DNA of 64,000 nt from Planctomicrobium piriforme (GTDB taxonomy: Bacteria; Planctomycetota; Planctomycetia; Pirellulales; UBA1268). The notes under the pieces are model-generated. The model made no database searches. It was not told the origin of the DNA and saw only the letters and a list, made by a program, of their open reading frames with translations. Position 1 is the stretch's first letter; every line of letters begins with the position of its first letter. A program made the position numbers and the translations under genes. Of the stretch, positions 1-64,000 are shown in pieces. The stretch covers positions 450-64,449 of the forward strand of contig CAMAVC010000004.1 in NCBI GenBank assembly GCA_945861585.1, written 5' to 3'.

Positions 1-84
1 TCTTCGCGTGAGCCCGCTCCGAGGTGTTGCCCGGCTGCACCGCGCCTGTATGCTCCTGCACCAACCCTTGAAGGAGTCCTCACG

Positions 85-627
85 ATGGCCAGCCGCTCAC
101 TGAACCTCTCGATTGCCCTGCTCTCTGCCCTGTCGGTAACCGCGGTCTTTGCGGCCGACCCTGTTGCGTTTCCCCGCACGACGATCGATCTCGGCACGGT
201 CGTCAGCGATGTCGAGAAGTCGGTGCGGTTCTACGTCGATGGCATTGGGTTCCGTGAGCTGCCCGGCTTCGAACTGCCCGCCGACGCGGCCACGGCTGCC
301 GGGCTCACCGACGGCAAGCCGCTCTCCGTGCGGGTGCTCGTGCTCGGCGCGGGCGACACGGCCACGAAACTCAAGCTGATGAGCGTGGCCGGCACGGCGC
401 CCCGCACCGGCGACAACGAGTTCATCCACTCGCACACCGGCTTCCGCTACCTCACGATCGTCGTCGACGACACGAACGCCGCCCTCGCCCGCCTCGCGAA
501 GATCGGCGTCAAGCCGCTCGCCAAGAGTCCCGTCGCGATCCCCGAGACGATCGCCAAGGGCCTGTTCCTGACCTGCGTCCGCGACCCCGACGGCAACCTC
601 GTCGAACTCATCGCGCCGAAGAAGTAG
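85..627 (+). CDS. VOC (glyoxalase/bleomycin-resistance/dioxygenase) family protein, secreted
   Basis: 180-aa ORF with AAGGAG about 8 nt upstream of the ATG. Signal-like N-terminus MASRSLNLSIALLSALSVTAVFA. VOC-like strings VRFYVDGIGFRE and RDPDGNLVELI. Confidence 0.8.
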   Translation: MASRSLNLSIALLSALSVTAVFAADPVAFPRTTIDLGTVVSDVEKSVRFYVDGIGFRELPGFELPADAATAAGLTDGKPLSVRVLVLGAGDTATKLKLMSVAGTAPRTGDNEFIHSHTGFRYLTIVVDDTNAALARLAKIGVKPLAKSPVAIPETIAKGLFLTCVRDPDGNLVELIAPKK

Positions 628-633
628 CGTCGT

Positions 634-1161
634 GCCGGCTCGGGGTTACCCCGTACCGTCTCGCCGTCTGGAAGCCCGAGGCGTGAGCCGAAGGGAATAC
701 GCCTCGTGTTTCGCCACCGGGGCATCCTCTCGGCTTGCGCCTCGGGCTTTCGTTGAGGGAGGCTTCGGGCTCCTCGTGTCCCGGGAGCCAGCGTATTTGA
801 CCAGCGCAGCCATCTTCACGCGAACATCCGGCATCGTGCCGCTGTTCGCTTGGCGGGCCTCCGCCCGCTGGTGCTCACCCGGGCCTCTGGCCCTGACGTT
901 CGCATGAGGAGCCAAGCTTTGCTCAGCGACCGTAAGCCGGCGCCGACGCCGGGACGGCGGCGACGGCGCGACACTCGCCAGGCGCAGCGCAGGCAAATCC
1001 GAGCGAGTGAAGCCCAGGATGGGCGCAGCGAGCGTCCGGCGACGGGATATGAGGAGCCCGAAGCCGGCGCAAACCCGAACGGAGCGAACGTCAAGCGAGA
1101 GGGTACGGGCAGTCACGAGCCGGATTGAGCGCTTTCAGGCCGTGACAGGCTGAAGCCTGTC
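634..1161. repeat. Repeat cluster R1: Y-terminus + H hairpin + interrupted X unit + partial Y end + T hairpin
   Basis: Shares CCGGCTCGGGGTTACCCCGTACCGTCTCGCCG, the GGAAGCCCGAGGCGTGAGCCGAAGGGAATACG...CCTCTCGGCTTGCGCCTCGGGCTTTC hairpin and GGGGAGCCCGAAGCC-type termini with eight other loci. Fills the convergent gap between the VOC gene and cysC. Confidence 0.9.
1144..1161. repeat. T-hairpin module GACAGGC-TGAA-GCCTGTC, directly abutting the cysC stop
   Basis: Perfect 7-bp stem with a 4-nt loop. The next 3 nt (1162-1164, CTA on the + strand) are the TAG stop of cysC. Confidence 0.9.
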
Positions 1162-1839
1162 CTACACTGGCGGGATCTTGCCGGCGCGCTCGAGCCAGGC
1201 GATGACGTCGGCGGCGAGATCGTCGGGCGGGCGGGCTGAGGAGTCGACGACGAGCTCCGGCGTGAGCGGCTCCTCGTACGGGTCGTCGATGCCGGTGAAG
1301 CCCTTGATCTCGCCGGCGCGGGCCTTCTTGTAGAGGCCCTTCGGGTCGCGGCCCTCGCATACTTCCAGTGGCGCCTTTACGTAGACCTCTACGAAATCAC
1401 CAGGGGGCAGCATCGCCCGGACGGCGTCGCGGTCGCGGCGGTAGGGGCTGATGAAGGCCGTGAGCGTGATCGTGCCGGCCTGGGCGAAGAGCTCCGCCAC
1501 CGCGCCGATGCGGCGGATGTTTTCCTCTCGGTCTTGCGGGCCGAAGCCGAGGCCGAATCGCCGGGCGAACTCCGCGCCGTGCCGTGGCTCCAAGAGCGCC
1601 GGCGCCGCATTCAGTCCCAGCCGCACGTTGTCGCCGTCGAGCACGAAGGTGCGGCAGCCACGCTCGAAGAGCTTCCGATCGACGGCGTTGGCGAGCGTGC
1701 TCTTGCCGCAGCCGGAGAGCCCCGTGAACCACAGCACGCAGCCTTTGTGGCCTGCGGCCCGCTCGCGGTCGGCGCGGCTCACGGCGTGGGCATGCCAGCG
1801 GACGTCGACTGTCTCGGCGGGCGTACTGCCAGATGCCAT
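1162..1839 (-). CDS. cysC: Adenylyl-sulfate (APS) kinase
   Basis: P-loop context CVLWFTGLSGCGKSTLANAV and FVLDGDNVR. Internal ATG at 1839 chosen (MASGSTPAE...), 4 nt after the upstream gene's stop. The longer ORF to 1995 overlaps that upstream gene. Confidence 0.9.
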   Translation of the reverse strand: MASGSTPAETVDVRWHAHAVSRADRERAAGHKGCVLWFTGLSGCGKSTLANAVDRKLFERGCRTFVLDGDNVRLGLNAAPALLEPRHGAEFARRFGLGFGPQDREENIRRIGAVAELFAQAGTITLTAFISPYRRDRDAVRAMLPPGDFVEVYVKAPLEVCEGRDPKGLYKKARAGEIKGFTGIDDPYEEPLTPELVVDSSARPPDDLAADVIAWLERAGKIPPV

Positions 1840-1843
1840 CGTG

Positions 1844-2818
1844 TCACTCCCAGCCGTCGAGGGTGACGGCGCTCTTGAATCGGCGGGCCTGCTCGCCCGG
1901 TACGTTGCGCTCGACTTCGAGCTCGATCGTGTCGCCCGGACCGTGCCGGCCGACCTGTTCGGTGAGTGACTCGAAATTCCCCACCGGACGACCATCGATC
2001 GCCACGACCACGTCGCCGATCTGGAGGCCAGCTTTTCCTGCAGCCGAGCCGTCTTGTACGTGCGTGATCACACACGGGCCCACCATCGGCTGACCGGCGA
2101 CGCCGAGCTTGCCCCCCTTGCGCACGTCGATCCGGGCGGCGGGCAGCTTCGCCGCCAGCGCGGCGAGCTGATCGTCGGCGATTCCCGTGCCGAACAGCTG
2201 CACCGACTCGACGCCTCGGAGGCGGCCCAGGGCGGCCACGGCGGCAGCGTCGAGTGGCACACCGAACGCCCCGACCAGACGCACCCCCTGCAGCCTCGAG
2301 AGGAGCCGCAGATCCTCCGACGTGCCACGCCAGCGGGCGTTGAGCGTCACGTGCAAGCCCCGGTGTCCGCTCGCCAAAAAACCCTCCGTGATCACGGCAC
2401 CGAGCGACTCGAGCTTTTCTCGGGCCGCCTCGGTCATCCCACGATGGTGGAAGTCGAGAGCGCCGGTGACGAGCCCCGACACGGCCGAATCGGGCCCCTC
2501 GGCGATCGCTTCGAGCAGCTTCTCGGCGTCGCCCGCGAGCGCCTCGTCGTCACTGGCGAGAAACCCCCGCACGATGTCGAGCGCACGGGTCGCCACCTCG
2601 AGGTCGTCGCGGAGGACCGCGGCCCCGAGGGACGTGAGGGCCGGCCGGCCGGCAGCGGCCAGGCTGCGGCTGGCGGCTTCCCGCTGGGCGAACTGTTCGG
2701 CGCCCAGCTGGTCGATCCATGCGACGACCTGAGGCTCTGTGGCGAGCTCGCCTGCCACGGCGAACACCGGCGCGACGACGAGCGACAGGGTGATCGGGAA
2801 GCGGAAACAGTCGTGCAT
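1844..2818 (-). CDS. PDZ-domain protein with a leucine-rich-repeat-like central region and an N-terminal signal/anchor
   Basis: C-terminal PDZ-like GSAAGKAGLQIGDVVVAIDGRPV. Hydrophobic N-terminus MHDCFRFPITLSLVVAPVFAVAG. Start at the ATG at 2818 inferred. Confidence 0.65.
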   Translation of the reverse strand: MHDCFRFPITLSLVVAPVFAVAGELATEPQVVAWIDQLGAEQFAQREAASRSLAAAGRPALTSLGAAVLRDDLEVATRALDIVRGFLASDDEALAGDAEKLLEAIAEGPDSAVSGLVTGALDFHHRGMTEAAREKLESLGAVITEGFLASGHRGLHVTLNARWRGTSEDLRLLSRLQGVRLVGAFGVPLDAAAVAALGRLRGVESVQLFGTGIADDQLAALAAKLPAARIDVRKGGKLGVAGQPMVGPCVITHVQDGSAAGKAGLQIGDVVVAIDGRPVGNFESLTEQVGRHGPGDTIELEVERNVPGEQARRFKSAVTLDGWE

Positions 2819-2929
2819 GCAGGCGTCCGCCGGGGGGTTGTGCCGAATATACCAGCCGACCACGACGGCGTTTTCCCGCGGCTACACTAGGTCGTATCCT
2901 TCGCCCCGTCGCCCTGCCAGCCCGCGGCC

Positions 2930-4921
2930 ATGACACTCCCGTTCGTTCTCGATCGCACCCCGCGGCCCCCGCTGCCCGCCACGCGCGCGGAGATGCTCGC
3001 CCGCGGCTGGGACGAGGTCGACGTCGTGTTCGTCTCGGGCGACGCCTACGTCGATCACCCGAGCTTCGCTAATGGCCTGCTCGCGCGGCTCCTCGAGGCT
3101 GCCGGCTTCCGCGTGGCCGTGCTCGCCCAGCCCGCCTGGCAGTCGTGCGAGCCGTGGCGGCAGTTTGGCAGGCCGCGGCTCTTCTTCGGCGTGTCGGCGG
3201 GCAACATGGACTCGATGATCAACCACTACACCGCCAACCGGAAGGTCCGAAACGACGACGCCTATTCGCCCAACGGCGAGATCGGCCGGCGGCCCGACCG
3301 AGCCACGCTCGCCTACTGCCAGCGATCGCGTGAGGCGTTTCCCGGCGTGCCGGTGGTGGCCGGCGGCGTCGAGGCGAGCCTGCGCAGGATCGCCCACTAC
3401 GACTACTGGAGCGACACCGTCCGCCGCTCGATCATCCTCGACTCGAAGGCCGATCTCGTCGTCTTCGGGATGGGTGAACGGACGATCCTCGACGTGGCCC
3501 TCGGTCTCGCGGCAGGCAGGGCCGTCAAGGACCTGCGCGATCTGCGCGGCATCGCCTACCGGCTCGGTGCCAGCGAGCCGCCGCCGTCGGGCTCCGACAC
3601 GCTCGAACTGCCGTCGTATGAATCGGTCGCCGCCGACACGCTCGCCTTCTGCGAAATGACGCGGATCTCGCATCTGGAGACGAACCCCCACAATGCCCGG
3701 CGGCTCGTCCAGCGGCACGGCCGCGAGGCAGTCGTTGTGAATCCCCCTGCTCTGCCCCTCGAGCAGGACGAGATGGACCAGGTCTACGGCCTGCCCTTCA
3801 CGCGGCGGCCGCATCCCTCCTACGGTGCGGCGCGGATCCCGGCCTTCGAGGTCGTGGAAAACAGCGTGCAGATCATGCGCGGCTGCTTCGGCGGCTGCAC
3901 GTTCTGCTCGATCACGGCCCACGAGGGGCGGATCATCCAGAGCCGGAGCCAGGATTCGGTGATCACCGAGATCAAACTGCTCGCGAGCCAGCCCGGCTTC
4001 AAGGGCACGGTGTCGGACATCGGCGGCCCCACGGCCAACATGTATCAGATGCGGTGCTCGCGGCCCGAGGTCGAGGCGAAATGCCGCCGGCTCTCGTGCG
4101 TGCACCCCACCGTCTGCAAGCTCTTGGGCACCGATCACGGCCCGCTCAAGAGCCTCATGCGTGAAGCGCGGAGCGTGGAGGGCGTGAAGCGGGTGCTCGT
4201 GGCCAGCGGCGTGCGCATGGACCTCGCCCGCCGCGATCCAGAGTATCTCCAGGAACTCGCCGAGCACCACGTGGGCGGCCACTTGAAGGTGGCGCCCGAG
4301 CACACCGACCCCGAGGTCTTGAACCTCATGAAGAAGCCCTCAGCCGACGACTACGTCGAGTTCGACAAGGCCTTCAAGGCGGCCAGCCGCCGTGTCGGCA
4401 AGAAGCAATTCACGGTGCCCTACTTCATCGCCAGCCATCCGGGCAGCGGCGTCGAGGAGATGATCGATCTCGCGATCTTCCTCAAGCGCAACAGCTACAA
4501 GCCCGACCAGGTGCAAGACTTCATTCCCAGCCCCTTCGACATCGCCGCCTGCATGTACTACACGGGCCTCGACCCGATGACGAAGGAGCCCGTCAAGGTG
4601 ACGAAGGGGCTTAAGGACCGGCGGATGCAGCGGGCCATGCTCCAGTTCTTCAAGCCCGAGAACTACTTCGAAGTGCGACGGGCCCTGGAGCAAGCTGGCA
4701 GACAAGACCTGATCGGCTCCGGCTGCGACTGCCTGATCCCCGACCGCCCGCCGAAGGAGGCCCTCGACAGGAAGCGCCGCGAAGCCACGCGGGCGTTCAC
4801 CGAGGAAACCTCTGGCGACCATATCAGAGGCGGGCCCGCAGCCGCCCGCGCTGAGCGAGGCGGCCGCAAGCAGCGGCGTCCCCGCAAGTCGATCGGCTAC
4901 CGACCCAACCGCGGGAAGTGA
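2930..4921 (+). CDS. ygiQ: YgiQ-family radical SAM protein (UPF0313)
   Basis: 663 aa. N-terminal [18 protein letters not shown], a radical-SAM cysteine region [13 protein letters not shown], and a basic C-terminal tail. Confidence 0.9.
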
Positions 4922-4937
4922 TGCCACCCGTATGTGT

Positions 4938-5092
4938 GCGCGCCGGCTCGGGGTAACCCCGATCCTCCCCGTCTGGAAGCCCGAGGCGTGAGCCGAAGGG
5001 AATACGCGGAGTGTTTCGCCACCGGGGCATCCTCTCGGCTTACGCCTCGGGCTTTCGTTGAGGAGGATCGGGGTTGTCCAGAGCCGGCGCGC
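4938..5092. repeat. Repeat cluster R2: H hairpin nested between an inverted pair of Y-type termini
   Basis: GCGCGCCGGCTCGGGGTAACCCCGATCC [H unit] GGATCGGGGTTGTCCAGAGCCGGCGCGC. Confidence 0.9.
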
Positions 5093-5169
5093 GCCCAACA
5101 AGGCGAACAGGCCCGCCACGGCCTGCGTACAGTTTCCTGACAGGCCCCACCGCCCCCTGGAACTCCCCC

Positions 5170-5520
5170 ATGCCATTCGTTCGTTCCGCCCTCATCGCGA
5201 CCCTCGCCATCTGCGGCCTCGTCTGGTCGGCCCACGTGGACGCCGCCGGACCGCGCAATCCCTACTCGAGCTTCAACCTCTCGGGCATCAACTACGGCGC
5301 CCAGCAGTGGGAGCGGGCCCAGCGGCAGGGGAAGGTGGTGTGGCCCTACTACAACGTGCCGTCGCGAAGCTCTTCGCGTGGCTCGTCACGGAACTCAGGC
5401 GTGTACGTCGGTGGTGTGGTCGCCGGCGGGAGCGGGGCCGGCACGATCGTTCAAGCGGGCTCCTCCCGTCCGACGCAGCGGTCGTATACGACCCGCACCT
5501 CGCGCCGTTGGCGGCGGTGA
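5170..5520 (+). CDS. Small secreted hypothetical protein (Ser/Gly/Arg-rich C-terminus)
   Basis: Internal ATG gives the signal peptide MPFVRSALIATLAICGLVWSAHVDAAG. GC-rich third codon positions. No recognisable family. Confidence 0.45.
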   Translation: MPFVRSALIATLAICGLVWSAHVDAAGPRNPYSSFNLSGINYGAQQWERAQRQGKVVWPYYNVPSRSSSRGSSRNSGVYVGGVVAGGSGAGTIVQAGSSRPTQRSYTTRTSRRWRR

Positions 5521-5526
5521 GCGCGG

Positions 5527-6654
5527 TCAGCCTACGGTGCCGTCGTACATGCGGTATTTCTTGGTGACGAGGGCGCCGCCGCGTTCCAGCGTGCGCTTCG
5601 AGAGGTGGTTGCTCTCCAGCACCCAGGAGAATTCCACCTCTTCCATGCCCCAGTCGTAGAGCCGCGGCACGAGGGCCGCGTGGAGCACGAGGCCCACGCC
5701 CCAGGCTTGATATTCGGGAATCACGTTCGTGCTGATTGCCCGCATCCGCTTGATTGCCCGCTTGTTCCACAGGAGCTTCAGGAAGCCGAAGGGGAACAGC
5801 CGGCCGTTGATCGCCTTGATCCGCGGGTTGTAGTCGAGCAGGCAGAAAACGGTGCCGATCGGCTTGCCTTCCACCTCGGCCACGAGCGCGAGCTCTGGCA
5901 CGATCAAGTGCTTGAGGCTCGCAGCCATGTGCTTCACTTCGCCCGGCGTGAGCGGCACGAAGCCCCACGTGCCGCCCAGGCTCGAGTTGTAGATCTCGAG
6001 AAACATCCGCACTTCCTCGTCGAACCGGCGCCGGTCGAGCGGCCGCACGGTGACGCCGAACCGCTCCTTCACCCCCGCCACCATCACGCCGAGCTTCGAA
6101 TCGATCCCCTCGAGCATTTCGAGCCGGCCCCAAAATGCATACATGTCTTCGATCTTGGCGAGGCCCTGGGCCTCCACCAAGCTGGCGTAATACGGCCTGG
6201 CATGCGTCATCATGAAGAACGGGGGCGTGTCGAAGCCCTCGATCAACAGGCCGCACTCGTAGTTGAGCGACGGATTGGCCGGCCCGCGGACGGCCGTCAT
6301 CCCCTGGCCCGCCAGCCAGTCGCGGGCCGTGCCGAACAGGGCCCGCGCGGCGGCCTGGTCGTCGTCGCATTCGAAGAAGCCGAAAAAGCCTCGCTGCTCG
6401 CCGTAGCGTTGGACATGCCCCGCGTTGACGATGGCCGTGATCCGACCGACGTCGACACCCCCGCGGGTGGCGAGAAACGACCGGCTCTTCGACTTCTCGT
6501 AAAACGGGCAGGGGCGAAACCCGAGCAGTTCTTCCTGCGACATGATCAAGGGCGGCATCCAACAGGGGTCGTTGCGGTAGATCCGCCAGGGCAGGTTCAC
6601 GAACCGCTTTTGGTCGGCCCGCGTCTCGACGGGCCGTACGATCAGGTCGGGCAC
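5527..6654 (-). CDS. GNAT-like N-acetyltransferase family protein (long form)
   Basis: 375 aa with a GTG start and a GAGGA-like SD. Its N-terminus (FVNLPWRIYRNDPCWMPPL) resembles long acyl-CoA N-acyltransferase-type proteins as I remember them. Unverified. Confidence 0.55.
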   Translation of the reverse strand: MPDLIVRPVETRADQKRFVNLPWRIYRNDPCWMPPLIMSQEELLGFRPCPFYEKSKSRSFLATRGGVDVGRITAIVNAGHVQRYGEQRGFFGFFECDDDQAAARALFGTARDWLAGQGMTAVRGPANPSLNYECGLLIEGFDTPPFFMMTHARPYYASLVEAQGLAKIEDMYAFWGRLEMLEGIDSKLGVMVAGVKERFGVTVRPLDRRRFDEEVRMFLEIYNSSLGGTWGFVPLTPGEVKHMAASLKHLIVPELALVAEVEGKPIGTVFCLLDYNPRIKAINGRLFPFGFLKLLWNKRAIKRMRAISTNVIPEYQAWGVGLVLHAALVPRLYDWGMEEVEFSWVLESNHLSKRTLERGGALVTKKYRMYDGTVG

Positions 6655-6885
6655 GGTTGTTTCCTCGATTCTTCAGCCGGCAACGTCGCTACGATCGGCA
6701 GGGTGGCATGGCGGCGCCGGAAGGCGTGGAGTGCCAACGACTTCCGGCGCCGCACCGCATCTTCGGCCGCTCCCGGGCGGGGCGTCAACGCCGGTCGCGG
6801 CCGGCCACCGCAAGTCGCCCCGGCCTTCGGGCCGATCTAGTATTTGGCCCGGCCATCCGACCAGCCCTGCGCCCACGCCCACGCC

Positions 6886-7923
6886 ATGACGACCACCGTC
6901 CCTCCCCAGCCTGGTTCCAAGGTCGACTACGTCGTCACGGGCGCGACGGGGCTCGTGGGCAACAACGTGGTCCGGCTCCTCGTGCGGCGGGGCCTCAGCG
7001 TCCGGGCGGTGGTCCGCTCGGCGGGGCGGTCGCTCGACGGCCTGCACATGCAGGTGGCCACCGCCGCACTGTCCGACGACCACGCTCTCGAGCGGGCCGT
7101 CGATGGCGCTTCGGTCGTCGTCCATGCGGCCGCCATGGTGCACTGCGGTTGGCGACACTTCGACGACATGCACGCCGCCAACGTGGAGGGAGCCCGGCGG
7201 GTCGCCCGCGCCGCCCGCCGCGCCGGTGCCCGGCTCGTGCACGTATCGAGCGTGGATGCGATCGGTCTCACGAGGGACGGCAGCCCGGCCGACGAGGAGA
7301 CACCTCCCGGCGGCATGCCGGAATGTCCCTACGTGGTCACGAAGCGCGAGGCGGAGCGAGCCGTGCTCGCCGAGGTCGAGCACGGGCTCGACGCCGTGAT
7401 CGTGAATCCCGTCTACATGATCGGCCCCTGGGATTGGAAGCCCTCGAGCGGCCGGATGCTGCTCGAGGTCGGTGCCGGCAAAGGACTCTTCGCACCGCCG
7501 GGGGCCAACGACTTCGTCGACGTGCGCGATGTCGTGGCAGGGATCCTCGCGGCGGCCGAGCGAGGAATATCAGGGCGCCGGTACATCCTCGGTGGCCATG
7601 CCCTCTCCTACCTCGACGCCTGGCGGATCTTCGCCCGAGCCGCCGGTCGGATGCAGCCGCTCGGGGTCGCCCCACGAGCGGCGGTGCGTGTGGCGGGCTG
7701 GGTCGGCGACCTGGCGAGCCTGTTCGTGAGCCACGAACTGCCGGTCAATTCCGCGGCCGCCACGATGTCGATGCTGCCGCACAACTTCTCATCGGCCCGC
7801 GCCATCGCCGAGCTCGGCTACTCATTCCGGCCGTTTGAAACGACCGTTGCAGACGCCTGGGGCTGGTTCGTCGACCACGGCTACGCCCGCGCCGCGGGCC
7901 ATCGCACCGTGCCCGTACGCTAA
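6886..7923 (+). CDS. NAD-dependent epimerase/dehydratase (extended SDR) family protein
   Basis: Rossmann motif YVVTGATGLVGNNVVRLL near the N-terminus. ATG at 6886 chosen over the upstream TTG. Confidence 0.85.
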   Translation: MTTTVPPQPGSKVDYVVTGATGLVGNNVVRLLVRRGLSVRAVVRSAGRSLDGLHMQVATAALSDDHALERAVDGASVVVHAAAMVHCGWRHFDDMHAANVEGARRVARAARRAGARLVHVSSVDAIGLTRDGSPADEETPPGGMPECPYVVTKREAERAVLAEVEHGLDAVIVNPVYMIGPWDWKPSSGRMLLEVGAGKGLFAPPGANDFVDVRDVVAGILAAAERGISGRRYILGGHALSYLDAWRIFARAAGRMQPLGVAPRAAVRVAGWVGDLASLFVSHELPVNSAAATMSMLPHNFSSARAIAELGYSFRPFETTVADAWGWFVDHGYARAAGHRTVPVR

Positions 7924-7932
7924 GGCCGGCCC

Positions 7933-8652
7933 ATGCCCAGTATCCTCGTCGTCGAGGACGAAGAGCACCTGGCCATCGGCATCAAGTTCAACCTCGAGGC
8001 CGAGGGCTTCACCGTCACCACCGTTGGCGACGGTCAGGCGGCGCTCGATCTCCTCGCTGCAGCCACTCCGCCGATCGATCTCGTCGTCCTCGACCTCATG
8101 CTGCCCGGTATGAGCGGGTATGCCGTGTGCGAGGCACTGCGGAGCGATGACAACGACGTGCCCGTCGTGATGCTCACCGCCCGCACGCTCGTCGAGGATC
8201 GGATCCGCGGCTTCAACGCCGGCACCGACGTCTACCTGCAGAAGCCGTTCGACCTCGACGAGTTGATCTCGATCGTGCGCAATCTCCTGGCCCGCCGCGG
8301 CCGTGCGCCGCGGCCCACGACGGCCGCCCCCGAGACCACTGGGACGAAGGGCCAGGTGCACCGTTTCGGCGCCGCCGAAGTGAACTTCGACACGTGGGAG
8401 GCCCGCTTCAAAGACACGCCCGTCAAGCTCACGAACCTCGAAATGAAGCTCCTCCGGTATCTCGTCGAGCATGAAGGGCTCGTGGTGTCGCGCGAGGAGT
8501 TGCTGACCCGCGTCTGGGGGCTGACCCGCGCGCCGGCCACGCGCACGATCGACACCTTCATGCTCAACCTGCGGAAATCATTCGAGGAAGACCCCTCGAA
8601 GCCGGTGCACTTCCTCTCGGTCCGCGGCACCGGCTACCGCTTCGTCAGATGA
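7933..8652 (+). CDS. OmpR/PhoB-family response regulator
   Basis: Receiver domain SILVVEDEEHL...DLVVLDLMLPGMSG. C-terminal winged helix LTNLEMKLLRYLVEHEG...VRGTGYRF. Confidence 0.9.
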   Translation: MPSILVVEDEEHLAIGIKFNLEAEGFTVTTVGDGQAALDLLAAATPPIDLVVLDLMLPGMSGYAVCEALRSDDNDVPVVMLTARTLVEDRIRGFNAGTDVYLQKPFDLDELISIVRNLLARRGRAPRPTTAAPETTGTKGQVHRFGAAEVNFDTWEARFKDTPVKLTNLEMKLLRYLVEHEGLVVSREELLTRVWGLTRAPATRTIDTFMLNLRKSFEEDPSKPVHFLSVRGTGYRFVR

Positions 8653-9433
8653 CGTCGCCGAGCAGCCTGGCAGCCGCCTGGCCGGGGTCGGGCTGCCTGA
8701 GCAGCGACTCGCCCACGAGCATCGCACCGATGCCCGCCGCCTCGAGCCGCTCGACGTCGGCTCGCGTCTTGATGCCACTCTCGGCCACAAGCACGACGTC
8801 GGCCGGCACGCGGGCACGCAGCCGCAGCACATGGTCGAGGTCGGTCGTCATCGTCTTCAAGTTGCGGTTGTTGACGCCGACGAGCGTCGCGCCCAAGTCG
8901 AGCACCCGCGGCAGGTTGTCCTCGTCGTGCAGTTCCACGAGCGGCGTCATGCCGAGATCGAGAATCTCGCGATACAGGCTTCGCAGATGGCAGTCGTCGA
9001 GGCACTCGGCGATCAGGAGCACGGCGTCGGCCCCGTGGGCCCGGGCTTCGAGCACCTGGTAGCGGTCGACGACGAACTCCTTGCGGAGCACGGGCAACGA
9101 CACGGCAATGCGAGCACTCGCGAGATCGACGAGGCTGCCGCCGAAATCCCAGCCGTCGGTGAGCACTGAAAGCGCCGCAGCCCCGGCATCCGCATAGCCG
9201 CGCACGACCTCCTCGACGGTCGCCCCGGGTCGAATCTCTCCGCCCGACGGGCTCTTGCGTTTGAACTCGGCGATCAGTCTGATCGCTCCGGGCGCCGACA
9301 CCGCCGCGAAAAAATCCCGCACGGCCGGCGCGGTCGCCAGCCTGCCCTCGAGCGCCGCCGTCGGCACCCGCTCCCGGGCCAGCGCCACTTCCTTCCGCTT
9401 CCGAGCGACGATTGTTTCGAGGATCGAGGACAT
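8645..9433 (-). CDS. trpC: Indole-3-glycerol-phosphate synthase
   Basis: MSSILETIVARKRKEV start and LIAEFKRKSPSGG motif. ATG at 9433 chosen. Confidence 0.9.
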   Translation of the reverse strand: MSSILETIVARKRKEVALARERVPTAALEGRLATAPAVRDFFAAVSAPGAIRLIAEFKRKSPSGGEIRPGATVEEVVRGYADAGAAALSVLTDGWDFGGSLVDLASARIAVSLPVLRKEFVVDRYQVLEARAHGADAVLLIAECLDDCHLRSLYREILDLGMTPLVELHDEDNLPRVLDLGATLVGVNNRNLKTMTTDLDHVLRLRARVPADVVLVAESGIKTRADVERLEAAGIGAMLVGESLLRQPDPGQAAARLLGDVI

Positions 9434-9654
9434 GGGGAGGTTATAGCAAGGCGAGGTGCTGCCCACATTTCATCGCAAGAAGGCCGGACAGGTGACAAAA
9501 GCCCGTATTCGGAGCCGGCGGTAGGCATGCTCGACTCCGGTCGTGTTGAGAGTACAGGACTCGTGGGTTTTGCTCAGGCGCCCATAGTCCTCAACGACTC
9601 CCTTCGTCTGCGCGTGCCCACCGACCGACTCCGCCGAAAGTTCTCGGCGTCTAG

Positions 9655-9810
9655 GAGTCGGGGAGGCGAGGGGCTGCCCCTACCGTTGAGCCGGCGTATG
9701 TGACCAGCGGAGCCAAGGATGGCGGAGCGCAGGCACATCCGAGTGAGTGAAGCCCAGGATGGGCGCAGCGAACGTCCGGCGAGACGGTACGGGGCTGCCC
9801 CGAGCCGGCG
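9655..9810. repeat. Repeat cluster R3: single Y unit (CTG/CAG-loop subtype)
   Basis: GGAGGCGAGGGGCTGCCCCTACCGTTGAGCCGGCG ... CGGCGAGACGGTACGGGGCTGCCCCGAGCCGG. Ends about 8 nt from the purH stop. Confidence 0.9.
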
Positions 9811-9817
9811 CGTGAAG

Positions 9818-11467
9818 TCAGTGTCGGAAGTGCCGGCGCGCCGTGAACACCATGGGGATGCCCGCCACGTCGGCCGCGGCGATCACTTCGGCGTCGCGCT
9901 TCGAGCCGCCAGGCTGGATGATCGCCGCGATGCCCGCCCGTTTGATCAATTCGATCGAGTCGGGGAACGGGAAGAAGGCGTCGGAGGCGAGCACGCCGCC
10001 GCGGGCCCGGTCGCCCGCCTTCTCGAGCGCGATCCGCGTGGCGTCGACTCGGCTCGTCTGGCCGATGCCGGCTCCCACGAGGCTCGTGCCCTGGCAGACG
10101 GCGATGGCGTTGCTCGTGAGCCGGCGGACGAGCGTGAACGCGAAGCCGAGGGGCTGCGTGAGGTCGGCCGCCGGGGCTGCCTTCGTGACCACCTTCCAGG
10201 CGGCGGGATCGTCGCAGCAGGTGTCGGGACGTTGGGCGAGAAGGGCGCCGGCGACGCTCCGCAGTTCCATGCCCCCGGTGGCCTCCCACGGATCACCGGG
10301 CGGGATCTCGACGAGCCGCACGCTCGCCTTCCAGGTGGGCTGCGTCGTGAGGAGTTCCACCGCCTCCTTCTCGAAGGCTGGGGCGGCGATCACCTCCACG
10401 AACATCCCAGGGGCGAGCAGCACCTCGGCACAGGCCCGATCGAAGGTGCGATTCACCGCCACGATCGAGCCGAACGCGCTCGTCGGGTCGGCTGCCATCG
10501 CGGTGGCGAGCGCTTTCGACACGCTCGCTGCGCCTGCGGCGCCACACGGATTCGTGTGCTTGACGACGACGGCCGCCGGCTCGGTGACGAGGCCCACGAG
10601 CCGCATGGCGCCGTCGAGGTCGAGCAGGTTGTTGTACGACAGTTCCTTGCCGCAGAGCTGCCGGAGCCCCGCGAGGCCCAGGTGCGTGCCCACCGGTGCG
10701 TACATCGCGGCCGACTGGTGGGGATTTTCGCCATACCGCAGCGGCAGGCGACGTTCGAGGTCGAGCGTCAGCCGGGCGGCCAGCGGCGGCTCGCCCGCAG
10801 GCTCGCTCGCCGCAGGCGTTGCCGACTCGGCCACGAGGCCGGCGTGCCGCGCCATCCAACGGGCGATGGCCGTGTCATAGCCGGCCGTGTGCTCGAAGGC
10901 GCGGGCGGCATAGTGGCGGCGCTCGGCGAGCGTCGTGCCGCCGCGGGCGAGGGCTTGGAGAAAATCGTCGTATTGATCCGGGCTCGTCACGACGGTCGTG
11001 AAGGCGTGGTTCTTGGCCGCTGCCCGCACGAGGCTCGGGCCGCCGATGTCGATGAGCTCGATCGCCTCCGCAGGCTGGCAGCCCGGCTTCGCGATCGCCG
11101 CTTCAAAGGCGTAGAGATTCACGATCACGGCATCGAAGCGTTCGATGCCGTGATCCGCGAGCACCGCCAGATCGTCCGGGCGATCGCCGCGGGCGAGGAT
11201 GCCGGCGAAGATATTCGGGTGGAGCGTCTTCACCCGGCCGTCGAGCACCTCGGGAAAGCCCGTGATGGAGGAGACGTCTTCCACGGTGACACCGTGGCTC
11301 GCGAGTGCCGTACTCGTGCCACCCGTGCTGGCCACGCGCACGCCTGCGGCCTTGAGGGCCTTGGCGAGGCGATCGAGGCCGGTTTTATCGAACACGCTGA
11401 CGAGCACTCGGCGGATCGGCACGACGTCGACGGCTGGGCCAGCGGGAGCGGGGGCTGTGGTGTGCAT
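9818..11467 (-). CDS. purH: Bifunctional AICAR transformylase / IMP cyclohydrolase
   Basis: RRVLVSVFDKTGL (MGS-like domain) and the C-terminal AICARFT region ending ...FTARRHFRH. ATG at 11467 chosen (MHTTAPAPAG). Confidence 0.95.
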   Translation of the reverse strand: MHTTAPAPAGPAVDVVPIRRVLVSVFDKTGLDRLAKALKAAGVRVASTGGTSTALASHGVTVEDVSSITGFPEVLDGRVKTLHPNIFAGILARGDRPDDLAVLADHGIERFDAVIVNLYAFEAAIAKPGCQPAEAIELIDIGGPSLVRAAAKNHAFTTVVTSPDQYDDFLQALARGGTTLAERRHYAARAFEHTAGYDTAIARWMARHAGLVAESATPAASEPAGEPPLAARLTLDLERRLPLRYGENPHQSAAMYAPVGTHLGLAGLRQLCGKELSYNNLLDLDGAMRLVGLVTEPAAVVVKHTNPCGAAGAASVSKALATAMAADPTSAFGSIVAVNRTFDRACAEVLLAPGMFVEVIAAPAFEKEAVELLTTQPTWKASVRLVEIPPGDPWEATGGMELRSVAGALLAQRPDTCCDDPAAWKVVTKAAPAADLTQPLGFAFTLVRRLTSNAIAVCQGTSLVGAGIGQTSRVDATRIALEKAGDRARGGVLASDAFFPFPDSIELIKRAGIAAIIQPGGSKRDAEVIAAADVAGIPMVFTARRHFRH

Positions 11468-11534
11468 GCGGCGGATTATGGAGCTTTGGTCGCGCGATAC
11501 AAGGAAGCCCGCAGCATCGGCGGTCGGAGCGCGT

Positions 11535-12455
11535 TCACGCGGCGGGGAGCTCGACCTCGAACACGGTGCCCGGCGGCGGCATGCGGCCGCGCACCCCGAC
11601 CTTGCCCCGCATCTGCCCCACCAGCGACTTGACGAGGAACAGCCCGAGGCCCGTTCCCGGGGTCGACCGTTCGAGCTCACTGCCGAGCCGCACGAAGCGG
11701 CGAAACACCGTCGTGCGTTCGGAGATCGGGATGCCCGGGCCGTTGTCCGCCACCCGCACCACCACGCGGCCCGCCGGGGTCGCGGTGGCCGTCACCTCGA
11801 CCTGCGGATTCGGCAGCGAATACTTCACGGCATTGTCGAGCAGATTGCGAAACACGATTTCGAGATCGGCTTCGCGGCCGCGCACGGCGAGCCCCCCATC
11901 TCGTGCCGGCACGTCGAGCCGAATCGTCTCGGCAGGCACGCTGTGTCGCTTGACCACCGCATCGCGGGCCCGCTCGAGCACGGGGGCGAGCGGTGTCATG
12001 ACCGCCACTCGCGAGGGCCGCTGCTGGAGGGTCTTCGCGGCGTCGAGGAGGTGGTCGATGAGCGTGTCGAGCCGCTCGACATCGTCGAGCATGAAGCGGT
12101 GGAAGTCGGCCTGCTGCTCGGGTGACACCGGCCGGCGGGTGAGCGTCTGCAGATAGAGCTTGAGCGAGGCCAGCGGGCTTTTGAGCTCATGCGTGACGCT
12201 GTCGATGAAGTTGCTCTGCCGTTGCGACAACGCGATCGCCTTCACGGTGAGCGCGAGGTAGACGATCACCCCCGCCAGCACCAGCACGAGGAGCGCCACG
12301 CCCACGCCGAGAATCGCCCAGTAAAACGCGGCGTTCTTCGACCCGAGAGCCGCGGCGATGCTGACGAGCACCCACCCGACCCCGAGGGCGATGATCGATC
12401 CGATCAGCACCACGCCGAGGAGGATCGGCCAACCGAGCGAGCGACGCGGTTCCAC
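11535..12455 (-). CDS. Sensor histidine kinase, probably intramembrane-sensing (two TM helices, minimal loop)
   Basis: H-box SVTHELKSPLASL and G2 box GTGLGLFLVKSL. Two hydrophobic helices are separated by only GSKNAA. GTG start at 12455 is inferred and uncertain. Confidence 0.8.
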   Translation of the reverse strand: MEPRRSLGWPILLGVVLIGSIIALGVGWVLVSIAAALGSKNAAFYWAILGVGVALLVLVLAGVIVYLALTVKAIALSQRQSNFIDSVTHELKSPLASLKLYLQTLTRRPVSPEQQADFHRFMLDDVERLDTLIDHLLDAAKTLQQRPSRVAVMTPLAPVLERARDAVVKRHSVPAETIRLDVPARDGGLAVRGREADLEIVFRNLLDNAVKYSLPNPQVEVTATATPAGRVVVRVADNGPGIPISERTTVFRRFVRLGSELERSTPGTGLGLFLVKSLVGQMRGKVGVRGRMPPPGTVFEVELPAA

Positions 12456-12561
12456 TGGCAGGCTCCGGATAGAGGGGCGGGCCGATGCGTATGCTACCTT
12501 CCTGTGCCGGCCCCACCACGGCTGCCAGGCCGTCTCGCCTGCACGCTCCAGTTCCCCGACG

Positions 12562-13056
12562 ATGCCCAGCCCAGAAGCCCGCCCACCACTGACGCTCACG
12601 GTCGCCGGAACGACGGTGCGGTTCGCGTGGCACGTCGATCGCTGGACGCATGAAGTGCTGGGTGCCGACGGCACGAGGTGGCGGTCGATCGAGGAGACGG
12701 CGGCGGGCGACGATCCCCGGTGGCCGGCGTCGCCCGTGCTCGTCGAACTCTCGGCGCTCGACACGCCGGCAGGGCGGGTGATCCTGGGCGTCGGCCTCGC
12801 GGGGCGGTCGCATTTCTCGGCGAGCGTCGGGCCCGATCCGACCGCTCCAGATCGGCTGCGGTTCGATCTCGCCTGCCGGGTGAACGAGCCGCCCCTGTGG
12901 CTCGGATCCACCTATCGTGATTCCGAAGGGCTTGTCCGGATCGGGCCCGGACCGCTGGCACAGCCGCCTCCGACCACCGTGCAATGGGCCTATGCGTTTG
13001 CATCTGGGGACCTCGTGCCCCTGGCCGGAGCGCGGGTGGAGCCCCGGCCAGACTGA
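12562..13056 (+). CDS. Hypothetical protein
   Basis: ATG at 12562 (MPSPEARPPLTLTV...). Divergent from the kinase gene. Coding-like GC3 bias, no recognised family. Confidence 0.45.
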   Translation: MPSPEARPPLTLTVAGTTVRFAWHVDRWTHEVLGADGTRWRSIEETAAGDDPRWPASPVLVELSALDTPAGRVILGVGLAGRSHFSASVGPDPTAPDRLRFDLACRVNEPPLWLGSTYRDSEGLVRIGPGPLAQPPPTTVQWAYAFASGDLVPLAGARVEPRPD

Positions 13057-13122
13057 CGCTGTCTTGCGATCGCCCCCCCGATCGATCAAATTCGTGGGGT
13101 CTACTCCCGACTCTTTCGGAAG

Positions 13123-13764
13123 GTGCGCATGTTCGACGTGATCGAGCGGCTCAAGGCCGACTGGACCGACAAGTACGTCGTGATCAACTGTTCCGCGCCG
13201 GAACTCGCCCGCTTCGCCCAGGCGACCGGGCAAGTGAAGACCGTCAACATGAACGGCCGCTGCCTCGTCGAGTTCGACCAGTTCAACAACACCGGCTGGT
13301 ACGACATCGATCCGACGGCCCTGAAGATCGTGCCCAAGCCGGAGCCGAAGCCGGCCGCCGAAAAACAGGAGAAGCCGGCGAAGGCCGCTCCCGCTGCCAA
13401 GGCTCCAGCTGCGAAGGCTCCGCCGGCTCCCGGTGCGAAGAAGCCCTCCACGGCCGACATCCTCGCCGCAGCCCGCGGCAAGGGCGGCGCGGCACCCGCG
13501 GCGACGAAGGCGGCCCCTGCCGCAGCGAAGCCTGCCGGCGCACGCCCCTCCACTGCCGACATTCTCGCGGCTGCCCGTGGCGGAAAGTCGCAGCCGCCCG
13601 TCGCCCCACCCCCTGCCGAGCCAGAGGCCGCCCCAGAGCCGGAAGCAACCGCCCCCGAGCCAAAGGTCACTCCCAACAAGGCCAAGGCTGCGGCCGGTGG
13701 AGCGATCCCGACGACGACTGCCGACAAGATCGCGTGGTGCCGCGCGAACGACGCCCAGAAGTGA
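13123..13764 (+). CDS. Hypothetical protein with a globular N-domain, an Ala/Pro/Lys-rich linker and three (S/T)TAD(I/K)(L/I)A..(A/C)R motifs
   Basis: PSTADILAAARGKGG, PSTADILAAARGGKS and TTTADKIAWCRAND. The start could instead be the ATG at 13129. Confidence 0.55.
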   Translation: MRMFDVIERLKADWTDKYVVINCSAPELARFAQATGQVKTVNMNGRCLVEFDQFNNTGWYDIDPTALKIVPKPEPKPAAEKQEKPAKAAPAAKAPAAKAPPAPGAKKPSTADILAAARGKGGAAPAATKAAPAAAKPAGARPSTADILAAARGGKSQPPVAPPPAEPEAAPEPEATAPEPKVTPNKAKAAAGGAIPTTTADKIAWCRANDAQK

Positions 13765-13775
13765 CGACAAACACC

Positions 13776-14237
13776 ATGCACCGCGGCGCAATCACGATTA
13801 TTCTCTGCTGCCTCGGGCTCGTCGTCGGCTGCGGCCGGCTCTCGAGCCATCCGCTCGTGACCATGGCCAAAGACGAGGTCGCGCGGAACGATCGTGTGCG
13901 GACGGCGCTCGGGGCACCTGTCGATTTCAGCCCCACGGTCACCGGCCGTGCCAACGAGACCGACGGCATCGCCGCGATGCAGTTCGAGGCTCGGGGGCCG
14001 AAAGCCGCGGGCCTGGTGGTGGTCGAGGGCAAGAAACTCGGCGCGGAGTGGGGCGTCACGCTGCTCGAAGTTCGTCCCGCCGACGGCGGCGACCACGTCC
14101 ATCTGACCGCCGATCACCATGCCCGGATCGGCACCGACACGCCGAAGTTCGATCCAGCGCAGACACGCTCGACACCGGCAGCCCCTCCGCCGGGCGATAT
14201 CGAGATCGTGCTGCCGCCTGGAACGCCGGGCCAGTAG
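13776..14237 (+). CDS. Putative lipoprotein
   Basis: MHRGAITIILCCLGLVVGCG contains a lipobox (VVGC). The single globular domain loosely resembles Coa1/Tim21-like proteins. Unverified. Confidence 0.6.
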   Translation: MHRGAITIILCCLGLVVGCGRLSSHPLVTMAKDEVARNDRVRTALGAPVDFSPTVTGRANETDGIAAMQFEARGPKAAGLVVVEGKKLGAEWGVTLLEVRPADGGDHVHLTADHHARIGTDTPKFDPAQTRSTPAAPPPGDIEIVLPPGTPGQ

Positions 14238-14311
14238 GGGCGCGAAGCCCTGCCGATCGTGCCGGGTGTCCGGCCCGAAAACAGCGTTTTTTTTCTTCGT
14301 GTGCCAAATGT

Positions 14312-14339
14312 TTGACTCGCGCAAGCGCGGGTCCATAAT
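14312..14339 (+). promoter_or_regulatory. Near-consensus sigma70-type promoter (TTGACT, 16-nt spacer, CATAAT)
   Basis: Sits in an AT-rich island just after a T9 run. About 210 nt upstream of the ATG at 14555. Confidence 0.45.
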
Positions 14340-14510
14340 GGCGTCGTTCCTTTCGACTTGTCCCCGCAGCGGTCTCCCTTGGCCGCCCCGTCCGCGGGAT
14401 TCACGTCGGCCCAGCCGGGCCCTCCGGCTTGCCCGCCGGCGGCGATGCATGTTGAAGCGACGACCGGAGTCCCAAGCCCGGAGGCATCGGAGTGGCCGAC
14501 CGCCTCGACG

Positions 14511-14525
14511 GGTGAATCATTCACC
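14511..14525. promoter_or_regulatory. Perfect 7-1-7 palindrome GGTGAAT-C-ATTCACC (candidate operator)
   Basis: Located about 30 nt upstream of the ATG at 14555 and about 12 nt upstream of an AGGAG SD. Confidence 0.3.
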
Positions 14526-14554
14526 GTTTGCACGACAGGAGTTGTTTCGTTCCG

Positions 14555-14776
14555 ATGGCCCGCATCCGCAACGTCTTCGAGATCATTGAACTGTACGGTC
14601 ACGATGAGAACTTCGAGCCGCACACCACGCCCGAGTTCGTCCCCACGAAAGCCCCGGCCGGCTCCCGGCAGAAGCTCGACATTCTTGCCGAGCGCATTCA
14701 GCGGGGCATGCCCCTGTGGCACCCTGAAGATTCGACCGAGTCTTCCGCCAACCTCGTCGGCGCCAGCGAAGCCTGA
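14555..14776 (+). CDS. Small hypothetical protein (73 aa)
   Basis: MARIRNVFEIIELYGHDENFE... with an AGGAG SD, GC3-biased codons, and a strong hairpin terminator downstream. Confidence 0.5.
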   Translation: MARIRNVFEIIELYGHDENFEPHTTPEFVPTKAPAGSRQKLDILAERIQRGMPLWHPEDSTESSANLVGASEA

Positions 14777-14802
14777 CCGCCCGCCCGGTGAATCAAGAGC
14801 CC

Positions 14803-15336
14803 TCACCGCCCTCCGCGGGATCGCCCGCGGAGGGCGGTTTCGATTTCACGCTTGGCGCTGGCTGACTTGAGCTTCTCGCGTTTGTCGTGGAGTTTGCGGC
14901 CACGGCCGATGCCCATCAGCACCTTCACTCGGCCGTCCTTGAAATACATCTTCAGCGGCACGAGCGTGAGCCCCTTCTCGTAGGCCAGGCTCGCAAACTT
15001 CTTGATCTCGCGGCGATGAAGCAACAGCTTGCGCGGCCGCTTCGGCTGGTGATTGAGCTGGTTGGCCTTCTCGTATTCGGGAATGTCGCAGCCGATGAGC
15101 CACACCTCCGTGGCATCGACCCGGCCATACGCCTCGTCGAGCGACATTTTTCCGGCCCGCAGGCTTTTCACCTCGCTGCCGACCAGGGCGATCCCGCATT
15201 CGAGCGTGTCGACGATCTCGTATTCGTGCCGGGCCTTACGATTTTCCGTGATCACCTTCTCGGCCGGCGCCTCGTCTGCCCGGCCTTTGCCGGATGGCTT
15301 CTTGGCAGCAGGCTTGGTCGGTTTTGGAGCGGCCAC
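14803..15336 (-). CDS. smpB: SsrA-binding protein
   Basis: ENRKARHEYEI motif and a basic C-terminal tail. Lys/Ala/Pro-rich N-terminal extension. Apparent GTG start. Confidence 0.9.
   Translation of the reverse strand: MAAPKPTKPAAKKPSGKGRADEAPAEKVITENRKARHEYEIVDTLECGIALVGSEVKSLRAGKMSLDEAYGRVDATEVWLIGCDIPEYEKANQLNHQPKRPRKLLLHRREIKKFASLAYEKGLTLVPLKMYFKDGRVKVLMGIGRGRKLHDKREKLKSASAKREIETALRGRSRGGR
14806..14847 (+). terminator. Intrinsic terminator for the 14555 gene (14-bp perfect stem CCGCCCTCCGCGGG/CCCGCGGAGGGCGG, then TTTCGATTTC)
   Basis: Stem 14806-14819 and 14824-14837, loop ATCG, T-rich tail. Lies inside the last codons of the convergent smpB. Confidence 0.6.
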
Positions 15337-15439
15337 GGAATGATCCCATATGTGGGCAGGGGGTATCTGACAGATTACACTCTACGCTGTGACGGTTCTT
15401 CGTTTCCCGCCCGCCGAAACCCTGCCGCTTGAGGTTTTC

Positions 15440-16660
15440 ATGCCCGTCCGCCAGGCCATTTGTGTCGCTGCGTGCCTCCTCTGGCTCGGTGCATCGCTCC
15501 GGAGTGATGGGGCCGAGCCGACCGTCGCTGCAGTGTCGCATCCAGGATTCATTGCCGGCGACGCACGCCCAGCCGGCGACGAAGCGGCCGTGAAGGTGCC
15601 GGGAGGCTGGATGGTCGCCTACGACGAGACGATCCCCGGCACGGAGGTGACGTTTCGAATGGTGCCCGTCCCTGGAGGGACGTTCCGCATGGGCAGCGCC
15701 GAGAGCGAGGCCGACCGGACGTCGGACGAAGGGCCCCAGGTCGACGTGGCGATCGAGCCCTTGTGGATGGGCCGCTGCGAAGTGACATGGAGCGAATACA
15801 AGGCCTACATGGCCGCCTGCGACCTCTTCAAGGCCTTCGAGGCGGCGCATGTGCGCGAAGTGCAGGCCGACAACGAGGCCGACGCCGTCACGGCGCCGTC
15901 AAATCTTTATGACCCGACCACGACGTTCACCAACGGCGAAGATCCGCTCCTCCCGGCCGTCACGATGACGCAGTTCGCCGCCCGCCAATACACGAAGTGG
16001 CTGAGCGGCCTGACCGCCAGGTTCTACCGGCTGCCCACCGAGGCCGAATGGGAATATGCCTGCCGCGCCGGCACGACGACACCGTGGCAGATGGGCGCCG
16101 ATGCCGCCGCGCTCGAGGCCGTCGCCTGGTTCGCCGACACCTCCGACGAGACGACGCACGCCGTCGGCGAGAAAGAGCCGAATGGCTGGGGGCTTCACGA
16201 CATGCACGGCAACGTGGCTGAATGGGTGCTCGACGAACTCGTGCCGGGAGGCTACGGCCGGCAGGCCGGGCTGCCTCAGCCCGTGCCGGCGGCGGCCGCC
16301 GCCGTATGGCCCGAGCATCTTTCGCCGCGCGTGGTGCGCGGCGGTGCCTACTACGACGAGGCAGCCCAATGCCGCAGCGCCGCCCGCCGCGGATCCGAGG
16401 ACCTGCCCTGGAAGGACGTCGATCCGAACCTGCCCAAGAGCCCGTGGTGGTACACGGAGGAACCGGCCCTCGGCGTGGGCATGCGGATCGTACGGCCGTT
16501 CGCGCCGCCCGATCTGGCCACGCGGCGCCGCTGGGGCGACGCCGACGTCGAAAGCATCCGTGCCGACACGGCCGACCGTCTCCAGCAGGGGCGCGGAGCC
16601 CGTGGACTCGTCGATCCGGATCTGCCGGCGGCGGCGGCAGCCGAGGGCTTCACGAACTAA
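15440..16660 (+). CDS. Formylglycine-generating-enzyme (SUMF1/EgtB/PvdO) family protein, secreted
   Basis: GGTFRMGS, EAEWEYACRAGTTTPW, GLHDMHGNVAEWV and VVRGGAY. Signal peptide MPVRQAICVAACLLWLGASL. Confidence 0.85.
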   Translation: MPVRQAICVAACLLWLGASLRSDGAEPTVAAVSHPGFIAGDARPAGDEAAVKVPGGWMVAYDETIPGTEVTFRMVPVPGGTFRMGSAESEADRTSDEGPQVDVAIEPLWMGRCEVTWSEYKAYMAACDLFKAFEAAHVREVQADNEADAVTAPSNLYDPTTTFTNGEDPLLPAVTMTQFAARQYTKWLSGLTARFYRLPTEAEWEYACRAGTTTPWQMGADAAALEAVAWFADTSDETTHAVGEKEPNGWGLHDMHGNVAEWVLDELVPGGYGRQAGLPQPVPAAAAAVWPEHLSPRVVRGGAYYDEAAQCRSAARRGSEDLPWKDVDPNLPKSPWWYTEEPALGVGMRIVRPFAPPDLATRRRWGDADVESIRADTADRLQQGRGARGLVDPDLPAAAAAEGFTN

Positions 16661-16671
16661 AGGCAGGCGTG

Positions 16672-19008
16672 ATGAATCGCACTCTGACGACGGCACTCGC
16701 GGCCTGGGCTTTGACGTCACTCGCCGCGGCGGCCGATTGGCCCGACTGGCGCGGCCCCGAGCAGGATCGGCACTACGCCGGCCCGCCGCTGGTCACTTCG
16801 TTCGATGCCGGGCAAGGCACCAACGTGCTCTGGAAGAGCGACGAGGCAGGCGGCATTTCCACCCCCGTGGTCATGGGCGGGCGGCTCTTCACGCTCGTGC
16901 GGCACAAGCCGGGGACGACGGAAGAGGCGGAGAAGGTGCTCTGCCTCGACGCGGCGACGGGCAAAAAGCTCTGGGAAAACGTGTTCAACGTCTATCTTTC
17001 GGACGTGCCGGCCGAGCGGGTCGGCTGGTCGGCCGTGGTCGCCGATCCCGCGAGCAACACTGTCTTTGCCCACGGCGTGTGCGGCGTGTTCACCGCCATC
17101 GACGCCGCCACGGGAGCGACGAAGTGGCAGCGGTCGCTCCATGAGGAATTCGGCTTTCTCTCCACGTACGGCGGCCGGACGAACATTCCGGTGGTGTTCG
17201 AGGATCTCGTGATCGCCAGCGCCGTCGTGACGGGCTGGGGCGACACCGCCCGGCCCGCCCATCGCTTCCTGGGAATGGACAAGTCGACCGGCGAGGTCCG
17301 CTGGATGAACGGCACGAAAGAACTCCCCGAAGACACGACCTACAGCACGCCTTCGCTCGCCGATTTCGGCGGCTCCGCCGCGCTCGTCTTCGGCTCGAGC
17401 GACGGCAGCGTGTGGAACTTCCAGCCGCGGACGGGCCAGGCCGTCTGGAACTTCAAGCTCTCACGCCGTGGCATCAACACCGCGCCGCTCGTCGCTGGCG
17501 ACACGGTGATCATCTCGCAGTCGGAGGAAAACCTCGACAACACATCGATGGGATCGGCCACGGCATTCAAGGCGACCGGCACGGGCGACATCACGGCCAC
17601 GAACGTGATCTGGCAGAAGAAGGGCGTGATGGACGGCCGGGCGATGCCGGTCGTGCTCGGCGACCGTGTGTATTTCGTCGATGACGGTGCGAAGGTGTAT
17701 GCGTTCGACCGGCAGACGGGCGCGGCAGTCGGCCGCCCTCAGAAACTGCTCGGCACGATCGTCCGCGGCAGCCCACTCGTGGCCGACGGCAAGCTCTACG
17801 TGTGTTCGACGGGCGGCTGGCACGTGCTCGAGCCGACGAAGGACGGGCTGAAGTTCGTAAACCGGATGCGGCTCGACGAGGCGGATGAAGTAACGGCCTC
17901 GCCGATCGCCTCCCGGGGACTCCTCTATCTCACGACGAACGCGCGGCTGTATTGCCTCGGCGACAAGGCCGCAGCGACATCCTCCTCCGCATCCGTCGGC
18001 CCGACGGTGCCGCAGAAGGTCTCCGACGCCACCCGGGCCCCGGCGGGCGCACCCGCCTGGGTGCAGGTCGTGCCGGCCGAGGCCCAGATCGCCGCCGGTG
18101 AGTCGCTGCCCCTGAAAATTCGCCTCTTCGACGCAGCGGGCCGGTTCGTGAAGGAATCGCCTGCCACGTTCACGGCCACCGCCGGCGCAGTCGCGAGCGA
18201 CGGCACCTACACGGCCCCCGCGGGCCAGCATGCCGCTGCGATCGTGACGGCGAAGGTCGGCGCACTGGAGGGCAAGGCCCGCATCCGTTCGATGCCGCCG
18301 CTCCCATGGTCGTTCGACTTCGACGAGACTCCTCTCGCGGCCGATTCCAAGACGGGCGTCGTGAAGGGCGAGCCACCCCTCCCGTGGATTGGCATGCGGT
18401 ATCGCCACGTGGTCCGTGAGGTCGACGGGTCGAAATGCCTCGTCAAGATTACGACGATCCCCAAAGGCACTCGCAGCCAAGGCTGGATCGGGCCGATCGC
18501 ATTGCACGGCTACGTCGTTCGGGCCGACTTCCGCGCGCAGGAGACCGGAGTCGAGAAACCCGGATCTCCTGCCTCCGGCGCACCGACGTCGCCCGGCTCC
18601 GACGCCGATGCCTTCACGAAGGCGTTCGGCACCGCTGCCGCCCTCGAGAAGGCCCGCATGCCCGACATGGGGCTCGTGGCCCAGCGGTACACGCTCGATC
18701 TCATGGGCGCTGCGCAGCAACTCCAGATCCGGAGCTGGCCGCCCCAGGTCGCCACCTACTTCTCGAAAACGATTCCGTTTTCCTGGGAGGCGGGCCGGTG
18801 GTACACGATGAAGTTCGAGGCCCGCACGACGGGCAAGGCTGCCGTCCTGCGCGGCAAGGTGTGGCCGCGCGGTGAAGCTGAGCCGGAGGCGTGGACAATC
18901 GAAGCCACACACGATGCGGGCAATCTTCAAGGGAGCCCCGGCTTCTTCGGCAACTCGAAAGACTCCGAGATCTCTATCGACAACGTGAGAGTGGAGGCGG
19001 TGCAATGA
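16672..19008 (+). CDS. PQQ-like beta-propeller repeat protein with C-terminal Ig-like and lectin-like (concanavalin/DUF1080-like) regions, secreted
   Basis: Signal peptide plus the AADWPDWRGP motif. Repeated propeller blades. C-terminal region ends ...GNSKDSEISIDNVRVEAV. ATG at 16672 chosen. Confidence 0.8.
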   Translation: MNRTLTTALAAWALTSLAAAADWPDWRGPEQDRHYAGPPLVTSFDAGQGTNVLWKSDEAGGISTPVVMGGRLFTLVRHKPGTTEEAEKVLCLDAATGKKLWENVFNVYLSDVPAERVGWSAVVADPASNTVFAHGVCGVFTAIDAATGATKWQRSLHEEFGFLSTYGGRTNIPVVFEDLVIASAVVTGWGDTARPAHRFLGMDKSTGEVRWMNGTKELPEDTTYSTPSLADFGGSAALVFGSSDGSVWNFQPRTGQAVWNFKLSRRGINTAPLVAGDTVIISQSEENLDNTSMGSATAFKATGTGDITATNVIWQKKGVMDGRAMPVVLGDRVYFVDDGAKVYAFDRQTGAAVGRPQKLLGTIVRGSPLVADGKLYVCSTGGWHVLEPTKDGLKFVNRMRLDEADEVTASPIASRGLLYLTTNARLYCLGDKAAATSSSASVGPTVPQKVSDATRAPAGAPAWVQVVPAEAQIAAGESLPLKIRLFDAAGRFVKESPATFTATAGAVASDGTYTAPAGQHAAAIVTAKVGALEGKARIRSMPPLPWSFDFDETPLAADSKTGVVKGEPPLPWIGMRYRHVVREVDGSKCLVKITTIPKGTRSQGWIGPIALHGYVVRADFRAQETGVEKPGSPASGAPTSPGSDADAFTKAFGTAAALEKARMPDMGLVAQRYTLDLMGAAQQLQIRSWPPQVATYFSKTIPFSWEAGRWYTMKFEARTTGKAAVLRGKVWPRGEAEPEAWTIEATHDAGNLQGSPGFFGNSKDSEISIDNVRVEAVQ

Positions 19009-20642
19009 CTCTGAGAATCGCATTCGTGTTCGGGATAGGTCTCCTCACCAATGCCGCCGTCGCCGCCGACTGGGCCCAGTGGGGTGGCTCGCCGGTTCGC
19101 AACAACGTGTCTCCGGCGAAGAACATTCCGGCGGAGTGGGCGCCCGGCGACTTCGACCTCGACACGGGCGAGTGGAAGCCCGAGACGAGCAAAAACGTGG
19201 CCTGGGTGGCGGCGCTCGGCAGCCAGAGCTACGGCAACCCGGTCGTCGCCGGCGGCAAGGCCTACGTCGGCACGAACAACGGCAAGGGCTGGCTGAAGCG
19301 GTATCCTCCCGCCGTCGATCTCGGCTGCCTGCTCGCCTTCGACGACCGCGACGGCTCGTTCCTCTGGCAGGATTCCAGCGAGAAGCTGCCCACCGGCCGC
19401 GTACACGACTGGCCGCTCCAGGGCATCTGCTGTGCGCCGCTCGTGGAGGGAGACCGCCTCTGGTATGTGACGAGCCGCGGCGAGGTGAAGTGCCTCGACA
19501 CCGCCGGGTTCCACGACGGCGAGAACGACGGCCCCTTCACGGGCGAGAAGGTCGCGGAGAAGGACGAGGCCGACGTCGTCTGGGTGCTCGACATGATGAA
19601 GCAGCTCGGTGTGTCGCAGCACAACATGTGCTCGTGCAGCGTGACGAGCGCCGGCGACTTGCTCTTCGTGAACACGAGCAACGGCGTCGACGAAGGGCAC
19701 ATCAACCTCCCCAACGCAGAGGCCCCGAGCTTTCTGTGCATCGACAAGCGCGACGGCAAGGTGCTGTGGGCCGACAATACGCCCGGCGCCAACGTGCTGC
19801 ACGGCCAGTGGTCGAGCCCGGCCTACGCGGAGCTCGGCGGCGTGCCGCAGGTGCTGTTTGGCGGTGGCGACGGCTGGCTGTATGCCTTCGACGCCCGCGG
19901 CGAGAACGGCCGGGCCAAGAAGCTCTGGGAATTCGACTGCAATCCCAAGGAGTCGAAATACACGCTCGGCGGCCGGGCCGACCGCAACCACATCATCGGC
20001 ACACCGGTGGCTCACGAGGGGCTCGTGTATGTCGCCGTCGGCGAGGATCCTGAGCACGGCGAGGGCGTGGGCCACTTGTGGTGCATCGATCCCACGAAGC
20101 GGGGCGACGTGTCGAGCGAACTGGCCGTCAGCCTGAAAGATCCGAACACGCCCCTGCCCCGCCGCCGCGAGCAGGCGGTGATCAAGGAGCAGGGGGAGGT
20201 GGCCCGGCCCAATCCGAATTCGGCCGCCGTGTGGCACTATCCGGGCGTCGATGCCGATGGAAACGGCAAGCTCGACTTCGAGGAGACGATGCACCGCACC
20301 TGCGGCACGGTGGCGATTGACCAGGGGCTGCTCTTTGTGGCCGATTTCAGCGGCCTCTTCCATTGCCTCGACGTGAAGACCGGCAAGCCGCACTGGACCC
20401 ACGACATGCTCGCCGCCAGCTGGGGCTCGCCGCTGATCGTGGACGGCAAGGTGTACATCGGTGACGAGGATGGCGACATCACCGTGTTCAAGCTCGCGCC
20501 CGAAAAGGAAATGCTGGCGGAGATCAACATGGGCAACAGCGTCTACTCGACGCCGATCGTGGCCGGTGACACGCTCTACATCGCCAACAAGAGCCATCTG
20601 TTCGCGATCCGGGCCGGAGCCACTCCCGTCGGGGTGAAGTGA
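19005..20642 (+). CDS. PQQ-like beta-propeller repeat protein, secreted
   Basis: MTLRIAFVFGIGLLTNAAVAADWAQWGGSP. ATGA overlap with the upstream stop. Confidence 0.8.
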   Translation: MTLRIAFVFGIGLLTNAAVAADWAQWGGSPVRNNVSPAKNIPAEWAPGDFDLDTGEWKPETSKNVAWVAALGSQSYGNPVVAGGKAYVGTNNGKGWLKRYPPAVDLGCLLAFDDRDGSFLWQDSSEKLPTGRVHDWPLQGICCAPLVEGDRLWYVTSRGEVKCLDTAGFHDGENDGPFTGEKVAEKDEADVVWVLDMMKQLGVSQHNMCSCSVTSAGDLLFVNTSNGVDEGHINLPNAEAPSFLCIDKRDGKVLWADNTPGANVLHGQWSSPAYAELGGVPQVLFGGGDGWLYAFDARGENGRAKKLWEFDCNPKESKYTLGGRADRNHIIGTPVAHEGLVYVAVGEDPEHGEGVGHLWCIDPTKRGDVSSELAVSLKDPNTPLPRRREQAVIKEQGEVARPNPNSAAVWHYPGVDADGNGKLDFEETMHRTCGTVAIDQGLLFVADFSGLFHCLDVKTGKPHWTHDMLAASWGSPLIVDGKVYIGDEDGDITVFKLAPEKEMLAEINMGNSVYSTPIVAGDTLYIANKSHLFAIRAGATPVGVK

Positions 20643-20643
20643 G

Positions 20644-22251
20644 ATGCGGCGGTGTGCAGGGCCTTGGATCGGGGTGGTCCTCCTCGCAGCCTGCTGCCAC
20701 GCCGAGGAACCGGCGTCGGCGTTTCGCGTCAGGCCCTACCTGCAGAATCCAGCCTCCGACGCGATGACCGTCCGCTGGCTGACCAACGACGACAGGCCGG
20801 GGACGCTGCGCGTCGCGGGCCGGGAGTTCACGTCTGCACCGGTCCTGTGCCTCGAGCTCGCCTACCAGCCGAACGAAGCCCGCGACGATCGGCTCGGCAG
20901 TGCCCCCTTCCTGCACTCCGTGCGCGTGACCGGACTCGAGCCCGCGATGAGCTATCCCTATGCCGTTGAGCAGGGTGATGAAACCAGGAAGGCGATCCTC
21001 ACCACGGCACCCAAACCCGGCGACGTGGGGCCGGGCGGCGGTGTGCGGCTGTTCTTCTATGCCGACTGCGAAGCACAGCCCGAATCGCGCGGCTCGCGCG
21101 TGGCATGGCCGCCGTCGCCGTCACTCCCGGGAGGGCCGCGGCCTGGCTGGGTGGAGGGCCGCTATCCCGCCGACGAGACGACGGGTTACCGGATGAACCT
21201 CGCGCTCATCGCCGCCCGGGCCGCCGAGAGCCTGCGGGCCAAAAACCCCGTGCTCGTGAGCGTCGTGGGCGATCTCGTGGAGAGCGGCGGCGAGCAGCGC
21301 GACTGGGACGAGTTTTGGCGACACAATGCCGGCGACTTCGGCACGCTCGCCTCACGGGTGCCGATCGTGGCGGCCTTGGGGAATCACGAACTCTTCGGCG
21401 GGCCGCCTTCCGACGACCCGAAGAAGGACCTCGGCGGCTACTCCGGCCGGGCGACGCTCGTGGGCGCGATGAAGTTTCTCACCTACTTCGACCATCCCAC
21501 GAACGGGGCCGCCGATGAGCGGCACGAGGAACGGTATCACCGAGTCGACTTCGGCCCCGTCACCCTGCTCACGCTCGACACGACCAACGGCGGCGGCGAC
21601 GACGGGCCGGATGATACGAACCACGATCTCGACCGCGCCGACGCATCCCACGTCCCCGACTACGCCCCGGGGTCGGAGCAGTATGCGTGGCTCGAGCGCC
21701 AGTTGTCTGACGCGCGCGCCGCGGGCCGGATCATCCTCGTGCAGTTTCACCATGCGCCCTACTCGTCCGGCCCACACGGACTCCCCCCCGGAGACGGCCT
21801 CGGGGAGAATCTCCAGTCGGGCCAGCCGTTGCGGGTCTTCGCGGATCTCTTCCGCACGCACGGTGTCCGCGCCGTGTTCTCCGGGCACGACGAGATGTAC
21901 GAACACTCGATCGTGGACGGGATCCACTACTACGACGTCGGCATCGGGGGCGATGCCCTGCGGGGCCCCGAGGCTGCCGCGACCAACGGGCGGCAGGTCT
22001 TCCTGGCGCACGATCACGCGCCCGAGCGATGGAACGGCGACGTGCTCGAATCCGGTGGCAAGCACTATGGCCACGTGGAGGTCGATGTGGAGCGAAACGC
22101 GGCGGGGCCCGGGTTCACCGTTTCGATCCGGCCTGTCCACCTGTTTCCCGTGCTCGATCCCGCCAAGCCGGGTACGATCGCGACTTGGGAACGTCGCGAA
22201 TACGACGACGTGGTGACATTCGACGCTGCCATCAAGGAGCCCTCACGATGA
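20644..22251 (+). CDS. Metallophosphoesterase (purple-acid-phosphatase-like), secreted
   Basis: N-terminal FRVRPYLQNPASDAMTVRW, GDLVESG, GNHE and FHHAPYSSGPHG motifs. Starts 1 nt after the upstream stop. Confidence 0.8.
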   Translation: MRRCAGPWIGVVLLAACCHAEEPASAFRVRPYLQNPASDAMTVRWLTNDDRPGTLRVAGREFTSAPVLCLELAYQPNEARDDRLGSAPFLHSVRVTGLEPAMSYPYAVEQGDETRKAILTTAPKPGDVGPGGGVRLFFYADCEAQPESRGSRVAWPPSPSLPGGPRPGWVEGRYPADETTGYRMNLALIAARAAESLRAKNPVLVSVVGDLVESGGEQRDWDEFWRHNAGDFGTLASRVPIVAALGNHELFGGPPSDDPKKDLGGYSGRATLVGAMKFLTYFDHPTNGAADERHEERYHRVDFGPVTLLTLDTTNGGGDDGPDDTNHDLDRADASHVPDYAPGSEQYAWLERQLSDARAAGRIILVQFHHAPYSSGPHGLPPGDGLGENLQSGQPLRVFADLFRTHGVRAVFSGHDEMYEHSIVDGIHYYDVGIGGDALRGPEAAATNGRQVFLAHDHAPERWNGDVLESGGKHYGHVEVDVERNAAGPGFTVSIRPVHLFPVLDPAKPGTIATWERREYDDVVTFDAAIKEPSR

Positions 22252-23906
22252 ATCTGACCACTCTCGTCCTCGCGCTTGTCGTGTCTGCCTGGGCTACGTG
22301 CCTGACCGCCGCAGAGCCGACGCCACCGCGCCAGATGGTGCTGGGTGCGAAACGGATCGTGATTCTCGGCGACTCGATCACATACGGCGGCGGCTGGGTG
22401 GTGCCGTTCATCGCCTGGCTCGAATCCGAAGGGTGGACCGGAGACGTCATCAACATGGGCCTCTCAAGCGAGACGGTGTCGGGGCTCTCCGAGGAGGGCC
22501 ACGCCGGTGGGAAGTTTCCCCGGCCCGATCTCCACGAGCGGCTCGACCGCGTGCTGCGCGTCGGACGGCCCGACCTCGTGATCGCCTGCTACGGGATGAA
22601 CTGCGGCATCTACCAGCCGCTCGACGAGGCGAGGTTTACGAAGTTCAAGAATGGGATGCAGCGGTTGCACGACGCGGTCGAGAAGACCGGCGCGAAGATC
22701 ATCCATCTCACGCCGCCCGTCTACGACCAGCGGCCCGACAAGGACGGGCCGGCCGGGAAGGTCGATTACGACGCCGTGCTCGACGCCTACTCGAAGTGGC
22801 TGCTCTCGAAGCGGGCCGACGGCTGGATCGTGGTCGACACCCACGGGCCGATGAAAGCGGCGCTCGCGGCAGCCCGTGCGAAAGACCCAGCCACGATATT
22901 CGCCCCCGACGCGGTCCACCCCAACGAGGCAGGCCACTGGGCCTTCGCTCGGGGACTGTTCTCGGGCCTCGGCGCACACGCCGTCGCCGCGAAGGAGACG
23001 CCGGAGCACTTCGCCGCCTTCGTACCCGACGTGAAGCGGCGCATGGAGGTTCTCCGCGACGCCTACCTCGCGGCCGCCGGCCATCAGCGGCCCGGCGTCG
23101 CGACTGGCCTGCCGCTCGGCGAGGCCGAGGCCAAGACCCGCGATCTCACCGAATCGATCCGCTCGCGGCGTTACCACCTGATGGGTGGCCAGACGGGCCA
23201 GGGTGTCGAATGGCGGAGTCCCGTCGAGTGGCCGCAGCCGCGGGTCGTCGATCCGGGCCCGGCCCCGCAGTCCGCCGCCCCCGTGCCGTCCGACGCGATC
23301 GTGCTCTTCGGCGGCAAGGATCTTTCCGCCTGGAGCAACGGTGAGAACTGGCGGGTGGCCGATGGCGTCGCGACGGTCGGCAAGGGAGACGTCCGCACGA
23401 AGCAGGGCTTCGGCGACTGCCAGCTCCACGTGGAATTCCGCACCGCCGCCGACACGCAGGGCAAGGGGCAGCAGCGCAGCAACTCCGGCGTGTTCTTCCA
23501 AGACAAGTACGAGATCCAGATCCTCGATTCCTTCCAGGACGGCACCGACCAGCCCGTGACCTACTTCGACGGCCAGTGCGGCGCCCTCTACAAGCAGCAG
23601 CCCCCCGCCGTGAACGCCTGCCGCAAGCCGGGCGAATGGCAGACCTACGACATCCTGTTCACCCGGCCGCGGTTCAAGGCCGACGGGTCGCTCGCGAAGC
23701 CCGGCCGGATCAGCGTGCTCCACAACGGTGTGGCGATCCACTCCGATACGGTGATCAAGGGCGACACGTTCTTCCACGCCCCGCCGAGCTACACGGCGCA
23801 TCCCGACGCCCTGCCGATCCGCCTCCAGGACCACGGCAACCCGGTGCAGTTCCGCTCGATCTGGGTCCGCCCCTTCGAGCCCCTCGTGCCGACGCTCAAG
23901 GAGTAG
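22248..23906 (+). CDS. SGNH/GDSL hydrolase fused to a DUF1080 (3-keto-disaccharide-hydrolase-like) domain, secreted
   Basis: RIVILGDSITYGGG (SGNH block I). C-terminal NSGVFFQDKYEIQILDS ... GEWQTYDILF ... VLHNGVAIH (DUF1080-like). ATGA overlap with the upstream gene. Its TAG stop lies in a degenerate T module. Confidence 0.8.
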   Translation: MNLTTLVLALVVSAWATCLTAAEPTPPRQMVLGAKRIVILGDSITYGGGWVVPFIAWLESEGWTGDVINMGLSSETVSGLSEEGHAGGKFPRPDLHERLDRVLRVGRPDLVIACYGMNCGIYQPLDEARFTKFKNGMQRLHDAVEKTGAKIIHLTPPVYDQRPDKDGPAGKVDYDAVLDAYSKWLLSKRADGWIVVDTHGPMKAALAAARAKDPATIFAPDAVHPNEAGHWAFARGLFSGLGAHAVAAKETPEHFAAFVPDVKRRMEVLRDAYLAAAGHQRPGVATGLPLGEAEAKTRDLTESIRSRRYHLMGGQTGQGVEWRSPVEWPQPRVVDPGPAPQSAAPVPSDAIVLFGGKDLSAWSNGENWRVADGVATVGKGDVRTKQGFGDCQLHVEFRTAADTQGKGQQRSNSGVFFQDKYEIQILDSFQDGTDQPVTYFDGQCGALYKQQPPAVNACRKPGEWQTYDILFTRPRFKADGSLAKPGRISVLHNGVAIHSDTVIKGDTFFHAPPSYTAHPDALPIRLQDHGNPVQFRSIWVRPFEPLVPTLKE

Positions 23907-24216
23907 GACAAGCTTCAGTCTGCCCGACCTCGTCAGGTACGCGCCGGCTCGGGGTAACCCCTCGCCTTCCCAACCGGAAGCCCGAGGCGTGAGCCGAAGG
24001 GAATACGTGTGGCGGATCACAACCGGGGGCATCCTCTCGGCTTGCGCCTCGGGCTTCCTTGTGGAACAGGGAGGCCTCCACTCACTCGGATGTGCCTGCG
24101 CTGCCTGGAGCGCATTCGCTGCGCCATCCATGGCTTCGCTGGTCACATACGCCGTCTCAACGGCAGGGGTAACCCCGAGCCTCTCCAACTGGAAGCCCGA
24201 GGCGTAAGCCGAAGGG
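23907..24216. repeat. Repeat cluster R4: degenerate T hairpin + Y terminus + H hairpin + X/Y unit + half H
   Basis: GACAAGCTTCAGTCTGCC (degenerate T), GCCGGCTCGGGGTAACCCC, a full H unit, then ...GCCTGCGCTGCCTGGAGCGCATTCGCTGCGCCATCCATGG...GGGGTAACCCCGAGCC. Confidence 0.9.
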
Positions 24217-24580
24217 ATGCCGGGCCGAACTTTCGGCAAAGACGGCTGGGGCGTCGGGGCTTCCTACTTTGACATCATGTCGGGCCAATGGAGGTCGGCA
24301 ACGTTTAACGTACCGGCGATGAGTTCCTCCGTGATGCCGACGATCGCTGCGGATGGCATTGGTGGCATTGGCGTGGCATGGATGGGTTGGCCTCGACTTC
24401 GACGCTGAGAATTATCCCGTGATCTCTTTCTTGGCAAGCACTAGCGGCGGTTGGGGATCAACGGCTGACATCTGGATCGCCTACGACCCCATCGTCGTGC
24501 CGGAGCCCTCGGCGGTCGTGCTTGCGGCCGCAGGGTTCGCAGGCATGTGCTACGCGGCACGCCGCAAACGCAGCCGGTGA
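24217..24580 (+). pseudogene. Frameshifted 3' remnant of a PEP-CTERM protein gene
   Basis: Two overlapping frames (24217-24408 and 24353-24580). The second ends in the PEP-CTERM tail VPEPSAVVLAAAGFAGMCYAARRKRSR. The apparent ATG lies inside repeat DNA. Flanked by R4 and R5. Confidence 0.45.
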
Positions 24581-24652
24581 GCCCATCCCTGTGAAGGGCA
24601 ATGGCAACGAACGCCTTGCTTCATTGGAAAGGCGATTTGCGGTTTCGGCGCC

Positions 24653-24900
24653 TACCAGTTGAGGAGGCTTCGGGCTCCCCGTGCCCCGGGAGCCGGCGTA
24701 TCTGACCAGCGAAGCCATGGATGGCGCAGCGCAGGCAGATCCGAGAGAACGGAGGGAAGGATGCCCGCAGCGAACGTCCGGCGACGGGATATGGGGAGCC
24801 CGAAGCCGGCGCGCCCAACGCCCCGACCGTCCGGCGAGACGGTACGGGGTAACCCCGAGCCGGGCTGGGCGAGTTCGGGCATGACAGGCTGAAGCCTGTC
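24653..24900. repeat. Repeat cluster R5: X unit + Y end + T hairpin
   Basis: GGCTTCGGGCTCCCC ... GGGGAGCCCGAAGCC, then CGGCGAGACGGTACGGGGTAACCCCGAGCCGG, then T. Confidence 0.9.
24883..24900. repeat. T-hairpin module abutting the stop of the 24901 gene
   Basis: GACAGGCTGAAGCCTGTC followed by CTA (24901-24903), the TAG stop on the minus strand. Confidence 0.9.
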
Positions 24901-25146
24901 CTACGTTGCGAGTGCGGCGCGGATGGCGGCGAGTTCGGTCGGTGGGTCGTTCTCGGCGCGGGCGAGTTTGCCGGCCTTCGCGAACCAGTAGCGGGCGTTC
25001 CCGCGGTCGCCCTCGATGGCGTGCAACACGGCGTGGATCCAGCAGGCTGTCGTATCGGCCTCGTCCTCTTGCACGATGCCGTGCGCTTCGTCCCAGCGGC
25101 CGGCCTCGGCGGCGTCGAGCGCCGCGAGCAGGTCGGCCTTCGTCAT
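24901..25146 (-). CDS. Small conserved helical hypothetical protein (81 aa)
   Basis: ...GRWDEAHGIVQEDE...ACWIHAVLHAIEGDRGNARYWF resembles a widespread small-protein family as I recall it. ATGA overlap with the upstream gene. Confidence 0.55.
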   Translation of the reverse strand: MTKADLLAALDAAEAGRWDEAHGIVQEDEADTTACWIHAVLHAIEGDRGNARYWFAKAGKLARAENDPPTELAAIRAALAT

Positions 25147-27059
25147 GGGGAGATGAACGCGAGCGTCGGTTCGGAGGCATAGACGACCTGGTCCTTCTTC
25201 CGCCAGCCGGCGGCCACCCAGCCGTCCTTGCGGGCCACGAACTGCTCCATCGGCAGCGGCCCCGCGCCCGCGAGCTGGCCCGGCATCTTTAGGGGCTCGA
25301 CGTCCACCACTTCCTTGAACACCTTGCCGAATCGCTTCTGGAGGATCCGCCGCAGCGATGTCTGGGCCACGGTCAGCTTCTCGCCGCCGCCGGGCACGAA
25401 TCCGGGCGGGTAGATCTGCACGTCGCCGTCACGGACGAGCCGGATCTTTCCCTCGGTGGGCTCGATCCGGTAGGCGGCCCAGATGTCCATCGCCGGGAAC
25501 TCACGGTCGCCCGAGGTGAACCTCGTGCCGCGGACCGTCATCTTCACGCGGGAGTCGTCGGCGTCGAGTTCGACGGGCTTCCGCTTCGCGAACGTGATCG
25601 ACCACGGGGCCTGGTCGGGATCGTTGCCGAGGGCCTCGGGCAGCGTGCCGTTGTTCTTCTTGATCTGCTCCTCGACGAACTGCTGCGTGATCGTGCGGCC
25701 GCCGAGCGTGATCTCGGCGGCATTGTTGACGAGCGTTTCATGAATCCGCGCGGCCATCACGGCGTCGGGGTCGACGGCCGGCGGCGGCGTGAAGGCCGCG
25801 ATCTGGTCGCTGAGCGCCTTGCGAGCCACCACGGAGAGCCTGGAATCGCTCGTATTGAGATGGAGCATCTCGGGATACCAGCCGCGGTCCATGAGCGGGC
25901 GGCGAAACTTCGCCTGATAGTCGGACTGGGCCTGGGCGATCGCGCCGGCCGTCTGCGAGTCGAACTGCTGCCGCACCCGCTCGCGGGCTTTCTGCTCCGA
26001 GATCGCCTCCGCCTTGGGCCGCATCTCGGCGATCTTTCGGCTGGCGATCTTGCGGATCAGGTTCTGGCCGAACCGCTTGCTGACGCCGATGCCTGCCGTG
26101 CGCGTGCTCGTCGATGCATGGGCCTCGACGGGCAGGGCGCTCACGCGCTCATCGTCGATCATGATCCGCTTGCGGGCGTCGACCTTCGTCGTGCCGTGGG
26201 TGCGCACGGTGACCGGCCCCTGCGAGCCACGGGTGTCGGAATGGTTGGTGGCGTCGAGGGCGATGTCCACGATCGCCTGGTCGAGGGCCGGCACGAAGTC
26301 GAGGAGCACGAGGCCCGTGGTGTGGCCGGTGCCCCGGATGCGGGTGCCGAGCACGGTGTCGTTGATCGGAGCCCGTTCGTCGACGACGCGGTTCACCGCC
26401 GAACCGAGCAGGCTCTCATCGATGTCGAGGTAGAGGTTCGGCCGATCGACGGCGCTCCGCACGCGGGCCACCACGCCCGGCGCCTGGCCGGAATCGGCGA
26501 GCTTGGCGAGCAGGGGGCCAACGGGGTCGAGGGCCTCGGTCGTGCCTGCCGCCGCACCTGCCGCCACGGCGGCGGCGAGTTTGTCGAGCCGCTGGGCATA
26601 GGCGGCCTGGGCTTCCGGACTCTTGGCGGCTTCCGCAGCCTCGGCGTAGGCCGTCACTGCTCGCCGCACGGTGGCGAACTGGTGCATCTCGAGGCCGTTC
26701 TCACCGGCGTCGAGCAGTTTCTGGAGGCGGCGAAGCGTGGCCGGATCAGCGTTCGATCCGCTCGCTGCCTGGGCTTCGAGCGCCGGCCAATCGAGATACT
26801 TTTTCCAGTTGGACCCACTCGGGCTGCGGGCCAGGAGCCGGTCGAGCGGCCCGAGGGCGGCGCGGAGTTTGCCAGCGGCGGTGGCGAGCGTCCCCTCGGA
26901 AACCGGCCGGAATGCTTCGGGCGAACCGAGCGGATTGGCAGCCAAGGTCGCGAGATCGCCAGCTGCAGCCACCCCGGTTGCCGACGCGGTCACGAAGGCC
27001 CCGATGATCCATGCAGCCCGGGCTGCCGAGCGACTGCGACTGAAGAAAAACAACGCCAT
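25143..27059 (-). CDS. Large secreted hypothetical protein
   Basis: ATG at 27059 gives the signal peptide MALFFFSRSRSAARAAWIIGAFVTASATGVAAAG. 638 aa with coding-like GC3 throughout. No recognised domain. Confidence 0.6.
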   Translation of the reverse strand: MALFFFSRSRSAARAAWIIGAFVTASATGVAAAGDLATLAANPLGSPEAFRPVSEGTLATAAGKLRAALGPLDRLLARSPSGSNWKKYLDWPALEAQAASGSNADPATLRRLQKLLDAGENGLEMHQFATVRRAVTAYAEAAEAAKSPEAQAAYAQRLDKLAAAVAAGAAAGTTEALDPVGPLLAKLADSGQAPGVVARVRSAVDRPNLYLDIDESLLGSAVNRVVDERAPINDTVLGTRIRGTGHTTGLVLLDFVPALDQAIVDIALDATNHSDTRGSQGPVTVRTHGTTKVDARKRIMIDDERVSALPVEAHASTSTRTAGIGVSKRFGQNLIRKIASRKIAEMRPKAEAISEQKARERVRQQFDSQTAGAIAQAQSDYQAKFRRPLMDRGWYPEMLHLNTSDSRLSVVARKALSDQIAAFTPPPAVDPDAVMAARIHETLVNNAAEITLGGRTITQQFVEEQIKKNNGTLPEALGNDPDQAPWSITFAKRKPVELDADDSRVKMTVRGTRFTSGDREFPAMDIWAAYRIEPTEGKIRLVRDGDVQIYPPGFVPGGGEKLTVAQTSLRRILQKRFGKVFKEVVDVEPLKMPGQLAGAGPLPMEQFVARKDGWVAAGWRKKDQVVYASEPTLAFISP

Positions 27060-27382
27060 GACGGGAGTGCCTGTCTGTGGGGGCCGCGAAGGCCAGATGC
27101 GAAGTGTCCAGAGGGACCGGGAGTCTAGCCCGCTCAGCGACTTTCCCTCCACAGCAGCCTCTCGCACCCCCATATCCCCCCTTCTGCGGCTCATTTCAGG
27201 ATTTTTTGCCGCTCCCGACGCAAGCGATTGCCCACCGCAGACTTCTGCCATCTCCCCTAGGCCGTAAGTCGAGCAAAGTCTGTGTCGCGAGCATTCTTTT
27301 TCCAGAGCCCCCTGCTTGCCAGGCGCCGCCCTGTCCATCACAACGCGTCTCTGGCCCATCACCCACGGAAAGGGAAATCACC

Positions 27383-28312
27383 ATGGTCGCACGTCGCGCT
27401 CGCACACTCCTCGCCACCCCAGTCGGATTGTCCCTCGGAGTGGCCCTCTCCGCCGGCATCGTCGCCGCCGTCGTCCTCGAACTCTGCACCACTCCCGCTC
27501 TGGGTGCCACGCCCACACCGCCCTCGATGCAGCGCGGCTTGGGCACGGCCATCGAGCGCATGGACGACTACGGCGCCGCCACCGAGGCTGCCAAGGCCGC
27601 CGGCGCGATGCTCCTCGTCTCCGTCGAACCGACGACGGACAGCCCGACCGACATCGCCGGCGCTCGGCTCGAGCGGGCTGACGTCCAGCAACGCTTTGCC
27701 ACGAGTGGCACACCCTGGGTTTTCTGCCGGCTCGGCATGGACGCCGGCGGAGCGGCCCTCGCCGGTGATCCGAGCCTTGCGGAAATGCGGCGCGGGCCGG
27801 GTGTGTTCGTCGTCGACCACACGGCGGGAGCGTACGCCGGCCGCATTGTTTCGATCCTCCCGCGCACCTCGGGCAAGTATTACTCGTTCAGCCCCTCGCA
27901 CATCGACGAACTGGCGTCGCTCCCGCAGGCCTCACTCACGCAGCGCTCGCTGATCCTCGCCGTCCGCATCCACCCCGAAAACCCGCAGAGCACGAGCGGC
28001 ACCTGCGACCCCTCGCTCTGCTCCGCGGCCGAAGCCCACTCGCAGCACCAGGCGAGCATTCGCCGCCAGGGGCATCACGGCTGGGACGCCAGATCGCAGC
28101 GGATCGCCGCCGGCCGGGGCGGCGCCTCGGAAGTGTGCGCCGAAAGCTGGCCGGGCCAAGACCTCGTCGACTCGTGCGTCGACTGCGTGGCCAGCTGGCG
28201 GCAGTCGAGCGGCCACTGGAACGCCGTCCGGAGCCCCCAGGCCGCCTACGGCTACGACCTCCGCCGCGGCTCCAACGGCATCTGGTACGCGACAGGCATC
28301 TTCGTGAAGTGA
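27383..28312 (+). CDS. Secreted hypothetical protein with a possible C-terminal CAP/SCP-like domain
   Basis: The ATG at 27383 is preceded by GGAAAGGGAAA. TM/signal GLSLGVALSAGIVAAVVL. The C-terminus ...SSGHWNAV...YGYD...GIWYATGIF is CAP-like. Unverified. Confidence 0.5.
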   Translation: MVARRARTLLATPVGLSLGVALSAGIVAAVVLELCTTPALGATPTPPSMQRGLGTAIERMDDYGAATEAAKAAGAMLLVSVEPTTDSPTDIAGARLERADVQQRFATSGTPWVFCRLGMDAGGAALAGDPSLAEMRRGPGVFVVDHTAGAYAGRIVSILPRTSGKYYSFSPSHIDELASLPQASLTQRSLILAVRIHPENPQSTSGTCDPSLCSAAEAHSQHQASIRRQGHHGWDARSQRIAAGRGGASEVCAESWPGQDLVDSCVDCVASWRQSSGHWNAVRSPQAAYGYDLRRGSNGIWYATGIFVK

Positions 28313-28330
28313 GGCAGGCTCGCCCCTGAT

Positions 28331-28633
28331 CTACGGGATGGCGACGGCGGGGAGCACGAAGATCTTGCCGTCGCCCATGCGGCCGGTGCGGGCCACCGAC
28401 ACGATCCGCTCGACGACTTCATCGGCCCGGGCGTCGTCCACCCACACTTGGATCTCCACCTTCGGCAGGAAGGCGAGCGAGTATTCGCTGTCGCCATACT
28501 GGTCGAGATAGCTCTTCTGCCGGCCGTAGCCCTTCACCTCGCGCACCGTGCAAGCCTCGAGCGGGGCGAACTTCAAGGCCTCGAGCACCCGCTCGGCGAC
28601 GAACGGCTTCACGATGGCGATGACTTCTTTCAA
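28331..28633 (-). CDS. P-II (GlnB/GlnK) family signal-transduction protein, short form
   Basis: MKEVIAIVKPF..., T-loop-like GYGRQKSYLDQYGDSEYSLAFLPK and TGRMGDGKIFV. TTG start overlapping the ferredoxin stop (TTGA). Confidence 0.85.
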   Translation of the reverse strand: MKEVIAIVKPFVAERVLEALKFAPLEACTVREVKGYGRQKSYLDQYGDSEYSLAFLPKVEIQVWVDDARADEVVERIVSVARTGRMGDGKIFVLPAVAIP

Positions 28634-28977
28634 CTAAAAAAGTTCTCGCCGTACAGATTCAACGATGGGCAGGTCGTGACGGTGATGTCGCCCTTGACCT
28701 TCGTCTGGCAGGCCAGCCGCATGGTGTCTTCGTTGCCGATATACGCCAGCGACACACCGAGCCTGGCCGCCTCGAGGATGCCCTTCTTGCTCGTGTTTTC
28801 CATCCCCTTTGTGACGAGCACCCGGCAGGAGCCGCAGGTGCCGAACCCATGGCAGTTGGCCACTTTGTGGATGCCCGGGTAGAGGGCGACGCCGGCCCGC
28901 AGGGCTTCCTTCCGCAGATTGGCCCCCTCGGGCACCTGGATTTCCTTCTTTTCGTTCGTGAAAGTGATGGTGGGCAT
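28630..28977 (-). CDS. 2Fe-2S ferredoxin-like protein
   Basis: 115 aa. Cys pattern C-x5-C-x2-C ... C (CHGFGTCGSC ... RLAC) on a beta-grasp-like N-terminus MPTITFTNEKKEIQV. Confidence 0.75.
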   Translation of the reverse strand: MPTITFTNEKKEIQVPEGANLRKEALRAGVALYPGIHKVANCHGFGTCGSCRVLVTKGMENTSKKGILEAARLGVSLAYIGNEDTMRLACQTKVKGDITVTTCPSLNLYGENFFS

Positions 28978-29062
28978 CGGTTTCTCTCGATGGAACGGGG
29001 ACGCGTGTCCGATACTGTAGCCAGCGCCGGGACGGCCTTCCACTGGAGCGGGAGCGAGGCAA

Positions 29063-29323
29063 ATGGCGGAACTGACGAAATACCAGCAGTCGATCGTCAA
29101 AAACTACTATGACAACCTCGACACCGCCCTCCTCCAGCGGCTCGGGGAGCAGGTAACGGACCTCTACCTGGCCGAGGGGAAGAAGCGGGCGAAGCTCTGG
29201 GAGACGATCGAGAAGTCGCTGGCCAAACTTGGCGTGCCGAAGACCCGGATCACCCGCGTGGTCGGCTCCGACGACGCCCGCCAACTCGCCACGCTCCTGC
29301 AGGAGCTTTTGGCGAAGGATTGA
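29063..29323 (+). CDS. Small hypothetical protein (86 aa, helical)
   Basis: MAELTKYQQSIVKNYYDNLD... Codon usage is coding-like. Lies upstream of thyX. Confidence 0.55.
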   Translation: MAELTKYQQSIVKNYYDNLDTALLQRLGEQVTDLYLAEGKKRAKLWETIEKSLAKLGVPKTRITRVVGSDDARQLATLLQELLAKD

Positions 29324-29379
29324 CCGCCGGTTGGCCGTGCCCCATCCTGTGCGTTTCCGCTCTCCGGGAACCACGTGCG

Positions 29380-30300
29380 ATGAGTGCCTCCGCGACGCCT
29401 GCAGCCGACCACGCCGCAATCCTCGAGTCGCTCCGCTGGAAGAAGTTTCCGGTGCTCGACGACGGCTTCGTGGCCCTCGTGGACTGCATGGGTGACGACG
29501 GCTCCGTCGTACAGGCCGCCCGCGTCAGCTATGGCGAAGGCACCCGCAAGGTGAGCGACGATCGGCAGCTCATTCGCTACCTGCTGCGGCACGCCCATAC
29601 GACACCGTTCGAGATGGCGGAGCTCAAGTTCGTCGTCCGGGTGCCGATGGACTGCTGGCGGCAATGGATCCGCCACCGCACGGCGAGCGTCAACGAATAC
29701 TCCACCCGCTACTCGCTGGCGATCGACTCGATGCAGACGACCGCCGACGGCGAGTGGCGCACGCAGGCCACGAGCAACCGGCAGGGCTCGGCCGGCCTGC
29801 TCGACGCGGCTGCCGGCACGAAAATGACGGTGGCGGAGACGGAGCTCCAGGGGCTCGCCCGCAAGGTCTACGAGGAGCGGCTCGAGGCGGGGATCGCGCG
29901 AGAGCAGGCCCGCAAGGATCTGCCGCTCTCCACCTACACCGAGGCCTACTGGAAGATCGACCTCCACAACCTGCTCCACTTTCTCGCGCTGCGGATGGAC
30001 ACCCACGCCCAGCTCGAGATCCGCCGCTATTCCGAGACGATCGGCAACGAGATCGTGAAGCCGCTCTTTCCGCTCGTGTGGGAGGCGTTCCTCGACTACC
30101 GCGTCGAGGCCATGCGGCTCACGAAACTCGATCGTGGTGTGATTGCGAGACTCGTCGCGCAGAGCGGGGGCAAGGGAATGCCTGCGTCGCACGCAGACTT
30201 CCTGGCGGCACAAGATTCTTCATGGAGCGGCCTCGAACGCTGCCGCGAGCGCGACGAGTGCCTCGACAAGCTCGTGTCCCTCGGTCTCGTTTCCCTGTAA
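29380..30300 (+). CDS. thyX: FAD-dependent thymidylate synthase
   Basis: ThyX signature RHRTASVNEYSTRYS. ATG at 29380 chosen. Confidence 0.9.
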   Translation: MSASATPAADHAAILESLRWKKFPVLDDGFVALVDCMGDDGSVVQAARVSYGEGTRKVSDDRQLIRYLLRHAHTTPFEMAELKFVVRVPMDCWRQWIRHRTASVNEYSTRYSLAIDSMQTTADGEWRTQATSNRQGSAGLLDAAAGTKMTVAETELQGLARKVYEERLEAGIAREQARKDLPLSTYTEAYWKIDLHNLLHFLALRMDTHAQLEIRRYSETIGNEIVKPLFPLVWEAFLDYRVEAMRLTKLDRGVIARLVAQSGGKGMPASHADFLAAQDSSWSGLERCRERDECLDKLVSLGLVSL

Positions 30301-30313
30301 CCCCCGTGAGCCC

Positions 30314-30733
30314 ATGCCTACGCCCGTCCTCGCTCCATCCACCGACCCGGCCATCAACGAGCTGCTGAAGCTCAATCAGCAGCTCCTCGACGCGATCGCG
30401 GCCGGCGACTGGGACGCCTACCGCAGCCTCGTCGCGGAAGACATCACCTGCTTCGAGCCCGAAGCCGAAGGCCACCTCGTGCACGGGCTCGCGTTCCACG
30501 AGTTTTATTTCAAGCTCGGTGGCGGCAAGCCGCAGCCGCCGAAGCACCTCACCACCACGATGGTGGCCCCGAAGGTACGGCTCCTCGCCGACGGCGCGGC
30601 GCTCGTGGCCTACGTGCGGCTCGTGCAGAAACTCGACGCCGACGGCAAGCCGATCACGGTGTCGTCGGAGGAAACCCGCATCTGGCAAAAAGTCGCCGGC
30701 CGCTGGCAGCACGTGCATTTCCACCGGTCGTAA
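30314..30733 (+). CDS. NTF2-fold protein resembling the CaMKII association domain (SnoaL-like)
   Basis: ITCFEPEAEGHLVHGLAFHEFYF ... ETRIWQKVAGRWQHVHFHRS. Confidence 0.7.
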   Translation: MPTPVLAPSTDPAINELLKLNQQLLDAIAAGDWDAYRSLVAEDITCFEPEAEGHLVHGLAFHEFYFKLGGGKPQPPKHLTTTMVAPKVRLLADGAALVAYVRLVQKLDADGKPITVSSEETRIWQKVAGRWQHVHFHRS

Positions 30734-30775
30734 CGTGGGGTAGGCGTCCCGCCTGCCATGCCTCTTCGTCAACTT

Positions 30776-30970
30776 GCCCAATCCGGCTCGGGGCTGCCCA
30801 TGCCCTGAGAGCCGGGCTGTGGGAGCGAGCGAAGCCATGGATGGCGAAAGCGAAGCGGACACGCAGAGAGCGGATGCCACGATGGCATCCGCGAACGTCC
30901 GGCGACGGGGCTGGGCAGTCACGAGCCGGATTGGGCGCGAGGAGGCCCGACAGGCTGAACCCTTTCGTAA
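30776..30970. repeat. Repeat cluster R6: Y-type unit with GCCCAATCCGGCTCG termini + mutated T module
   Basis: GCCCAATCCGGCTCGGGGCTGCCC ... GGGCAGTCACGAGCCGGATTGGGC, then GACAGGCTGAACCCTTTCGTAA. Overlaps the last codons of moeA. Confidence 0.85.
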
Positions 30971-32211
30971 GTACGCAGCACGACGTCGACTTCCGAGCTG
31001 GGCTCATGGGTCGCGCGGCCGGCGGGGAGCGCGACGTAGCCATTGGCGCCCGCGAAGCCGCGGAGGTCGGAGGAGCCCGTCCACGGCAGCGGCGTCGCTG
31101 TGAGCGCGTCCGGCGGGCCGTCGAGCCGACACGGCAGATACACGGGCCGGTCCGCAGCGCCCTTCGCCGGGGCCGTGAGCCGCGCGCTGGCCCGCGGCAG
31201 GTGCCACGCATCGCGCGGCTGCCCGGCGAGGATCATGAGCGCGGGCCGCACGAAGAGTTCGAAACAGACGAGGCTGCTCGCCGGATTGCCCGGGAGGCCG
31301 AAGACGAGCGTCGACGCTGCGCCCTCGCGCCGCGCTACGCCGAACCACACCGGCTTGCCCGGCTTATGCCGCACTTTGTGGAAAATCTTCTCGACGCCGC
31401 ACCGTAGAAAGATGTCGGGGACGAGATCGAGATCACCGGCCGACACACCGCCCGAGAGCAGGAGCACGTCGGCGGCAAGGCCCTGAGCCACGGCTGCTCG
31501 GATCGCCTCCGGCCTGTCGACCGCGATGCCGAGCGGGATCGGCTCAGCACCGAGCAGACGCACGGCAGCGGCGAGCATCGGGCCGTTCGAGTTTCGCGTC
31601 TGGCCGAATGCGGGCACGGCGTCGGGCGGCACGAGCTCGCTGCCGGTAGAGAGAATCGCGACCCGCGGCCGACCCGCGGCCACGACATGCGTCGCCCCGG
31701 CCTCCGCGGCGAGCCCGATCTCGGCCGCGCCGAGCAGGCTGCCGGCCGGCAGCACCGCGTCTCCAGCGCGAAAGGCGACGCCCTGCCGTGCCACGTGCTG
31801 CCCCGGCCGGAATTTTTGATCGTCGAGGTTCACGCGGCTGCCGGCATGTGCGGTCGCTGCATCGTCGCAGGCACACTCCACGGGGATCACCGCATCAACG
31901 CCGGCGGGGATGGGGGCCCCGGTCATGATCCGGGCGCAGCACCCGGGCCTGATCTCAAGCGCCGTCACGTCGCCAGCGGCGAGGTCCACCACCACGTCGA
32001 GCGCAACGACTCCGCCGGAGGCCGCGGCCACGTCGGCCGATCGTACCGCAAATCCATCCATCATCGCCCGATCCCAGGGAGGCGAATCGACGTCGGCGAC
32101 GACGGGCTCCGCGAGCGCGAGGCCGCACGCGTCGAGCAGCCGCATCCGCCGTGGCGGCAACGGCCCGGCGGTCGCCTCGACCAGAGCGATCGCGTCGGCA
32201 AGTTCGATCAT
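30919..32211 (-). CDS. moeA: Molybdopterin molybdotransferase
   Basis: 430 aa with MoeA-like organisation (MIELADAIALVE..., SGGVSAGDLD). The last ~16 codons (YERVQPVGPPRAQSGS) are encoded by repeat R6. Confidence 0.9.
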   Translation of the reverse strand: MIELADAIALVEATAGPLPPRRMRLLDACGLALAEPVVADVDSPPWDRAMMDGFAVRSADVAAASGGVVALDVVVDLAAGDVTALEIRPGCCARIMTGAPIPAGVDAVIPVECACDDAATAHAGSRVNLDDQKFRPGQHVARQGVAFRAGDAVLPAGSLLGAAEIGLAAEAGATHVVAAGRPRVAILSTGSELVPPDAVPAFGQTRNSNGPMLAAAVRLLGAEPIPLGIAVDRPEAIRAAVAQGLAADVLLLSGGVSAGDLDLVPDIFLRCGVEKIFHKVRHKPGKPVWFGVARREGAASTLVFGLPGNPASSLVCFELFVRPALMILAGQPRDAWHLPRASARLTAPAKGAADRPVYLPCRLDGPPDALTATPLPWTGSSDLRGFAGANGYVALPAGRATHEPSSEVDVVLRTYERVQPVGPPRAQSGS

Positions 32212-32798
32212 GCCGCCTTCACCGCCAGGAACGCACGGAGCAGGTCGTATCCCGCCGGCGTCAGGAAACTCTCGGGGTGAAACTGCACGCCATAGACCGG
32301 GAGCGTCTTGTGACGGATCGCCATGATCTCGCGAGAGCCGTCCGGGGCCGTCGACCAGGCATCAACCTCGAAGTCTCGTGGCAGCGTCGGCGGATCGATC
32401 ACGAGACTGTGATAGCGGGTGGCCTCGATCGGGCTCGCGAGCCCGGCGAACAGCCCGTGGCCAGAGTGCTCGATCGCGTCCACCTTGCCGTGCATCAGCC
32501 GCTTGGCCCGCACGATCGTGCCGCCGAACACCTGCCCGATCGACTGGTGGCCGAGGCACACGCCGAGAATCGGCATTCGGCCGGCGAACCGGCGCACCGC
32601 GTCGCACGAAATTCCCGCCTCACTCGGCGTGCACGGCCCCGGCGAGATGACGAGATGGCTCGGAGCCTTGGCGGCGATCTCGTCGCCGGAGATCCGGTCG
32701 TTGCGATGCACCTCGAGCGGCAGGCTCGGCGCGATCTCGCCGATCCGCTGCACGAGGTTCCAGGTGAAGGAGTCGTAGTTGTCGATGAGGAGGATCAT
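32208..32798 (-). CDS. trpG: Glutamine amidotransferase, anthranilate/aminodeoxychorismate synthase component II (TrpG/PabA)
   Basis: MILLIDNYDSFTWNLVQ and GVCLGHQ. ATGA overlap with moeA. Confidence 0.9.
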   Translation of the reverse strand: MILLIDNYDSFTWNLVQRIGEIAPSLPLEVHRNDRISGDEIAAKAPSHLVISPGPCTPSEAGISCDAVRRFAGRMPILGVCLGHQSIGQVFGGTIVRAKRLMHGKVDAIEHSGHGLFAGLASPIEATRYHSLVIDPPTLPRDFEVDAWSTAPDGSREIMAIRHKTLPVYGVQFHPESFLTPAGYDLLRAFLAVKAA

Positions 32799-32810
32799 GC
32801 GAGACCGCAA

Positions 32811-33098
32811 TCATTCGAGAAGCGTGCTCGGGTGCCCCTCGCGGTCCACCAGCGGCATCACGTGTGGCTTGTAGACCTGCGTGTACGCCTCGGCGAGGCG
32901 GTGGGCATCGAGCGCCTCCTGCGAGGCCCAGTGCTCCACGAGCGTGAACCGGCGCGGCTCGGCCGACGAGTGGTAGACGTCGAACGTGAGGCAGCCGGGC
33001 TCGGCACGGCTCTTCCGCATCGCCTGGGCGAGCAAGTCGCGGATTTTCGGCACGTCGGCCGCGTCCTTGGCGGTAAGGAGAACGTTCAGGTAGATCAT
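32811..33098 (-). CDS. Antibiotic-biosynthesis-monooxygenase (ABM) domain protein
   Basis: About 95 aa. ...EPGCLTFDVYHSSAEPRRFTLVEHWASQEALDAH. GAGGAGG SD before the ATG at 33098. Confidence 0.75.
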   Translation of the reverse strand: MIYLNVLLTAKDAADVPKIRDLLAQAMRKSRAEPGCLTFDVYHSSAEPRRFTLVEHWASQEALDAHRLAEAYTQVYKPHVMPLVDREGHPSTLLE

Positions 33099-33113
33099 CG
33101 GCACCTCCTCGCC

Positions 33114-33974
33114 CTACTCTACCAGCACGATCGGCCCCGCGGAGCCACCTGCCGCTTCGCCCTGCCCGCCCGCACCACGCCGGGCAAGCACGCGGATGTA
33201 GGGCGGGAGGAACGAGGCCCGGTGGGCGAAGGTGCCGACGCCAGCATCCGGCTGCGTGTGGTCGGGCTCGGCGACGTCCTCGATGACGAAGCCCGCTGCA
33301 CAGATGCCGCCGAGGAGGGCGGCGAACGAGTGGACGAATTCATGCGTGCCCGGCTCCCGTAGCCGCGACGGCGGTGCGGGGGAAAGTGGGTCGGGGTGCG
33401 TCACGGGAACGCGCAGCTCGTAGCGGCCGGCCGCGTTCGGCTCGATCGTCGCCTGGAGGCTCATCGGAGACTTGTGCTGGCTCACGTAGCGTCCGCCCGG
33501 CTTCGTCACGCGCGCGACCTCGCGAAACACGCGGGCTACGTCCGGCACGTAGCAGGTGCTCACCGGATGAATCACGATGTCGAAAGACCAGTGGGCGAGC
33601 ATCGACAGGTCGTCGATCGAGCCCTGGAGGATCTCGAGCTGCAGCTTCCGTTCGCGGGCCACCTGCCGGTCGAGCTCGAGCATCGCTGGTGAGAGATCGA
33701 CCACCGTAACGTTCGCGCCGGCGGCGGCGTACAGCGGGCCATGTTTGCCGCCGCCTGCTGCGAGGCAGAGCACGTGCAGCCCGTCGAGCCGTGCGGGGAG
33801 CCAGGGGCGGCCGGCCGAACCGGTCGCCCCACCGCTCCCGAGCCACCCGCGGGGATCGCCGAAGGCTTCGTCCACCGCCGGTCGCGCGAGGGCCGCCCCT
33901 CGCGCCGCGAGCGCATCCCACGCCCGCGCGTTGTGGTCGAGCACGGCCTCGCGCGATACGGCCGGGCGTTTCAT
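33114..33974 (-). CDS. Class I SAM-dependent methyltransferase
   Basis: Motif I VLCLAAGGGKHG. ATGA overlap with the upstream PEP-CTERM gene. Confidence 0.8.
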   Translation of the reverse strand: MKRPAVSREAVLDHNARAWDALAARGAALARPAVDEAFGDPRGWLGSGGATGSAGRPWLPARLDGLHVLCLAAGGGKHGPLYAAAGANVTVVDLSPAMLELDRQVARERKLQLEILQGSIDDLSMLAHWSFDIVIHPVSTCYVPDVARVFREVARVTKPGGRYVSQHKSPMSLQATIEPNAAGRYELRVPVTHPDPLSPAPPSRLREPGTHEFVHSFAALLGGICAAGFVIEDVAEPDHTQPDAGVGTFAHRASFLPPYIRVLARRGAGGQGEAAGGSAGPIVLVE

Positions 33975-34795
33975 CGCCGCCGGGCCCGCCGCGTTGCGAG
34001 GCCGGCGACCACGCCGCAGGCGAGGAGCGCGGCCGTGCCCGGCTCGGGCACGGCCGCCAGCGTGAGGTTGTCGAGGGCCACGTAGGTCGGCGTGTTGATG
34101 CCCCACGGCCCGACGTCGCTCGAGGCAAAGTCGATCACGATCGAGCGGGCTGCTCCGAGCGCAGCAAGGGAGAAGTCCGTCCACTGATCCACGATGAGCG
34201 TGCTGCCGCCGCGGAAGTCGGCCAGAAAAAACGTCGCCGTGCCGGTCGTGGTGCCAGTGCCGTCGAGGGCCGAGTTGCCCGTGAACATGACCGACAGATA
34301 GTCACCGGCCTCGTATTTGCCCGATGAAAAGTTGTTGGGGTCACCATCGCGGATCGTGAGGGCGGTGTACGTCGTGTTCACGAGTTTCACCGACACCGGC
34401 TGCATCCCGGCCGGTAGGCCGATCAGCGGCGGCGGATCGTAACTCTGCCAGTAGGCCACCGCGAAGGTGCCAGTGCCTCCCGCGCCGCCGCCGGTGAACG
34501 ACGACGTGTCGTTCGTCCAACTGTTGGTCGACGTGTCGCCCTTGTTCGAGAAGGCGAAGCCCGACCAATATTCCGCGGGCGAGTAGCGGGTGATCGTGGT
34601 GCGAAAGGATACGGAGCCCGAGGTGAGCGTCACCGCCTGGGCCACGTAGTCAGCCTCCGTCCCTGGCCCGCCATACGTCGCGGAATTCGGCCCGAGCGTG
34701 ACATCTTCGAAGTCGATGATCGCCGCGGCTGCCGGAGCGAACGCCGTGGCGGCCAAGAGGGCTAGCACAGCCAGCCGAAGTCCGTGGGCTTGCAT
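33971..34795 (-). CDS. PEP-CTERM sorting-domain protein
   Basis: Signal peptide MQAHGLRLAVLALLAATAFAPAAA. C-terminus AVPEPGTAALLACGVVAGLATRRARRR. The N-terminal region may be DUF4465-like. Unverified. Confidence 0.75.
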   Translation of the reverse strand: MQAHGLRLAVLALLAATAFAPAAAAIIDFEDVTLGPNSATYGGPGTEADYVAQAVTLTSGSVSFRTTITRYSPAEYWSGFAFSNKGDTSTNSWTNDTSSFTGGGAGGTGTFAVAYWQSYDPPPLIGLPAGMQPVSVKLVNTTYTALTIRDGDPNNFSSGKYEAGDYLSVMFTGNSALDGTGTTTGTATFFLADFRGGSTLIVDQWTDFSLAALGAARSIVIDFASSDVGPWGINTPTYVALDNLTLAAVPEPGTAALLACGVVAGLATRRARRR

Positions 34796-34845
34796 GAGCG
34801 ATTCTCTCCTTGTGTGGATCGTTTCAACGGGCATGGTGTCGGCGG

Positions 34846-35664
34846 TCACCAGGGTGTCTCATGGGATTCACCCCGGGCCCGCGTGCAGGCCGCCGCGAGC
34901 ACGCGGGTGTCGATCGTCTCGGCCAGAAACTGCACGGCACCGTCACCGACGAGGCCAAAGGCCCCGCCGGAATGTCGGCTGCGGATTTCATCTTCCGGCA
35001 CCGGCTGATTGATGGCGAAGGCCTGGTCGTAGAGATTGCGGCCGTTGATCCACTGCCCATCTGCCCACGGTCCAGAGGCACACTCGGCGACGAAGATCGT
35101 CTTCGACAGGCCGTCGGTGATCTGCGCCTGCCCGAAGCTCGTCTCGTGAACGAGGGGGCCTTTCATCGGCGCGTTCGGCGACGTGATCCGCTCGCCGGCC
35201 AGGCCGCCGTAGTCGCTGCGGCCGTAGCCTCCCACGGTCCACCCGACACGGTCAGCCGATGGGCAGATGAAGATCCGCAGGCCGGTGATCGCGGCGGAGC
35301 GGTTGGCGGCAGCGTCGAACGGCTGGGAAAGATCGAGCCTGTCGGCCGTGCCCTGCTCCTCGAGCCAGGGCAGAATGAAGACGCTCCACGCAAGGCAGCG
35401 ATTGGCACCCCCGAGCCCCGGCTTCCACTCCAGGCAGCCCACAGGAAACTGCCGCTTGGCGAGCAGGTGGCCATGGAGCGCGCAGCCCATGTGCCGCAAA
35501 TTGTTGACGCAAGCAGTTCGCCGGGCAGCTTCCCGGGCCGCCTGGGCGGCCGGGAGCAAAAGGGCGACGAGCGCCGCCACGATCGCCACGACAACGAGCA
35601 GCTCGACGAGCGTCATGCCACCGCGCAGCGGCGCCGCACCACGATGAAAAACCCGCGAATCCAT
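34846..35664 (-). CDS. DUF1559-type protein with a prepilin-type N-terminal cleavage/methylation motif
   Basis: GMTLVELLVVVAIVAALVALLLPAAQAAREAARRTACVNNLRHMG, typical of the expanded planctomycete family. Confidence 0.85.
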   Translation of the reverse strand: MDSRVFHRGAAPLRGGMTLVELLVVVAIVAALVALLLPAAQAAREAARRTACVNNLRHMGCALHGHLLAKRQFPVGCLEWKPGLGGANRCLAWSVFILPWLEEQGTADRLDLSQPFDAAANRSAAITGLRIFICPSADRVGWTVGGYGRSDYGGLAGERITSPNAPMKGPLVHETSFGQAQITDGLSKTIFVAECASGPWADGQWINGRNLYDQAFAINQPVPEDEIRSRHSGGAFGLVGDGAVQFLAETIDTRVLAAACTRARGESHETPW

Positions 35665-36486
35665 GCGCGCCACCGCGGCCCGGGCAGATCGCGACCCGAC
35701 CACGCGCGCGCCTCCATGCGAGGGCGCACCCGGAGCCGACCGACCGCTCGAAGCCGTGCTTCTGGAAACTGCCAAACGTCCGACTGCGGCGGATCGCTCC
35801 GCAGCACCCGTGCCTGCCGCCCCGCCCTCGCGAGGAAAGCCTGCTCAGCGACTTTGGTAGGTCTTCTGACTCCCAGGCTCGGCCGGCTGCATGCCTTCTC
35901 GCGGAGGCCGCATCGCAATGCGGTTCGCAATGGCTTGGAAACAGCCGACCTTGGCGCCTGGTCACAGCGGCGGGGCCGTCCCGGAATCACACCGGTGTTC
36001 CCTGTTTGCCGGCGACGAGCAAGAGCTCACCCCGGCCACCAGAGTCGTGGCGGCAATGTATCGGGGGCCCCGCCCCTGTCAAGCAGAGCGTTCGCCGCGA
36101 GCCCGTGAGAAGTTATGCCGGTCGCGCAAAGACGCAGGCCGAAAATGTGACGTTCGTAGGGCCTTGCGCCATACAGTTTGTGCACGCGAAACAGACGGCA
36201 TTTCTTACCTGATGCGCAGCCCTAAGTCGTGCCGGGAAAAATACTTGGAGACACTCAAGCCGCTTTCGTCCGTCCGCCGATAGCCCACTCTGTCCCCCGG
36301 GGCAATCACTGTGCCCGTCGGGCAACCAGGGGGCGGCAGTTACCTGCAAATGCTTCGAGTCACGGAATGGCTCGACAGGCCTGCCGCAGAAAAGTTCGTG
36401 GATCACAAGCCTCGGGGCGCAGAAGCCTCAAGACAAAAACGGAAGTCGACTTCCGGGTGCTCCACAAGCAAAGGAGATGTGGCTCG

Positions 36487-37326
36487 ATGAAGCGTATGTT
36501 GTTCCTCGGTGCACTGGTTCTCGGTGTCACCGTTTGTAGCCAGTCTTTCGGTTTCGAGCTCCTTGATCGGATGCTCGGCCACAAGGGCTGTGCCTCGTGC
36601 TGTGAGCCCGGCTGCGATGCCGGCAATGGTTGCTGTGAGCCCGGCTGCGGTGCCGGCAACGGCTGTGCGGAGCCGGCCTGTGGTGCTGGCAATGGGTGTG
36701 CGGAACCGGCGTGCGACGCTGGTGCCGGTTGCTGCGAGCCGAGCTGCGGCGCTGCCTCTTGCTGCGGCACCCGCTGCCGGAAGAAGCACGACCTGTTCGG
36801 TGGCCTGAAGGGTCTGTTCGAAAAGTGCAAGCGGAAGCACCACGGCTGCTGCGACAGCTGCTGTGAGCCCGCCTGCGACGCTGGTAACGGCTGTGCGGAG
36901 CCCGCTTGCGGTGCTGGCAACGGTTGTGCGGAGCCCGCCTGCGGAGCCGGCAACGGCTGTGCGGAACCGGCCTGCGACGCTGGTGCTGGCTGCTGCGAGC
37001 CGAGCTGCGGTGCGGCCTCGTGCTGCGGCGTGCGGAAGAAGCACTGCCGTGGGACGCCGATTGCGGACCTTCTCCGCGCCATCCACAACGCGAAGAAGCG
37101 TTGCCACAAGGCGAGCTGCTGCGATAGCTGCTGCGGCGAGCCCGACTGCTCGGCCGGCAACGGCTGCTGCGAGCCTGGTTGCGGTGCCGGCAACGGCTGC
37201 TGCGAGCCGGCCTGCGGTGCGGTCGCCGCTCCGGTCGAGGCTGCGGCCCCGACGCCGGACGCGTCGGCTGCCAAGAAGACGACCGGCAAGGTCGTCGCGG
37301 TGAGCCGGACGGTTGCCACGAAGTAA
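36487..37326 (+). CDS. Secreted cysteine-rich tandem-repeat protein (13 C-x-EP-x-C units, about 48 Cys in 279 aa)
   Basis: AAGGAG SD and signal peptide MKRMLFLGALVLGVTVCSQSFG. 33-nt (11-aa) repeats GCAEPACGAGN in three blocks, separated by Lys/His-rich linkers. Copies differ at synonymous sites. TAA stop and strong terminator. Confidence 0.75.
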   Translation: MKRMLFLGALVLGVTVCSQSFGFELLDRMLGHKGCASCCEPGCDAGNGCCEPGCGAGNGCAEPACGAGNGCAEPACDAGAGCCEPSCGAASCCGTRCRKKHDLFGGLKGLFEKCKRKHHGCCDSCCEPACDAGNGCAEPACGAGNGCAEPACGAGNGCAEPACDAGAGCCEPSCGAASCCGVRKKHCRGTPIADLLRAIHNAKKRCHKASCCDSCCGEPDCSAGNGCCEPGCGAGNGCCEPACGAVAAPVEAAAPTPDASAAKKTTGKVVAVSRTVATK

Positions 37327-37377
37327 GTAGTCAAGCGGTCGAAACGGAAGTTTCGTTGCCCGACTTCGGCCAGTGAG

Positions 37378-37416
37378 CTCCGCCCGGGGGGAAACCCCCG
37401 GGCGGAGTCATTTTAT
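37378..37416 (+). terminator. Intrinsic terminator (13-bp GC stem, GAAA loop, TCATTTTAT tail)
   Basis: CTCCGCCCGGGGG-GAAA-CCCCCGGGCGGAG followed by a T-rich tract, about 50 nt after the Cys-rich gene's stop. Confidence 0.75.
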
Positions 37417-37492
37417 GCGCGTGCGAAACACGCACTCGCAGCGTGCAGCACGCTGCTCCATCGCCAAGGGCGATCGCCCGTTCTTCCTTCAC

Positions 37493-37804
37493 GCGCCCAA
37501 TCCGGCTCGGGATTGCCCAAACCCTCCTCAACGAAAGCCCGAGGCGCAAGCCGAGAGGATGCCCCGGTAGCGAAACACTACGCGTATTCCCTTCGGCTCA
37601 CGCCTCGGGCTTCCAGACCGGGAGGCGAGGGGCTGCCCCTACCGTTGAGACGGCGTATGTGACCAGCGAAGCCATGGATGGCGCAGCGCAGGCACATCCG
37701 AGTGAACGGAGGGCTGGAGGCCCGTAGCGAACGTCCGGCGAGACGGTACGGGGCAGCCCCGAGCCGGATTAGGCGATCCAGGACACGGCAGGCTGAAGCC
37801 TGTC
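37493..37804. repeat. Repeat cluster R7: Y terminus + H hairpin + Y unit + T hairpin
   Basis: GCGCCCAATCCGGCTCGGGATTGCCC, H unit in inverted orientation, GGAGGCGAGGGGCTGCCCCTACCGTTGAG...GGTACGGGGCAGCCCCGAGCCGGATTAGGC, then T. Confidence 0.9.
37787..37804. repeat. T-hairpin module (GGCAGGC variant) abutting the ABC ATPase stop
   Basis: GGCAGGCTGAAGCCTGTC followed by CTA (37805-37807), the TAG stop on the minus strand. Confidence 0.85.
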
Positions 37805-38494
37805 CTACAGGCCGAGGACGGCGGCGGGTGGGCCCGTACGGGTGATGCGGCCGGCGACGAGTTCGACCACCTGCGTGGCGGCGCGGCGGGCGAAGGCGTG
37901 GTCGTGCGTCACCACCACCATGGTCTGCCCGCCGCGGGCGAGCGACACGATCGTCTCCATGACCTCGGCCGACATCGCCGGGTCGAGGGCGCTCGTCGGC
38001 TCGTCGAAGAGCATCACCCGGGGCCCGAGGGCCAGCGCGCGGGCGATCGCCACCCGCTGCTGCTGGCCGCCCGAGAGCGTGGCGGGGCGGGCGGCGGCGA
38101 ATGCCGCCATGCCCACCCGGGCGAGCTGAGCCTCGGCCATGCCGTGGGCCTCGGCCCGCGGCAGCCGGGAGACGACCCGCGGCCCAAGGGCCACGTTCTC
38201 GAGCACCGAGAGATGCGGAAACAGGTTGAACTGCTGAAACACCATGCCGACGTCGCGTCGCACTCGTTCGAGCACTCGCGCGGGGGGCGGGCCCGGCTGC
38301 ATGCGGTGCTCGCCGATCGTCACTGCACCGGCGTCGAAGGCCTCGAGGCCGTTCAAGCAGCGCAGGAGCGTGCTCTTGCCGCCCCCCGATGGACCGACGA
38401 TCGCCGTCACCTCGCGCTCGCCGGCTCGCAGGCTGACGTCGGCGAGCACGCGCGTGCCGCCGCGGGCCTTCGATAATCCTACGATGTCGATCAT
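37805..38494 (-). CDS. Polar amino-acid ABC transporter ATP-binding protein
   Basis: Walker A GPSGGGKST, signature LSGGQQQRVAIARAL, Walker B MLFDEPTSALD. Confidence 0.9.
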   Translation of the reverse strand: MIDIVGLSKARGGTRVLADVSLRAGEREVTAIVGPSGGGKSTLLRCLNGLEAFDAGAVTIGEHRMQPGPPPARVLERVRRDVGMVFQQFNLFPHLSVLENVALGPRVVSRLPRAEAHGMAEAQLARVGMAAFAAARPATLSGGQQQRVAIARALALGPRVMLFDEPTSALDPAMSAEVMETIVSLARGGQTMVVVTHDHAFARRAATQVVELVAGRITRTGPPAAVLGL

Positions 38495-39963
38495 GGGCGT
38501 TGCTCCTGCCCGGTCTCGAAGCGGCGGGAGAGGAGCGACAGGGGCCAGCTCATCGCGAGGTAGAGGATCGCGGTGATCACGGCGAGCTCCACGATCCGCC
38601 CGGTCGAGAGGGCGAGCACGCTATATCGCTTCGTGAGCTCGATGACCGTGATCACGGAGCACACGCTCGTGTCCTTGAAAAGTGCGATGAAGTCGTTGGT
38701 GACCGGCGGCATCACGAGCCGCACGGCCTGCGGCACGACGACGTGCCGCAAAGCCTGCCACTTCGTCATGCCAAGCGCCACGGCCGCCTCGAACTGGCCG
38801 AGTGGCACGGCCTTGAGCCCGGCACGGTAGATCTCCGATTCGTAAGCCGCGTAGTTGAGAGCGAGCCCGGCGACGGCCGCCACGAGCGCGGGCAGGGCGA
38901 GCCCGACCTTCGGTAAGAGGAAAAAGATCGCATACAGCTGCAGCATGAGCGGCGTGCCCCGCACCACCTCCACGAAGCCCGTGAGGAGCGGCCGCAGCCA
39001 GGCCGGGCCGTAGAGCCTCCCCAGGGCAACGCCGAGTCCCGCGAAGATCGCCAGCGGAAACGACAGGCAGGCCAGCAGCACGGTCATGCCCGCCGCGGAG
39101 AGCAGCAATGGCAGCGTCTCGATTGCGAGCTCACGGAGCGAGCGGCGGGTCGCGACGGGGATTTCGGCCGCGTCGCGGAGCGCGAGGATCTGCTGCCGAC
39201 CGCCGAGATCCCAGCGATCGTAGAGTGTCTTCAAGCGGCCGTCGGCGATGATCCGGCCGAGGGCCTCGTCGATCGCCGTGGAGAGCCGCGGCGTGTCGCG
39301 GGCCGTGAGCACCGTGTAATACCCGCCGCCGAACGGCCGGCCCACGGCCCGCAGGCCGGCGAAGCGGTCGGCGTAGAAGTTGAAGATGCAGTCGTCCATC
39401 AGAGCCGCGTCGAGGACGCCGCTCTTCACCTGCTCCAGGGAGTCGATCGTGCCGTCGTAGCCGATCGCGTCGACCTCGAGTTCGGGGTGCGACCGCAGGA
39501 ATAGTTCGGCGGCCGACCCGGTGAGCACGCCCACGCGCCAGCGGCCGGCAGGCCCGGGAGCGGTGAGCGTTTCGACCGTGTCGAGCGGCCCGTCGCGCCG
39601 CGCGATCAGTTGCAGCCCGTAGGCGAAGTACGGCCGCGAACAGTGGTAATCACGCCGGCGTTCCGGCAACAGCTCGATGCCGTTGATGACGCAGTCGGCC
39701 GGGTGGCCCAGGAGCAAAGGGAGCCGATCCCACTGACCCTGCTGAAACCTGGCCTTCACGCCGAGCTCGGCGGCGATCAGCTCGGCCAGCTCGACCTCGA
39801 AGCCCGTGAGCCGCTGCGGCGCGTCGGGATCGGGAAACACGTGCGGCCCCCCGCCCTCCTGATCCGCCGCCCAGACGAGTTCGCCACGGGCCACGACAGC
39901 GGCGAGCTCCCCGCCTTCGAGGCCGCTGGGGGCGCTCATGCCGATCACCAACGGCACGAGCAT
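38491..39963 (-). CDS. Fused substrate-binding protein / permease of a polar amino-acid ABC transporter
   Basis: N-terminal SBP family-3-like region, then a permease with an EAA-like loop (ESEIYRAGLKAVPLGQFEAAVALGM). ATGA overlap with the ATPase gene. Start uncertain (39963 chosen, 40026 possible). Confidence 0.85.
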   Translation of the reverse strand: MLVPLVIGMSAPSGLEGGELAAVVARGELVWAADQEGGGPHVFPDPDAPQRLTGFEVELAELIAAELGVKARFQQGQWDRLPLLLGHPADCVINGIELLPERRRDYHCSRPYFAYGLQLIARRDGPLDTVETLTAPGPAGRWRVGVLTGSAAELFLRSHPELEVDAIGYDGTIDSLEQVKSGVLDAALMDDCIFNFYADRFAGLRAVGRPFGGGYYTVLTARDTPRLSTAIDEALGRIIADGRLKTLYDRWDLGGRQQILALRDAAEIPVATRRSLRELAIETLPLLLSAAGMTVLLACLSFPLAIFAGLGVALGRLYGPAWLRPLLTGFVEVVRGTPLMLQLYAIFFLLPKVGLALPALVAAVAGLALNYAAYESEIYRAGLKAVPLGQFEAAVALGMTKWQALRHVVVPQAVRLVMPPVTNDFIALFKDTSVCSVITVIELTKRYSVLALSTGRIVELAVITAILYLAMSWPLSLLSRRFETGQEQRP

Positions 39964-40024
39964 GCAGAGCACCCATGAAGCAGGCCGCTCGCATCCCCGA
40001 CACCCGGCCGGTACGCTCGATCGC

Positions 40025-40804
40025 ATGATGTCAGCCGAATCCAGGATCATTTACGACTTCGGTGCAGGGAATGGTGCCGATCTTCCGTACTACCTGCTGA
40101 AGGCCGATCGGGTCGTCGCGGTCGAGGCCAACCCGGTCCACTGCAACGAGATTCGCTCGCATCTGGCCGAACCACTGGCCTCCGGCCGACTGGTCGTCGT
40201 CAACGCAGTGCTCGACGTTGCCCCGGTCTCGCGGGACGTGCCTTTTTATATCCACAAAACGCGGCCGTGGCTGAGTCAATATCCCCGGCCCGCCGCCGAG
40301 CAGTGCGCCGCCTTCACCGAGACGCTGCTGCCCGCACGAAACGTCGTGGACGTGATTCGCGAATACGGCGATCCGTACTACGTGAAGATCGATCTGGAGC
40401 ACTTCGACCACGTCATCCTGCGTGCCTTGTTTGAGCAGGGTATCCGTCCTCCGTACATCTCCGCCGAAGCGCACACGGCCGAGGTCTTCGCGATCCTGCT
40501 CGCCCTGGGCGGCTATCAATCGTTCAAGCTCGTCGATGGGGCGACGGTGCGCACTCGATACGACGATCGGACGATCTCGACGACCAAGGGCACCACCAAG
40601 CACTCGTTCGCCCATGCCTCTGCCGGTCCCTTCGGCAACGACATCGATGGACCATGGATGGCGCCGAACTCCTTCCTACGGCTGTTGGGGTATGCGGGCC
40701 TGGGCGCCCGGAATGCCTACAAGGACATCCACGCGAGCCGTGTCGACCCGGCCGATCCCAACCACTCGCCGCAGCCGCAATTTCGCATTACGGTCGATTT
40801 CTGA
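40025..40804 (+). CDS. FkbM-family methyltransferase
   Basis: IIYDFGAGNGADLPYYL...VVAVEANP. Overall FkbM-like layout. Unverified. Confidence 0.65.
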   Translation: MMSAESRIIYDFGAGNGADLPYYLLKADRVVAVEANPVHCNEIRSHLAEPLASGRLVVVNAVLDVAPVSRDVPFYIHKTRPWLSQYPRPAAEQCAAFTETLLPARNVVDVIREYGDPYYVKIDLEHFDHVILRALFEQGIRPPYISAEAHTAEVFAILLALGGYQSFKLVDGATVRTRYDDRTISTTKGTTKHSFAHASAGPFGNDIDGPWMAPNSFLRLLGYAGLGARNAYKDIHASRVDPADPNHSPQPQFRITVDF

Positions 40805-40806
40805 GT

Positions 40807-42654
40807 TCATGCCTCGCTGCGCAGGCGACCGAGTCCGGTGACTGGATCAGCGAGTGTGCCGCGAGCCGCCGCTGCCGCGTCGGCGAGTTCGTCGCCCCGG
40901 GCCACGAACCGCGCCGTGGCGTCGGCCGCCTGCGCGAAATCGGCGAGCAGGGGATCGACGAGCCGCGCCTTGGGGAGCCGGGCGACGAGCGCCGCGATGT
41001 CTCCTTCGAGGCCCGTCCGCAGCCGTGCGAACACGAGCCACCGCAGGAAGAGCCCGAAGAAGATCACCCACACGAGTGCTTCTTCGAGAAACGCGAGCCC
41101 CTCGACGGGCTGACCCGACCACAGCCGCCCGTAAAAAAAATTCCAGCCTGCCCGCACGAGCACCGCCACGAGCATGCTGGAGAACAGCACTTCGCACACC
41201 AGGCGGAGCACCGGGCTGTCGAGCCGCTCGCGGCGGCCGGCCACGATCGCGTCGATGCCCGTGGCGAGCCAGGCCGCGGTGCGCTCGAGCAGCGTGCCGA
41301 CGGTGGACCGCACCTGTGCTTCGTCGAGCCGAGCCCGGCCAACGAGCGGCTGCTCGATGCGGGCCCGCGCGGCGAGCCCCACGAGAATGCTCCGCGACTG
41401 TTCGACATCGGCCTCCCCGAGCCCGAGCTCCTCGACCGTCTGCCAGGTGCCGTCGCCGACCGTGGCGACGGTCTGGCCGGCGAGCAACCGCCCGATCAGG
41501 CCTCCGCCTGCCGATTTCAGCCGCGGCCAGAACGACCAGATCGCCGCCACGACGTGCAGAAACATCGCGAACGGCCCACCGTGCCAGCGGTCGACGAGCT
41601 CGTCGGTGATCAGCCGTTGCCAGGCCGACCGACTCGCCCGGAGCCGCGCCTCGACCGCCGTCGCGAGGAGCGTCTCGAGCCGTGCCCGCTCACGCGCCAC
41701 GCCGGCTGCCAGATCAGCGACTGGCGCACGGACCGGCTCGAGTTCTCGTTGCGTTTGCCGTGCGACGTGGTCGGCGAGATCGACCGCCCCTGTGCGGCGC
41801 ACGCGCCGGGCGGCACGGCCCACGAGCTCCTCGTCGATCGCGGTGACAAGTTCACGAAATCCCGCCTCGGGCTCGAGGCCAGCTGCCGAGCGGCGGGCGG
41901 CCTCCACGGCGTCGAGCCGGAAGATCCGCGGCACGTCGAAGCCCTGCGCTTCGAGCTCGCGACGCCAGTCGGCACGGATGTCGGGATCGCGTGAGGCGTG
42001 CGTCTGCACGAAGAACAGCGGCCGGCCCGGCGCGAAGGCGGCCAGCTCGCGGGCCACGATCCACGAGCGGTATTTCTGCGCGGTCGACACGACGAGGAGC
42101 ACGTCGCACGCGGGCACCACCGCCTCGAGAAGATCGCGGTTGTGATTCGTGTCGCTCGGCCGCGACGGGCCATCAGCGGGAGCGGCCTCGTCGGCCTGCG
42201 TGTCGGGATCGGGACAGTCGACGAGCACGATGTTGGCCACCGCGGGGGAGTCGCTCCGCACCACGCGGGCCTGCATCCGATCGAGCGGGAGCCACGAGCA
42301 ATCGACGTCGGTCGCCACCACGACGACAGGGTTCGTGGTGGTGGGCCGGGCCACATCGCCGGCGGCGGTGACGGTGCCGCCGGCGAGCGCGTTCACGAGC
42401 GTGCTCTTGCCGGTGCCGGTGCCGCCGATCACGCCCACCACGAGCACGCGCGAGAGTTCGCGCCGGGCGCGGTCGAGCCGGGGCTCGATCTGCTCCCACG
42501 CCCCGCGCACGCGCTGCGCCGGCGGCCACTCGGGCAGCGAGCCGCTCCAGGCCCCGAGCGCGGCGACGAGTGCGTCGAAGGCCGCGTCGTCGAAGGCCCC
42601 GCCGCGATCGGCGGGCGCCGGCGTGTCGGTCGCGGAGTCGGGCGAGGCTGTCAT
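40807..42654 (-). CDS. Large P-loop GTPase, dynamin-like, with C-terminal hydrophobic segments (downstream member of the pair)
   Basis: G1 GVIGGTGTGKSTLVNAL and G3-like LVDCPDPD. Hydrophobic stretches LFSSMLVAVLVRAGWNFFY and VWVIFFGLFLRWLVF. ATGA overlap with the upstream GTPase gene. Confidence 0.7.
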   Translation of the reverse strand: MTASPDSATDTPAPADRGGAFDDAAFDALVAALGAWSGSLPEWPPAQRVRGAWEQIEPRLDRARRELSRVLVVGVIGGTGTGKSTLVNALAGGTVTAAGDVARPTTTNPVVVVATDVDCSWLPLDRMQARVVRSDSPAVANIVLVDCPDPDTQADEAAPADGPSRPSDTNHNRDLLEAVVPACDVLLVVSTAQKYRSWIVARELAAFAPGRPLFFVQTHASRDPDIRADWRRELEAQGFDVPRIFRLDAVEAARRSAAGLEPEAGFRELVTAIDEELVGRAARRVRRTGAVDLADHVARQTQRELEPVRAPVADLAAGVARERARLETLLATAVEARLRASRSAWQRLITDELVDRWHGGPFAMFLHVVAAIWSFWPRLKSAGGGLIGRLLAGQTVATVGDGTWQTVEELGLGEADVEQSRSILVGLAARARIEQPLVGRARLDEAQVRSTVGTLLERTAAWLATGIDAIVAGRRERLDSPVLRLVCEVLFSSMLVAVLVRAGWNFFYGRLWSGQPVEGLAFLEEALVWVIFFGLFLRWLVFARLRTGLEGDIAALVARLPKARLVDPLLADFAQAADATARFVARGDELADAAAAARGTLADPVTGLGRLRSEA

Positions 42655-44525
42655 GGGCTGGAAAACTCCCGGTGCAATTCGAGCAGGAGCCGCCGGGCCT
42701 CCGCCACCTCGGGCCGCGCCGCGGCCGCGGCGAGCCGGTCGATCTCCTCGACACTGTCGCCGAGCACGACATCGTGAAGCGTCTCGGCAAGCACGCGGCT
42801 GCGCTCGGCCGACCAGCCGGCGAACAGCCGCTCGAGCAGCGGCTTGAGTCCCGCCATCGTGAGGCCGAGCGCCCCCTCGCCCGCGAGCGTGGCGGCCGTG
42901 CCGACGACGACGTCGCCCACGTGGTGCACGAGCGTCGTGAGGCCGCCGGCCGTGGCCGCAGCGGCGGGCACGGCCGCGGCCCCGGCGAGGCCGAGGCCCA
43001 CCGTGATCGCCGGCCGGGCCACCGCGCCCACGTTCAACCCCGCGACGATCCACCGGACCATCTCGGGGCTCTCCTTGGCGAACCGGTCGAGCTCACCGCG
43101 CACGAACGCCCGGTAGTCGTCCGACACGATCGGCAGCGCGGCGTGCCGGCGCTCGAGGTCGGCGAACCACTCCGCCCGGTCCCCGCCGACGAGCGCCTTG
43201 GAGAGGATCGCGCCGAGCCGCTCGTTGCTCCGGCCGGCATCCTCGAGCCGCTCCACGAAGTCGGCGAGCGCCTGCTTCAGGGCGGCGAGCTCACGGGCGG
43301 AGAAGTCTTCGCGCCGCTCCGAGTCGGAGCGGGCCAGCCCGATCGCGCGGGCCGCCCACTTCACGCCGCTGCCGGCGACGCGGTAGGCCTTGCTCACGGT
43401 GAGGTCGAAGCCGCTGCGGCGCGGCTCGAGCCACGCCCAGATCTCGTTCCACACCACCTCGCGCGGCGCCATCGGCAGCTCCACCCTCACGCGCGCCTCG
43501 TCGGCGAGCAGCCGCCGTGCCCGCTGCCACTCGAGGGCCGTCGCCTCGAACCCATCGAGCCAGGTGCCGGCCCCGGCCCGGGGATCGAGCACCACCTCGA
43601 GCGCGCCCCGCATCGCCTCGCGCTTGAGGCGGTCGAAGTCCTGCCCAGCGAGGGCGGCCGCGAGGTCGGCCGGCGCGGCGGGCTCCGGCTGCGCAACACC
43701 TCCGGGAAGCTCGCGCACGGCTGCGCCGGCGATAAGCTCGGGCACGGCGAAGAAGTCGATCCGCCCCGCCTCGGCCTGCGCGAAGTCGTGCGGGCAGGCG
43801 TAGACGGCGAGAGGCGTGCTTCCCGTCTCGGCCGTGAACGTGGCGAGCCAGCCGCCGAGCCGCTCCCGCTGCCGGGGCCAGTCGACCATGTTGAACACCA
43901 CGATCACGCCCTTGCGGGCCTGAGCGGCGGCGCGGAAGAAGTCGCGCACCGCCGCGTCGTTGTATTTCTGCTGCGTGAGCACGGCAATCAGCACGTCGCA
44001 CGCGTTGCGGACGAGCTCGGCGCGGTGCCAATTCTCCCGCAGCGTGCCGTCGATATCGGGCGTGTCGAGGAGGATCAGTCGCGGCGGCTGCCGGCCCGAT
44101 GGGTCTTCGCGCCACACGAGCCGGTGCTCGTCGGCCGCGGCGAGCGCATCGGCATCGCTCGTCCACGGCGTCGGCGTGAATCCCGGAAAGAGTTCGCCGA
44201 GGTCGAGCGTGGCGGCAAGCCCCCGGGGCAGGCTCGCGACTGGATGGAGCGTGCGGGCGGCCTCCGCGACCGAGCGGCTCATCGAGGAGCCGACGAGCGA
44301 ATTCGCGATCAGGCTCTTGCCGGTGTTCGTGCCGCCGCACACCGCGGCCACGAGCACGGGCTCGCGGGCCACTTGGCCGGCGAGCTTGCCGAACAACTGC
44401 CCGTGCCAGTCGGCTCCTTCGGGGTTGGCGGCGCCGAGCGGCCCGGCGAGCGGCTCGAGCGCGGCAAGGGCCCGGCAGAGCGCCGCGACATCGCCGGCCC
44501 AGGTCGCATACGTCGTGTTTCGCAC
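42651..44525 (-). CDS. Large P-loop GTPase, dynamin-like, with a Gly/Ala-rich hydrophobic paddle-like segment (upstream member of the pair)
   Basis: G1 VCGGTNTGKSLIANSL, G3-like LLDTPDIDG, G4-like FNMVDW. Hydrophobic segment VGLGLAGAAAVPAAAATAGGL. Confidence 0.7.
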   Translation of the reverse strand: MRNTTYATWAGDVAALCRALAALEPLAGPLGAANPEGADWHGQLFGKLAGQVAREPVLVAAVCGGTNTGKSLIANSLVGSSMSRSVAEAARTLHPVASLPRGLAATLDLGELFPGFTPTPWTSDADALAAADEHRLVWREDPSGRQPPRLILLDTPDIDGTLRENWHRAELVRNACDVLIAVLTQQKYNDAAVRDFFRAAAQARKGVIVVFNMVDWPRQRERLGGWLATFTAETGSTPLAVYACPHDFAQAEAGRIDFFAVPELIAGAAVRELPGGVAQPEPAAPADLAAALAGQDFDRLKREAMRGALEVVLDPRAGAGTWLDGFEATALEWQRARRLLADEARVRVELPMAPREVVWNEIWAWLEPRRSGFDLTVSKAYRVAGSGVKWAARAIGLARSDSERREDFSARELAALKQALADFVERLEDAGRSNERLGAILSKALVGGDRAEWFADLERRHAALPIVSDDYRAFVRGELDRFAKESPEMVRWIVAGLNVGAVARPAITVGLGLAGAAAVPAAAATAGGLTTLVHHVGDVVVGTAATLAGEGALGLTMAGLKPLLERLFAGWSAERSRVLAETLHDVVLGDSVEEIDRLAAAAARPEVAEARRLLLELHREFSSP

Positions 44526-44760
44526 GTGCTCGCCGCTCGCTTTCTCATGCCCAGGGCGGGGCCATCTCGCCAGGCAAGTGTGTCTTCCCTGGTTTCCACT
44601 CGCAAATCCGCCGGCCCGGCTTCACACGCCGCATGTTTCCAGCACCACGCACGACGGTGGCATGAAGGCGATCTTGTCGCTCGCGGGGGCTGTTGCTATT
44701 CCCCCTCTCTAGATTCCCCAATTCCCCGTTCGGTTGCCATTCCCGATCTCGGGCCGACCC

Positions 44761-46443
44761 ATGGAACGCATCACGAATCCATATCTGGCCCCGCTCCGGC
44801 GGCTCCGCAGCTGCGTTGCGTTCACGCTGCTGGTCCTGGTCTTGGTCTTCGTCGACTATCTGGGCGGCGTCCGGCGGGCCGGTGCCGAGGAGGGGCCGCT
44901 CGCGCCGCTCGACATGTCGAGTCCGCGGGCCACGCTCCAAAACTTTACCGCCACCATCGACCGCGTGGCGGCCAATTTCAAGGACCTCAATCGCCGCGGC
45001 GTCCGAAGCGAAAACGCGCGGCTCATCCAGCTGGGGCTGGGCTGCCTCGATCTGTCGGCCATACCCTCGTCGCTGGTGGAGACGGAGGGCCGCGAGGCAG
45101 CGGTCTGCCTCAAGGAAGTGCTCGACCGCATTCCGCTGCCGCCGCTCGACACACTGCCCGACGCTGCAGCCGTGAAGACCGCGGGAATCGATCGCTGGCG
45201 ATTGCCCAACACCGAGATCTCCCTCGTGCGGCTCACCACGGGGCCCCGCGCCGGCGACTTCGTGTTCTCCGCCGACAGCGTGGCCCGTGCGGAGGAGTTT
45301 TTCGAGCGCGTCCGCCACGTGCCCTACCGCCCCGATGCGGGCAGCCCCGGCCTGTTCGACTCCTACGTGCAACTCGGCGGCTGGATGATTCCCGAAGCGC
45401 TCATCCGCCGGCTGCCCGCATGGGCCCACACAGTGGTCGGCGGCGAGACGATCTGGCAGTGGATGGCCACGATTCTGCTCGTGGCCGTGGCGGCGGTCGT
45501 GGTGGCGGCGGCGGCGCGGGTTCGTCTCCGCTCGGCCGGCGACAGGTTCGAGGTGGTGGAGCGATTGTTTTTGCCCGCGGCGCTCGTCGCGATGGGTTTG
45601 CTGTTCGATTGGCTCTGCACCTGGCAGATCCGCCTCACCGGTGAAATCCTGGTGGCGGCCAAGGTGATCGCGCGGGCGGTCATGCTCGTGGGTGTGGTGG
45701 GCGGCGTGCTCGACACCGTGGCCTGGGCCACCGAACGATTTCTCACCTGGCGACGGATGGGCGCCGACTCGATCGAGGGGCAGCTCGTGCGGCTTGCGAG
45801 CAATGTCGGCCGGTTTCTCGCCGTGGCATGGATTCTGATCGCCGCCGCCGACTCCTTCGGCGTACCGGTGACGCCACTGGTCGCCGGGCTCGGCGCCGGC
45901 GGCCTCGCGATCGCGCTGGCCTCGCAATACACGATGGAGAACCTGATCGCCGGGCTCGTGATCTTCGCCGACAAGCCGGTGCGGATCGGCGACGAGTGCC
46001 AATATGGTGCGGTGCGCGGCCGCGTGGAGCGGATCGGCTTGCGCTCGACGCGCATCCGCGGCATCGACCACACGTTGATCTCGATCCCGAACGCCGAGTT
46101 TGCGAAGTCGCAGCTCGTGAATTTCTCGAGCCGCGACCGGATCCCGCTGTCGATCACGCTCACGCTGCCGACGATAGGCGGACCGCCGGCGCTGCGGCAG
46201 CGGCTCGATGCACTGCGCCAACTCGTGGCCGCACACCCCGGCCTCGATCCAGCGGCCTCGAGGGTGACGCTCGGTGATCCGACCGGCGACGGCGTGACCG
46301 TCGAGATCGCGGCCGTGTGCCCGGGAGCCGACGAGCGCACGGCGCGGGAGTGCCGAGAGCGGCTCCTGCTCGAGGCCCTCGCAGTGACCGGCGGGGCGGC
46401 TGCCATAGGCGACGCCGCCACGCCACGCCTGAAGGTCGCCTGA
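44761..46443 (+). CDS. Mechanosensitive ion channel (MscS) family protein, large form
   Basis: ENLIAGLVIFADKPVRIGDEC...GRVERIGLRSTRIRGIDHTLISIPN. Multiple N-terminal TM helices. ATG at 44761 chosen. Confidence 0.85.
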   Translation: MERITNPYLAPLRRLRSCVAFTLLVLVLVFVDYLGGVRRAGAEEGPLAPLDMSSPRATLQNFTATIDRVAANFKDLNRRGVRSENARLIQLGLGCLDLSAIPSSLVETEGREAAVCLKEVLDRIPLPPLDTLPDAAAVKTAGIDRWRLPNTEISLVRLTTGPRAGDFVFSADSVARAEEFFERVRHVPYRPDAGSPGLFDSYVQLGGWMIPEALIRRLPAWAHTVVGGETIWQWMATILLVAVAAVVVAAAARVRLRSAGDRFEVVERLFLPAALVAMGLLFDWLCTWQIRLTGEILVAAKVIARAVMLVGVVGGVLDTVAWATERFLTWRRMGADSIEGQLVRLASNVGRFLAVAWILIAAADSFGVPVTPLVAGLGAGGLAIALASQYTMENLIAGLVIFADKPVRIGDECQYGAVRGRVERIGLRSTRIRGIDHTLISIPNAEFAKSQLVNFSSRDRIPLSITLTLPTIGGPPALRQRLDALRQLVAAHPGLDPAASRVTLGDPTGDGVTVEIAAVCPGADERTARECRERLLLEALAVTGGAAAIGDAATPRLKVA

Positions 46444-46662
46444 GCGCGGCGATGTCGCCGCCCTGGGTCGGATTCCGTGCCGCGCACACGCTCGCCGCTC
46501 ACTGTTCGTGCCTGGGGGGTGGCAGCGTTCATTGCCGCCCCGGAGCGGCTCCCTTACACTGCTTGGAGCGAGCGGCTTTCCATCCGCACGTACGCCCTCC
46601 CCGGTTTCCGCCCGCACATTCGCCCCGTCGTCCCCGCGGCACGCCCACGTGCTGATCGAGCC

Positions 46663-47493
46663 ATGATCGAACGCCGTCCCGTGTTCCCCGGTGTGATCGA
46701 GATCAACCACCAAGCGGGCTACCGCATCGGGTGCAACGTCTACCTCGTCTACGACGGCCTCGACTGGGCGCTCGTCGACATCGGCTACGAAGAGAGCGTC
46801 GACGAGATCATCGAGCTCGTCCGGCAGATGGATTTTCCCCTCGCCCACTGCCGGGCCCTCGTGGCCACGCACGCCGACGTCGACCACATCCAGGGTCTCG
46901 CCAAGGCCAAGGCGATCCTCAAGGCGCCCGTACTCGCCCATCCCCTCGCCGTCGCGTCGCTCGAGTCGGGCGACAAGATCAAGACGTTCGCCGAGATCGC
47001 CGCCCAGAATGTGCACCTCGAGATGCCGCCGGTGAAGACCGACCGCGAGATCCGTAACGGCGACCTGATCGAGATCGGCCGCCATCACCTCGAGGTCTGG
47101 CACACGCCCGGCCACACCGACAGCCAACTCGCGTTTCGCCTCGGCAACCTCCTGCTCTCGGGCGACAACATCTATCGCGACGGCTCGGTGGGGGCGATCG
47201 ACGCGCACCACGGCAGCGACATTCCGTCGTTCATCCGCTCGCTCGAGCGGATCGCCGCAAGCGACGTCGAGTGGCTGCTCCCGAGCCACGGACCGATCTT
47301 CCGCAAAGACGACCGGCTGCTCGACCGCACGCTCGACCGCCTGCGTGGCTACCTCAAGCTCGCCGACTTCGGCACGTGCGCCCCCGACTGGCCGCTCATC
47401 GAGGAGTGGGACCGCGAGCTCGCCGAAGGCCGCCTGCCCGGGGCTGCGCCCACAAAAGCCGGGGCAAAGGCGCAGACAGCGGGAAAGCCGTAA
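46663..47493 (+). CDS. MBL-fold metallo-hydrolase
   Basis: [11 protein letters not shown] (HxHxDH-type motif) and [17 protein letters not shown] at 46663 chosen. Confidence 0.85.
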
Positions 47494-47568
47494 CGGTTTT
47501 TCCGTAAAGACCGGTCGTGCGGGCGGCCGATACCTCCCCTGGGTTCTGTTTTTCAGGGGGACAATCCG

Positions 47569-47904
47569 ATGACACGGCACTTCGTTGCCGCCCTTGGCCT
47601 CGCGGCCGGGGCGATGCTGTTCGCCGCCACTCCGGCGCACGCACAGGCTCCAGGGCAGCAGGCCTACGGCCGCCAATGGGGCTATTCCGCCGCCACGCCC
47701 GACTGGAATCGCTTCTACCACTACCCGTACGTGTGGTATCCGCAAAACTTCTACGCCGACGCCTACTACCAGAGCGCGAACGACCTCTACTACCGCTATC
47801 CGCAAGAGATGCGAGTGCCGGTCTACAACCGCCGCTGGCAGAACGACTACCCGAAGTCGCGCCGCTACCACCAAGGCCACCACTTCCACCTCGACGTTTT
47901 TTAG
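47569..47904 (+). CDS. Small secreted Tyr/aromatic-rich protein
   Basis: Signal peptide MTRHFVAALGLAAGAMLFAATPAHA. Mature part is rich in Y, W and F (FYHYPYVWYPQNFYADAYYQSANDLYYRYPQ). Confidence 0.55.
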   Translation: MTRHFVAALGLAAGAMLFAATPAHAQAPGQQAYGRQWGYSAATPDWNRFYHYPYVWYPQNFYADAYYQSANDLYYRYPQEMRVPVYNRRWQNDYPKSRRYHQGHHFHLDVF

Positions 47905-47930
47905 CCGGCTGCATAGGGCTCGACTCAGAC

Positions 47931-48307
47931 GCGCCGGCTTCGGGCTCCCCATATCCCGTCGCCGGACGTTCGCCTTCGCCCTCCAGGCTACGGCTCACTC
48001 GGATTTGCCTGCGCTGCGCCATCCATGGCTCCGCTGGTCAAATACGCCGGCGAGCGGGACACGGGGAGCCCGAAGCCTCCTCCACTGGAACGGGGAGGCG
48101 AGGGGTTACCCCTGCCGTTGAGACGGCGTATGTGACCAGCGCAGGCAGGAAGCCGGAGCGCAGGCACATCCGAGCGAGCGGAGGCCAGGATGGCCGCAGT
48201 GAGCGTCCGGCGAGACGGTACGGGGTAACCCCGAGCCGGATTGGGCGCGTTGAGACATGACAGGCTGAAGCCTGTCCTACAACGGAACATGGGGAGCCCG
48301 AAGCCGG
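47931..48307. repeat. Repeat cluster R8: X unit + Y unit + T hairpin + orphan X terminus
   Basis: X at 47936-48077, Y at about 48098-48248, T at 48259-48276, and GGGGAGCCCGAAGCCGG at 48291-48307. Confidence 0.9.
48259..48276. repeat. T-hairpin module (not abutting a real stop codon)
   Basis: GACAGGCTGAAGCCTGTC. The nearest real stop (48324) is about 45 nt away. Confidence 0.9.
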
Positions 48308-48323
48308 CCCCCACTCCAACGCC

Positions 48324-48797
48324 TCACGCACGCAGGGCGGCGTCGCCGAGGTCGCGGATGTAGCGCTGCCGCATCTGCGCGAGCAGCATGCCCAGGAACA
48401 CGTTCAGGCCGAGCGAGAGGAAGAGCGCGATCAGGCTGCCGATCAGCCAGCCCCAGGGCTTGTCCGGCACCACGGACGTCGGCTGGGGCTCGTCGAGAAG
48501 CCGGGCCGACGACGGCGCGACCGCAGCGACGGGTGCGGCCCGGGGCCGCTTCTGCGCTTCGACGATCGATCGCTCCACGGCTGGCGGCCACGAGTCGGCC
48601 ACGTAGACCTTCACTCGGCGCACGTTGCGGGCGTCGGCCGGCACGTCGCTCGTGAACGTGTAGGGGTTGGCGTTGCGGACGAGGTCGGGCTCGACCCGCA
48701 TCAGATACTCGCCGCTCCCCTCCTCTGTCGGCACGTACGCCGTCTCGATGCCCGTCGCCAGGAGGCCGGCGAGGAGGAAGGCCATCTTGATGATCAT
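48324..48797 (-). CDS. Hypothetical protein with a signal peptide and a C-terminal TM anchor
   Basis: MIIKMAFLLAGLLATG... and C-terminal WGWLIGSLIALFLSLGLNVFLGMLL. Confidence 0.5.
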   Translation of the reverse strand: MIIKMAFLLAGLLATGIETAYVPTEEGSGEYLMRVEPDLVRNANPYTFTSDVPADARNVRRVKVYVADSWPPAVERSIVEAQKRPRAAPVAAVAPSSARLLDEPQPTSVVPDKPWGWLIGSLIALFLSLGLNVFLGMLLAQMRQRYIRDLGDAALRA

Positions 48798-48849
48798 GCG
48801 AGGGAAACTCCCAGGGTCGGGCGAGAACGGGCTCGGACGGGCAGCTCAG

Positions 48850-49959
48850 TCACGAGGATTTCACTCTGCCGGAGGGCGTTTGTGCAACTCCCGCCCCGGC
48901 GGCCTGCTCCGCGCCGGCCACGGACGGCTGAACGCCCGAGAAATGGTCGAGTTCGGTCTGGAGCATGGTGAGGGCGGCCTGGAGGAAAGCGACGGCGATC
49001 GGCCCCACGAAGATTCCGATCGGGCCGAGCGCCCCCACGCCGCCCAGCACGCTCAAGAGCGCGAGCAACGGATGCAGCTTCGACTGCCCGTGAAGCACGA
49101 TCGGCTTGATGATGTTGTCGACCGTTGACACCACGCACAGGCCCCACGCGGCAAGCCCGGCCGCGGTCCAGGTGTCTTTCACGAAGAACAGCAGATAGAG
49201 ACTGGCCGTGCCCCACACCGCCGCCGCGCCCACGAAGGGCACAAGGGCGCCGAAGAACGTCAGCAGCGTGAGCAGGAACACGCCCTTCAGCCCCGCCACG
49301 GAAAAGCCGATTCCCGCGAGCACGGCCTGCACGAGCGCGGCGAGGAGGGTCGATGACACGACGGCCCGACTCACCTCCTCGAACTCCTCGAGCAATTGCC
49401 ACTGGTAGCGCGGGTCGAGCGGCACGAGCCGCGTCACGGCGGCGAGCATGCGGCGGCCGTCGGCCAGGAAATAGAAGAGTGCGACGGTCATCACGATCAG
49501 CCCGATCACGAGCTTCACGATCACGACGGGCGTGCGGGCGGCGATCGGCCCGACCCACTCCTCGGCGAGTTTGCGGACCTCGGCGTTGACGGCGTCGGCA
49601 GTGAGATGGAGCCCGGTGGCGCTGTTCACCGACTCGACGAGCCCGCCGAGCACGTTGGCGTCGAGCTTGAGGCCGTCGGGCGCGCGGAGAATCGAAACGG
49701 CCTCTCCGCCGGCCCGGGCGATGAGCAGGAACAGCGGCACGAGCACGATCACGAGCACGAACAGCGTGGTCAACGCCGCCGCCACCCACTCCGGGCCCCG
49801 GATCCGATCCCGCAGCCAGCGGTGGAGCGGCCCGAAGATGACGACGAGCATCGCCGCCAGGAGCAGCGGCAAGAGGAAGCTCGACATCACCCGCAGCGAC
49901 AACAGGCCGAAGACAGCCACGAGGCCGAGGATCACTCCGAGGGAAACCAGGCGTGTCAT
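48850..49959 (-). CDS. AI-2E family transporter (PerM/UPF0118)
   Basis: 369 aa, polytopic, with the typical late motif VDNIIKPIVLHG. Confidence 0.85.
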   Translation of the reverse strand: MTRLVSLGVILGLVAVFGLLSLRVMSSFLLPLLLAAMLVVIFGPLHRWLRDRIRGPEWVAAALTTLFVLVIVLVPLFLLIARAGGEAVSILRAPDGLKLDANVLGGLVESVNSATGLHLTADAVNAEVRKLAEEWVGPIAARTPVVIVKLVIGLIVMTVALFYFLADGRRMLAAVTRLVPLDPRYQWQLLEEFEEVSRAVVSSTLLAALVQAVLAGIGFSVAGLKGVFLLTLLTFFGALVPFVGAAAVWGTASLYLLFFVKDTWTAAGLAAWGLCVVSTVDNIIKPIVLHGQSKLHPLLALLSVLGGVGALGPIGIFVGPIAVAFLQAALTMLQTELDHFSGVQPSVAGAEQAAGAGVAQTPSGRVKSS

Positions 49960-50151
49960 GAAAAACTCTCTCGTCCGCGGATCGCGACCGAACGGCCGCG
50001 TTCCCGTCTGACCCAGAGTCTACGCGGCGGCCAGCAGCCGCGCCAGCATGACATCCGGCCCGCATCGCGGGTATCCTCTTTCCCGGTCTCCGTCCCGCCT
50101 CCCGTGGCCGTCGGCCGCGACCTCCCCTCATCCGCCGGCCGTCGGCATCCC

Positions 50152-52362
50152 ATGCAGTCTCCCGACGTCTCCCTCGTGATTCCGGTGCGCGACGAAGCGG
50201 GCAATATCGGCTCGCTGATCGCCGAGATCCGGGCCACGCTCGACGCCGTCGGGCGGCCGTGGGAACTGTTCGTCGTCGATGATGGATCGAGCGACGCCTC
50301 GTGGAGCGAGATCGAGGCGGCCGCGGCGGCCGACCCGCGCGTGGCAGGCATTCGGCATCCCACGGGCCGCGGCAAGTCGGCGGCGCTCGCGGCCGGATTC
50401 GCCCGCTGCCAGGGCCGGTTCATCGTGATGCTCGACGGCGACGGCCAAGACGATCCGGCTGGAATCCCCGCGATGCTCGCCCGGCTCGAGCGCGACGGCG
50501 GCCCCCGGGCGGATCTCGTCAACGGCTGGAAAACGCCGCGGCTCGACCCCTGGCACAAGACACTGCCATCGAGAGTGTTCAACGGGCTCGTCGGCGCGCT
50601 CACCGGGCTGCATCTCCACGACCACAACTGCGGCCTGAAGGCGTTTCGCCGTGAGGTGGTGGACGGGCTCGCGCTCGACACGGGCATGCACCGCTTCATC
50701 CCTGTGCTCGCCGCGGCCCGGGGGTTTCGCGCCGTTGAAATGCCCGTGCATCACCGGCGGCGCACGCACGGCCGCTCGAAGTATGGAATCACGCGCTTTT
50801 TCGCCGGGCTCTACGACCTGGCCCGCGTCGCCATGCAGGTGCGCGGGCAGGGGCTGCTCGCGGCACAGGCTGCGCGCGGCATGTCGCGCGGCCGGTTGCG
50901 GCGCAGCGTGTATGCGATCTTCGCCACGCTGGCCGTCGGCGCGGTGCTGGGGCGGATCGGGGCCGTGGCCAGCGTCGACAAGCTCGCGCTCGAGAAGCGG
51001 CTCGTAACCGACGCCGTGGCCGCAGCCGCGGCAGCGGGCCTGCCGGCCGACCCAGCCGCCATCCGCACGCGGATCGAGACGGAGAAGCGACTCCTGCGGC
51101 CTTTTCTTTCGGCCAACGATCGTAGCCGCTGGCTCACGATCCGGGCTCTCGTGGAGCGGGGCACGTTCGCGATCGACGACCTCGTGGTCGAGCCGGGCTG
51201 GGACACGATCGACGCCGTCGCCCACCCCGATGCCACCGGCCGGATGCGGCTCTATTCGAGCAAGCCGCCGCTGCTCTCGGTGCTCTGCGCGGGGCCTTAT
51301 TGGCTGCTGCACGCTGCCACAGGCTGGACGCTCGGCGACCATCCATTCGAACTCGGTCGCTTGCTGATGGTGCTCTTCGGCCTCGTGCCGCTCCTCGTGA
51401 CGTTCCTCTACACCTTTCGGCTCATCGAGGCCACCGGCACCACCGACTGGGGCCGGCTGTGGGCCGCGGCGCTCGCCACCGGCGGCACGCTGCTCACGAC
51501 GTTTGCCGTCGTGCTCACCAACCACATCCCAGCCGCCGCGTGCACGGCGGCAAGCGCGTGGTATCTCCGCCGCATCCGCTGCGACGGCGTCCGCTCGCCC
51601 GCCACCTTCGCGGCCGCCGGCCTCGCCGCGGGCCTGGCCGCTGCGTTCGAACTCCCCGCCCTCGCGTGGTGCGCGGCGGTGTTCGCGATCCTGGCCGCCA
51701 CCGACGCCCGGCGCACGATCGCGGCGGCCCTGCCAGCGGCGGCGCTCGTGGCCGCCGCGGCGATCGGCACCAACTGGCTCGCCCATGGCACGCCGGTGCC
51801 CGCTTACGCTCATCGAGCCGGCGCCGACAACTGGTACGACTACGCCATCACGCTCCCGAACGGCAAGGTGCTCACGAGCTATTGGCGCACCCCACAGGGT
51901 GTCGACCGGGGCGAGGCGTCGCCCGTCGTCTACGCCTGGCACGCGCTCGTCGGCCACCACGGCATCGTGTCGCTCACGCCCGCATGGCTGCTCGTGGTGC
52001 CAGGTCTCGCGGGGCTGGCGGCCCGCGGCCGTCGGTCGAGCCCGCACGAACGATCCCTGGGGCTCGCGATCGCGGCCGTATCGGCGATCGTGATCGTGTT
52101 TTACCTCACCCGATCCCAGGCAGATCGCAACTATGGCGGCGTGTCGAGCGGGTTTCGCTGGGTGTTTTGGCTCGCCCCCCTGTGGGTCATCGCCACGCTG
52201 CCGGCCATCGACCGGCTCGCAGGGCAGCGGCTCGGCCGCGGCATCGCGCTCACCCTGCTCGCACTGTCGTTCGTGTCGGTCGCCTTTCCGACCTGGAATC
52301 CCTGGACGCCCCCCTGGATCTCGCAGTGGATGGCCCATGCGGGCTGGCTGCCGCCGTCATGA
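50152..52362 (+). CDS. Fusion of a GT2 polyprenyl-phosphate glycosyltransferase-like domain with a polytopic GT-C (ArnT/PMT-like) membrane domain
   Basis: N-terminal VSLVIPVRDEAGNI, VVDDGSSDAS and LDGDGQDDP. The C-terminal half has more than 8 hydrophobic helices, an acidic first loop (FAIDDLVVEPGWDTID) and a YSSKPPLL motif. ATG at 50152 chosen. Confidence 0.75.
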   Translation: MQSPDVSLVIPVRDEAGNIGSLIAEIRATLDAVGRPWELFVVDDGSSDASWSEIEAAAAADPRVAGIRHPTGRGKSAALAAGFARCQGRFIVMLDGDGQDDPAGIPAMLARLERDGGPRADLVNGWKTPRLDPWHKTLPSRVFNGLVGALTGLHLHDHNCGLKAFRREVVDGLALDTGMHRFIPVLAAARGFRAVEMPVHHRRRTHGRSKYGITRFFAGLYDLARVAMQVRGQGLLAAQAARGMSRGRLRRSVYAIFATLAVGAVLGRIGAVASVDKLALEKRLVTDAVAAAAAAGLPADPAAIRTRIETEKRLLRPFLSANDRSRWLTIRALVERGTFAIDDLVVEPGWDTIDAVAHPDATGRMRLYSSKPPLLSVLCAGPYWLLHAATGWTLGDHPFELGRLLMVLFGLVPLLVTFLYTFRLIEATGTTDWGRLWAAALATGGTLLTTFAVVLTNHIPAAACTAASAWYLRRIRCDGVRSPATFAAAGLAAGLAAAFELPALAWCAAVFAILAATDARRTIAAALPAAALVAAAAIGTNWLAHGTPVPAYAHRAGADNWYDYAITLPNGKVLTSYWRTPQGVDRGEASPVVYAWHALVGHHGIVSLTPAWLLVVPGLAGLAARGRRSSPHERSLGLAIAAVSAIVIVFYLTRSQADRNYGGVSSGFRWVFWLAPLWVIATLPAIDRLAGQRLGRGIALTLLALSFVSVAFPTWNPWTPPWISQWMAHAGWLPPS

Positions 52363-53103
52363 GGCGATAGCTTCCCGGACCTCGGTGGGCCAGCTCCGTG
52401 GCAGTGCCGCTTCGATCGTGATCGCCGCGCCCGTGTCGGGATCGGTATAGCGGATCTGCCACGCATGCAGGGCGATCGCCTGCTGCCGCGGGTCGACGGT
52501 CGGAGCGAATGCCGGCAGCGATGACTCTCCCGAGCCGTACTGTGAGTCGCCGACGAGGTGCAGGCCGCGGCTGGCAGCCTGCACCCGCAGCTGATGCATG
52601 CGCCCGCTGAGCGGCTCGAGCCTCAGGAGCAGCATCCCCGGCAGCGGGTGAGCGAGCGTTCGCACGAGCGTGACGGCCTCGCGGGCCCCGGGCTCGGCCG
52701 CTCCGGCTATCCGAGCCCGCGGTTCGTGCGGCACCTTCACGAGCATGTCTCGCCACTCCGTTTCGTGCGCATCGAGCGCATCCGTGCCGGCGTGTTCGAC
52801 GATCGCAAGATATGCCTTCGAGATCTCCCGGCGCTCGAACTGCCGGGAGAGCTTGCGGGCGGCCCGCGGGGTGACGGCCAAAAGCAGCACGCCTGAGACG
52901 GCCCGATCGAGCCGATGCGGCACTCCGAGATACGCCCCGGCATCGAGCCGGGCCCGCAGCCACGCCTCCGCGCTCGGCATGCCAGGGGGGGCCTGCGTGG
53001 CCAGGCCCGCGGGCTTGGCCACGGCCACCACCCCTCCGCGCTCGGCGAGCAGGGTCGGCAAGAAATCCGTGTCTGTTTCCTGGGGATCAAATCCCTCTTT
53101 CAT
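52357..53103 (-). CDS. RluA-family pseudouridine synthase
   Basis: Catalytic HRLDRAVSGVLLLA. Convergent 6-nt overlap with the glycosyltransferase gene. Confidence 0.85.
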   Translation of the reverse strand: MKEGFDPQETDTDFLPTLLAERGGVVAVAKPAGLATQAPPGMPSAEAWLRARLDAGAYLGVPHRLDRAVSGVLLLAVTPRAARKLSRQFERREISKAYLAIVEHAGTDALDAHETEWRDMLVKVPHEPRARIAGAAEPGAREAVTLVRTLAHPLPGMLLLRLEPLSGRMHQLRVQAASRGLHLVGDSQYGSGESSLPAFAPTVDPRQQAIALHAWQIRYTDPDTGAAITIEAALPRSWPTEVREAIAS

Positions 53104-53141
53104 ATGCCCCCCCAGTCGGATAAGTTTTCGGCGCACAACGA

Positions 53142-53786
53142 ATGAGGTCCATCATGCCAACGAAACTGCTCATCGTCGACGACCACGAAATGGTTCGTCG
53201 CGGCATCGCGGAGATGGTCGGCACCGCCGACGTCCAGGTCGTGGCCGAGGCAGCCGACGGCGACGCCGGCGTCAGCGCGGCCCGGCGGCACAAGCCCGAC
53301 GTGGTCCTGCTCGACGTGCGCATGAATGGCCAGGACGGCATCGATGCCATCAAGCGCATCCGCTCGGCCGCGCCCCACGCCCGCGTGGTCATGCTCTCGG
53401 CATTCGACAACTCCACCTACGTGGCCCGTGCCGTGTCCGCCGGTGCCCATGACTACGTCCTCAAGACGGCCTCCCGCAAGGAACTGCTCGAGGCGATCGG
53501 CGGAGCGGCCAAAAACGCCGCACCTTCCCGGTCAGGTGAATTCCGCCGGGTCGCCGGCGCGATGGCCAAGCGCGAGGTGTCGACCGCGACCGACGTGCCG
53601 CTCACGCCCCGCGAAACGCAGGTGCTCCGCCAGGTGGCGCTCGGCCTGTCGAATCGAGAGATCGCCGACGCGCTCGAGATCAGCATCGAAACGGTGAAGG
53701 AGCACGTGCAAAACCTGCTCCGCAAGACCGCCCTCGACGACCGCACCCAGGCCGCCGTGTGGGCCATCCGCCACGGCATCGCCTGA
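53142..53786 (+). CDS. NarL/LuxR-family response regulator (no kinase gene nearby)
   Basis: KLLIVDDHEMVRRG...DVVLLDVRMNGQDG. HTH LTPRETQVLRQVALGLSNREIADAL. The start could be the ATG at 53154. Confidence 0.9.
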   Translation: MRSIMPTKLLIVDDHEMVRRGIAEMVGTADVQVVAEAADGDAGVSAARRHKPDVVLLDVRMNGQDGIDAIKRIRSAAPHARVVMLSAFDNSTYVARAVSAGAHDYVLKTASRKELLEAIGGAAKNAAPSRSGEFRRVAGAMAKREVSTATDVPLTPRETQVLRQVALGLSNREIADALEISIETVKEHVQNLLRKTALDDRTQAAVWAIRHGIA

Positions 53787-53805
53787 GCCCGGTCATTCCT
53801 CCAGC

Positions 53806-54165
53806 TCAGGACTCGAGCCGCTTGAGCGCCGCGACCGCGGCAAGCGCCCGATCGGCCGTGCCGAAGTGGCTCACGAGCCGCTTGGCGGCGATCAAGTCCT
53901 CGACGGAGATCGGGCCGCCTCGCCCGCCGACAGGCCGCTGCACCTTCCCGGCGCCCGCCTCGGCGGCACGCCGCTTCCGCGGCCGGAAGCCCATCCGCTT
54001 GAGCACCATGCTCACCTGCGGCGACGACACCTCGACACCCTGCTTCTTGAGCTGAGCGATGATCACGATCGGCCGCGGCTTCTCACCCTTCTCCTTCATT
54101 GCAGCAGCGATGCGGCGGATCTCGGCGGACTTGTTCACATCTTTTGCGGGCTTCTTCTCGACCAT
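53806..54165 (-). CDS. Small basic hypothetical protein, possibly nucleic-acid binding
   Basis: 119 aa, Lys/Arg-rich, with RPRKRR and GGRGGP tracts between two helical segments. Confidence 0.45.
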   Translation of the reverse strand: MVEKKPAKDVNKSAEIRRIAAAMKEKGEKPRPIVIIAQLKKQGVEVSSPQVSMVLKRMGFRPRKRRAAEAGAGKVQRPVGGRGGPISVEDLIAAKRLVSHFGTADRALAAVAALKRLES

Positions 54166-54288
54166 GGGAAATCGCGCTCCTCGGCGTCGGGTGACTGTTA
54201 TCTCAGTGTTACTAACACCCGGATTACACTACACTCACACCCGGGTCGCAACCCCCTCCCGCGCTTCTTTCCCACCCCCCGGCGCTCC

Positions 54289-54738
54289 ATGCCCACGTTT
54301 GATTATTCCTTCACCGTGCCGGCGCCGCTCGCAGCCGTCCAGAAATTTCACAGCGACACGAGCGCCTTGAAGCGGCTCACGCCCCCGCCCACGATCGTGC
54401 ACTTGCACTCGATCGAGCCTCTCGCAGAGGGCTCCGTGTCGAAGTTCACGCTCTGGGTGGGCCCGCTGCCGCTGCACTGGACGGCGGTGCATCGCAACGT
54501 CTCGCCCCACGGCTTCACCGACGTGCAGGCCTCGGGCCCGGCCGCCCGCTGGGAGCACACGCACACCTTCACGCCGCTCGACTCGTCGACGACCCGCATC
54601 GACGAACACATCGAATTCGAGCACAAGCCGGGCTTCTGGGGCGTGGTGACGCGCCTGCTCTTCTCGCGGCCCAACCTGACCCTGATGTTCTTCTACCGCA
54701 AGCTCGCCACGCAGTATTACCTGCGAAAGCAGGCATAG
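54289..54738 (+). CDS. SRPBCC (START/cyclase-dehydrase-like) ligand-binding domain protein
   Basis: MPTFDYSFTVPAPLAAVQKFHSD... with GPLPLHWTAVH and WEHTHTF strings typical of this fold. Confidence 0.7.
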   Translation: MPTFDYSFTVPAPLAAVQKFHSDTSALKRLTPPPTIVHLHSIEPLAEGSVSKFTLWVGPLPLHWTAVHRNVSPHGFTDVQASGPAARWEHTHTFTPLDSSTTRIDEHIEFEHKPGFWGVVTRLLFSRPNLTLMFFYRKLATQYYLRKQA

Positions 54739-54772
54739 GGCGATCGCGGTGATGTCGCCAGATAGTCAGGGC

Positions 54773-55178
54773 ACCGGCTTCGGGCTCCCCATATCCCGTC
54801 GCCGGACGTTCGCCTTCGCCCTCCAGGCTTCGGCTCACTCGGATTGGCCTGCGCTGCCTGGAGCGCATTCGCTGCGCCATCCATGGCTCCGCTGGTCAAA
54901 TACGCCGGCGAGCGGGACAGGGGGAGCCCGAAGCCTCCTCAACGAAAGCCCGAGGCGTAAGCCGAGAGGATGCCCCGGTGACGAAACACGACGCGTATTC
55001 CCTTCGGCTCACGCCTCGGGCTTCCAGACGGGGAGGCTCGGGGTTACCCCTACCGTTGAGCCGGCGTAGCTGACCAGCGCAGCCAGGATGGCGCAGCGCA
55101 GGCAGGTCCGAGCGAACGGAGCCCATGGATGGGCGCAGTGAGCGTCCGGCGAGACGGTACGGGGTAACCCCGAGCCGG
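54773..55178. repeat. Repeat cluster R9: X unit + H hairpin + Y unit
   Basis: X at 54776-54935, H at about 54936-55033, and Y at about 55034-55178 bounded by GGCTCGGGGTTACCCC / GGGGTAACCCCGAGCC. Confidence 0.9.
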
Positions 55179-55225
55179 CACCTACCGGCAACGCAGCGAG
55201 CATCCGGCGTGCCGGAAAAAAGCAG

Positions 55226-55299
55226 TGCCTCGTCTTGGACTCGAACCAAGAACCCTCTGATTAAGAGTCAGATGCTCTGACCAATTGAGCTAACGAGGC
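55226..55299 (-). tRNA. tRNA-Lys (anticodon CTT)
   Basis: Manual fold: acceptor GCCTCGT/ACGAGGC, D arm GCTC/GAGC, anticodon stem TCTGA/TCAGA with loop CTCTTAA, T arm CTTGG-TTCGAGT-CCAAG, discriminator A. CCA is not encoded. Confidence 0.95.
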
Positions 55300-55430
55300 T
55301 ACGGCATGTTTTCTACCGTTGCGCACGCCGGCCGACAAGGCCCGGGCGAACCGCCCGCGTTGAGGGATTCTCGGGCAGCGGCTACATTTCCGCCGTCCCG
55401 GTACGGTGTTCACGAGTCTGGAGGTTTGGC

Positions 55431-56255
55431 ATGGGCAGGTTCGATGGGCTGAAGGGTCTGGTGCTCGGCGTGGCCAACGATCATTCGATCGCGTGGTATA
55501 TCGCCAAAGAGATTCTCGCCGAGGGAGGCCAGATCGGCTTCACCCACCTGCCCGACAAGCCCGACGACGAGCGGCAGCGGAACCGTCGCCGCGTGGCCCT
55601 GCTCACCGATCCCGAGCCCAACGCGAAGTTTCTCGTGCCGATGGACGTGTCGAGCGACGAGCAGATCGCGGCCGTGATGGACCGGGCGAAGCAGGAGTTC
55701 GGCACGATCGACTTCCTGCTCCACTCGATCGCCTACGCCCCGATGGAAGACCTCAAGGGCGAGACCACCAATTGCAGCCGCGAGGGCTTCCGGATCGCGA
55801 TGGAGACGAGCGCCTACAGCCTGCTCGCCGTCGGCCGGCTCGCCCGGGGCATCCTCGCCAAGGACGCCTCGATCCTCACGCTCACCTACTTCGGCGGCGA
55901 GAAGGTCGTGCCCGGCTACAACATCATGGGCGTCTGCAAGGCGACGCTCGACGCCTGCGTGAAGTACATGTCGTACGACCTCGGGCCCGCCGGTATTCGG
56001 GTGAATGCGGTGAGCGCGGGTCCGCTGCGGACGCTCGCCGGCCGCGGCGCGGGCGTCGAAGACATGCTCGACCTCTACGAGCACATGTCGCCCATGGGCC
56101 GCAACATCACCCACGAAGAAGTCGGCAAGACGGGTGCGTTTTTGCTCTCGCGGGATGCCGGCGGGATTACCGGCGAGATTCTCCACGTCGACGCGGGCTA
56201 CAACGTGATGGGCTCGCCCGGGCGGCTCCTCAATCTCGTGCAGAAGCCCGCGTAA
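55431..56255 (+). CDS. fabI: Enoyl-[acyl-carrier-protein] reductase (NADH)
   Basis: GLVLGVANDHSIAWYIAK and Y-x6-K region MGVCKATLDA. GGAGG SD. Confidence 0.92.
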   Translation: MGRFDGLKGLVLGVANDHSIAWYIAKEILAEGGQIGFTHLPDKPDDERQRNRRRVALLTDPEPNAKFLVPMDVSSDEQIAAVMDRAKQEFGTIDFLLHSIAYAPMEDLKGETTNCSREGFRIAMETSAYSLLAVGRLARGILAKDASILTLTYFGGEKVVPGYNIMGVCKATLDACVKYMSYDLGPAGIRVNAVSAGPLRTLAGRGAGVEDMLDLYEHMSPMGRNITHEEVGKTGAFLLSRDAGGITGEILHVDAGYNVMGSPGRLLNLVQKPA

Positions 56256-56368
56256 ATCGCCGGACTGGTCGGGCGACGGCTCGGGGGCGGCAAAAGTCTT
56301 GTCGCGTGGGCCGCAGCGGCCCAATGCTCCTCGAGCGTTCGCCAACCCCCTCGCCTCCCAGTCGAGCC

Positions 56369-56782
56369 ATGGCTTACGACCTTCCCCCGATCGCCGTCGC
56401 CGTCGTGGTTCACGATGGCACAGTGCTCGTGGGCCTGCGGGCGGACGACGCGCCGGAGGAGCCGGGCCGCGCTGAGTTTCCTGGCGGTAAGGTCGAGCCG
56501 CACGAGTCGGCCGCAGAGGCGGCGGCGCGGGAATGCCTGGAAGAGACCGGCGTCGCCGTGCGGATGCTCAACCGTCCGTGCGTCTCCGTTCCCCAGCAGG
56601 CTCCCCTGCGCACGATCTTTTTTCACTGGGCAACGCCGCTCGACGCAACGGTGCCTCCGCGGCCACCATTCGAGTGGGTTCCGATCGATGCCCTATCGAC
56701 GCGGAGGTTTCCCGCAGCGAATGACACCGTGCTCGCGATGCTCCGCGCCGAGCATGCCGCTCCCGGTCACGGCGGGTCGTAG
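56369..56782 (+). CDS. NUDIX hydrolase (MutT-like)
   Basis: Nudix box GGKVEPHESAAEAAARECLEETGV. An alternative ATG at 56324 is possible. Confidence 0.8.
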   Translation: MAYDLPPIAVAVVVHDGTVLVGLRADDAPEEPGRAEFPGGKVEPHESAAEAAARECLEETGVAVRMLNRPCVSVPQQAPLRTIFFHWATPLDATVPPRPPFEWVPIDALSTRRFPAANDTVLAMLRAEHAAPGHGGS

Positions 56783-56997
56783 CCGCCCGGATGCCAAGGA
56801 TGGCAGCGGCCGATGCGGGCCAGGCCCTTCAAGCTGCCACGCACGGCGCCATACTTCTCCACGCACGTTCTGAAATAGCTGCTGCATGTCGGCGAAAAGC
56901 GGCAGTGGCGACCGAGCAGCGGACTGAGCGTGGCCTTGTAGACGATCACGAGGCCGATCAAGAGCGCCACGGCAACGCGGTCGCATGCCCGCCCCAT
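56767..56997 (-). CDS. yidD: Membrane protein insertion efficiency factor
   Basis: YKATLSPLLGRHCRFSPTCSSY ... RCHPWHPGGYDP. Confidence 0.85.
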   Translation of the reverse strand: MGRACDRVAVALLIGLVIVYKATLSPLLGRHCRFSPTCSSYFRTCVEKYGAVRGSLKGLARIGRCHPWHPGGYDPP

Positions 56998-57020
56998 CGC
57001 GCGGATCACGTGCCTCACGA

Positions 57021-57401
57021 TCAACCTCCCGCGAACCCGCGCCGGCTTGTGATCCGGCCGGCGAGCGATACGAGCGTTTCCTCGACGAGCTGCGCTCCGG
57101 CAGCGCCCGTCGGCACGCTGCGCGTTTTCACCACCACCACGTAGTCTGCCGGCGGCAGCCGGCTGCGGACCCTGCGAAATGCCTCGCGGAGCCCGCGCTT
57201 CCAGCGATTGCGCACCACGGCATTGCCGATCCGCCGCGACACCGACACACCCAGCCGCGCGACCGACGGTTCGCAGGCGCTCGGCGCCGCATGCAGCACG
57301 AGGCCATGCGCAGCGGCAGTCCAGCGGGCCGCGAACACGCGTTCGAAGTCGGCCGGTCGCCAGACGCGCACTCCCTTCGAAAAGCCCTCCGCGGCGGCCA
57401 T
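57021..57401 (-). CDS. rnpA: Ribonuclease P protein component
   Basis: SRRIGNAVVRNRWKRGLREAFR. Its ATG overlaps the upstream stop (TGATG). Confidence 0.85.
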   Translation of the reverse strand: MAAAEGFSKGVRVWRPADFERVFAARWTAAAHGLVLHAAPSACEPSVARLGVSVSRRIGNAVVRNRWKRGLREAFRRVRSRLPPADYVVVVKTRSVPTGAAGAQLVEETLVSLAGRITSRRGFAGG

Positions 57402-58360
57402 CACCAGCGGAGCTGCGAGCGGGGGCTGGTTGCCGTCGCCGCGGCGGCCTGCGCGGCGGCGAGGAGCGCCTCGCGGGCGGCGGCATCGGTCATGTCGGGG
57501 AGCACGATCTGCACTTCGGCGATCAGGTCGCCCTTCGCGCCGTTGGCATGCCGGACGCCCATCCCGGCAGCCCGGAGCTTGCGGCCGCCCGACGTGCCCG
57601 GCGGCACCTTGAGCGCGATCGTCCCCCAGGGCGTCGGCACGTCCACCTTCGCTCCCTCGATCGCCTCCGCGATGCTCACCGGCAGCGTGACTTCGAGCGT
57701 GTCGCCGCTGCGACGAAACAGCGGGTGCGGCTCCACGCGGACCTCGAGCAAGAGATCCCCCGCCGGACCGCCGCCCGTGCCGGGCAGGCCCTGGCCGCGC
57801 AGCCGCATGCGGGCCCCGTCGGGCAGCCCTTGGGGGATCGTGACGCTGATCGTTTCGGCCTTGCCACCGCGGTCGAGCCGCACGTCGGTCTTGCCGCCGT
57901 CGATCGCGAGCGTGAAGGGGATGTCGATCCGCGCGGTCACGTCCTCGCCGGCCGCCCGCGCCGCCCGCCGGCGGCCCCGCGACCGCGTGCCGCCCCCGCC
58001 GCCAAAAAAGTCGCCGAACCCGCCGCCGCCGAACAGACTTTCGAGGTCGATCTCGGCACCGCCGCCGCCGGGAGCGCCACCGCCCGGAAACGGTCCGCGG
58101 CCGCCTCCCCAGCCGCCACCGGGGCCACCCGCCCCGACGCCCTCGAACGAGCTGCCGTAGCGGTCGTACATCTCCCGCTTGCTCTGGTCGTTGAGCACGT
58201 CGAAGGCGGTCTGCACCTTCTTGAACTTCTCCTTCGCCGCGGCGTCGTCCGGGTGAAGGTCGGGGTGATACTTGCGGGCGAGCTCGCGATACGCCTTACG
58301 GATGTCCTCCGCCGAAGCGGTCCGCGGCACACCGAGCGTCTCGTAATGATCTTCCGCCAT
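57401..58360 (-). CDS. DnaJ-family co-chaperone without a zinc finger (CbpA-like)
   Basis: J domain DHYETLGVPRTASAEDIRKAYRELARKYHPD, a Gly-rich linker and a DnaJ C-terminal domain. No CxxCxGxG repeats. Confidence 0.85.
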   Translation of the reverse strand: MAEDHYETLGVPRTASAEDIRKAYRELARKYHPDLHPDDAAAKEKFKKVQTAFDVLNDQSKREMYDRYGSSFEGVGAGGPGGGWGGGRGPFPGGGAPGGGGAEIDLESLFGGGGFGDFFGGGGGTRSRGRRRAARAAGEDVTARIDIPFTLAIDGGKTDVRLDRGGKAETISVTIPQGLPDGARMRLRGQGLPGTGGGPAGDLLLEVRVEPHPLFRRSGDTLEVTLPVSIAEAIEGAKVDVPTPWGTIALKVPPGTSGGRKLRAAGMGVRHANGAKGDLIAEVQIVLPDMTDAAAREALLAAAQAAAATATSPRSQLRW

Positions 58361-58410
58361 GCCGGGCTTCCTCGAGGGGCTCTGATCCTAGAGGGTCGTC
58401 GGCCGGCGGT

Positions 58411-60579
<2,169 letters not shown>

Positions 60580-60679
60580 GAGGTGGGGCTGAAAGGAGGC
60601 GTGGTGGGACGGTCTCCGAAGTGTACCTTGTGAGACGCTGCAGCCGCAGGCCGGGCCCGGTTTTACACGCAAACCACAC

Positions 60680-61591
60680 ATGGCTGATCCATCCATCACG
60701 CCCCCCTGGGCACCCGGTACGCGCGGCTGGTGCACGGCCGTCGCCTGCGCACTCGAAGCCTCTGCCCCCAAGCCTGGCAATGTCCATCCAGGCGTCGACT
60801 ATCACGACCTCTCGTATGCCGAGCTCGTGGCGGCGGGCGCCGCAATCGCTCCCCATCTCGACGTCGCGCCGCACCGCCCGCTGGGGGCCACGATCCGCGC
60901 CGCGGTCGAGGCCTCACGGCAGGTGACTCGCTCGAACGCCAATCTCGGCATCGTGCTCGTCGTCGCGCCGCTGGCGGCGGTGCCCGATGGCACGCCGCTC
61001 ACGCCCGCGGCCGTGGCGCAGGTGCTCGCCGGGCTCGGGCCGGCTGATGCCCGCGACTGCTGGCAGGCAATCAGGGCGGCGCGGCCGGGAGGCATGGGCA
61101 CCCGCGACCGCTGGGACGTCGCCGGCGAACCGCCGGCAGACATGCTGGCGGCGATGCGGGCTGCCGCCCCCCACGATTCCGTCGCACGCCTGTGGGCGCA
61201 CGGCTACGGCCCCCTGTTCGGCGGCCTCGTGGCCGACCTCGAGCAGGAGCTGGCCGCGGGCCATGACCTGAGCGACGCGATCGTGCGCGGCTTTCTGCGG
61301 CAGGTGGCCCGCGAGCCTGACTCACTCATCGCCCGCAAGCACGGGCCTGCCGTCGCCGCGGCGGTTTCGGCCCGGGCCCGGGCCGTCATCGAAGACAGCG
61401 ACGACTGGCGCGAAGCCGCGCGACGGCTCGAGCAGAGTCTGCACACGGGCCGCGGCCTCACCGGCATCGTGCCGCCGGCGGACGGGATCGTGCCGGGCAC
61501 GATCAACCCCGGCACGACCGCCGATCTCGTGGCCGCCGCGCTCTACGTGCTGCTGGCGACCGGACGGCTGCCGATCGTCATGCCTCGATGA
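60680..61591 (+). CDS. Triphosphoribosyl-dephospho-CoA synthase (CitG/MdcB)-like protein, as found in H4MPT gene clusters
   Basis: EASAPKPGNVHPG resembles the CitG-family PKPG motif. Genomic context with mch and the ATP-grasp ORF. Confidence 0.7.
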   Translation: MADPSITPPWAPGTRGWCTAVACALEASAPKPGNVHPGVDYHDLSYAELVAAGAAIAPHLDVAPHRPLGATIRAAVEASRQVTRSNANLGIVLVVAPLAAVPDGTPLTPAAVAQVLAGLGPADARDCWQAIRAARPGGMGTRDRWDVAGEPPADMLAAMRAAAPHDSVARLWAHGYGPLFGGLVADLEQELAAGHDLSDAIVRGFLRQVAREPDSLIARKHGPAVAAAVSARARAVIEDSDDWREAARRLEQSLHTGRGLTGIVPPADGIVPGTINPGTTADLVAAALYVLLATGRLPIVMPR

Positions 61592-62249
61592 CGAGCAGCG
61601 TGCCCGCCGCTTCCAGAGCGAGCGACATCGCCCTGTCGCCGATGCGAATCCGCATCAACCCGGCGCCATCAGGATTTTTTTCCACCTCACCCGTGGTGCC
61701 GAGCGCGAGCCCGGCATCGGTGAGGTAGCGCAGAAAGCCCGGCGACTGGTCGAGCACACGCGCCAGCCGGAACTTCGATCCGGCCGAGCAGTCGGCCAGC
61801 GAGCGCATGGCGGGCTCGGCCGGTGCCTCCAGGGTTTCGCCGTCGCCACGTGGAATCGGATCACCGTGTGGATCGACGTCGGGATGGCCGAGATAGGCAT
61901 CGATCCGATCGACGAGCAGGTCGCTCACGGCATGCTCCATGTGCTCGGCCTCGTCGTGCACCTCGTCCCAGGTCATGTCGAGCGTGCGCAAGAGAAACAG
62001 TTCGAGCAGCCGATGCCGGCGGAGCATCCGGAGCGCGAGCACGCGACCGGCGGGAGTGAGCGCGACGCCCTCGTAGGGCCGGTGCGAGGCCAGCCGCGCC
62101 GCGTCGAGTGTCTTGAGCATGCTGGTCACGGTGCCGGGCGAGACACCGAGGGCCGTCGCGAGCTGGCCCGTCGTCGCGGCCTCGACCGCCTGGGCGGTCG
62201 TGATCTGATAGATCGTCTTCACGTAGTTTTCGACGGTCAGGCTCGGCAT
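61578..62249 (-). CDS. DtxR/MntR-family metal-dependent transcriptional regulator with a C-terminal FeoA/SH3-like domain
   Basis: ENYVKTIYQI..., HTH ATALGVSPGTVTSMLKTL, and metal-site region HRLLELFL...WDEVHDEAEHMEH. Confidence 0.9.
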   Translation of the reverse strand: MPSLTVENYVKTIYQITTAQAVEAATTGQLATALGVSPGTVTSMLKTLDAARLASHRPYEGVALTPAGRVLALRMLRRHRLLELFLLRTLDMTWDEVHDEAEHMEHAVSDLLVDRIDAYLGHPDVDPHGDPIPRGDGETLEAPAEPAMRSLADCSAGSKFRLARVLDQSPGFLRYLTDAGLALGTTGEVEKNPDGAGLMRIRIGDRAMSLALEAAGTLLVIEA

Positions 62250-62360
62250 GCTGCACCTCGTAGGCCCGACGGGCAGCCTGAAATCCGCAGGGATTGCCGG
62301 GGCTGTCGTCGCACAGCATTATGGCCTCGCCGGTCGGTCGGTCGACGGGAATTTCCTTGC

Positions 62361-63365
62361 ATGACAACGACGCTCAATGAATCGAGCCTGCTGATCGCCG
62401 AGCGCGCACTCGCCGCCGCCGACCAGCTTGCCATTCAGTCCAGAACGGTCGCCGGCACGCGGGTCATCGACTGCGGCGTCCATGCAACTGGCAGCGATGC
62501 CGCGGGGTTGATGCTGGCGGAAGTGGCCATGGCGGGCCGCGGCCGCGTCTGGCTCGAGCCTGCGGCTGCACCGCACGCATCGTTCGCCGCCGCATGGCCC
62601 GACTGCCCGTGGCCGGTGGTCGCCGTTGCGAGTGATGCACCGGTGGCAGCCTGCCTCGCGGCGCAATACGCCGGATGGAAGGTCGAATCGAGCGGCTTCT
62701 TCGCCATGGCGAGCGGCCCGATCCGGGCTGCGATCGGACGCGAGCCGCTGTTCGACACGATCGGCTGCCGCGAGCGGCCCGCCGTGGCCGTGGGCCTCCT
62801 CGAGACCGCGAAGCTGCCCCCCGCGGACGTGTGCCGCGATCTCGCCGCCGCGGCGGGGGTGGCCGCCGATGCGCTCCTGCTCCTCGTCGCCCGCACCGCG
62901 AGCCCGGCGGGCACGCTGCAGGTGATCGCGCGGTCGTTGGAAACCGCCCTCCACAAGCTCCACGACCTGCATTTCGACATGGCCCGCATTCAGCGTGGCA
63001 CGGGCCGGGCGCCGCTGGCCCCCGTGGCTGCTGGCGACCTCGCCGCGATCGGCCGCACGAACGACGCGATTCTCTATGGCGGCATCGTCACTCTGGAGGT
63101 GCGCGGCGACGACAAGAGCCTGGAGCACATCGGGCCGCAGGCAGTCAGCCGGGCCTCGCCGGCCTATGGAGAACCGTTTGCCCGCGTGTTTGCCAAGGCG
63201 GGCGGAGACTTCTACGCCATCGATCCGGCACTCTTCGCGCCGGCGGTCGTCGAGTTCGTGAATCTCGACACCGGCCGCCGGCACAGCTTCGGCGGCGTCG
63301 CGCCTGGCATCGTGGCGGCATCGTTCGCGCCGGCCGACGCCGCGGCCGCGACCGTAGGGCGGTGA
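62361..63365 (+). CDS. mch: Methenyltetrahydromethanopterin cyclohydrolase
   Basis: ACLAAQYAGW, FFAMASGPIRA, GRTNDAILYGG and GDFYAIDPALFAPA match the Mch family as I recall it. ATG at 62361 chosen. Confidence 0.9.
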   Translation: MTTTLNESSLLIAERALAAADQLAIQSRTVAGTRVIDCGVHATGSDAAGLMLAEVAMAGRGRVWLEPAAAPHASFAAAWPDCPWPVVAVASDAPVAACLAAQYAGWKVESSGFFAMASGPIRAAIGREPLFDTIGCRERPAVAVGLLETAKLPPADVCRDLAAAAGVAADALLLLVARTASPAGTLQVIARSLETALHKLHDLHFDMARIQRGTGRAPLAPVAAGDLAAIGRTNDAILYGGIVTLEVRGDDKSLEHIGPQAVSRASPAYGEPFARVFAKAGGDFYAIDPALFAPAVVEFVNLDTGRRHSFGGVAPGIVAASFAPADAAAATVGR

Positions 63366-63369
63366 GGCC

Positions 63370-64000
63370 ATGCGTGTGGCGGTGCTAGGCGCCGCGACGG
63401 GCTGGCATGTCCGCAGGCTTGCGGATGCACTGCATGCCGACGGCCACGCCGCCACAGTCGTGGGCTGGCATGATCTCGCGACGGACATCGGCCCGGCCGA
63501 ATACCATCGCCCCGAGGCCGTCGATCGCGCCCATGTGATCGTCGTCCGGGGCATGCCTGCCGGAACGCTCGAAGACGTCATCTTCCGCATGGACGTGCTC
63601 GGCCGGCTCGCCTGCCGCAGGCGGGTGGTCAACGCCCCGCGTGCCCTGGAGGTGGCGATCGACAAATACCTCACGCTGACCCGGCTGCACGACGCCGGCA
63701 TCCCGGTGCCGCGCACGATCGTCGCCCAGAGCGAGGCCGGCATCGCGGCGGCCTGGGCGGCGCTTGGAGAGGTGGCTGTGATGAAGCCACTGTTCGGTTC
63801 GCAGGGCCGCGGGATCGAACGGATTGCAGCGCGGCAAGACCTGGAACCTTGGCTCGAGGCAGCCCGTCGGGCCGAACCGCCCGGGTCCGTCTGCTATCTC
63901 CAGGAGTTCGTCGCCCACCCCGGCTGGGACGCACGGGTGCTCGTGGTCGGAGACGACACGTTCACCATGCGCCGGGTGTCGACGGGCGACTGGCGGATCA
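63370..64000 (+). CDS. ATP-grasp (RimK/MptN-like) ligase, 5' part (runs off the window)
   Basis: Not in the ORF track because it has no stop in the window. My translation is MRVAVLGAATGWHVRRL ... AIDKYLTLTRLHDAGIPVPRT ... VMKPLFGSQGRGI ... YLQEFV. Starts 4 nt after the mch stop. Confidence 0.75.
   Translation, partial: MRVAVLGAATGWHVRRLADALHADGHAATVVGWHDLATDIGPAEYHRPEAVDRAHVIVVRGMPAGTLEDVIFRMDVLGRLACRRRVVNAPRALEVAIDKYLTLTRLHDAGIPVPRTIVAQSEAGIAAAWAALGEVAVMKPLFGSQGRGIERIAARQDLEPWLEAARRAEPPGSVCYLQEFVAHPGWDARVLVVGDDTFTMRRVSTGDWRI

Follow-up and report, generated by a model that had tools for sequence, protein, structure and literature searches.

Hairpin-forming intergenic repeat mosaics in a Pirellulales-like planctomycete, with likeness to REP, REPIN and BIME elements

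The intergenic repeat loci of the window (the whole 64,000-nt stretch of DNA analysed in this study) are best read as mosaics of REP/REPIN/BIME-type repeats, non-coding and hairpin-forming, whose units would have been moved as folded single-stranded DNA by an enzyme that we infer; this reading is given roughly an even chance (about 0.5). The central unit, the X/Y element, has a strand-specific, covarying three-way-junction fold that is unusually well conserved and had not been described. The loci lie in the core chromosome of a Pirellulales-like planctomycete from fresh water.

Modules and loci in the window

An earlier note had described nine loci built from four modules, X, Y, H and T (loci 1 to 9: 634-1161, 4938-5092, 9655-9810, 23907-24216, 24653-24900, 30776-30970, 37493-37804, 47931-48307 and 54773-55178), and repeat finding, blastn and a covariance model recovered modules in all nine. 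The list was incomplete, as a tenth locus (56268-56358) and Q repeats at 9467-9657 and 37428-37488 have been added; Q and I are two additional families, and repeat DNA covers about 4.7% of the window, against the roughly 4% first estimated. The nested I element, which splits the X copy of locus 1, had been overlooked. The features are as follows (coordinates, strand, feature, evidence where given).

635-666, minus: solo 3' arm of the X/Y element, Y type, locus 1 (arm HMM match, sequence)
671-752, plus: H hairpin, 82 nt (blastn; RNA fold -57.5 kcal/mol, z -7.1)
754-1070, plus: X copy interrupted within the P2 loop into a 5' part, 758-812, and a 3' part, 981-1070 (blastn, covariance model)
813-980, plus: nested I element, about 168 nt, another repeat family, which enters the P2 loop at AGCCAT/CTTCACGCG
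1084-1123, plus: solo 3' arm after the X copy, locus 1 (arm HMM)
1144-1165, plus: T, a GTAG-tagged REP, GACAGGC-TGAA-GCCTGTC with CTAC; CTA at 1162-1164 in its tail is the stop codon of a minus-strand APS-kinase gene
4943-5087, plus: locus 2, H hairpin (4976-5057) within inverted arms of Y type, the whole folding as a single 145-nt hairpin (fold -111 kcal/mol, z -10.9)
9467-9657, plus: Q repeat, about 190 nt, with a terminal CGCCGA-AAGTTC-TCGGCG hairpin and CTA(C/G) tail
9658-9815, plus: Y copy, full length, 160.3 bits (covariance model)
23907-23924, minus: degenerate T-like hairpin directly adjoining the stop codon with which gene 22248-23906 ends (sequence reading)
23977-24056, plus: H hairpin, locus 4 (blastn)
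24072-24188, minus: Y copy, truncated, model positions 3-99 (covariance model)
24192-24221, plus: partial H, first 26-30 nt (blastn)
24659-24816, plus: X copy, full length, 144.1 bits (covariance model)
24828-24863, plus: solo Y-type 3' arm immediately 3' of the X copy (arm HMM)
24883-24904, plus: T REP with CTAC; minus-strand ORF 24901-25146 takes its stop codon from CTA at 24901-24903
30778-30936, plus: W, third subfamily of the three-way-junction element, 77.8 bits (covariance model); the minus-strand moeA ORF ends inside it
30948-30970, plus: degenerate T-like hairpin (repeat families D4 and D12; sequence)
37428-37488, no strand assigned: Q-like repeat fragment
37532-37613, minus: H hairpin flanked by a solo arm (37498-37525) and a Y copy (blastn, sequence)
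37617-37774, plus: Y copy with the window's highest score, 165.1 bits (covariance model; fold)
37787-37808, plus: T REP with CTAC; a minus-strand ABC-ATPase gene takes its stop codon from CTA at 37805-37807
47927-48084, minus: X copy, head-to-head with the Y copy 48090-48246 (covariance model)
48090-48246, plus: Y copy (covariance model)
48259-48308, plus: T REP with CTAC (48259-48280), then a solo X-type 3' arm (blastn)
54767-54942, minus: X copy with an expansion of about 18 nt (covariance model)
54943-55024, minus: H hairpin between two heads (blastn)
55028-55185, plus: Y copy adjoining tRNA-Lys(CTT) (covariance model)
56268-56358, plus: tenth locus, K element, about 90 nt, inverted ends GGCTCGGGGG... 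and ...CCCCCTCGCC

These repeats sit behind housekeeping genes in mixed orientation on the core chromosome, and locus 7 lies past a canonical terminator. The absence of any locus from a divergent gap stands, and the earlier count of six convergent gaps in nine gives way to loci 2 and 3 in tandem gaps and the remaining loci in convergent ones; locus 2 is classed as tandem because a small conserved ORF (5170-5520) follows it. In keeping with the earlier statement that no consistent reading frame runs through the copies, the ORFs across the repeat loci had no Pfam match.

In structure, copy number and extragenic position, T is a textbook GTAG-tagged REP. Across 1.5 Mb of related DNA, 95 copies were found with a 7-bp stem and a 4-nt loop, 72 of which carry the CTAC tail (GTAG on the other strand); 48 of the 95 lie within 30 nt of a gene 3' end, the tag doubles as the neighbouring gene's stop codon in 25, and tandem arrays occur in L130, L208, L010 and L061. 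T lacks a U-tract, and about 40% of X/Y copies (hand count) are followed by it on their own strand. Additional GTAG-tagged hairpins and one REPIN-like inverted doublet were also found beside X/Y. Among solo arms, 34 of 42 are 3' arms, mostly directly after a full copy. The X, Y, K and locus-2 H elements differ in their interiors and have similar termini, and the I element is inserted at the identical P2-loop position in three hosts (the window, L056 and L040).

Fold, strand asymmetry and placement of the X/Y element

X and Y are a single element of about 150 nt with termini GGCT(T)CGGG... and ...CCCG(A)AGCC and no consistent reading frame; the elements with such termini measure 90-160 nt. Their interiors are alike and oriented alike relative to their own arms; the proposal that the X interior is Y in reverse therefore fails, the X copies at 47931 and 54773 being just inverted copies. 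Only the arm sequences differ; they come in several types that compensate each other, X and Y among them. The two inverted arms pair over about 30 bp as a terminal stem closing a three-way junction with two small hairpins, and the "spacer" between them is this conserved junction of about 90 nt. Y arms form a GGGG-TWA-CCCC hairpin with GGTAG/GGTAC on the inner side; X-type arms carry no GTAG-like tag. The copy at 30778-30936 is not a decayed one; it belongs to the third subfamily, W, which is conserved in L050.

The covariation sought on aligned copies was found in a MAFFT alignment of 71 X/Y copies, where 23 of the 43 predicted pairs show double changes and 97.6% of cells are paired, compared with 86.6% in shuffles and 32-41% when partners were slid. 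The signal is strong in arms and interior hairpins alike, and invariant bases occupy many of the unpaired positions. In 69 of the 71 copies the sense strand folds more stably than its complement (-83.3 vs -73.7 kcal/mol), as it does for the consensus fold (-58.8 vs -40.7 for the other strand), and G-U cells (about 159) far outnumber A-C cells (about 19) in a hand tally from the pair table. In the covariance-model scan, window copies scored 144-165 bits on one strand, compared with 10-29 bits on its complement; these strand-split scores, together with more than 220 DNA stretches carrying the 22-nt core pattern among the matches listed, exclude chance. For the Y copy at 9658-9815, the L071 ortholog shows a compensatory change in P3.

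Nearly all of the listed core-pattern matches are planctomycete MAGs or metagenome contigs. The family occupies many contigs of at least 20 species-level freshwater Planctomycetia/Pirellulales MAGs and many metagenome contigs; because it is so dispersed, it is not confined to one region. Confinement to one region and random placement relative to gene ends were the outcomes that the earlier note had named as speaking against its own reading. Placement was non-random: among the matches listed, none of 222 full copies lies inside a gene; 70 copies are in convergent, 71 in tandem and 2 in divergent gaps, against a background of 171, 651 and 167 such gaps, with convergent positions enriched (49% vs 17% of all gaps) and divergent ones nearly absent (1.4% vs 17%). 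Neighbouring units in the same matches are arranged head-to-head in 38 pairs, tail-to-tail in 2 and in tandem in 6, the paired units forming head-to-head palindromes of about 330-420 nt, and the 82-nt H hairpin is in some cases located between the two heads. Tails are directed at gene 3' ends, often through a linker and a T hairpin. Overall, fixed modules alternate in regular orientation behind genes, which is a BIME-like mosaic.

Turnover, mobilising enzyme and competing readings

Presence/absence in orthologous gaps, another check the earlier note had named, was observed at one locus, with locus 2 absent from the orthologous gap of L050. Copies persist at orthologous gaps across species, and in one gap common to five species the arm type varies between species. 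Across 73 orthologous pairs, many copies are only 66-82% identical within flanks of 86-93%, X-for-Y swaps included, while some exceed their flanks in conservation (e.g., 96-98% vs 89-94%); 20 compensated pairs were counted across 15 ortholog pairs, and synteny breaks within locus 9. Copies do not cluster by genome, since 61 of 71 have their nearest neighbour in a different genome. This pattern fits a long-lived, vertically carried population, as REPINs have been described (bioRxiv 10.1101/2021.07.10.451892). X/Y copies within one genome are only about 81% identical and hence give no sign of a recent burst.

Consistent with the earlier statement that the window holds no transposase, its roughly 60 called genes contain no transposase Pfam domain at the curated cut-off. 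The window and some 1.5 Mb surrounding the more than 220 copies listed were searched by Pfam, motif regexes, ORF clustering and tblastn, the last with the E. coli TnpA-REP protein as query (validated on PDB 4ER8), and neither a Y1/HUH transposase nor a recurrent transposase-like ORF came to light. The sole lead is HTH_33, a domain of IS630-type transposases, in minus-strand ORF 53806-54165 (22.7 bits, below the 25-bit cut-off). No Rfam or protein family matched the modules, the Rfam search, extended to E = 1 and for locus 7 to E = 10, yielding nothing over the repeats and giving gathering-score matches in the window only for a cobalamin riboswitch and a tRNA; nor was a match to the repeat sequences found in the published literature. 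Integron attC sites, whose core sites read RYYYAAC...GTTRRRY, were rejected on a reading of the sequence because the termini misfit the R''/R' core consensus and the neighbours are mixed-orientation housekeeping genes rather than co-oriented cassettes.

The earlier REP/BIME/MITE-type reading is borne out by intergenic placement, orientation rules, T as a REP, nesting, presence/absence, subfamily swaps, the lack of Rfam or protein-family matches on the modules and the dispersal over many contigs. Within it, the REP/REPIN side is favoured because X/Y is strand-specific and HUH enzymes (IS200/IS605, RAYT) act on one folded DNA strand, and because the 38:2 excess of head-to-head dimers among the listed matches resembles REP dimers and REPINs. 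A structure-specific enzyme whose gene lies elsewhere, presumably of the HUH/Y1 type known to act on REPs and REPINs (RAYT/TIRYT), would copy, exchange or move the X/Y units in the form of folded single-stranded DNA; surviving copies would be those in harmless positions downstream of genes, where the hairpins may incidentally form barriers at mRNA 3' ends. Counted against the REP/REPIN reading are the untagged X arms, the lack of a recent burst, the failure to recover an excision or insertion event with clean boundaries, and a junction with invariant unpaired bases far more elaborate than in described REPs and REPINs; a RAYT flanked by X/Y might also have surfaced in 1.5 Mb, and its absence there counts against it. 

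The same fold could belong to a structured ncRNA family, either small RNA genes running toward the neighbour's 3' end and ended by T or cis RNA elements, with spread being secondary. The covarying interior and arms with their invariant unpaired positions, the core kept in at least 20 species-level MAGs, the same-strand T after about 40% of copies and the orthologous copies that outdo their flanks all agree with this, and the G-U/A-C asymmetry and stability gap would imply one functional strand. However, the sequence upstream is unconserved, the flanks being other modules or unique DNA, orientation to transcription is inconsistent (43 antisense vs 28 sense in tandem gaps among the matches listed), T lacks a U-tract, locus 7 lies beyond a canonical terminator, no Rfam family matches, and subfamily swaps between orthologs, solo arms, nested insertions and head-to-head dimers also speak against it, leaving an RNA family unlikely. 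The element 3' end is usually faced by the nearest gene in the listed matches, so read-through would yield the antisense strand. Less likely again is that X/Y represents a new functional structured nucleic acid, either a sense-strand RNA (guide- or bridge-like, or an antisense regulator at the neighbour's 3' end) or a single-stranded DNA substrate of an unrecognised structure-specific recombinase, long kept as a vertically inherited replicator without a transposase of known type.

Double-stranded explanations leave the strand-specific G-U pairing unaccounted for. Host-maintained structural or protein-binding elements (nucleoid protein or topoisomerase sites, or recombination hot spots, as proposed for E. 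coli BIMEs), spread and homogenised by recombination or gene conversion without a dedicated transposase, would suit the lack of a transposase in 1.5 Mb, the persistence at orthologous gaps and the variants common to several genomes rather than genome-specific, and the compensated ortholog differences could be conversion tracts. Recombination alone does not explain new insertions (locus 2) or site-specific I nesting, and no candidate binding protein is known, making this still more doubtful than a new functional nucleic acid. Least probable of the readings considered are classical MITEs, double-stranded DNA moved by a DDE transposase recognising the terminal inverted repeat; the shared termini of the X, Y, K and locus-2 H elements around unlike interiors, the small ORF-less units and the sub-threshold HTH_33 speak for them. 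Against them, standalone copies have no flanking direct repeats as target-site duplication, neither the window nor 1.5 Mb of related loci yielded a DDE transposase or parent IS, interior covariation is unexplained, and the 38:2 head-to-head bias (listed matches) is atypical of MITEs.

Significance and comparison with known systems

To our knowledge, REP/REPIN-type repeats have been studied almost exclusively in Proteobacteria. The present family has a core unit far more structured than described REPINs, conserved over at least 20 species-level genomes of uncultured freshwater planctomycetes, and X/Y is a well-supported candidate motif for RNA or single-stranded DNA structure databases. The family offers a test case for long-lived intragenomic replicators outside Proteobacteria and for the enzyme serving them. 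Many copies sit at contig ends, which offers a practical reason for the strong fragmentation of MAGs in this group; should the genomes truly be without an HUH transposase, how the elements spread would be an unsolved question.

Correia elements, ERIC/IRU and RPEs are hairpin-forming bacterial MITEs of 100-160 nt with terminal inverted repeats and no ORF, found near gene ends. X/Y shares their size, terminal inverted repeats, lack of an ORF, long hairpins and location, but differs in its strand-specific fold and covarying interior, with no target duplication or known parent IS (1.5 Mb). E. coli BIMEs, REP-type mosaics with fixed linker motifs, likewise combine few modules in strict orientations in the gaps that follow genes, above all between convergent genes; the present modules have no sequence relation to them, are much larger and more structured, and come from a different phylum.

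Di Nocera et al. (2013, PMC3733652) define GTAG-REPs by a stem of 5-13 bp, a loop of 2-20 nt and an unpaired GTAG at one end, and report for Rhodopirellula baltica numerous tyrosine-transposase genes flanked by repeats. T resembles this RAYT-served superfamily in its stem-loop with GTAG, its extragenic position at gene 3' ends and its occasional tandem arrangement, as do the tagged hairpins and inverted doublet beside X/Y, and the Y-arm tag faces inward as in head-to-head dimers; it departs from it in that the T sequences were not found in print, no RAYT lies in the window or 1.5 Mb, and the tag often serves as a stop codon. With REPINs (Bertels and Rainey 2011, PMC3116915), X/Y has in common two inverted arms forming a long hairpin, a non-coding, high-copy nature, and diverse within-genome populations that are common to related species and persistent at orthologous sites. 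Unlike REPINs, which are served by RAYTs of which no cognate appeared in the window or 1.5 Mb, X/Y units carry a junction with covarying hairpins and invariant loops in place of a spacer and pair into head-to-head palindromes.

The X/Y unit and its predicted fold

The window (G+C approximately 68%) holds ordinary chromosomal genes, including those for APS kinase, trpC, purH, moeA, smpB, ppk, fabI and dnaJ. All nine intergenic intervals reported in the earlier note were recovered with their described modules by repeat finding, blastn with those modules and direct reading (9/9); the list itself was not complete, as it lacked a tenth locus (56268-56358) and two further repeat families, Q and I. 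Repeat intervals were defined by a depth map of the window against 1.5 Mb of related DNA and cover approximately 3.0 kb, which makes up 4.7% of the window, slightly above the roughly 4% first estimated.

Repeat DNA in the window (depth map)
631-1168, repeat DNA
4950-5079, repeat DNA
9489-9815, repeat DNA
23951-24226, repeat DNA
24646-24910, repeat DNA
30784-30972, repeat DNA
37428-37488, repeat DNA
37515-37814, repeat DNA
47918-48308, repeat DNA
54768-55209, repeat DNA
56271-56359, repeat DNA

The 436 nt between loci 4 and 5 (24217-24652) received no gene call, contained stops in the sole frame translated and had no match among the fetched related loci.

Aligned with MAFFT, 71 copies (6 from the window and 65 from public MAGs) show X and Y to be one element, differing solely in the terminal arms, with both arms of any copy always matching each other. 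The interiors are identical in kind and orientation, correcting the earlier description of the X interior as Y in the opposite orientation. A covariance model trained on these 71 copies detected ten copies of the unit in the window, seven of them on the plus strand (9658, 24659, 30778, 37617, 48090 and 55028, together with a split copy at 754-1070) and three on the minus strand (24012, 47927 and 54767).

The fold predicted with RNAalifold combines a long terminal stem, interrupted by small internal loops, with two hairpins, P2 and P3. The outer stem of P2 carries an inner hairpin, either GCC-(A)UGGAU-GGC or GGC-...-GCC. Both-sided changes were seen in 23 of the 43 predicted pairs, and standard pairs occupied 97.6% of cells in a structure-independent alignment (86.6% in column shuffles and 32-41% with slid partners), with a covariation score of 0.332 vs. 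0.133. Numerous unpaired positions are invariant (e.g., CGGCGUA, UGACCAGCG, GAG.GA, GA.CGUCCGGCGA), an invariance that was partly imposed by the selection pattern used to collect copies. For a single copy, the predicted folding energy is -83.3 kcal/mol for RNA (z -6.5) and -43.6 kcal/mol for DNA (z -5.2). Folding stability favored the sense strand, i.e., the strand of the predicted fold, for 69 of the 71 copies (-83.3 vs. -73.7 kcal/mol as RNA) and for the consensus fold (-58.8 vs. -40.7), and full copies scored 144-165 bits with the covariance model vs. 10-29 bits for their opposite strands. Transitions in a palindrome should yield G-U and A-C cells equally, whereas the pair table tallied approximately 159 G-U and 19 A-C cells; the asymmetry is therefore real, and the modeled X/Y fold is strand-specific.

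A protein-coding role was rejected, with the ORFs spanning the loci lacking Pfam matches and indels between copies disrupting every frame, in line with the earlier observation that no consistent reading frame runs through the repeats. The Rfam search proposed in the same note matched no repeat module to a known family, either at gathering score, at E<=1 over the whole window or at E<=10 for locus 7.

Placement, partner modules and turnover

With genes called by a codon-bias caller written for this analysis, none of the 222 full X/Y copies lies inside a gene. Among the 143 copies with both neighbors known, the bias toward convergent gaps and avoidance of divergent ones, noted from the window by itself, was borne out.

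X/Y copies by gap type (n=143 copies with both neighbors known)
Gap type; X/Y copies; background (every gap in the same DNA)
Convergent; 70; 171
Tandem; 71; 651
Divergent; 2; 167

The nearest gene most often lies on the 3' side of the unit with its own 3' end facing it (123/220); among copies in tandem gaps, 43 are oriented with the X/Y sense strand antisense to the genes, against 28 in the same sense. Neighboring units are arranged head-to-head (5' ends facing) in 38 cases, tail-to-tail in 2 and in tandem in 6. The repeats of locus 7 come after a strong canonical terminator (37377-37408) and are therefore not needed to end the gene before it. The gene in question, a plus-strand ORF of 365 aa (36229-37326), consists of 33-nt tandem repeats encoding a cysteine-rich CCEPGCGAGNG-like motif and has no Pfam match. 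A cobalamin riboswitch (35839-36058, minus strand, 81.7 bits) was detected nearby, upstream of a minus-strand operon starting with DUF1559 and DUF4465 proteins.

The X/Y unit is combined with several other modules. The H module is an 82-nt hairpin (z -7.1), found between the 5' ends of two facing X/Y units or, at locus 2, enclosed by Y-type arms, with which it forms a single hairpin of 145 nt (-111 kcal/mol, z -10.9). The T module, read on the other strand as GTAG-GACAGGC-TTCA-GCCTGTC, conforms to the GTAG-tagged REP as defined in the literature (PMC3733652). A CTAC tail is present in 72 of 95 T copies. In 25 of the 95, the CTA serves as stop codon for the gene on the opposite strand, and another 23 copies lie within 30 nt of such a stop. 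In the window, the tag supplies a TAG stop codon at 1162-1164, 24901-24903 and 37805-37807, and the moeA ORF enters the repeat at 30919-30970 and ends within it. T also occurs in tandem arrays and in a frequent composite that runs from X/Y through a GG(A/G)TTGGGCG linker and T to the stop codon. Many X/Y units are preceded by other GTAG-tagged hairpins or by a REPIN-like doublet, GTAGC-GACAGGCC-TCCA-GGCCTGTC-GATC-GACAGAGC-TGGA-GCTCTGTC-GCTAC. Solo arms are mostly 3' arms (34/42), usually directly behind a full copy and often with the other arm type.

The Q family (approximately 190 nt) immediately precedes Y copies in the window (9467-9657 and 37428-37488), is common to L071, L073, L101, L032, L080 and other related stretches, and ends in a GTAG-type hairpin, CGCCGA-AAGTTC-TCGGCG-CTA. 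The tenth locus, flanked by fabI and a NUDIX gene, is a K element of approximately 90 nt with the ends GGCTCGGGGG... and ...CCCCCTCGCC, related to copies in other MAGs (e.g., the L046 flank). The I element, approximately 168 nt without an ORF, was found in an X copy (window 813-980), an X-like copy (L056 1167-1335) and a Y copy (L040, about 1-40). Its insertion point in the P2 loop, AGCCAT|CTTCACGCG, is identical in the three hosts, which suggests site-specific targeting of the P2 hairpin.

Comparison of orthologous gaps in relatives, as the earlier note had proposed, showed that locus 2 is absent from L050. In a gap common to the window, L071 and L050, L071 retains Y with a compensatory change from GCCC/GGGC to GGCC/GGCC, and the unit is inverted in L050; in another gap the element is present in all five species with differing arm types. 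Synteny with GLSM_20803, the closest genome among the matches listed (approximately 93% identity over 8 kb), is broken inside the H of locus 9 (window 54999 vs. L065 1297, where clpX lies upstream), so that the repeats mark a rearrangement point. An indel scan over all loci gave one unrelated case and no clean filled/empty site pair. Identity across 73 X/Y pairs defined as orthologous by their flanks was bimodal, with some pairs 94-98% identical and many only 66-82% identical between flanks of 86-93%, X-for-Y swaps included; given this mixed outcome of copies against flanks, purifying selection at single loci was not adopted as a reading. In 15 apparently vertical pairs, 20 compensated pairs and 14 one-sided pair-keeping changes were counted alongside 18 pair-breaking changes and 60 unpaired substitutions. 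For 61 of the 71 copies the nearest neighbor belonged to a different genome, and no grouping by genome was seen (mean identity 81.5% within and 79.4% between genomes).

Distribution and search for a mobilizing enzyme

The 22-nt core pattern GCGTANNTGACCAGCGNAGNCA was found in at least 101 stretches of the species-representative genome collection and at least 120 further stretches in a metagenome scan. Nearly all of the genome matches listed were MAGs assigned to Planctomycetia, Pirellulales or Planctomycetaceae, with names suggestive of lake samples, apparently from Lake Mendota, the Experimental Lakes Area and Lac Pavin. The family was model-confirmed in at least 20 MAGs and is thus dispersed well beyond this region, a point on which the earlier note had made its reading depend. 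Matches in L015 and L070 (Pirellulales) and L089 (Acidobacteriaceae) were chance matches, and carriage by phages or plasmids was rejected, with one chance match in viral contigs and no model match. Six loci bearing this planctomycete family are labeled Candidatus Kuenenia (L030, L050, L076, L095) or Chitinophagaceae (L036, L042); since L050 shows synteny with the window (78-86% identity), these bins are probably mislabeled. Many copies lie exactly at contig ends (e.g., L017, L019, L023, L026, L027, L029, L039, L058, L059, L067), which makes the repeats a likely cause of fragmented assemblies in this group.

Pfam assigned housekeeping functions and no transposase domain at curated cut-offs across approximately 60 window genes, in agreement with the initial reading of the sequence. 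A minus-strand ORF of 119 aa (53806-54165), approximately 600 nt from locus 9, scored 22.7 bits for HTH_33 (cut-off 25), a domain known from IS630-type transposases, and may be a transposase remnant. The window and the 1.5 Mb surrounding more than 220 copies yielded neither a Y1/HUH gene nor any recurrent ORF resembling a transposase: HUH/NP motif regexes and a tblastn search with E. coli TnpA-REP, a query validated against PDB 4ER8, were negative for RAYT/Y1, two weak matches being a LysR regulator and a membrane protein judged TatC-like by eye. When 1261 ORFs were clustered to find recurrent families outside synteny, no transposase-like family emerged either; the clusters, named by reading representative sequences rather than by Pfam, were ordinary paralogs (ABC ATPase, glycosyltransferase, DUF1559, sigma-54 activator, SDR, kinase, ECF sigma factor).

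Relation to known repeat families

Combined, the placement rules, mosaic grammar, GTAG-tagged REPs, head-to-head dimers, nested and solo pieces, turnover, and an old, diverse population common to several genomes point to the X/Y, H and T mosaics being a REP/REPIN/BIME kind of repeat. The main rival, a structured RNA, would account for the interior covariation, invariant loops and G-U bias, but the X/Y units lack conserved upstream sequence, are inconsistently oriented relative to transcription and turn over as copies. If the repeats were instead MITEs moved as double-stranded DNA, the shared termini would be explained, but the strand asymmetry, interior covariation and missing target duplications would not. 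An integron attC reading was ruled out by the core motif and gene context.

In REPs and IS200/IS605 elements, a single folded DNA strand is handled by an HUH/Y1 enzyme. The strand-specific folding of X/Y fits such handling, in which one folded DNA strand of the unit would be the substrate, and the related Rhodopirellula baltica is reported to carry many such genes with flanking repeats (PMC3733652). The X/Y, H and T sequences did not occur in the literature searched. Of these modules, T adds a new member to the known superfamily of GTAG-tagged REPs. What is new within the REPIN/BIME kind is the X/Y three-way-junction unit, together with its architecture of head-to-head units bridged by H and capped by T; elements of this kind have, to our knowledge, barely been described in this phylum.

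Follow-up and report, generated by a model that had tools for sequence, protein, structure and literature searches.

Within the PVC superphylum, the chlamydial envelope proteins OmcA and OmcB form disulfide cross-links that stiffen the envelope, OmcA being a lipoprotein and OmcB a large folded protein. A high Cys content is also typical of the bacterial metallothioneins SmtA and BmtA, which are disordered in the apo-form, and Csp1 of methanotrophs, an exported Cys-lined copper store with a Tat signal and a four-helix bundle, is an example of thiolate metal storage outside the cytoplasm. The envelopes of planctomycetes have long been described as protein-rich and disulfide-stabilized, and only the YTV-domain proteins have been tied to that chemistry. 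These Cys-rich cell-wall proteins of the Planctomycetia (Hieu 2008; Sagulenko 2017; Mahajan 2020, as cited in PMC8567305 and PMC12673574) are the ones identified in planctomycete walls, preparations of which are rich in Cys-rich proteins (PMC8567305, PMC12673574). Here we describe a gene whose product belongs, as judged from sequence comparison, to an unnamed and undescribed family of exported Cys-rich proteins, i.e., a second widespread Cys-rich family, which is found across Pirellulales.

The gene lies at positions 36487..37326 of the plus strand of the window, by which we mean the whole stretch of 64,000 nucleotides that was analyzed, and encodes 279 amino acids followed by a TAA stop codon. 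The locus is organized as follows:

36255..36285, plus strand: upstream boxes TCAAGCC (36255-36261) and CCGATAGCC (36277-36285), conserved to >90% across 76 related loci
36286..36486, plus strand: structured 5' leader (~200 nt) with a near-invariant core and covarying helices
~36294-36298 with 36329-36333, plus strand: leader helix P1
36333-36339 (GCGGCAG) with 36381-36387 (CUGCCGC), plus strand: leader helix P2
36355-36375, plus strand: leader hairpin with the loop ACGGAAU (36362-36368)
36398-36406 (GUGGAUCAC) with 36457-36465, plus strand: leader helix P4 (9 bp), just 5' of the ribosome binding site (RBS)
36487..36546, plus strand: Sec-type signal peptide (residues 1-20), predicted cut between SQS and FG, conserved in family alignments
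36547..36588, plus strand: motif FGFELLDRMLGHKG at the N-terminus of the mature protein, predicted to be helical, with L26, L30 and G31 invariant and F, G and M nearly so
36589..36771, plus strand: Cys block 1, five 11-residue units with 16 Cys and a net charge of -7, pLDDT below 50
36772..36843, plus strand: linker 1, RCRKKHDLFGGLKGLFEKCKRKHH, cationic amphipathic, net charge +7, 3 His, with the DLFGGLKGLF / GLLSKLF motif found family-wide
36844..37026, plus strand: Cys block 2, five units with 16 Cys and a net charge of -8
37027..37110, plus strand: linker 2, GVRKKHCRGTPIADLLRAIHNAKKRCHK, with 3 His and a net charge of +8, predicted by AlphaFold as a helix at residues 191-208 (pLDDT ~87)
37111..37215, plus strand: Cys block 3, a CCDSCC lead-in and three units, 11 Cys, net charge -5
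37216..37326, plus strand: Ala/Pro spacer, C-terminal tail PTPDASAAKKTTGKVVAVSRTVATK, conserved in family alignments, and TAA
37377..37417, plus strand: intrinsic terminator, a 14-bp stem at 37377-37408 with 12 G-C pairs and, behind it, the T-run CATTTTATG

The RBS AAGGAG (36471-36476) is located 10 nt 5' of the ATG, and the hairpin at 37377-37408 is the sole strong plus-strand terminator near the gene. Since the gene lies between a leader and a terminator of its own, and since the neighboring genes either diverge from it or converge on it, it is monocistronic, with its own leader, RBS and terminator. Read from the sequence, the signal peptide has the n-h-c layout MKR / MLFLGALVLGVTV / CSQS before FG, in which a basic n-region precedes a core of ~13 hydrophobic residues and positions -3 and -1 are occupied by small residues, as predicted for Sec substrates. 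By these features the product is a Sec-exported protein of ~25 kDa, and the clear signal peptide recognized in the first-pass annotation of this DNA is also seen in the alignments of the family. The ORF, the repeats, the AAGGAG, the TAA and the separate terminator named there were all recovered by recomputation. The 279 residues include 48 Cys, 45 Gly and 45 Ala, so that Cys makes up 17% (one-sixth) of the protein, and Pro 6%. The number of about 48 Cys had been assigned to the mature protein; it is correct for the full-length product, whereas 47 are left after the predicted signal-peptide cut. Thirteen units of 11 residues, C(C/A)EPxC(G/D)AGNG, occupy residues 38-92 (five), 125-179 (five) and 216-248 (three), and CCEPSCGAASCCG closes both block 1 and block 2, all of which agrees with the initial description of 13 units in three blocks with shared ends, as do the two linkers quoted in it, which are found verbatim in the translation. 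At the DNA level, Tandem Repeats Finder reports arrays with a period of 33 at 36598-36715, 36857-37001 and 37130-37220 (scores 117-169). The charge alternates along the chain, negative in all three blocks (-7, -8 and -5) vs positive in both linkers (+7 and +8). The protein has seven His, each of which flanks a Cys block and is located in the N-terminal helix or in a linker. A C-x-C motif is found nowhere in the window protein.

In comparison with 16 orthologs, the gene shows a pN/pS of 0.07-0.29 with pS values of up to 0.4-0.7, and all length differences are multiples of three. GC3 is maximal in the coding frame, RBS and start codon are kept in every locus compared, and RBS, ATG, signal peptide and tail are still conserved at 35-45% identity. 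These alignments indicate that 36487..37326 is a genuine gene with its frame under purifying selection. Selection on the protein had been proposed from the beginning, and the proposal had been made dependent on a reading frame that is conserved in homologs, which is the case. One of the arguments used at that time, that the repeat copies differ mostly at synonymous positions, holds per site (pS 0.68 vs pN 0.19 among the 13 internal units), but not in raw counts, with 410 synonymous vs 379 non-synonymous differences. Long shadow ORFs are common at 68.6% GC, and one of 324 aa on the opposite strand (36360..37334, minus), which we rejected as a shadow frame, exemplifies why the region might be regarded as a chance open frame over a non-coding GC-rich DNA repeat. 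However, with the low pN/pS, the indels exclusively in multiples of three, the GC3 peak in the coding frame, and the conservation of RBS, ATG, signal and tail down to 35-45% identity, this reading is effectively refuted.

The window protein has no match in Pfam or NCBIfam at E ≤ 10, consistent with the earlier remark that it belongs to no named family, and the family profile has no match in the PDB. Two protein searches, corresponding to the homolog search that had been suggested as a check, yielded 182 (at 90% clustering) and 485 matches. At 50% identity there are 422 clusters, and a collection with one genome per species contains 398 matching stretches. The homologs are uniformly annotated as hypothetical. 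Among the matches listed, all informatively named members are Planctomycetota and most of them Pirellulales, the named groups being Pirellulaceae, one Thermoguttaceae MAG, and Pirellulales or Planctomycetota MAGs. Cultured Pirellulaceae with a homolog are Rosistilla oblonga (CA51_05110), Novipirellula artificiosorum (Poly41_12050), Rubripirellula lacrimiformis (K227x_06970), Allorhodopirellula solitaria, and Ca. Laterigemmans baculatus; for Rhodopirellula baltica no homolog is found among the best 120 matches of each search. As several carriers are cultured, it is directly testable whether the protein is a wall part, a metal store or a redox sink. A freshwater Pirellulales MAG is 99% identical to the window at the gene locus, and no second copy of the gene or of its leader is present within the window. 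Searches of the literature for planctomycete metallothioneins, Cys-rich envelope proteins and the locus tags of the cultured homologs returned nothing on the family.

Alignments extending to ~35-45% identity reveal four conserved parts, namely the signal peptide with the mature start (SQS followed by FGFELLDRMLG), one to three cationic amphipathic linkers (DLFGGLKGLF, GLLSKLF, LLDRIF), a Pro/Ala spacer, and the tail PPAPvvDPSA...RRVIQAS..R, which has the general form PxPDxSA...(R/K)V(V/I)xxS...(K/R). Of the 277 members, 213 carry the tail motif, and 189 of these end in R (126) or K (63). The filler between these parts varies: CAEPACGAGNG in its exact form is limited to the freshwater clade, CEPACGCExS takes its place in marine relatives, and other members carry Lys-rich (KCGAEKAKCGADKD), Gly/Lys/Asn-rich, Pro/Val/Lys-rich or HGHGHG fillers, one member (P0133) having runs of HGHGHGHGNGHG. 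Cys occurs every few residues in all filler types, usually with Asp or Glu nearby, and this acidic neighbor is retained despite the change of filler (CGCE, CEPxC, CGAD/CGAE), C-x-C motifs (CGCE) being found in distant members. The median Cys content of the family is 16.6%, the commonest spacings between Cys are 3 (25%), 0 (18%) and 5 (15%) residues, and the number of Cys is odd in 144 and even in 133 members. By these alignments, the family is defined by its non-Cys frame of N-terminal helix, cationic linkers and C-terminal tail. Three other assignments of the protein ends were considered and rejected. Since the Cys of the signal peptide is not conserved, Cys17 being replaced in homologs (LGLSTQSFGFE in P0094, LAGQGFGFE in P0111), the protein is not regarded as a lipoprotein. 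In a prepilin, with cleavage between G and F of G-F-x-x-x-E, Glu is expected at +5, whereas here it stands at +2 and the hydrophobic segment precedes FGFELL. A C-terminal Lys anchor as in Braun lipoprotein is not general because K is the last residue in the close clade, but R ends most family members.

Structure prediction, likewise among the checks suggested at first, was performed with AlphaFold2 for the window protein with 82 sequences and for a Rosistilla homolog (P0119) with 100 sequences, and gave mean pLDDT values of 49.4 and 53.9, respectively. In both runs helices are predicted solely at the signal peptide, the FELLDRML motif (residues 22-30) and the linkers, and all Cys blocks have a pLDDT below 50. 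Because the helices lie elsewhere, the Cys blocks have no predicted autonomous fold and are predicted to be disordered. Whichever role holds, the protein would be a natural block-polyampholyte, i.e., a Cys-periodic, predicted-disordered extracytoplasmic protein.

Like the YTV proteins, the members of the family are exported, Cys-rich, repeat-built and restricted to planctomycetes, and a disulfide-stabilized envelope role is plausible for them. Unlike these, the window protein has no Pfam match and lacks the string YTV anywhere in its 279 residues, its frame consists of FGFELLDRMLG, cationic linkers and the DPSA tail, and the named members are Pirellulales or assigned at phylum level only, whereas YTV proteins are reported class-wide. 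Among 82 members searched, the only Pfam families matched by any are those of high-sulfur keratin proteins, Keratin_B2_2 (PF13885; seven members, best E 6e-5) and Keratin_B2 (PF01500; five members, best E 0.002), with no match of either model to the window protein. The likeness to the high-sulfur keratin-associated proteins lies in repeats of the CC-x-P-x-C style in variable number, in the lack of a stable predicted fold and in a presumed disulfide cross-linking matrix; since those proteins are mammalian and intracellular, unlike the family described here, we regard it as convergence and not as homology. With OmcA and OmcB there is no sequence or Pfam relation, and the non-conserved signal-peptide Cys additionally separates the family from the lipoprotein OmcA. 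None of the 82 members matches a metallothionein family at E ≤ 1, nor does the window protein in Pfam or NCBIfam, and in contrast to metallothioneins and Csp1 the protein is modular, has ~25 kDa and no linked metal regulator; it differs from Csp1 also by its Sec instead of Tat signal and by the absence of a predicted four-helix bundle. Taken together, these comparisons place the window protein outside the YTV proteins, metallothioneins, keratin-associated proteins, OmcA-type lipoproteins and prepilins. By analogy, the closest in kind would be either a disulfide matrix protein of the keratin-associated or chlamydial type or an exported metallothionein.

In the freshwater clade the region is colinear, with genes for MoeA, a methyltransferase, a DUF4465/PEP-CTERM protein and a DUF1559 pseudopilin-like protein, a cobalamin (B12) riboswitch on the minus strand, the Cys-rich gene, and a polar-amino-acid ABC transporter that is convergent to it. 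Because the whole region is colinear there, the neighborhood of the cobalamin riboswitch probably reflects shared descent, not function. In seven distant genomes the upstream operon is divergent. Besides a cupin and a receiver-only response regulator, it encodes two PQQ-like beta-propellers, both exported, of ~745 aa and 660-860 aa; the intergenic region has 570-650 nt, and the downstream genes vary. This operon is absent in one further genome, and in another the contig ends too early to show it. The two propeller genes of the window are located at 16735-20609, 16 kb away from the gene. In three genomes lpxB lies downstream. Metal-sensor or efflux genes were found in none of ~90 neighborhoods inspected, no ArsR/SmtB, MerR/CueR, P-type ATPase or RND metal gene adjoins the gene in close or distant loci, and no Dsb or protease gene recurs beside it in the neighborhoods inspected. 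A gene for a Redoxin/AhpC-TSA/thioredoxin-like protein was seen once, ~2 kb downstream in the distant locus L085, and is not conserved.

The two roles suggested in the first-pass annotation, an envelope cross-linker and a metallothionein-like metal binder, are still the two leading readings. We tentatively favor the former, at somewhat less than even chances and by analogy to the keratin-associated proteins: the exported protein would serve in the cell envelope as a flexible component, dense in thiols, that forms a matrix or cross-links, and its conserved helices and tail would dock it to the membrane, the wall or a partner protein. The acidic Cys blocks might attract the basic linkers of adjacent molecules, small disulfide loops might be closed by the two core Cys of every unit (C-x4-C), and the facultative extra Cys (CC units, odd totals) would then form intermolecular disulfides as in the high-sulfur keratin-associated proteins of hair. 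This fits with the keratin models as the only Pfam hits, with the predominant Cys spacings of 3, 0 and 5, which we take to reflect the CC-x-P-x-C style of keratin-associated proteins, with the blocks predicted as unfolded in both AlphaFold runs, and with the alternating charge of blocks and linkers. It is also consistent with the lack of metal-homeostasis neighbors in ~90 neighborhoods, with the envelope-related neighbors that do occur (exported beta-propellers in marine Pirellulaceae, lpxB in three genomes) and with the abundance of Cys-rich proteins in planctomycete walls. Moreover, the random parity of the Cys number argues against a closed set of intramolecular disulfides. On the other side, the keratin matches are weak and compositional, Pro amounts to only 6%, the window protein is not a YTV protein like the wall Cys-rich proteins identified to date, and Rhodopirellula baltica, whose wall proteome has been studied, has no homolog among the best 120 matches listed per search. 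Furthermore, the acidic residue beside Cys, the HGHGHG runs of one member and the border His suit metal ligation better than cross-linking. These features would be explained by a metallothionein-like periplasmic sponge, in which disordered Cys/Asp/Glu blocks together with the border His buffer or store Cu, Zn, Cd, Co or Ni as metal- or metalloid-thiolates, the main rival reading and in our view only slightly less probable than the cross-linker. In its favor, the Cys content is high both here and in the family, the blocks are predicted to be disordered as in apo-metallothioneins, the acidic neighbor of Cys persists across dissimilar fillers, C-x-C occurs in distant members, P0133 has its His-containing runs, all His of the window protein border Cys blocks, and Cys parity is not conserved. 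However, Sec export puts the thiols into an oxidizing compartment, the window protein lacks C-x-C and is far larger than classical metallothioneins, none of the 82 members matches a metallothionein family, and metal regulators or transporters are missing beside the gene in close and distant loci alike.

Dense, exposed Cys in predicted unstructured blocks, kept periodic while the filler varies, would also suit a periplasmic redox buffer or oxidant sink, cycling between thiol and disulfide against peroxide, hypochlorite or electrophiles or passing electrons to disulfide-exchange enzymes. The thioredoxin-like gene downstream in L085 would agree with such a sink, but it is a single, unconserved case; the conserved amphipathic linkers and the tail are left without explanation, and we know of no other case in which a protein acts in the periplasm as such a thiol buffer, so that we consider this role quite improbable. 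Even less weight is given to a polyprotein, from which cleavage at dibasic sites in the linkers would free cationic amphipathic (GGLKGLFEK..., LLRAIHNAKK...) or disulfide-looped peptides, with the acidic blocks as neutralizing pro-pieces. Acidic blocks do alternate with basic amphipathic helices that bear KK, KR or RK, and the linker motifs are conserved; yet none of the loci inspected has a linked gene for a protease or a peptide exporter, the conserved tail has no place in the scheme, and the layout is a eukaryotic pattern for which we know of no bacterial counterpart, which makes it a very improbable reading. The remaining probability belongs to a role not yet imagined.

The most novel element found is the leader RNA, through which, in the cross-linker model that we favor, the output of the protein would be set post-transcriptionally. 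The first hint of conserved upstream DNA came from over-long ORF calls in homologs. In the alignments the leader varies less than the coding sequence: conservation exceeds 90% across 76 loci at positions 36275-36420 and in the 30 nt that precede the ATG, and the core is near-invariant in 72 distinct sequences, whereas synonymous sites of the coding region differ by 0.4-0.5. Because of indels of 1 and 2 nt the leader is non-coding, and an upstream ORF or leader peptide was rejected on these indels together with the non-conservation of the only ATG (36350); a longer in-frame start at GTG 36229 was discarded on the same grounds. A hairpin at 36440-36455, which reads as a minus-strand terminator, is not conserved. 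The upstream boxes are candidate promoter elements or may mark the 5' edge of the leader, and the pair TCAAG...GCCGATA recurs ~350 nt upstream of three distant homologs (loci L083, L085 and L086). These same loci are matched by an nhmmer profile of the leader at the same relative position (E 0.018, 8e-6 and 1e-5, respectively), and in the window and all loci compared the element is found solely before the Cys-rich gene.

RNAalifold predicts five helices from 15 close and three distant sequences. With the structure derived from the same alignment (A4), 95.3% of the cells pair, vs at most 46% when the partners are slid, and, again with the structure taken from that alignment, eight pairs have compensatory changes and none of 500 shuffles matches the observed values. 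Helix P2 exists in the lineage variants GCGGCAG/CUGCCGC, GCGACAG/CUGUCGC, GCGUCAG/CUGACGC, and GCAUCAG/CUGAUGC, and P4 in the compensatory variants GUGAAUCAC/GUGAUUCAC and GUAGAUCAC/GUGAUCUAC. Folding of the single sequence is modestly better than that of shuffles (z -1.55). Suitable systems for comparison are leaders under control of CsrA/RsmA and translational riboswitches. As in the former, a GGA lies in the hairpin loop within A(C/A)GGA, the loop reading AAGGAGU or AAGGAUU in distant loci, and a second GGA is part of the RBS (AAGGAG); a motif search for csrA gave nothing in the window or in the loci compared, a negative that carries no information. As in the latter, the 5' arm of the hairpin is predicted to re-pair with GUGGCUCGA, which immediately precedes the AUG (duplex energy of -11.9 kcal/mol), and this spacer is conserved even in Rosistilla. 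Unlike the leaders and riboswitches catalogued in Rfam, the region 36250-36490 has no plus-strand match in Rfam 15 at E ≤ 10 and none at the gathering thresholds. We infer a post-transcriptional control element, of the CsrA or the riboswitch type, and thus a candidate for a new cis-regulatory RNA, of which very few are known in the phylum. Going further, the leader could be an undescribed ligand- or protein-responsive RNA, either a riboswitch or an RBS mimic, that gates translation of an exported, disordered, thiol-dense protein acting as metal or redox buffer or setting the mechanics of the enlarged planctomycete periplasm, both together forming an envelope-homeostasis module specific for Pirellulales; we offer this as a speculation that is rather unlikely to be correct as a whole. 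Two short metagenomic contigs with the locus were also inspected, L089 and L088, the latter (958 nt) having its 5' end inside the leader and its 3' end short of the terminator.

The family to which the Cys-rich gene (window 36487-37326, plus strand) belongs is defined by its frame and not by its repeat. The member proteins P0133, P0227/P0228, P0183, and P0161 from other genomes share both the N-terminal motif and the C-terminal tail, as well as the linkers, but in place of the CEPxC filler they have HGHGHG runs, Lys-rich KCGAEKAKCGADKD repeats, Gly/Lys/Asn repeats, or VCKPKPVCKPAP repeats.

Several homologous loci in other genomes (L007, L013, L021, L022, L030, L031, and others, as well as L069 and L079), which carry the Cys-rich locus at 67-84% identity, come from MAG records whose titles read “Candidatus Kuenenia stuttgartiensis,” “uncultured Candidatus Kuenenia sp.” or “Planctomicrobium piriforme.” Their synteny is that of Pirellulales MAGs, and the taxon labels on these records look unreliable.

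The Cys-rich gene is flanked on one side by a divergent three-gene operon with a cobalamin riboswitch at its head, and on the other by a convergent transporter locus:

Features flanking the Cys-rich gene (window positions)
33114-33899, minus strand: methyltransferase, gene of the riboswitch-headed operon
33971-34849, minus strand: DUF4465 protein with PEP-CTERM anchor, gene of the same operon
34846-35664, minus strand: DUF1559/N-methyl pseudopilin-like protein, gene of the same operon
35839-36058, minus strand: cobalamin riboswitch (RF00174), 81.7 bits
36082-36055, minus strand: promoter-like site of the riboswitch
37805-40050, minus strand: polar-amino-acid ABC transporter, consisting of an ATPase and a fused SBP_bac_3-permease

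The ABC transporter, whose family also includes the cystine importers, is conserved beside the Cys-rich gene in 36 of the 46 close loci. As DUF4465 is a vitamin-B12-binding domain (PMC13398666, PMC8941943), the divergent operon appears to be a set of planctomycete genes for scavenging B12, in which the pseudopilin is an unusual partner. The structured leader of the Cys-rich gene contains the palindrome CGGAAGTCGACTTCCG (36440-36455), which is rated a terminator when read on the minus strand, with TTTTTG next to it on the 3' side; this palindrome is not conserved among the related loci.

In seven more distant Pirellulales genomes a conserved operon encoding a cupin, two propellers, and a receiver-only response regulator is transcribed divergently from the Cys-rich gene; the loci considered here are L081-L085, L087, L090, and L092. 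The window itself contains a homologous propeller pair, which is located 16 kb from the Cys-rich gene and is accompanied by neither a cupin nor a response regulator. This pair and further genes of the window are as follows:

Propeller pair and other genes in the window
15389-16660, plus strand: FGE-sulfatase family protein
16735-20609, plus strand: two adjacent exported PQQ-like beta-propeller genes
20644-22251, plus strand: purple-acid-phosphatase-like metallophosphoesterase
22029-23906, plus strand: GDSL lipase carrying a fused 3-keto-disaccharide hydrolase domain
30919-32211, minus strand: MoeA
55226-55299, minus strand: one tRNA
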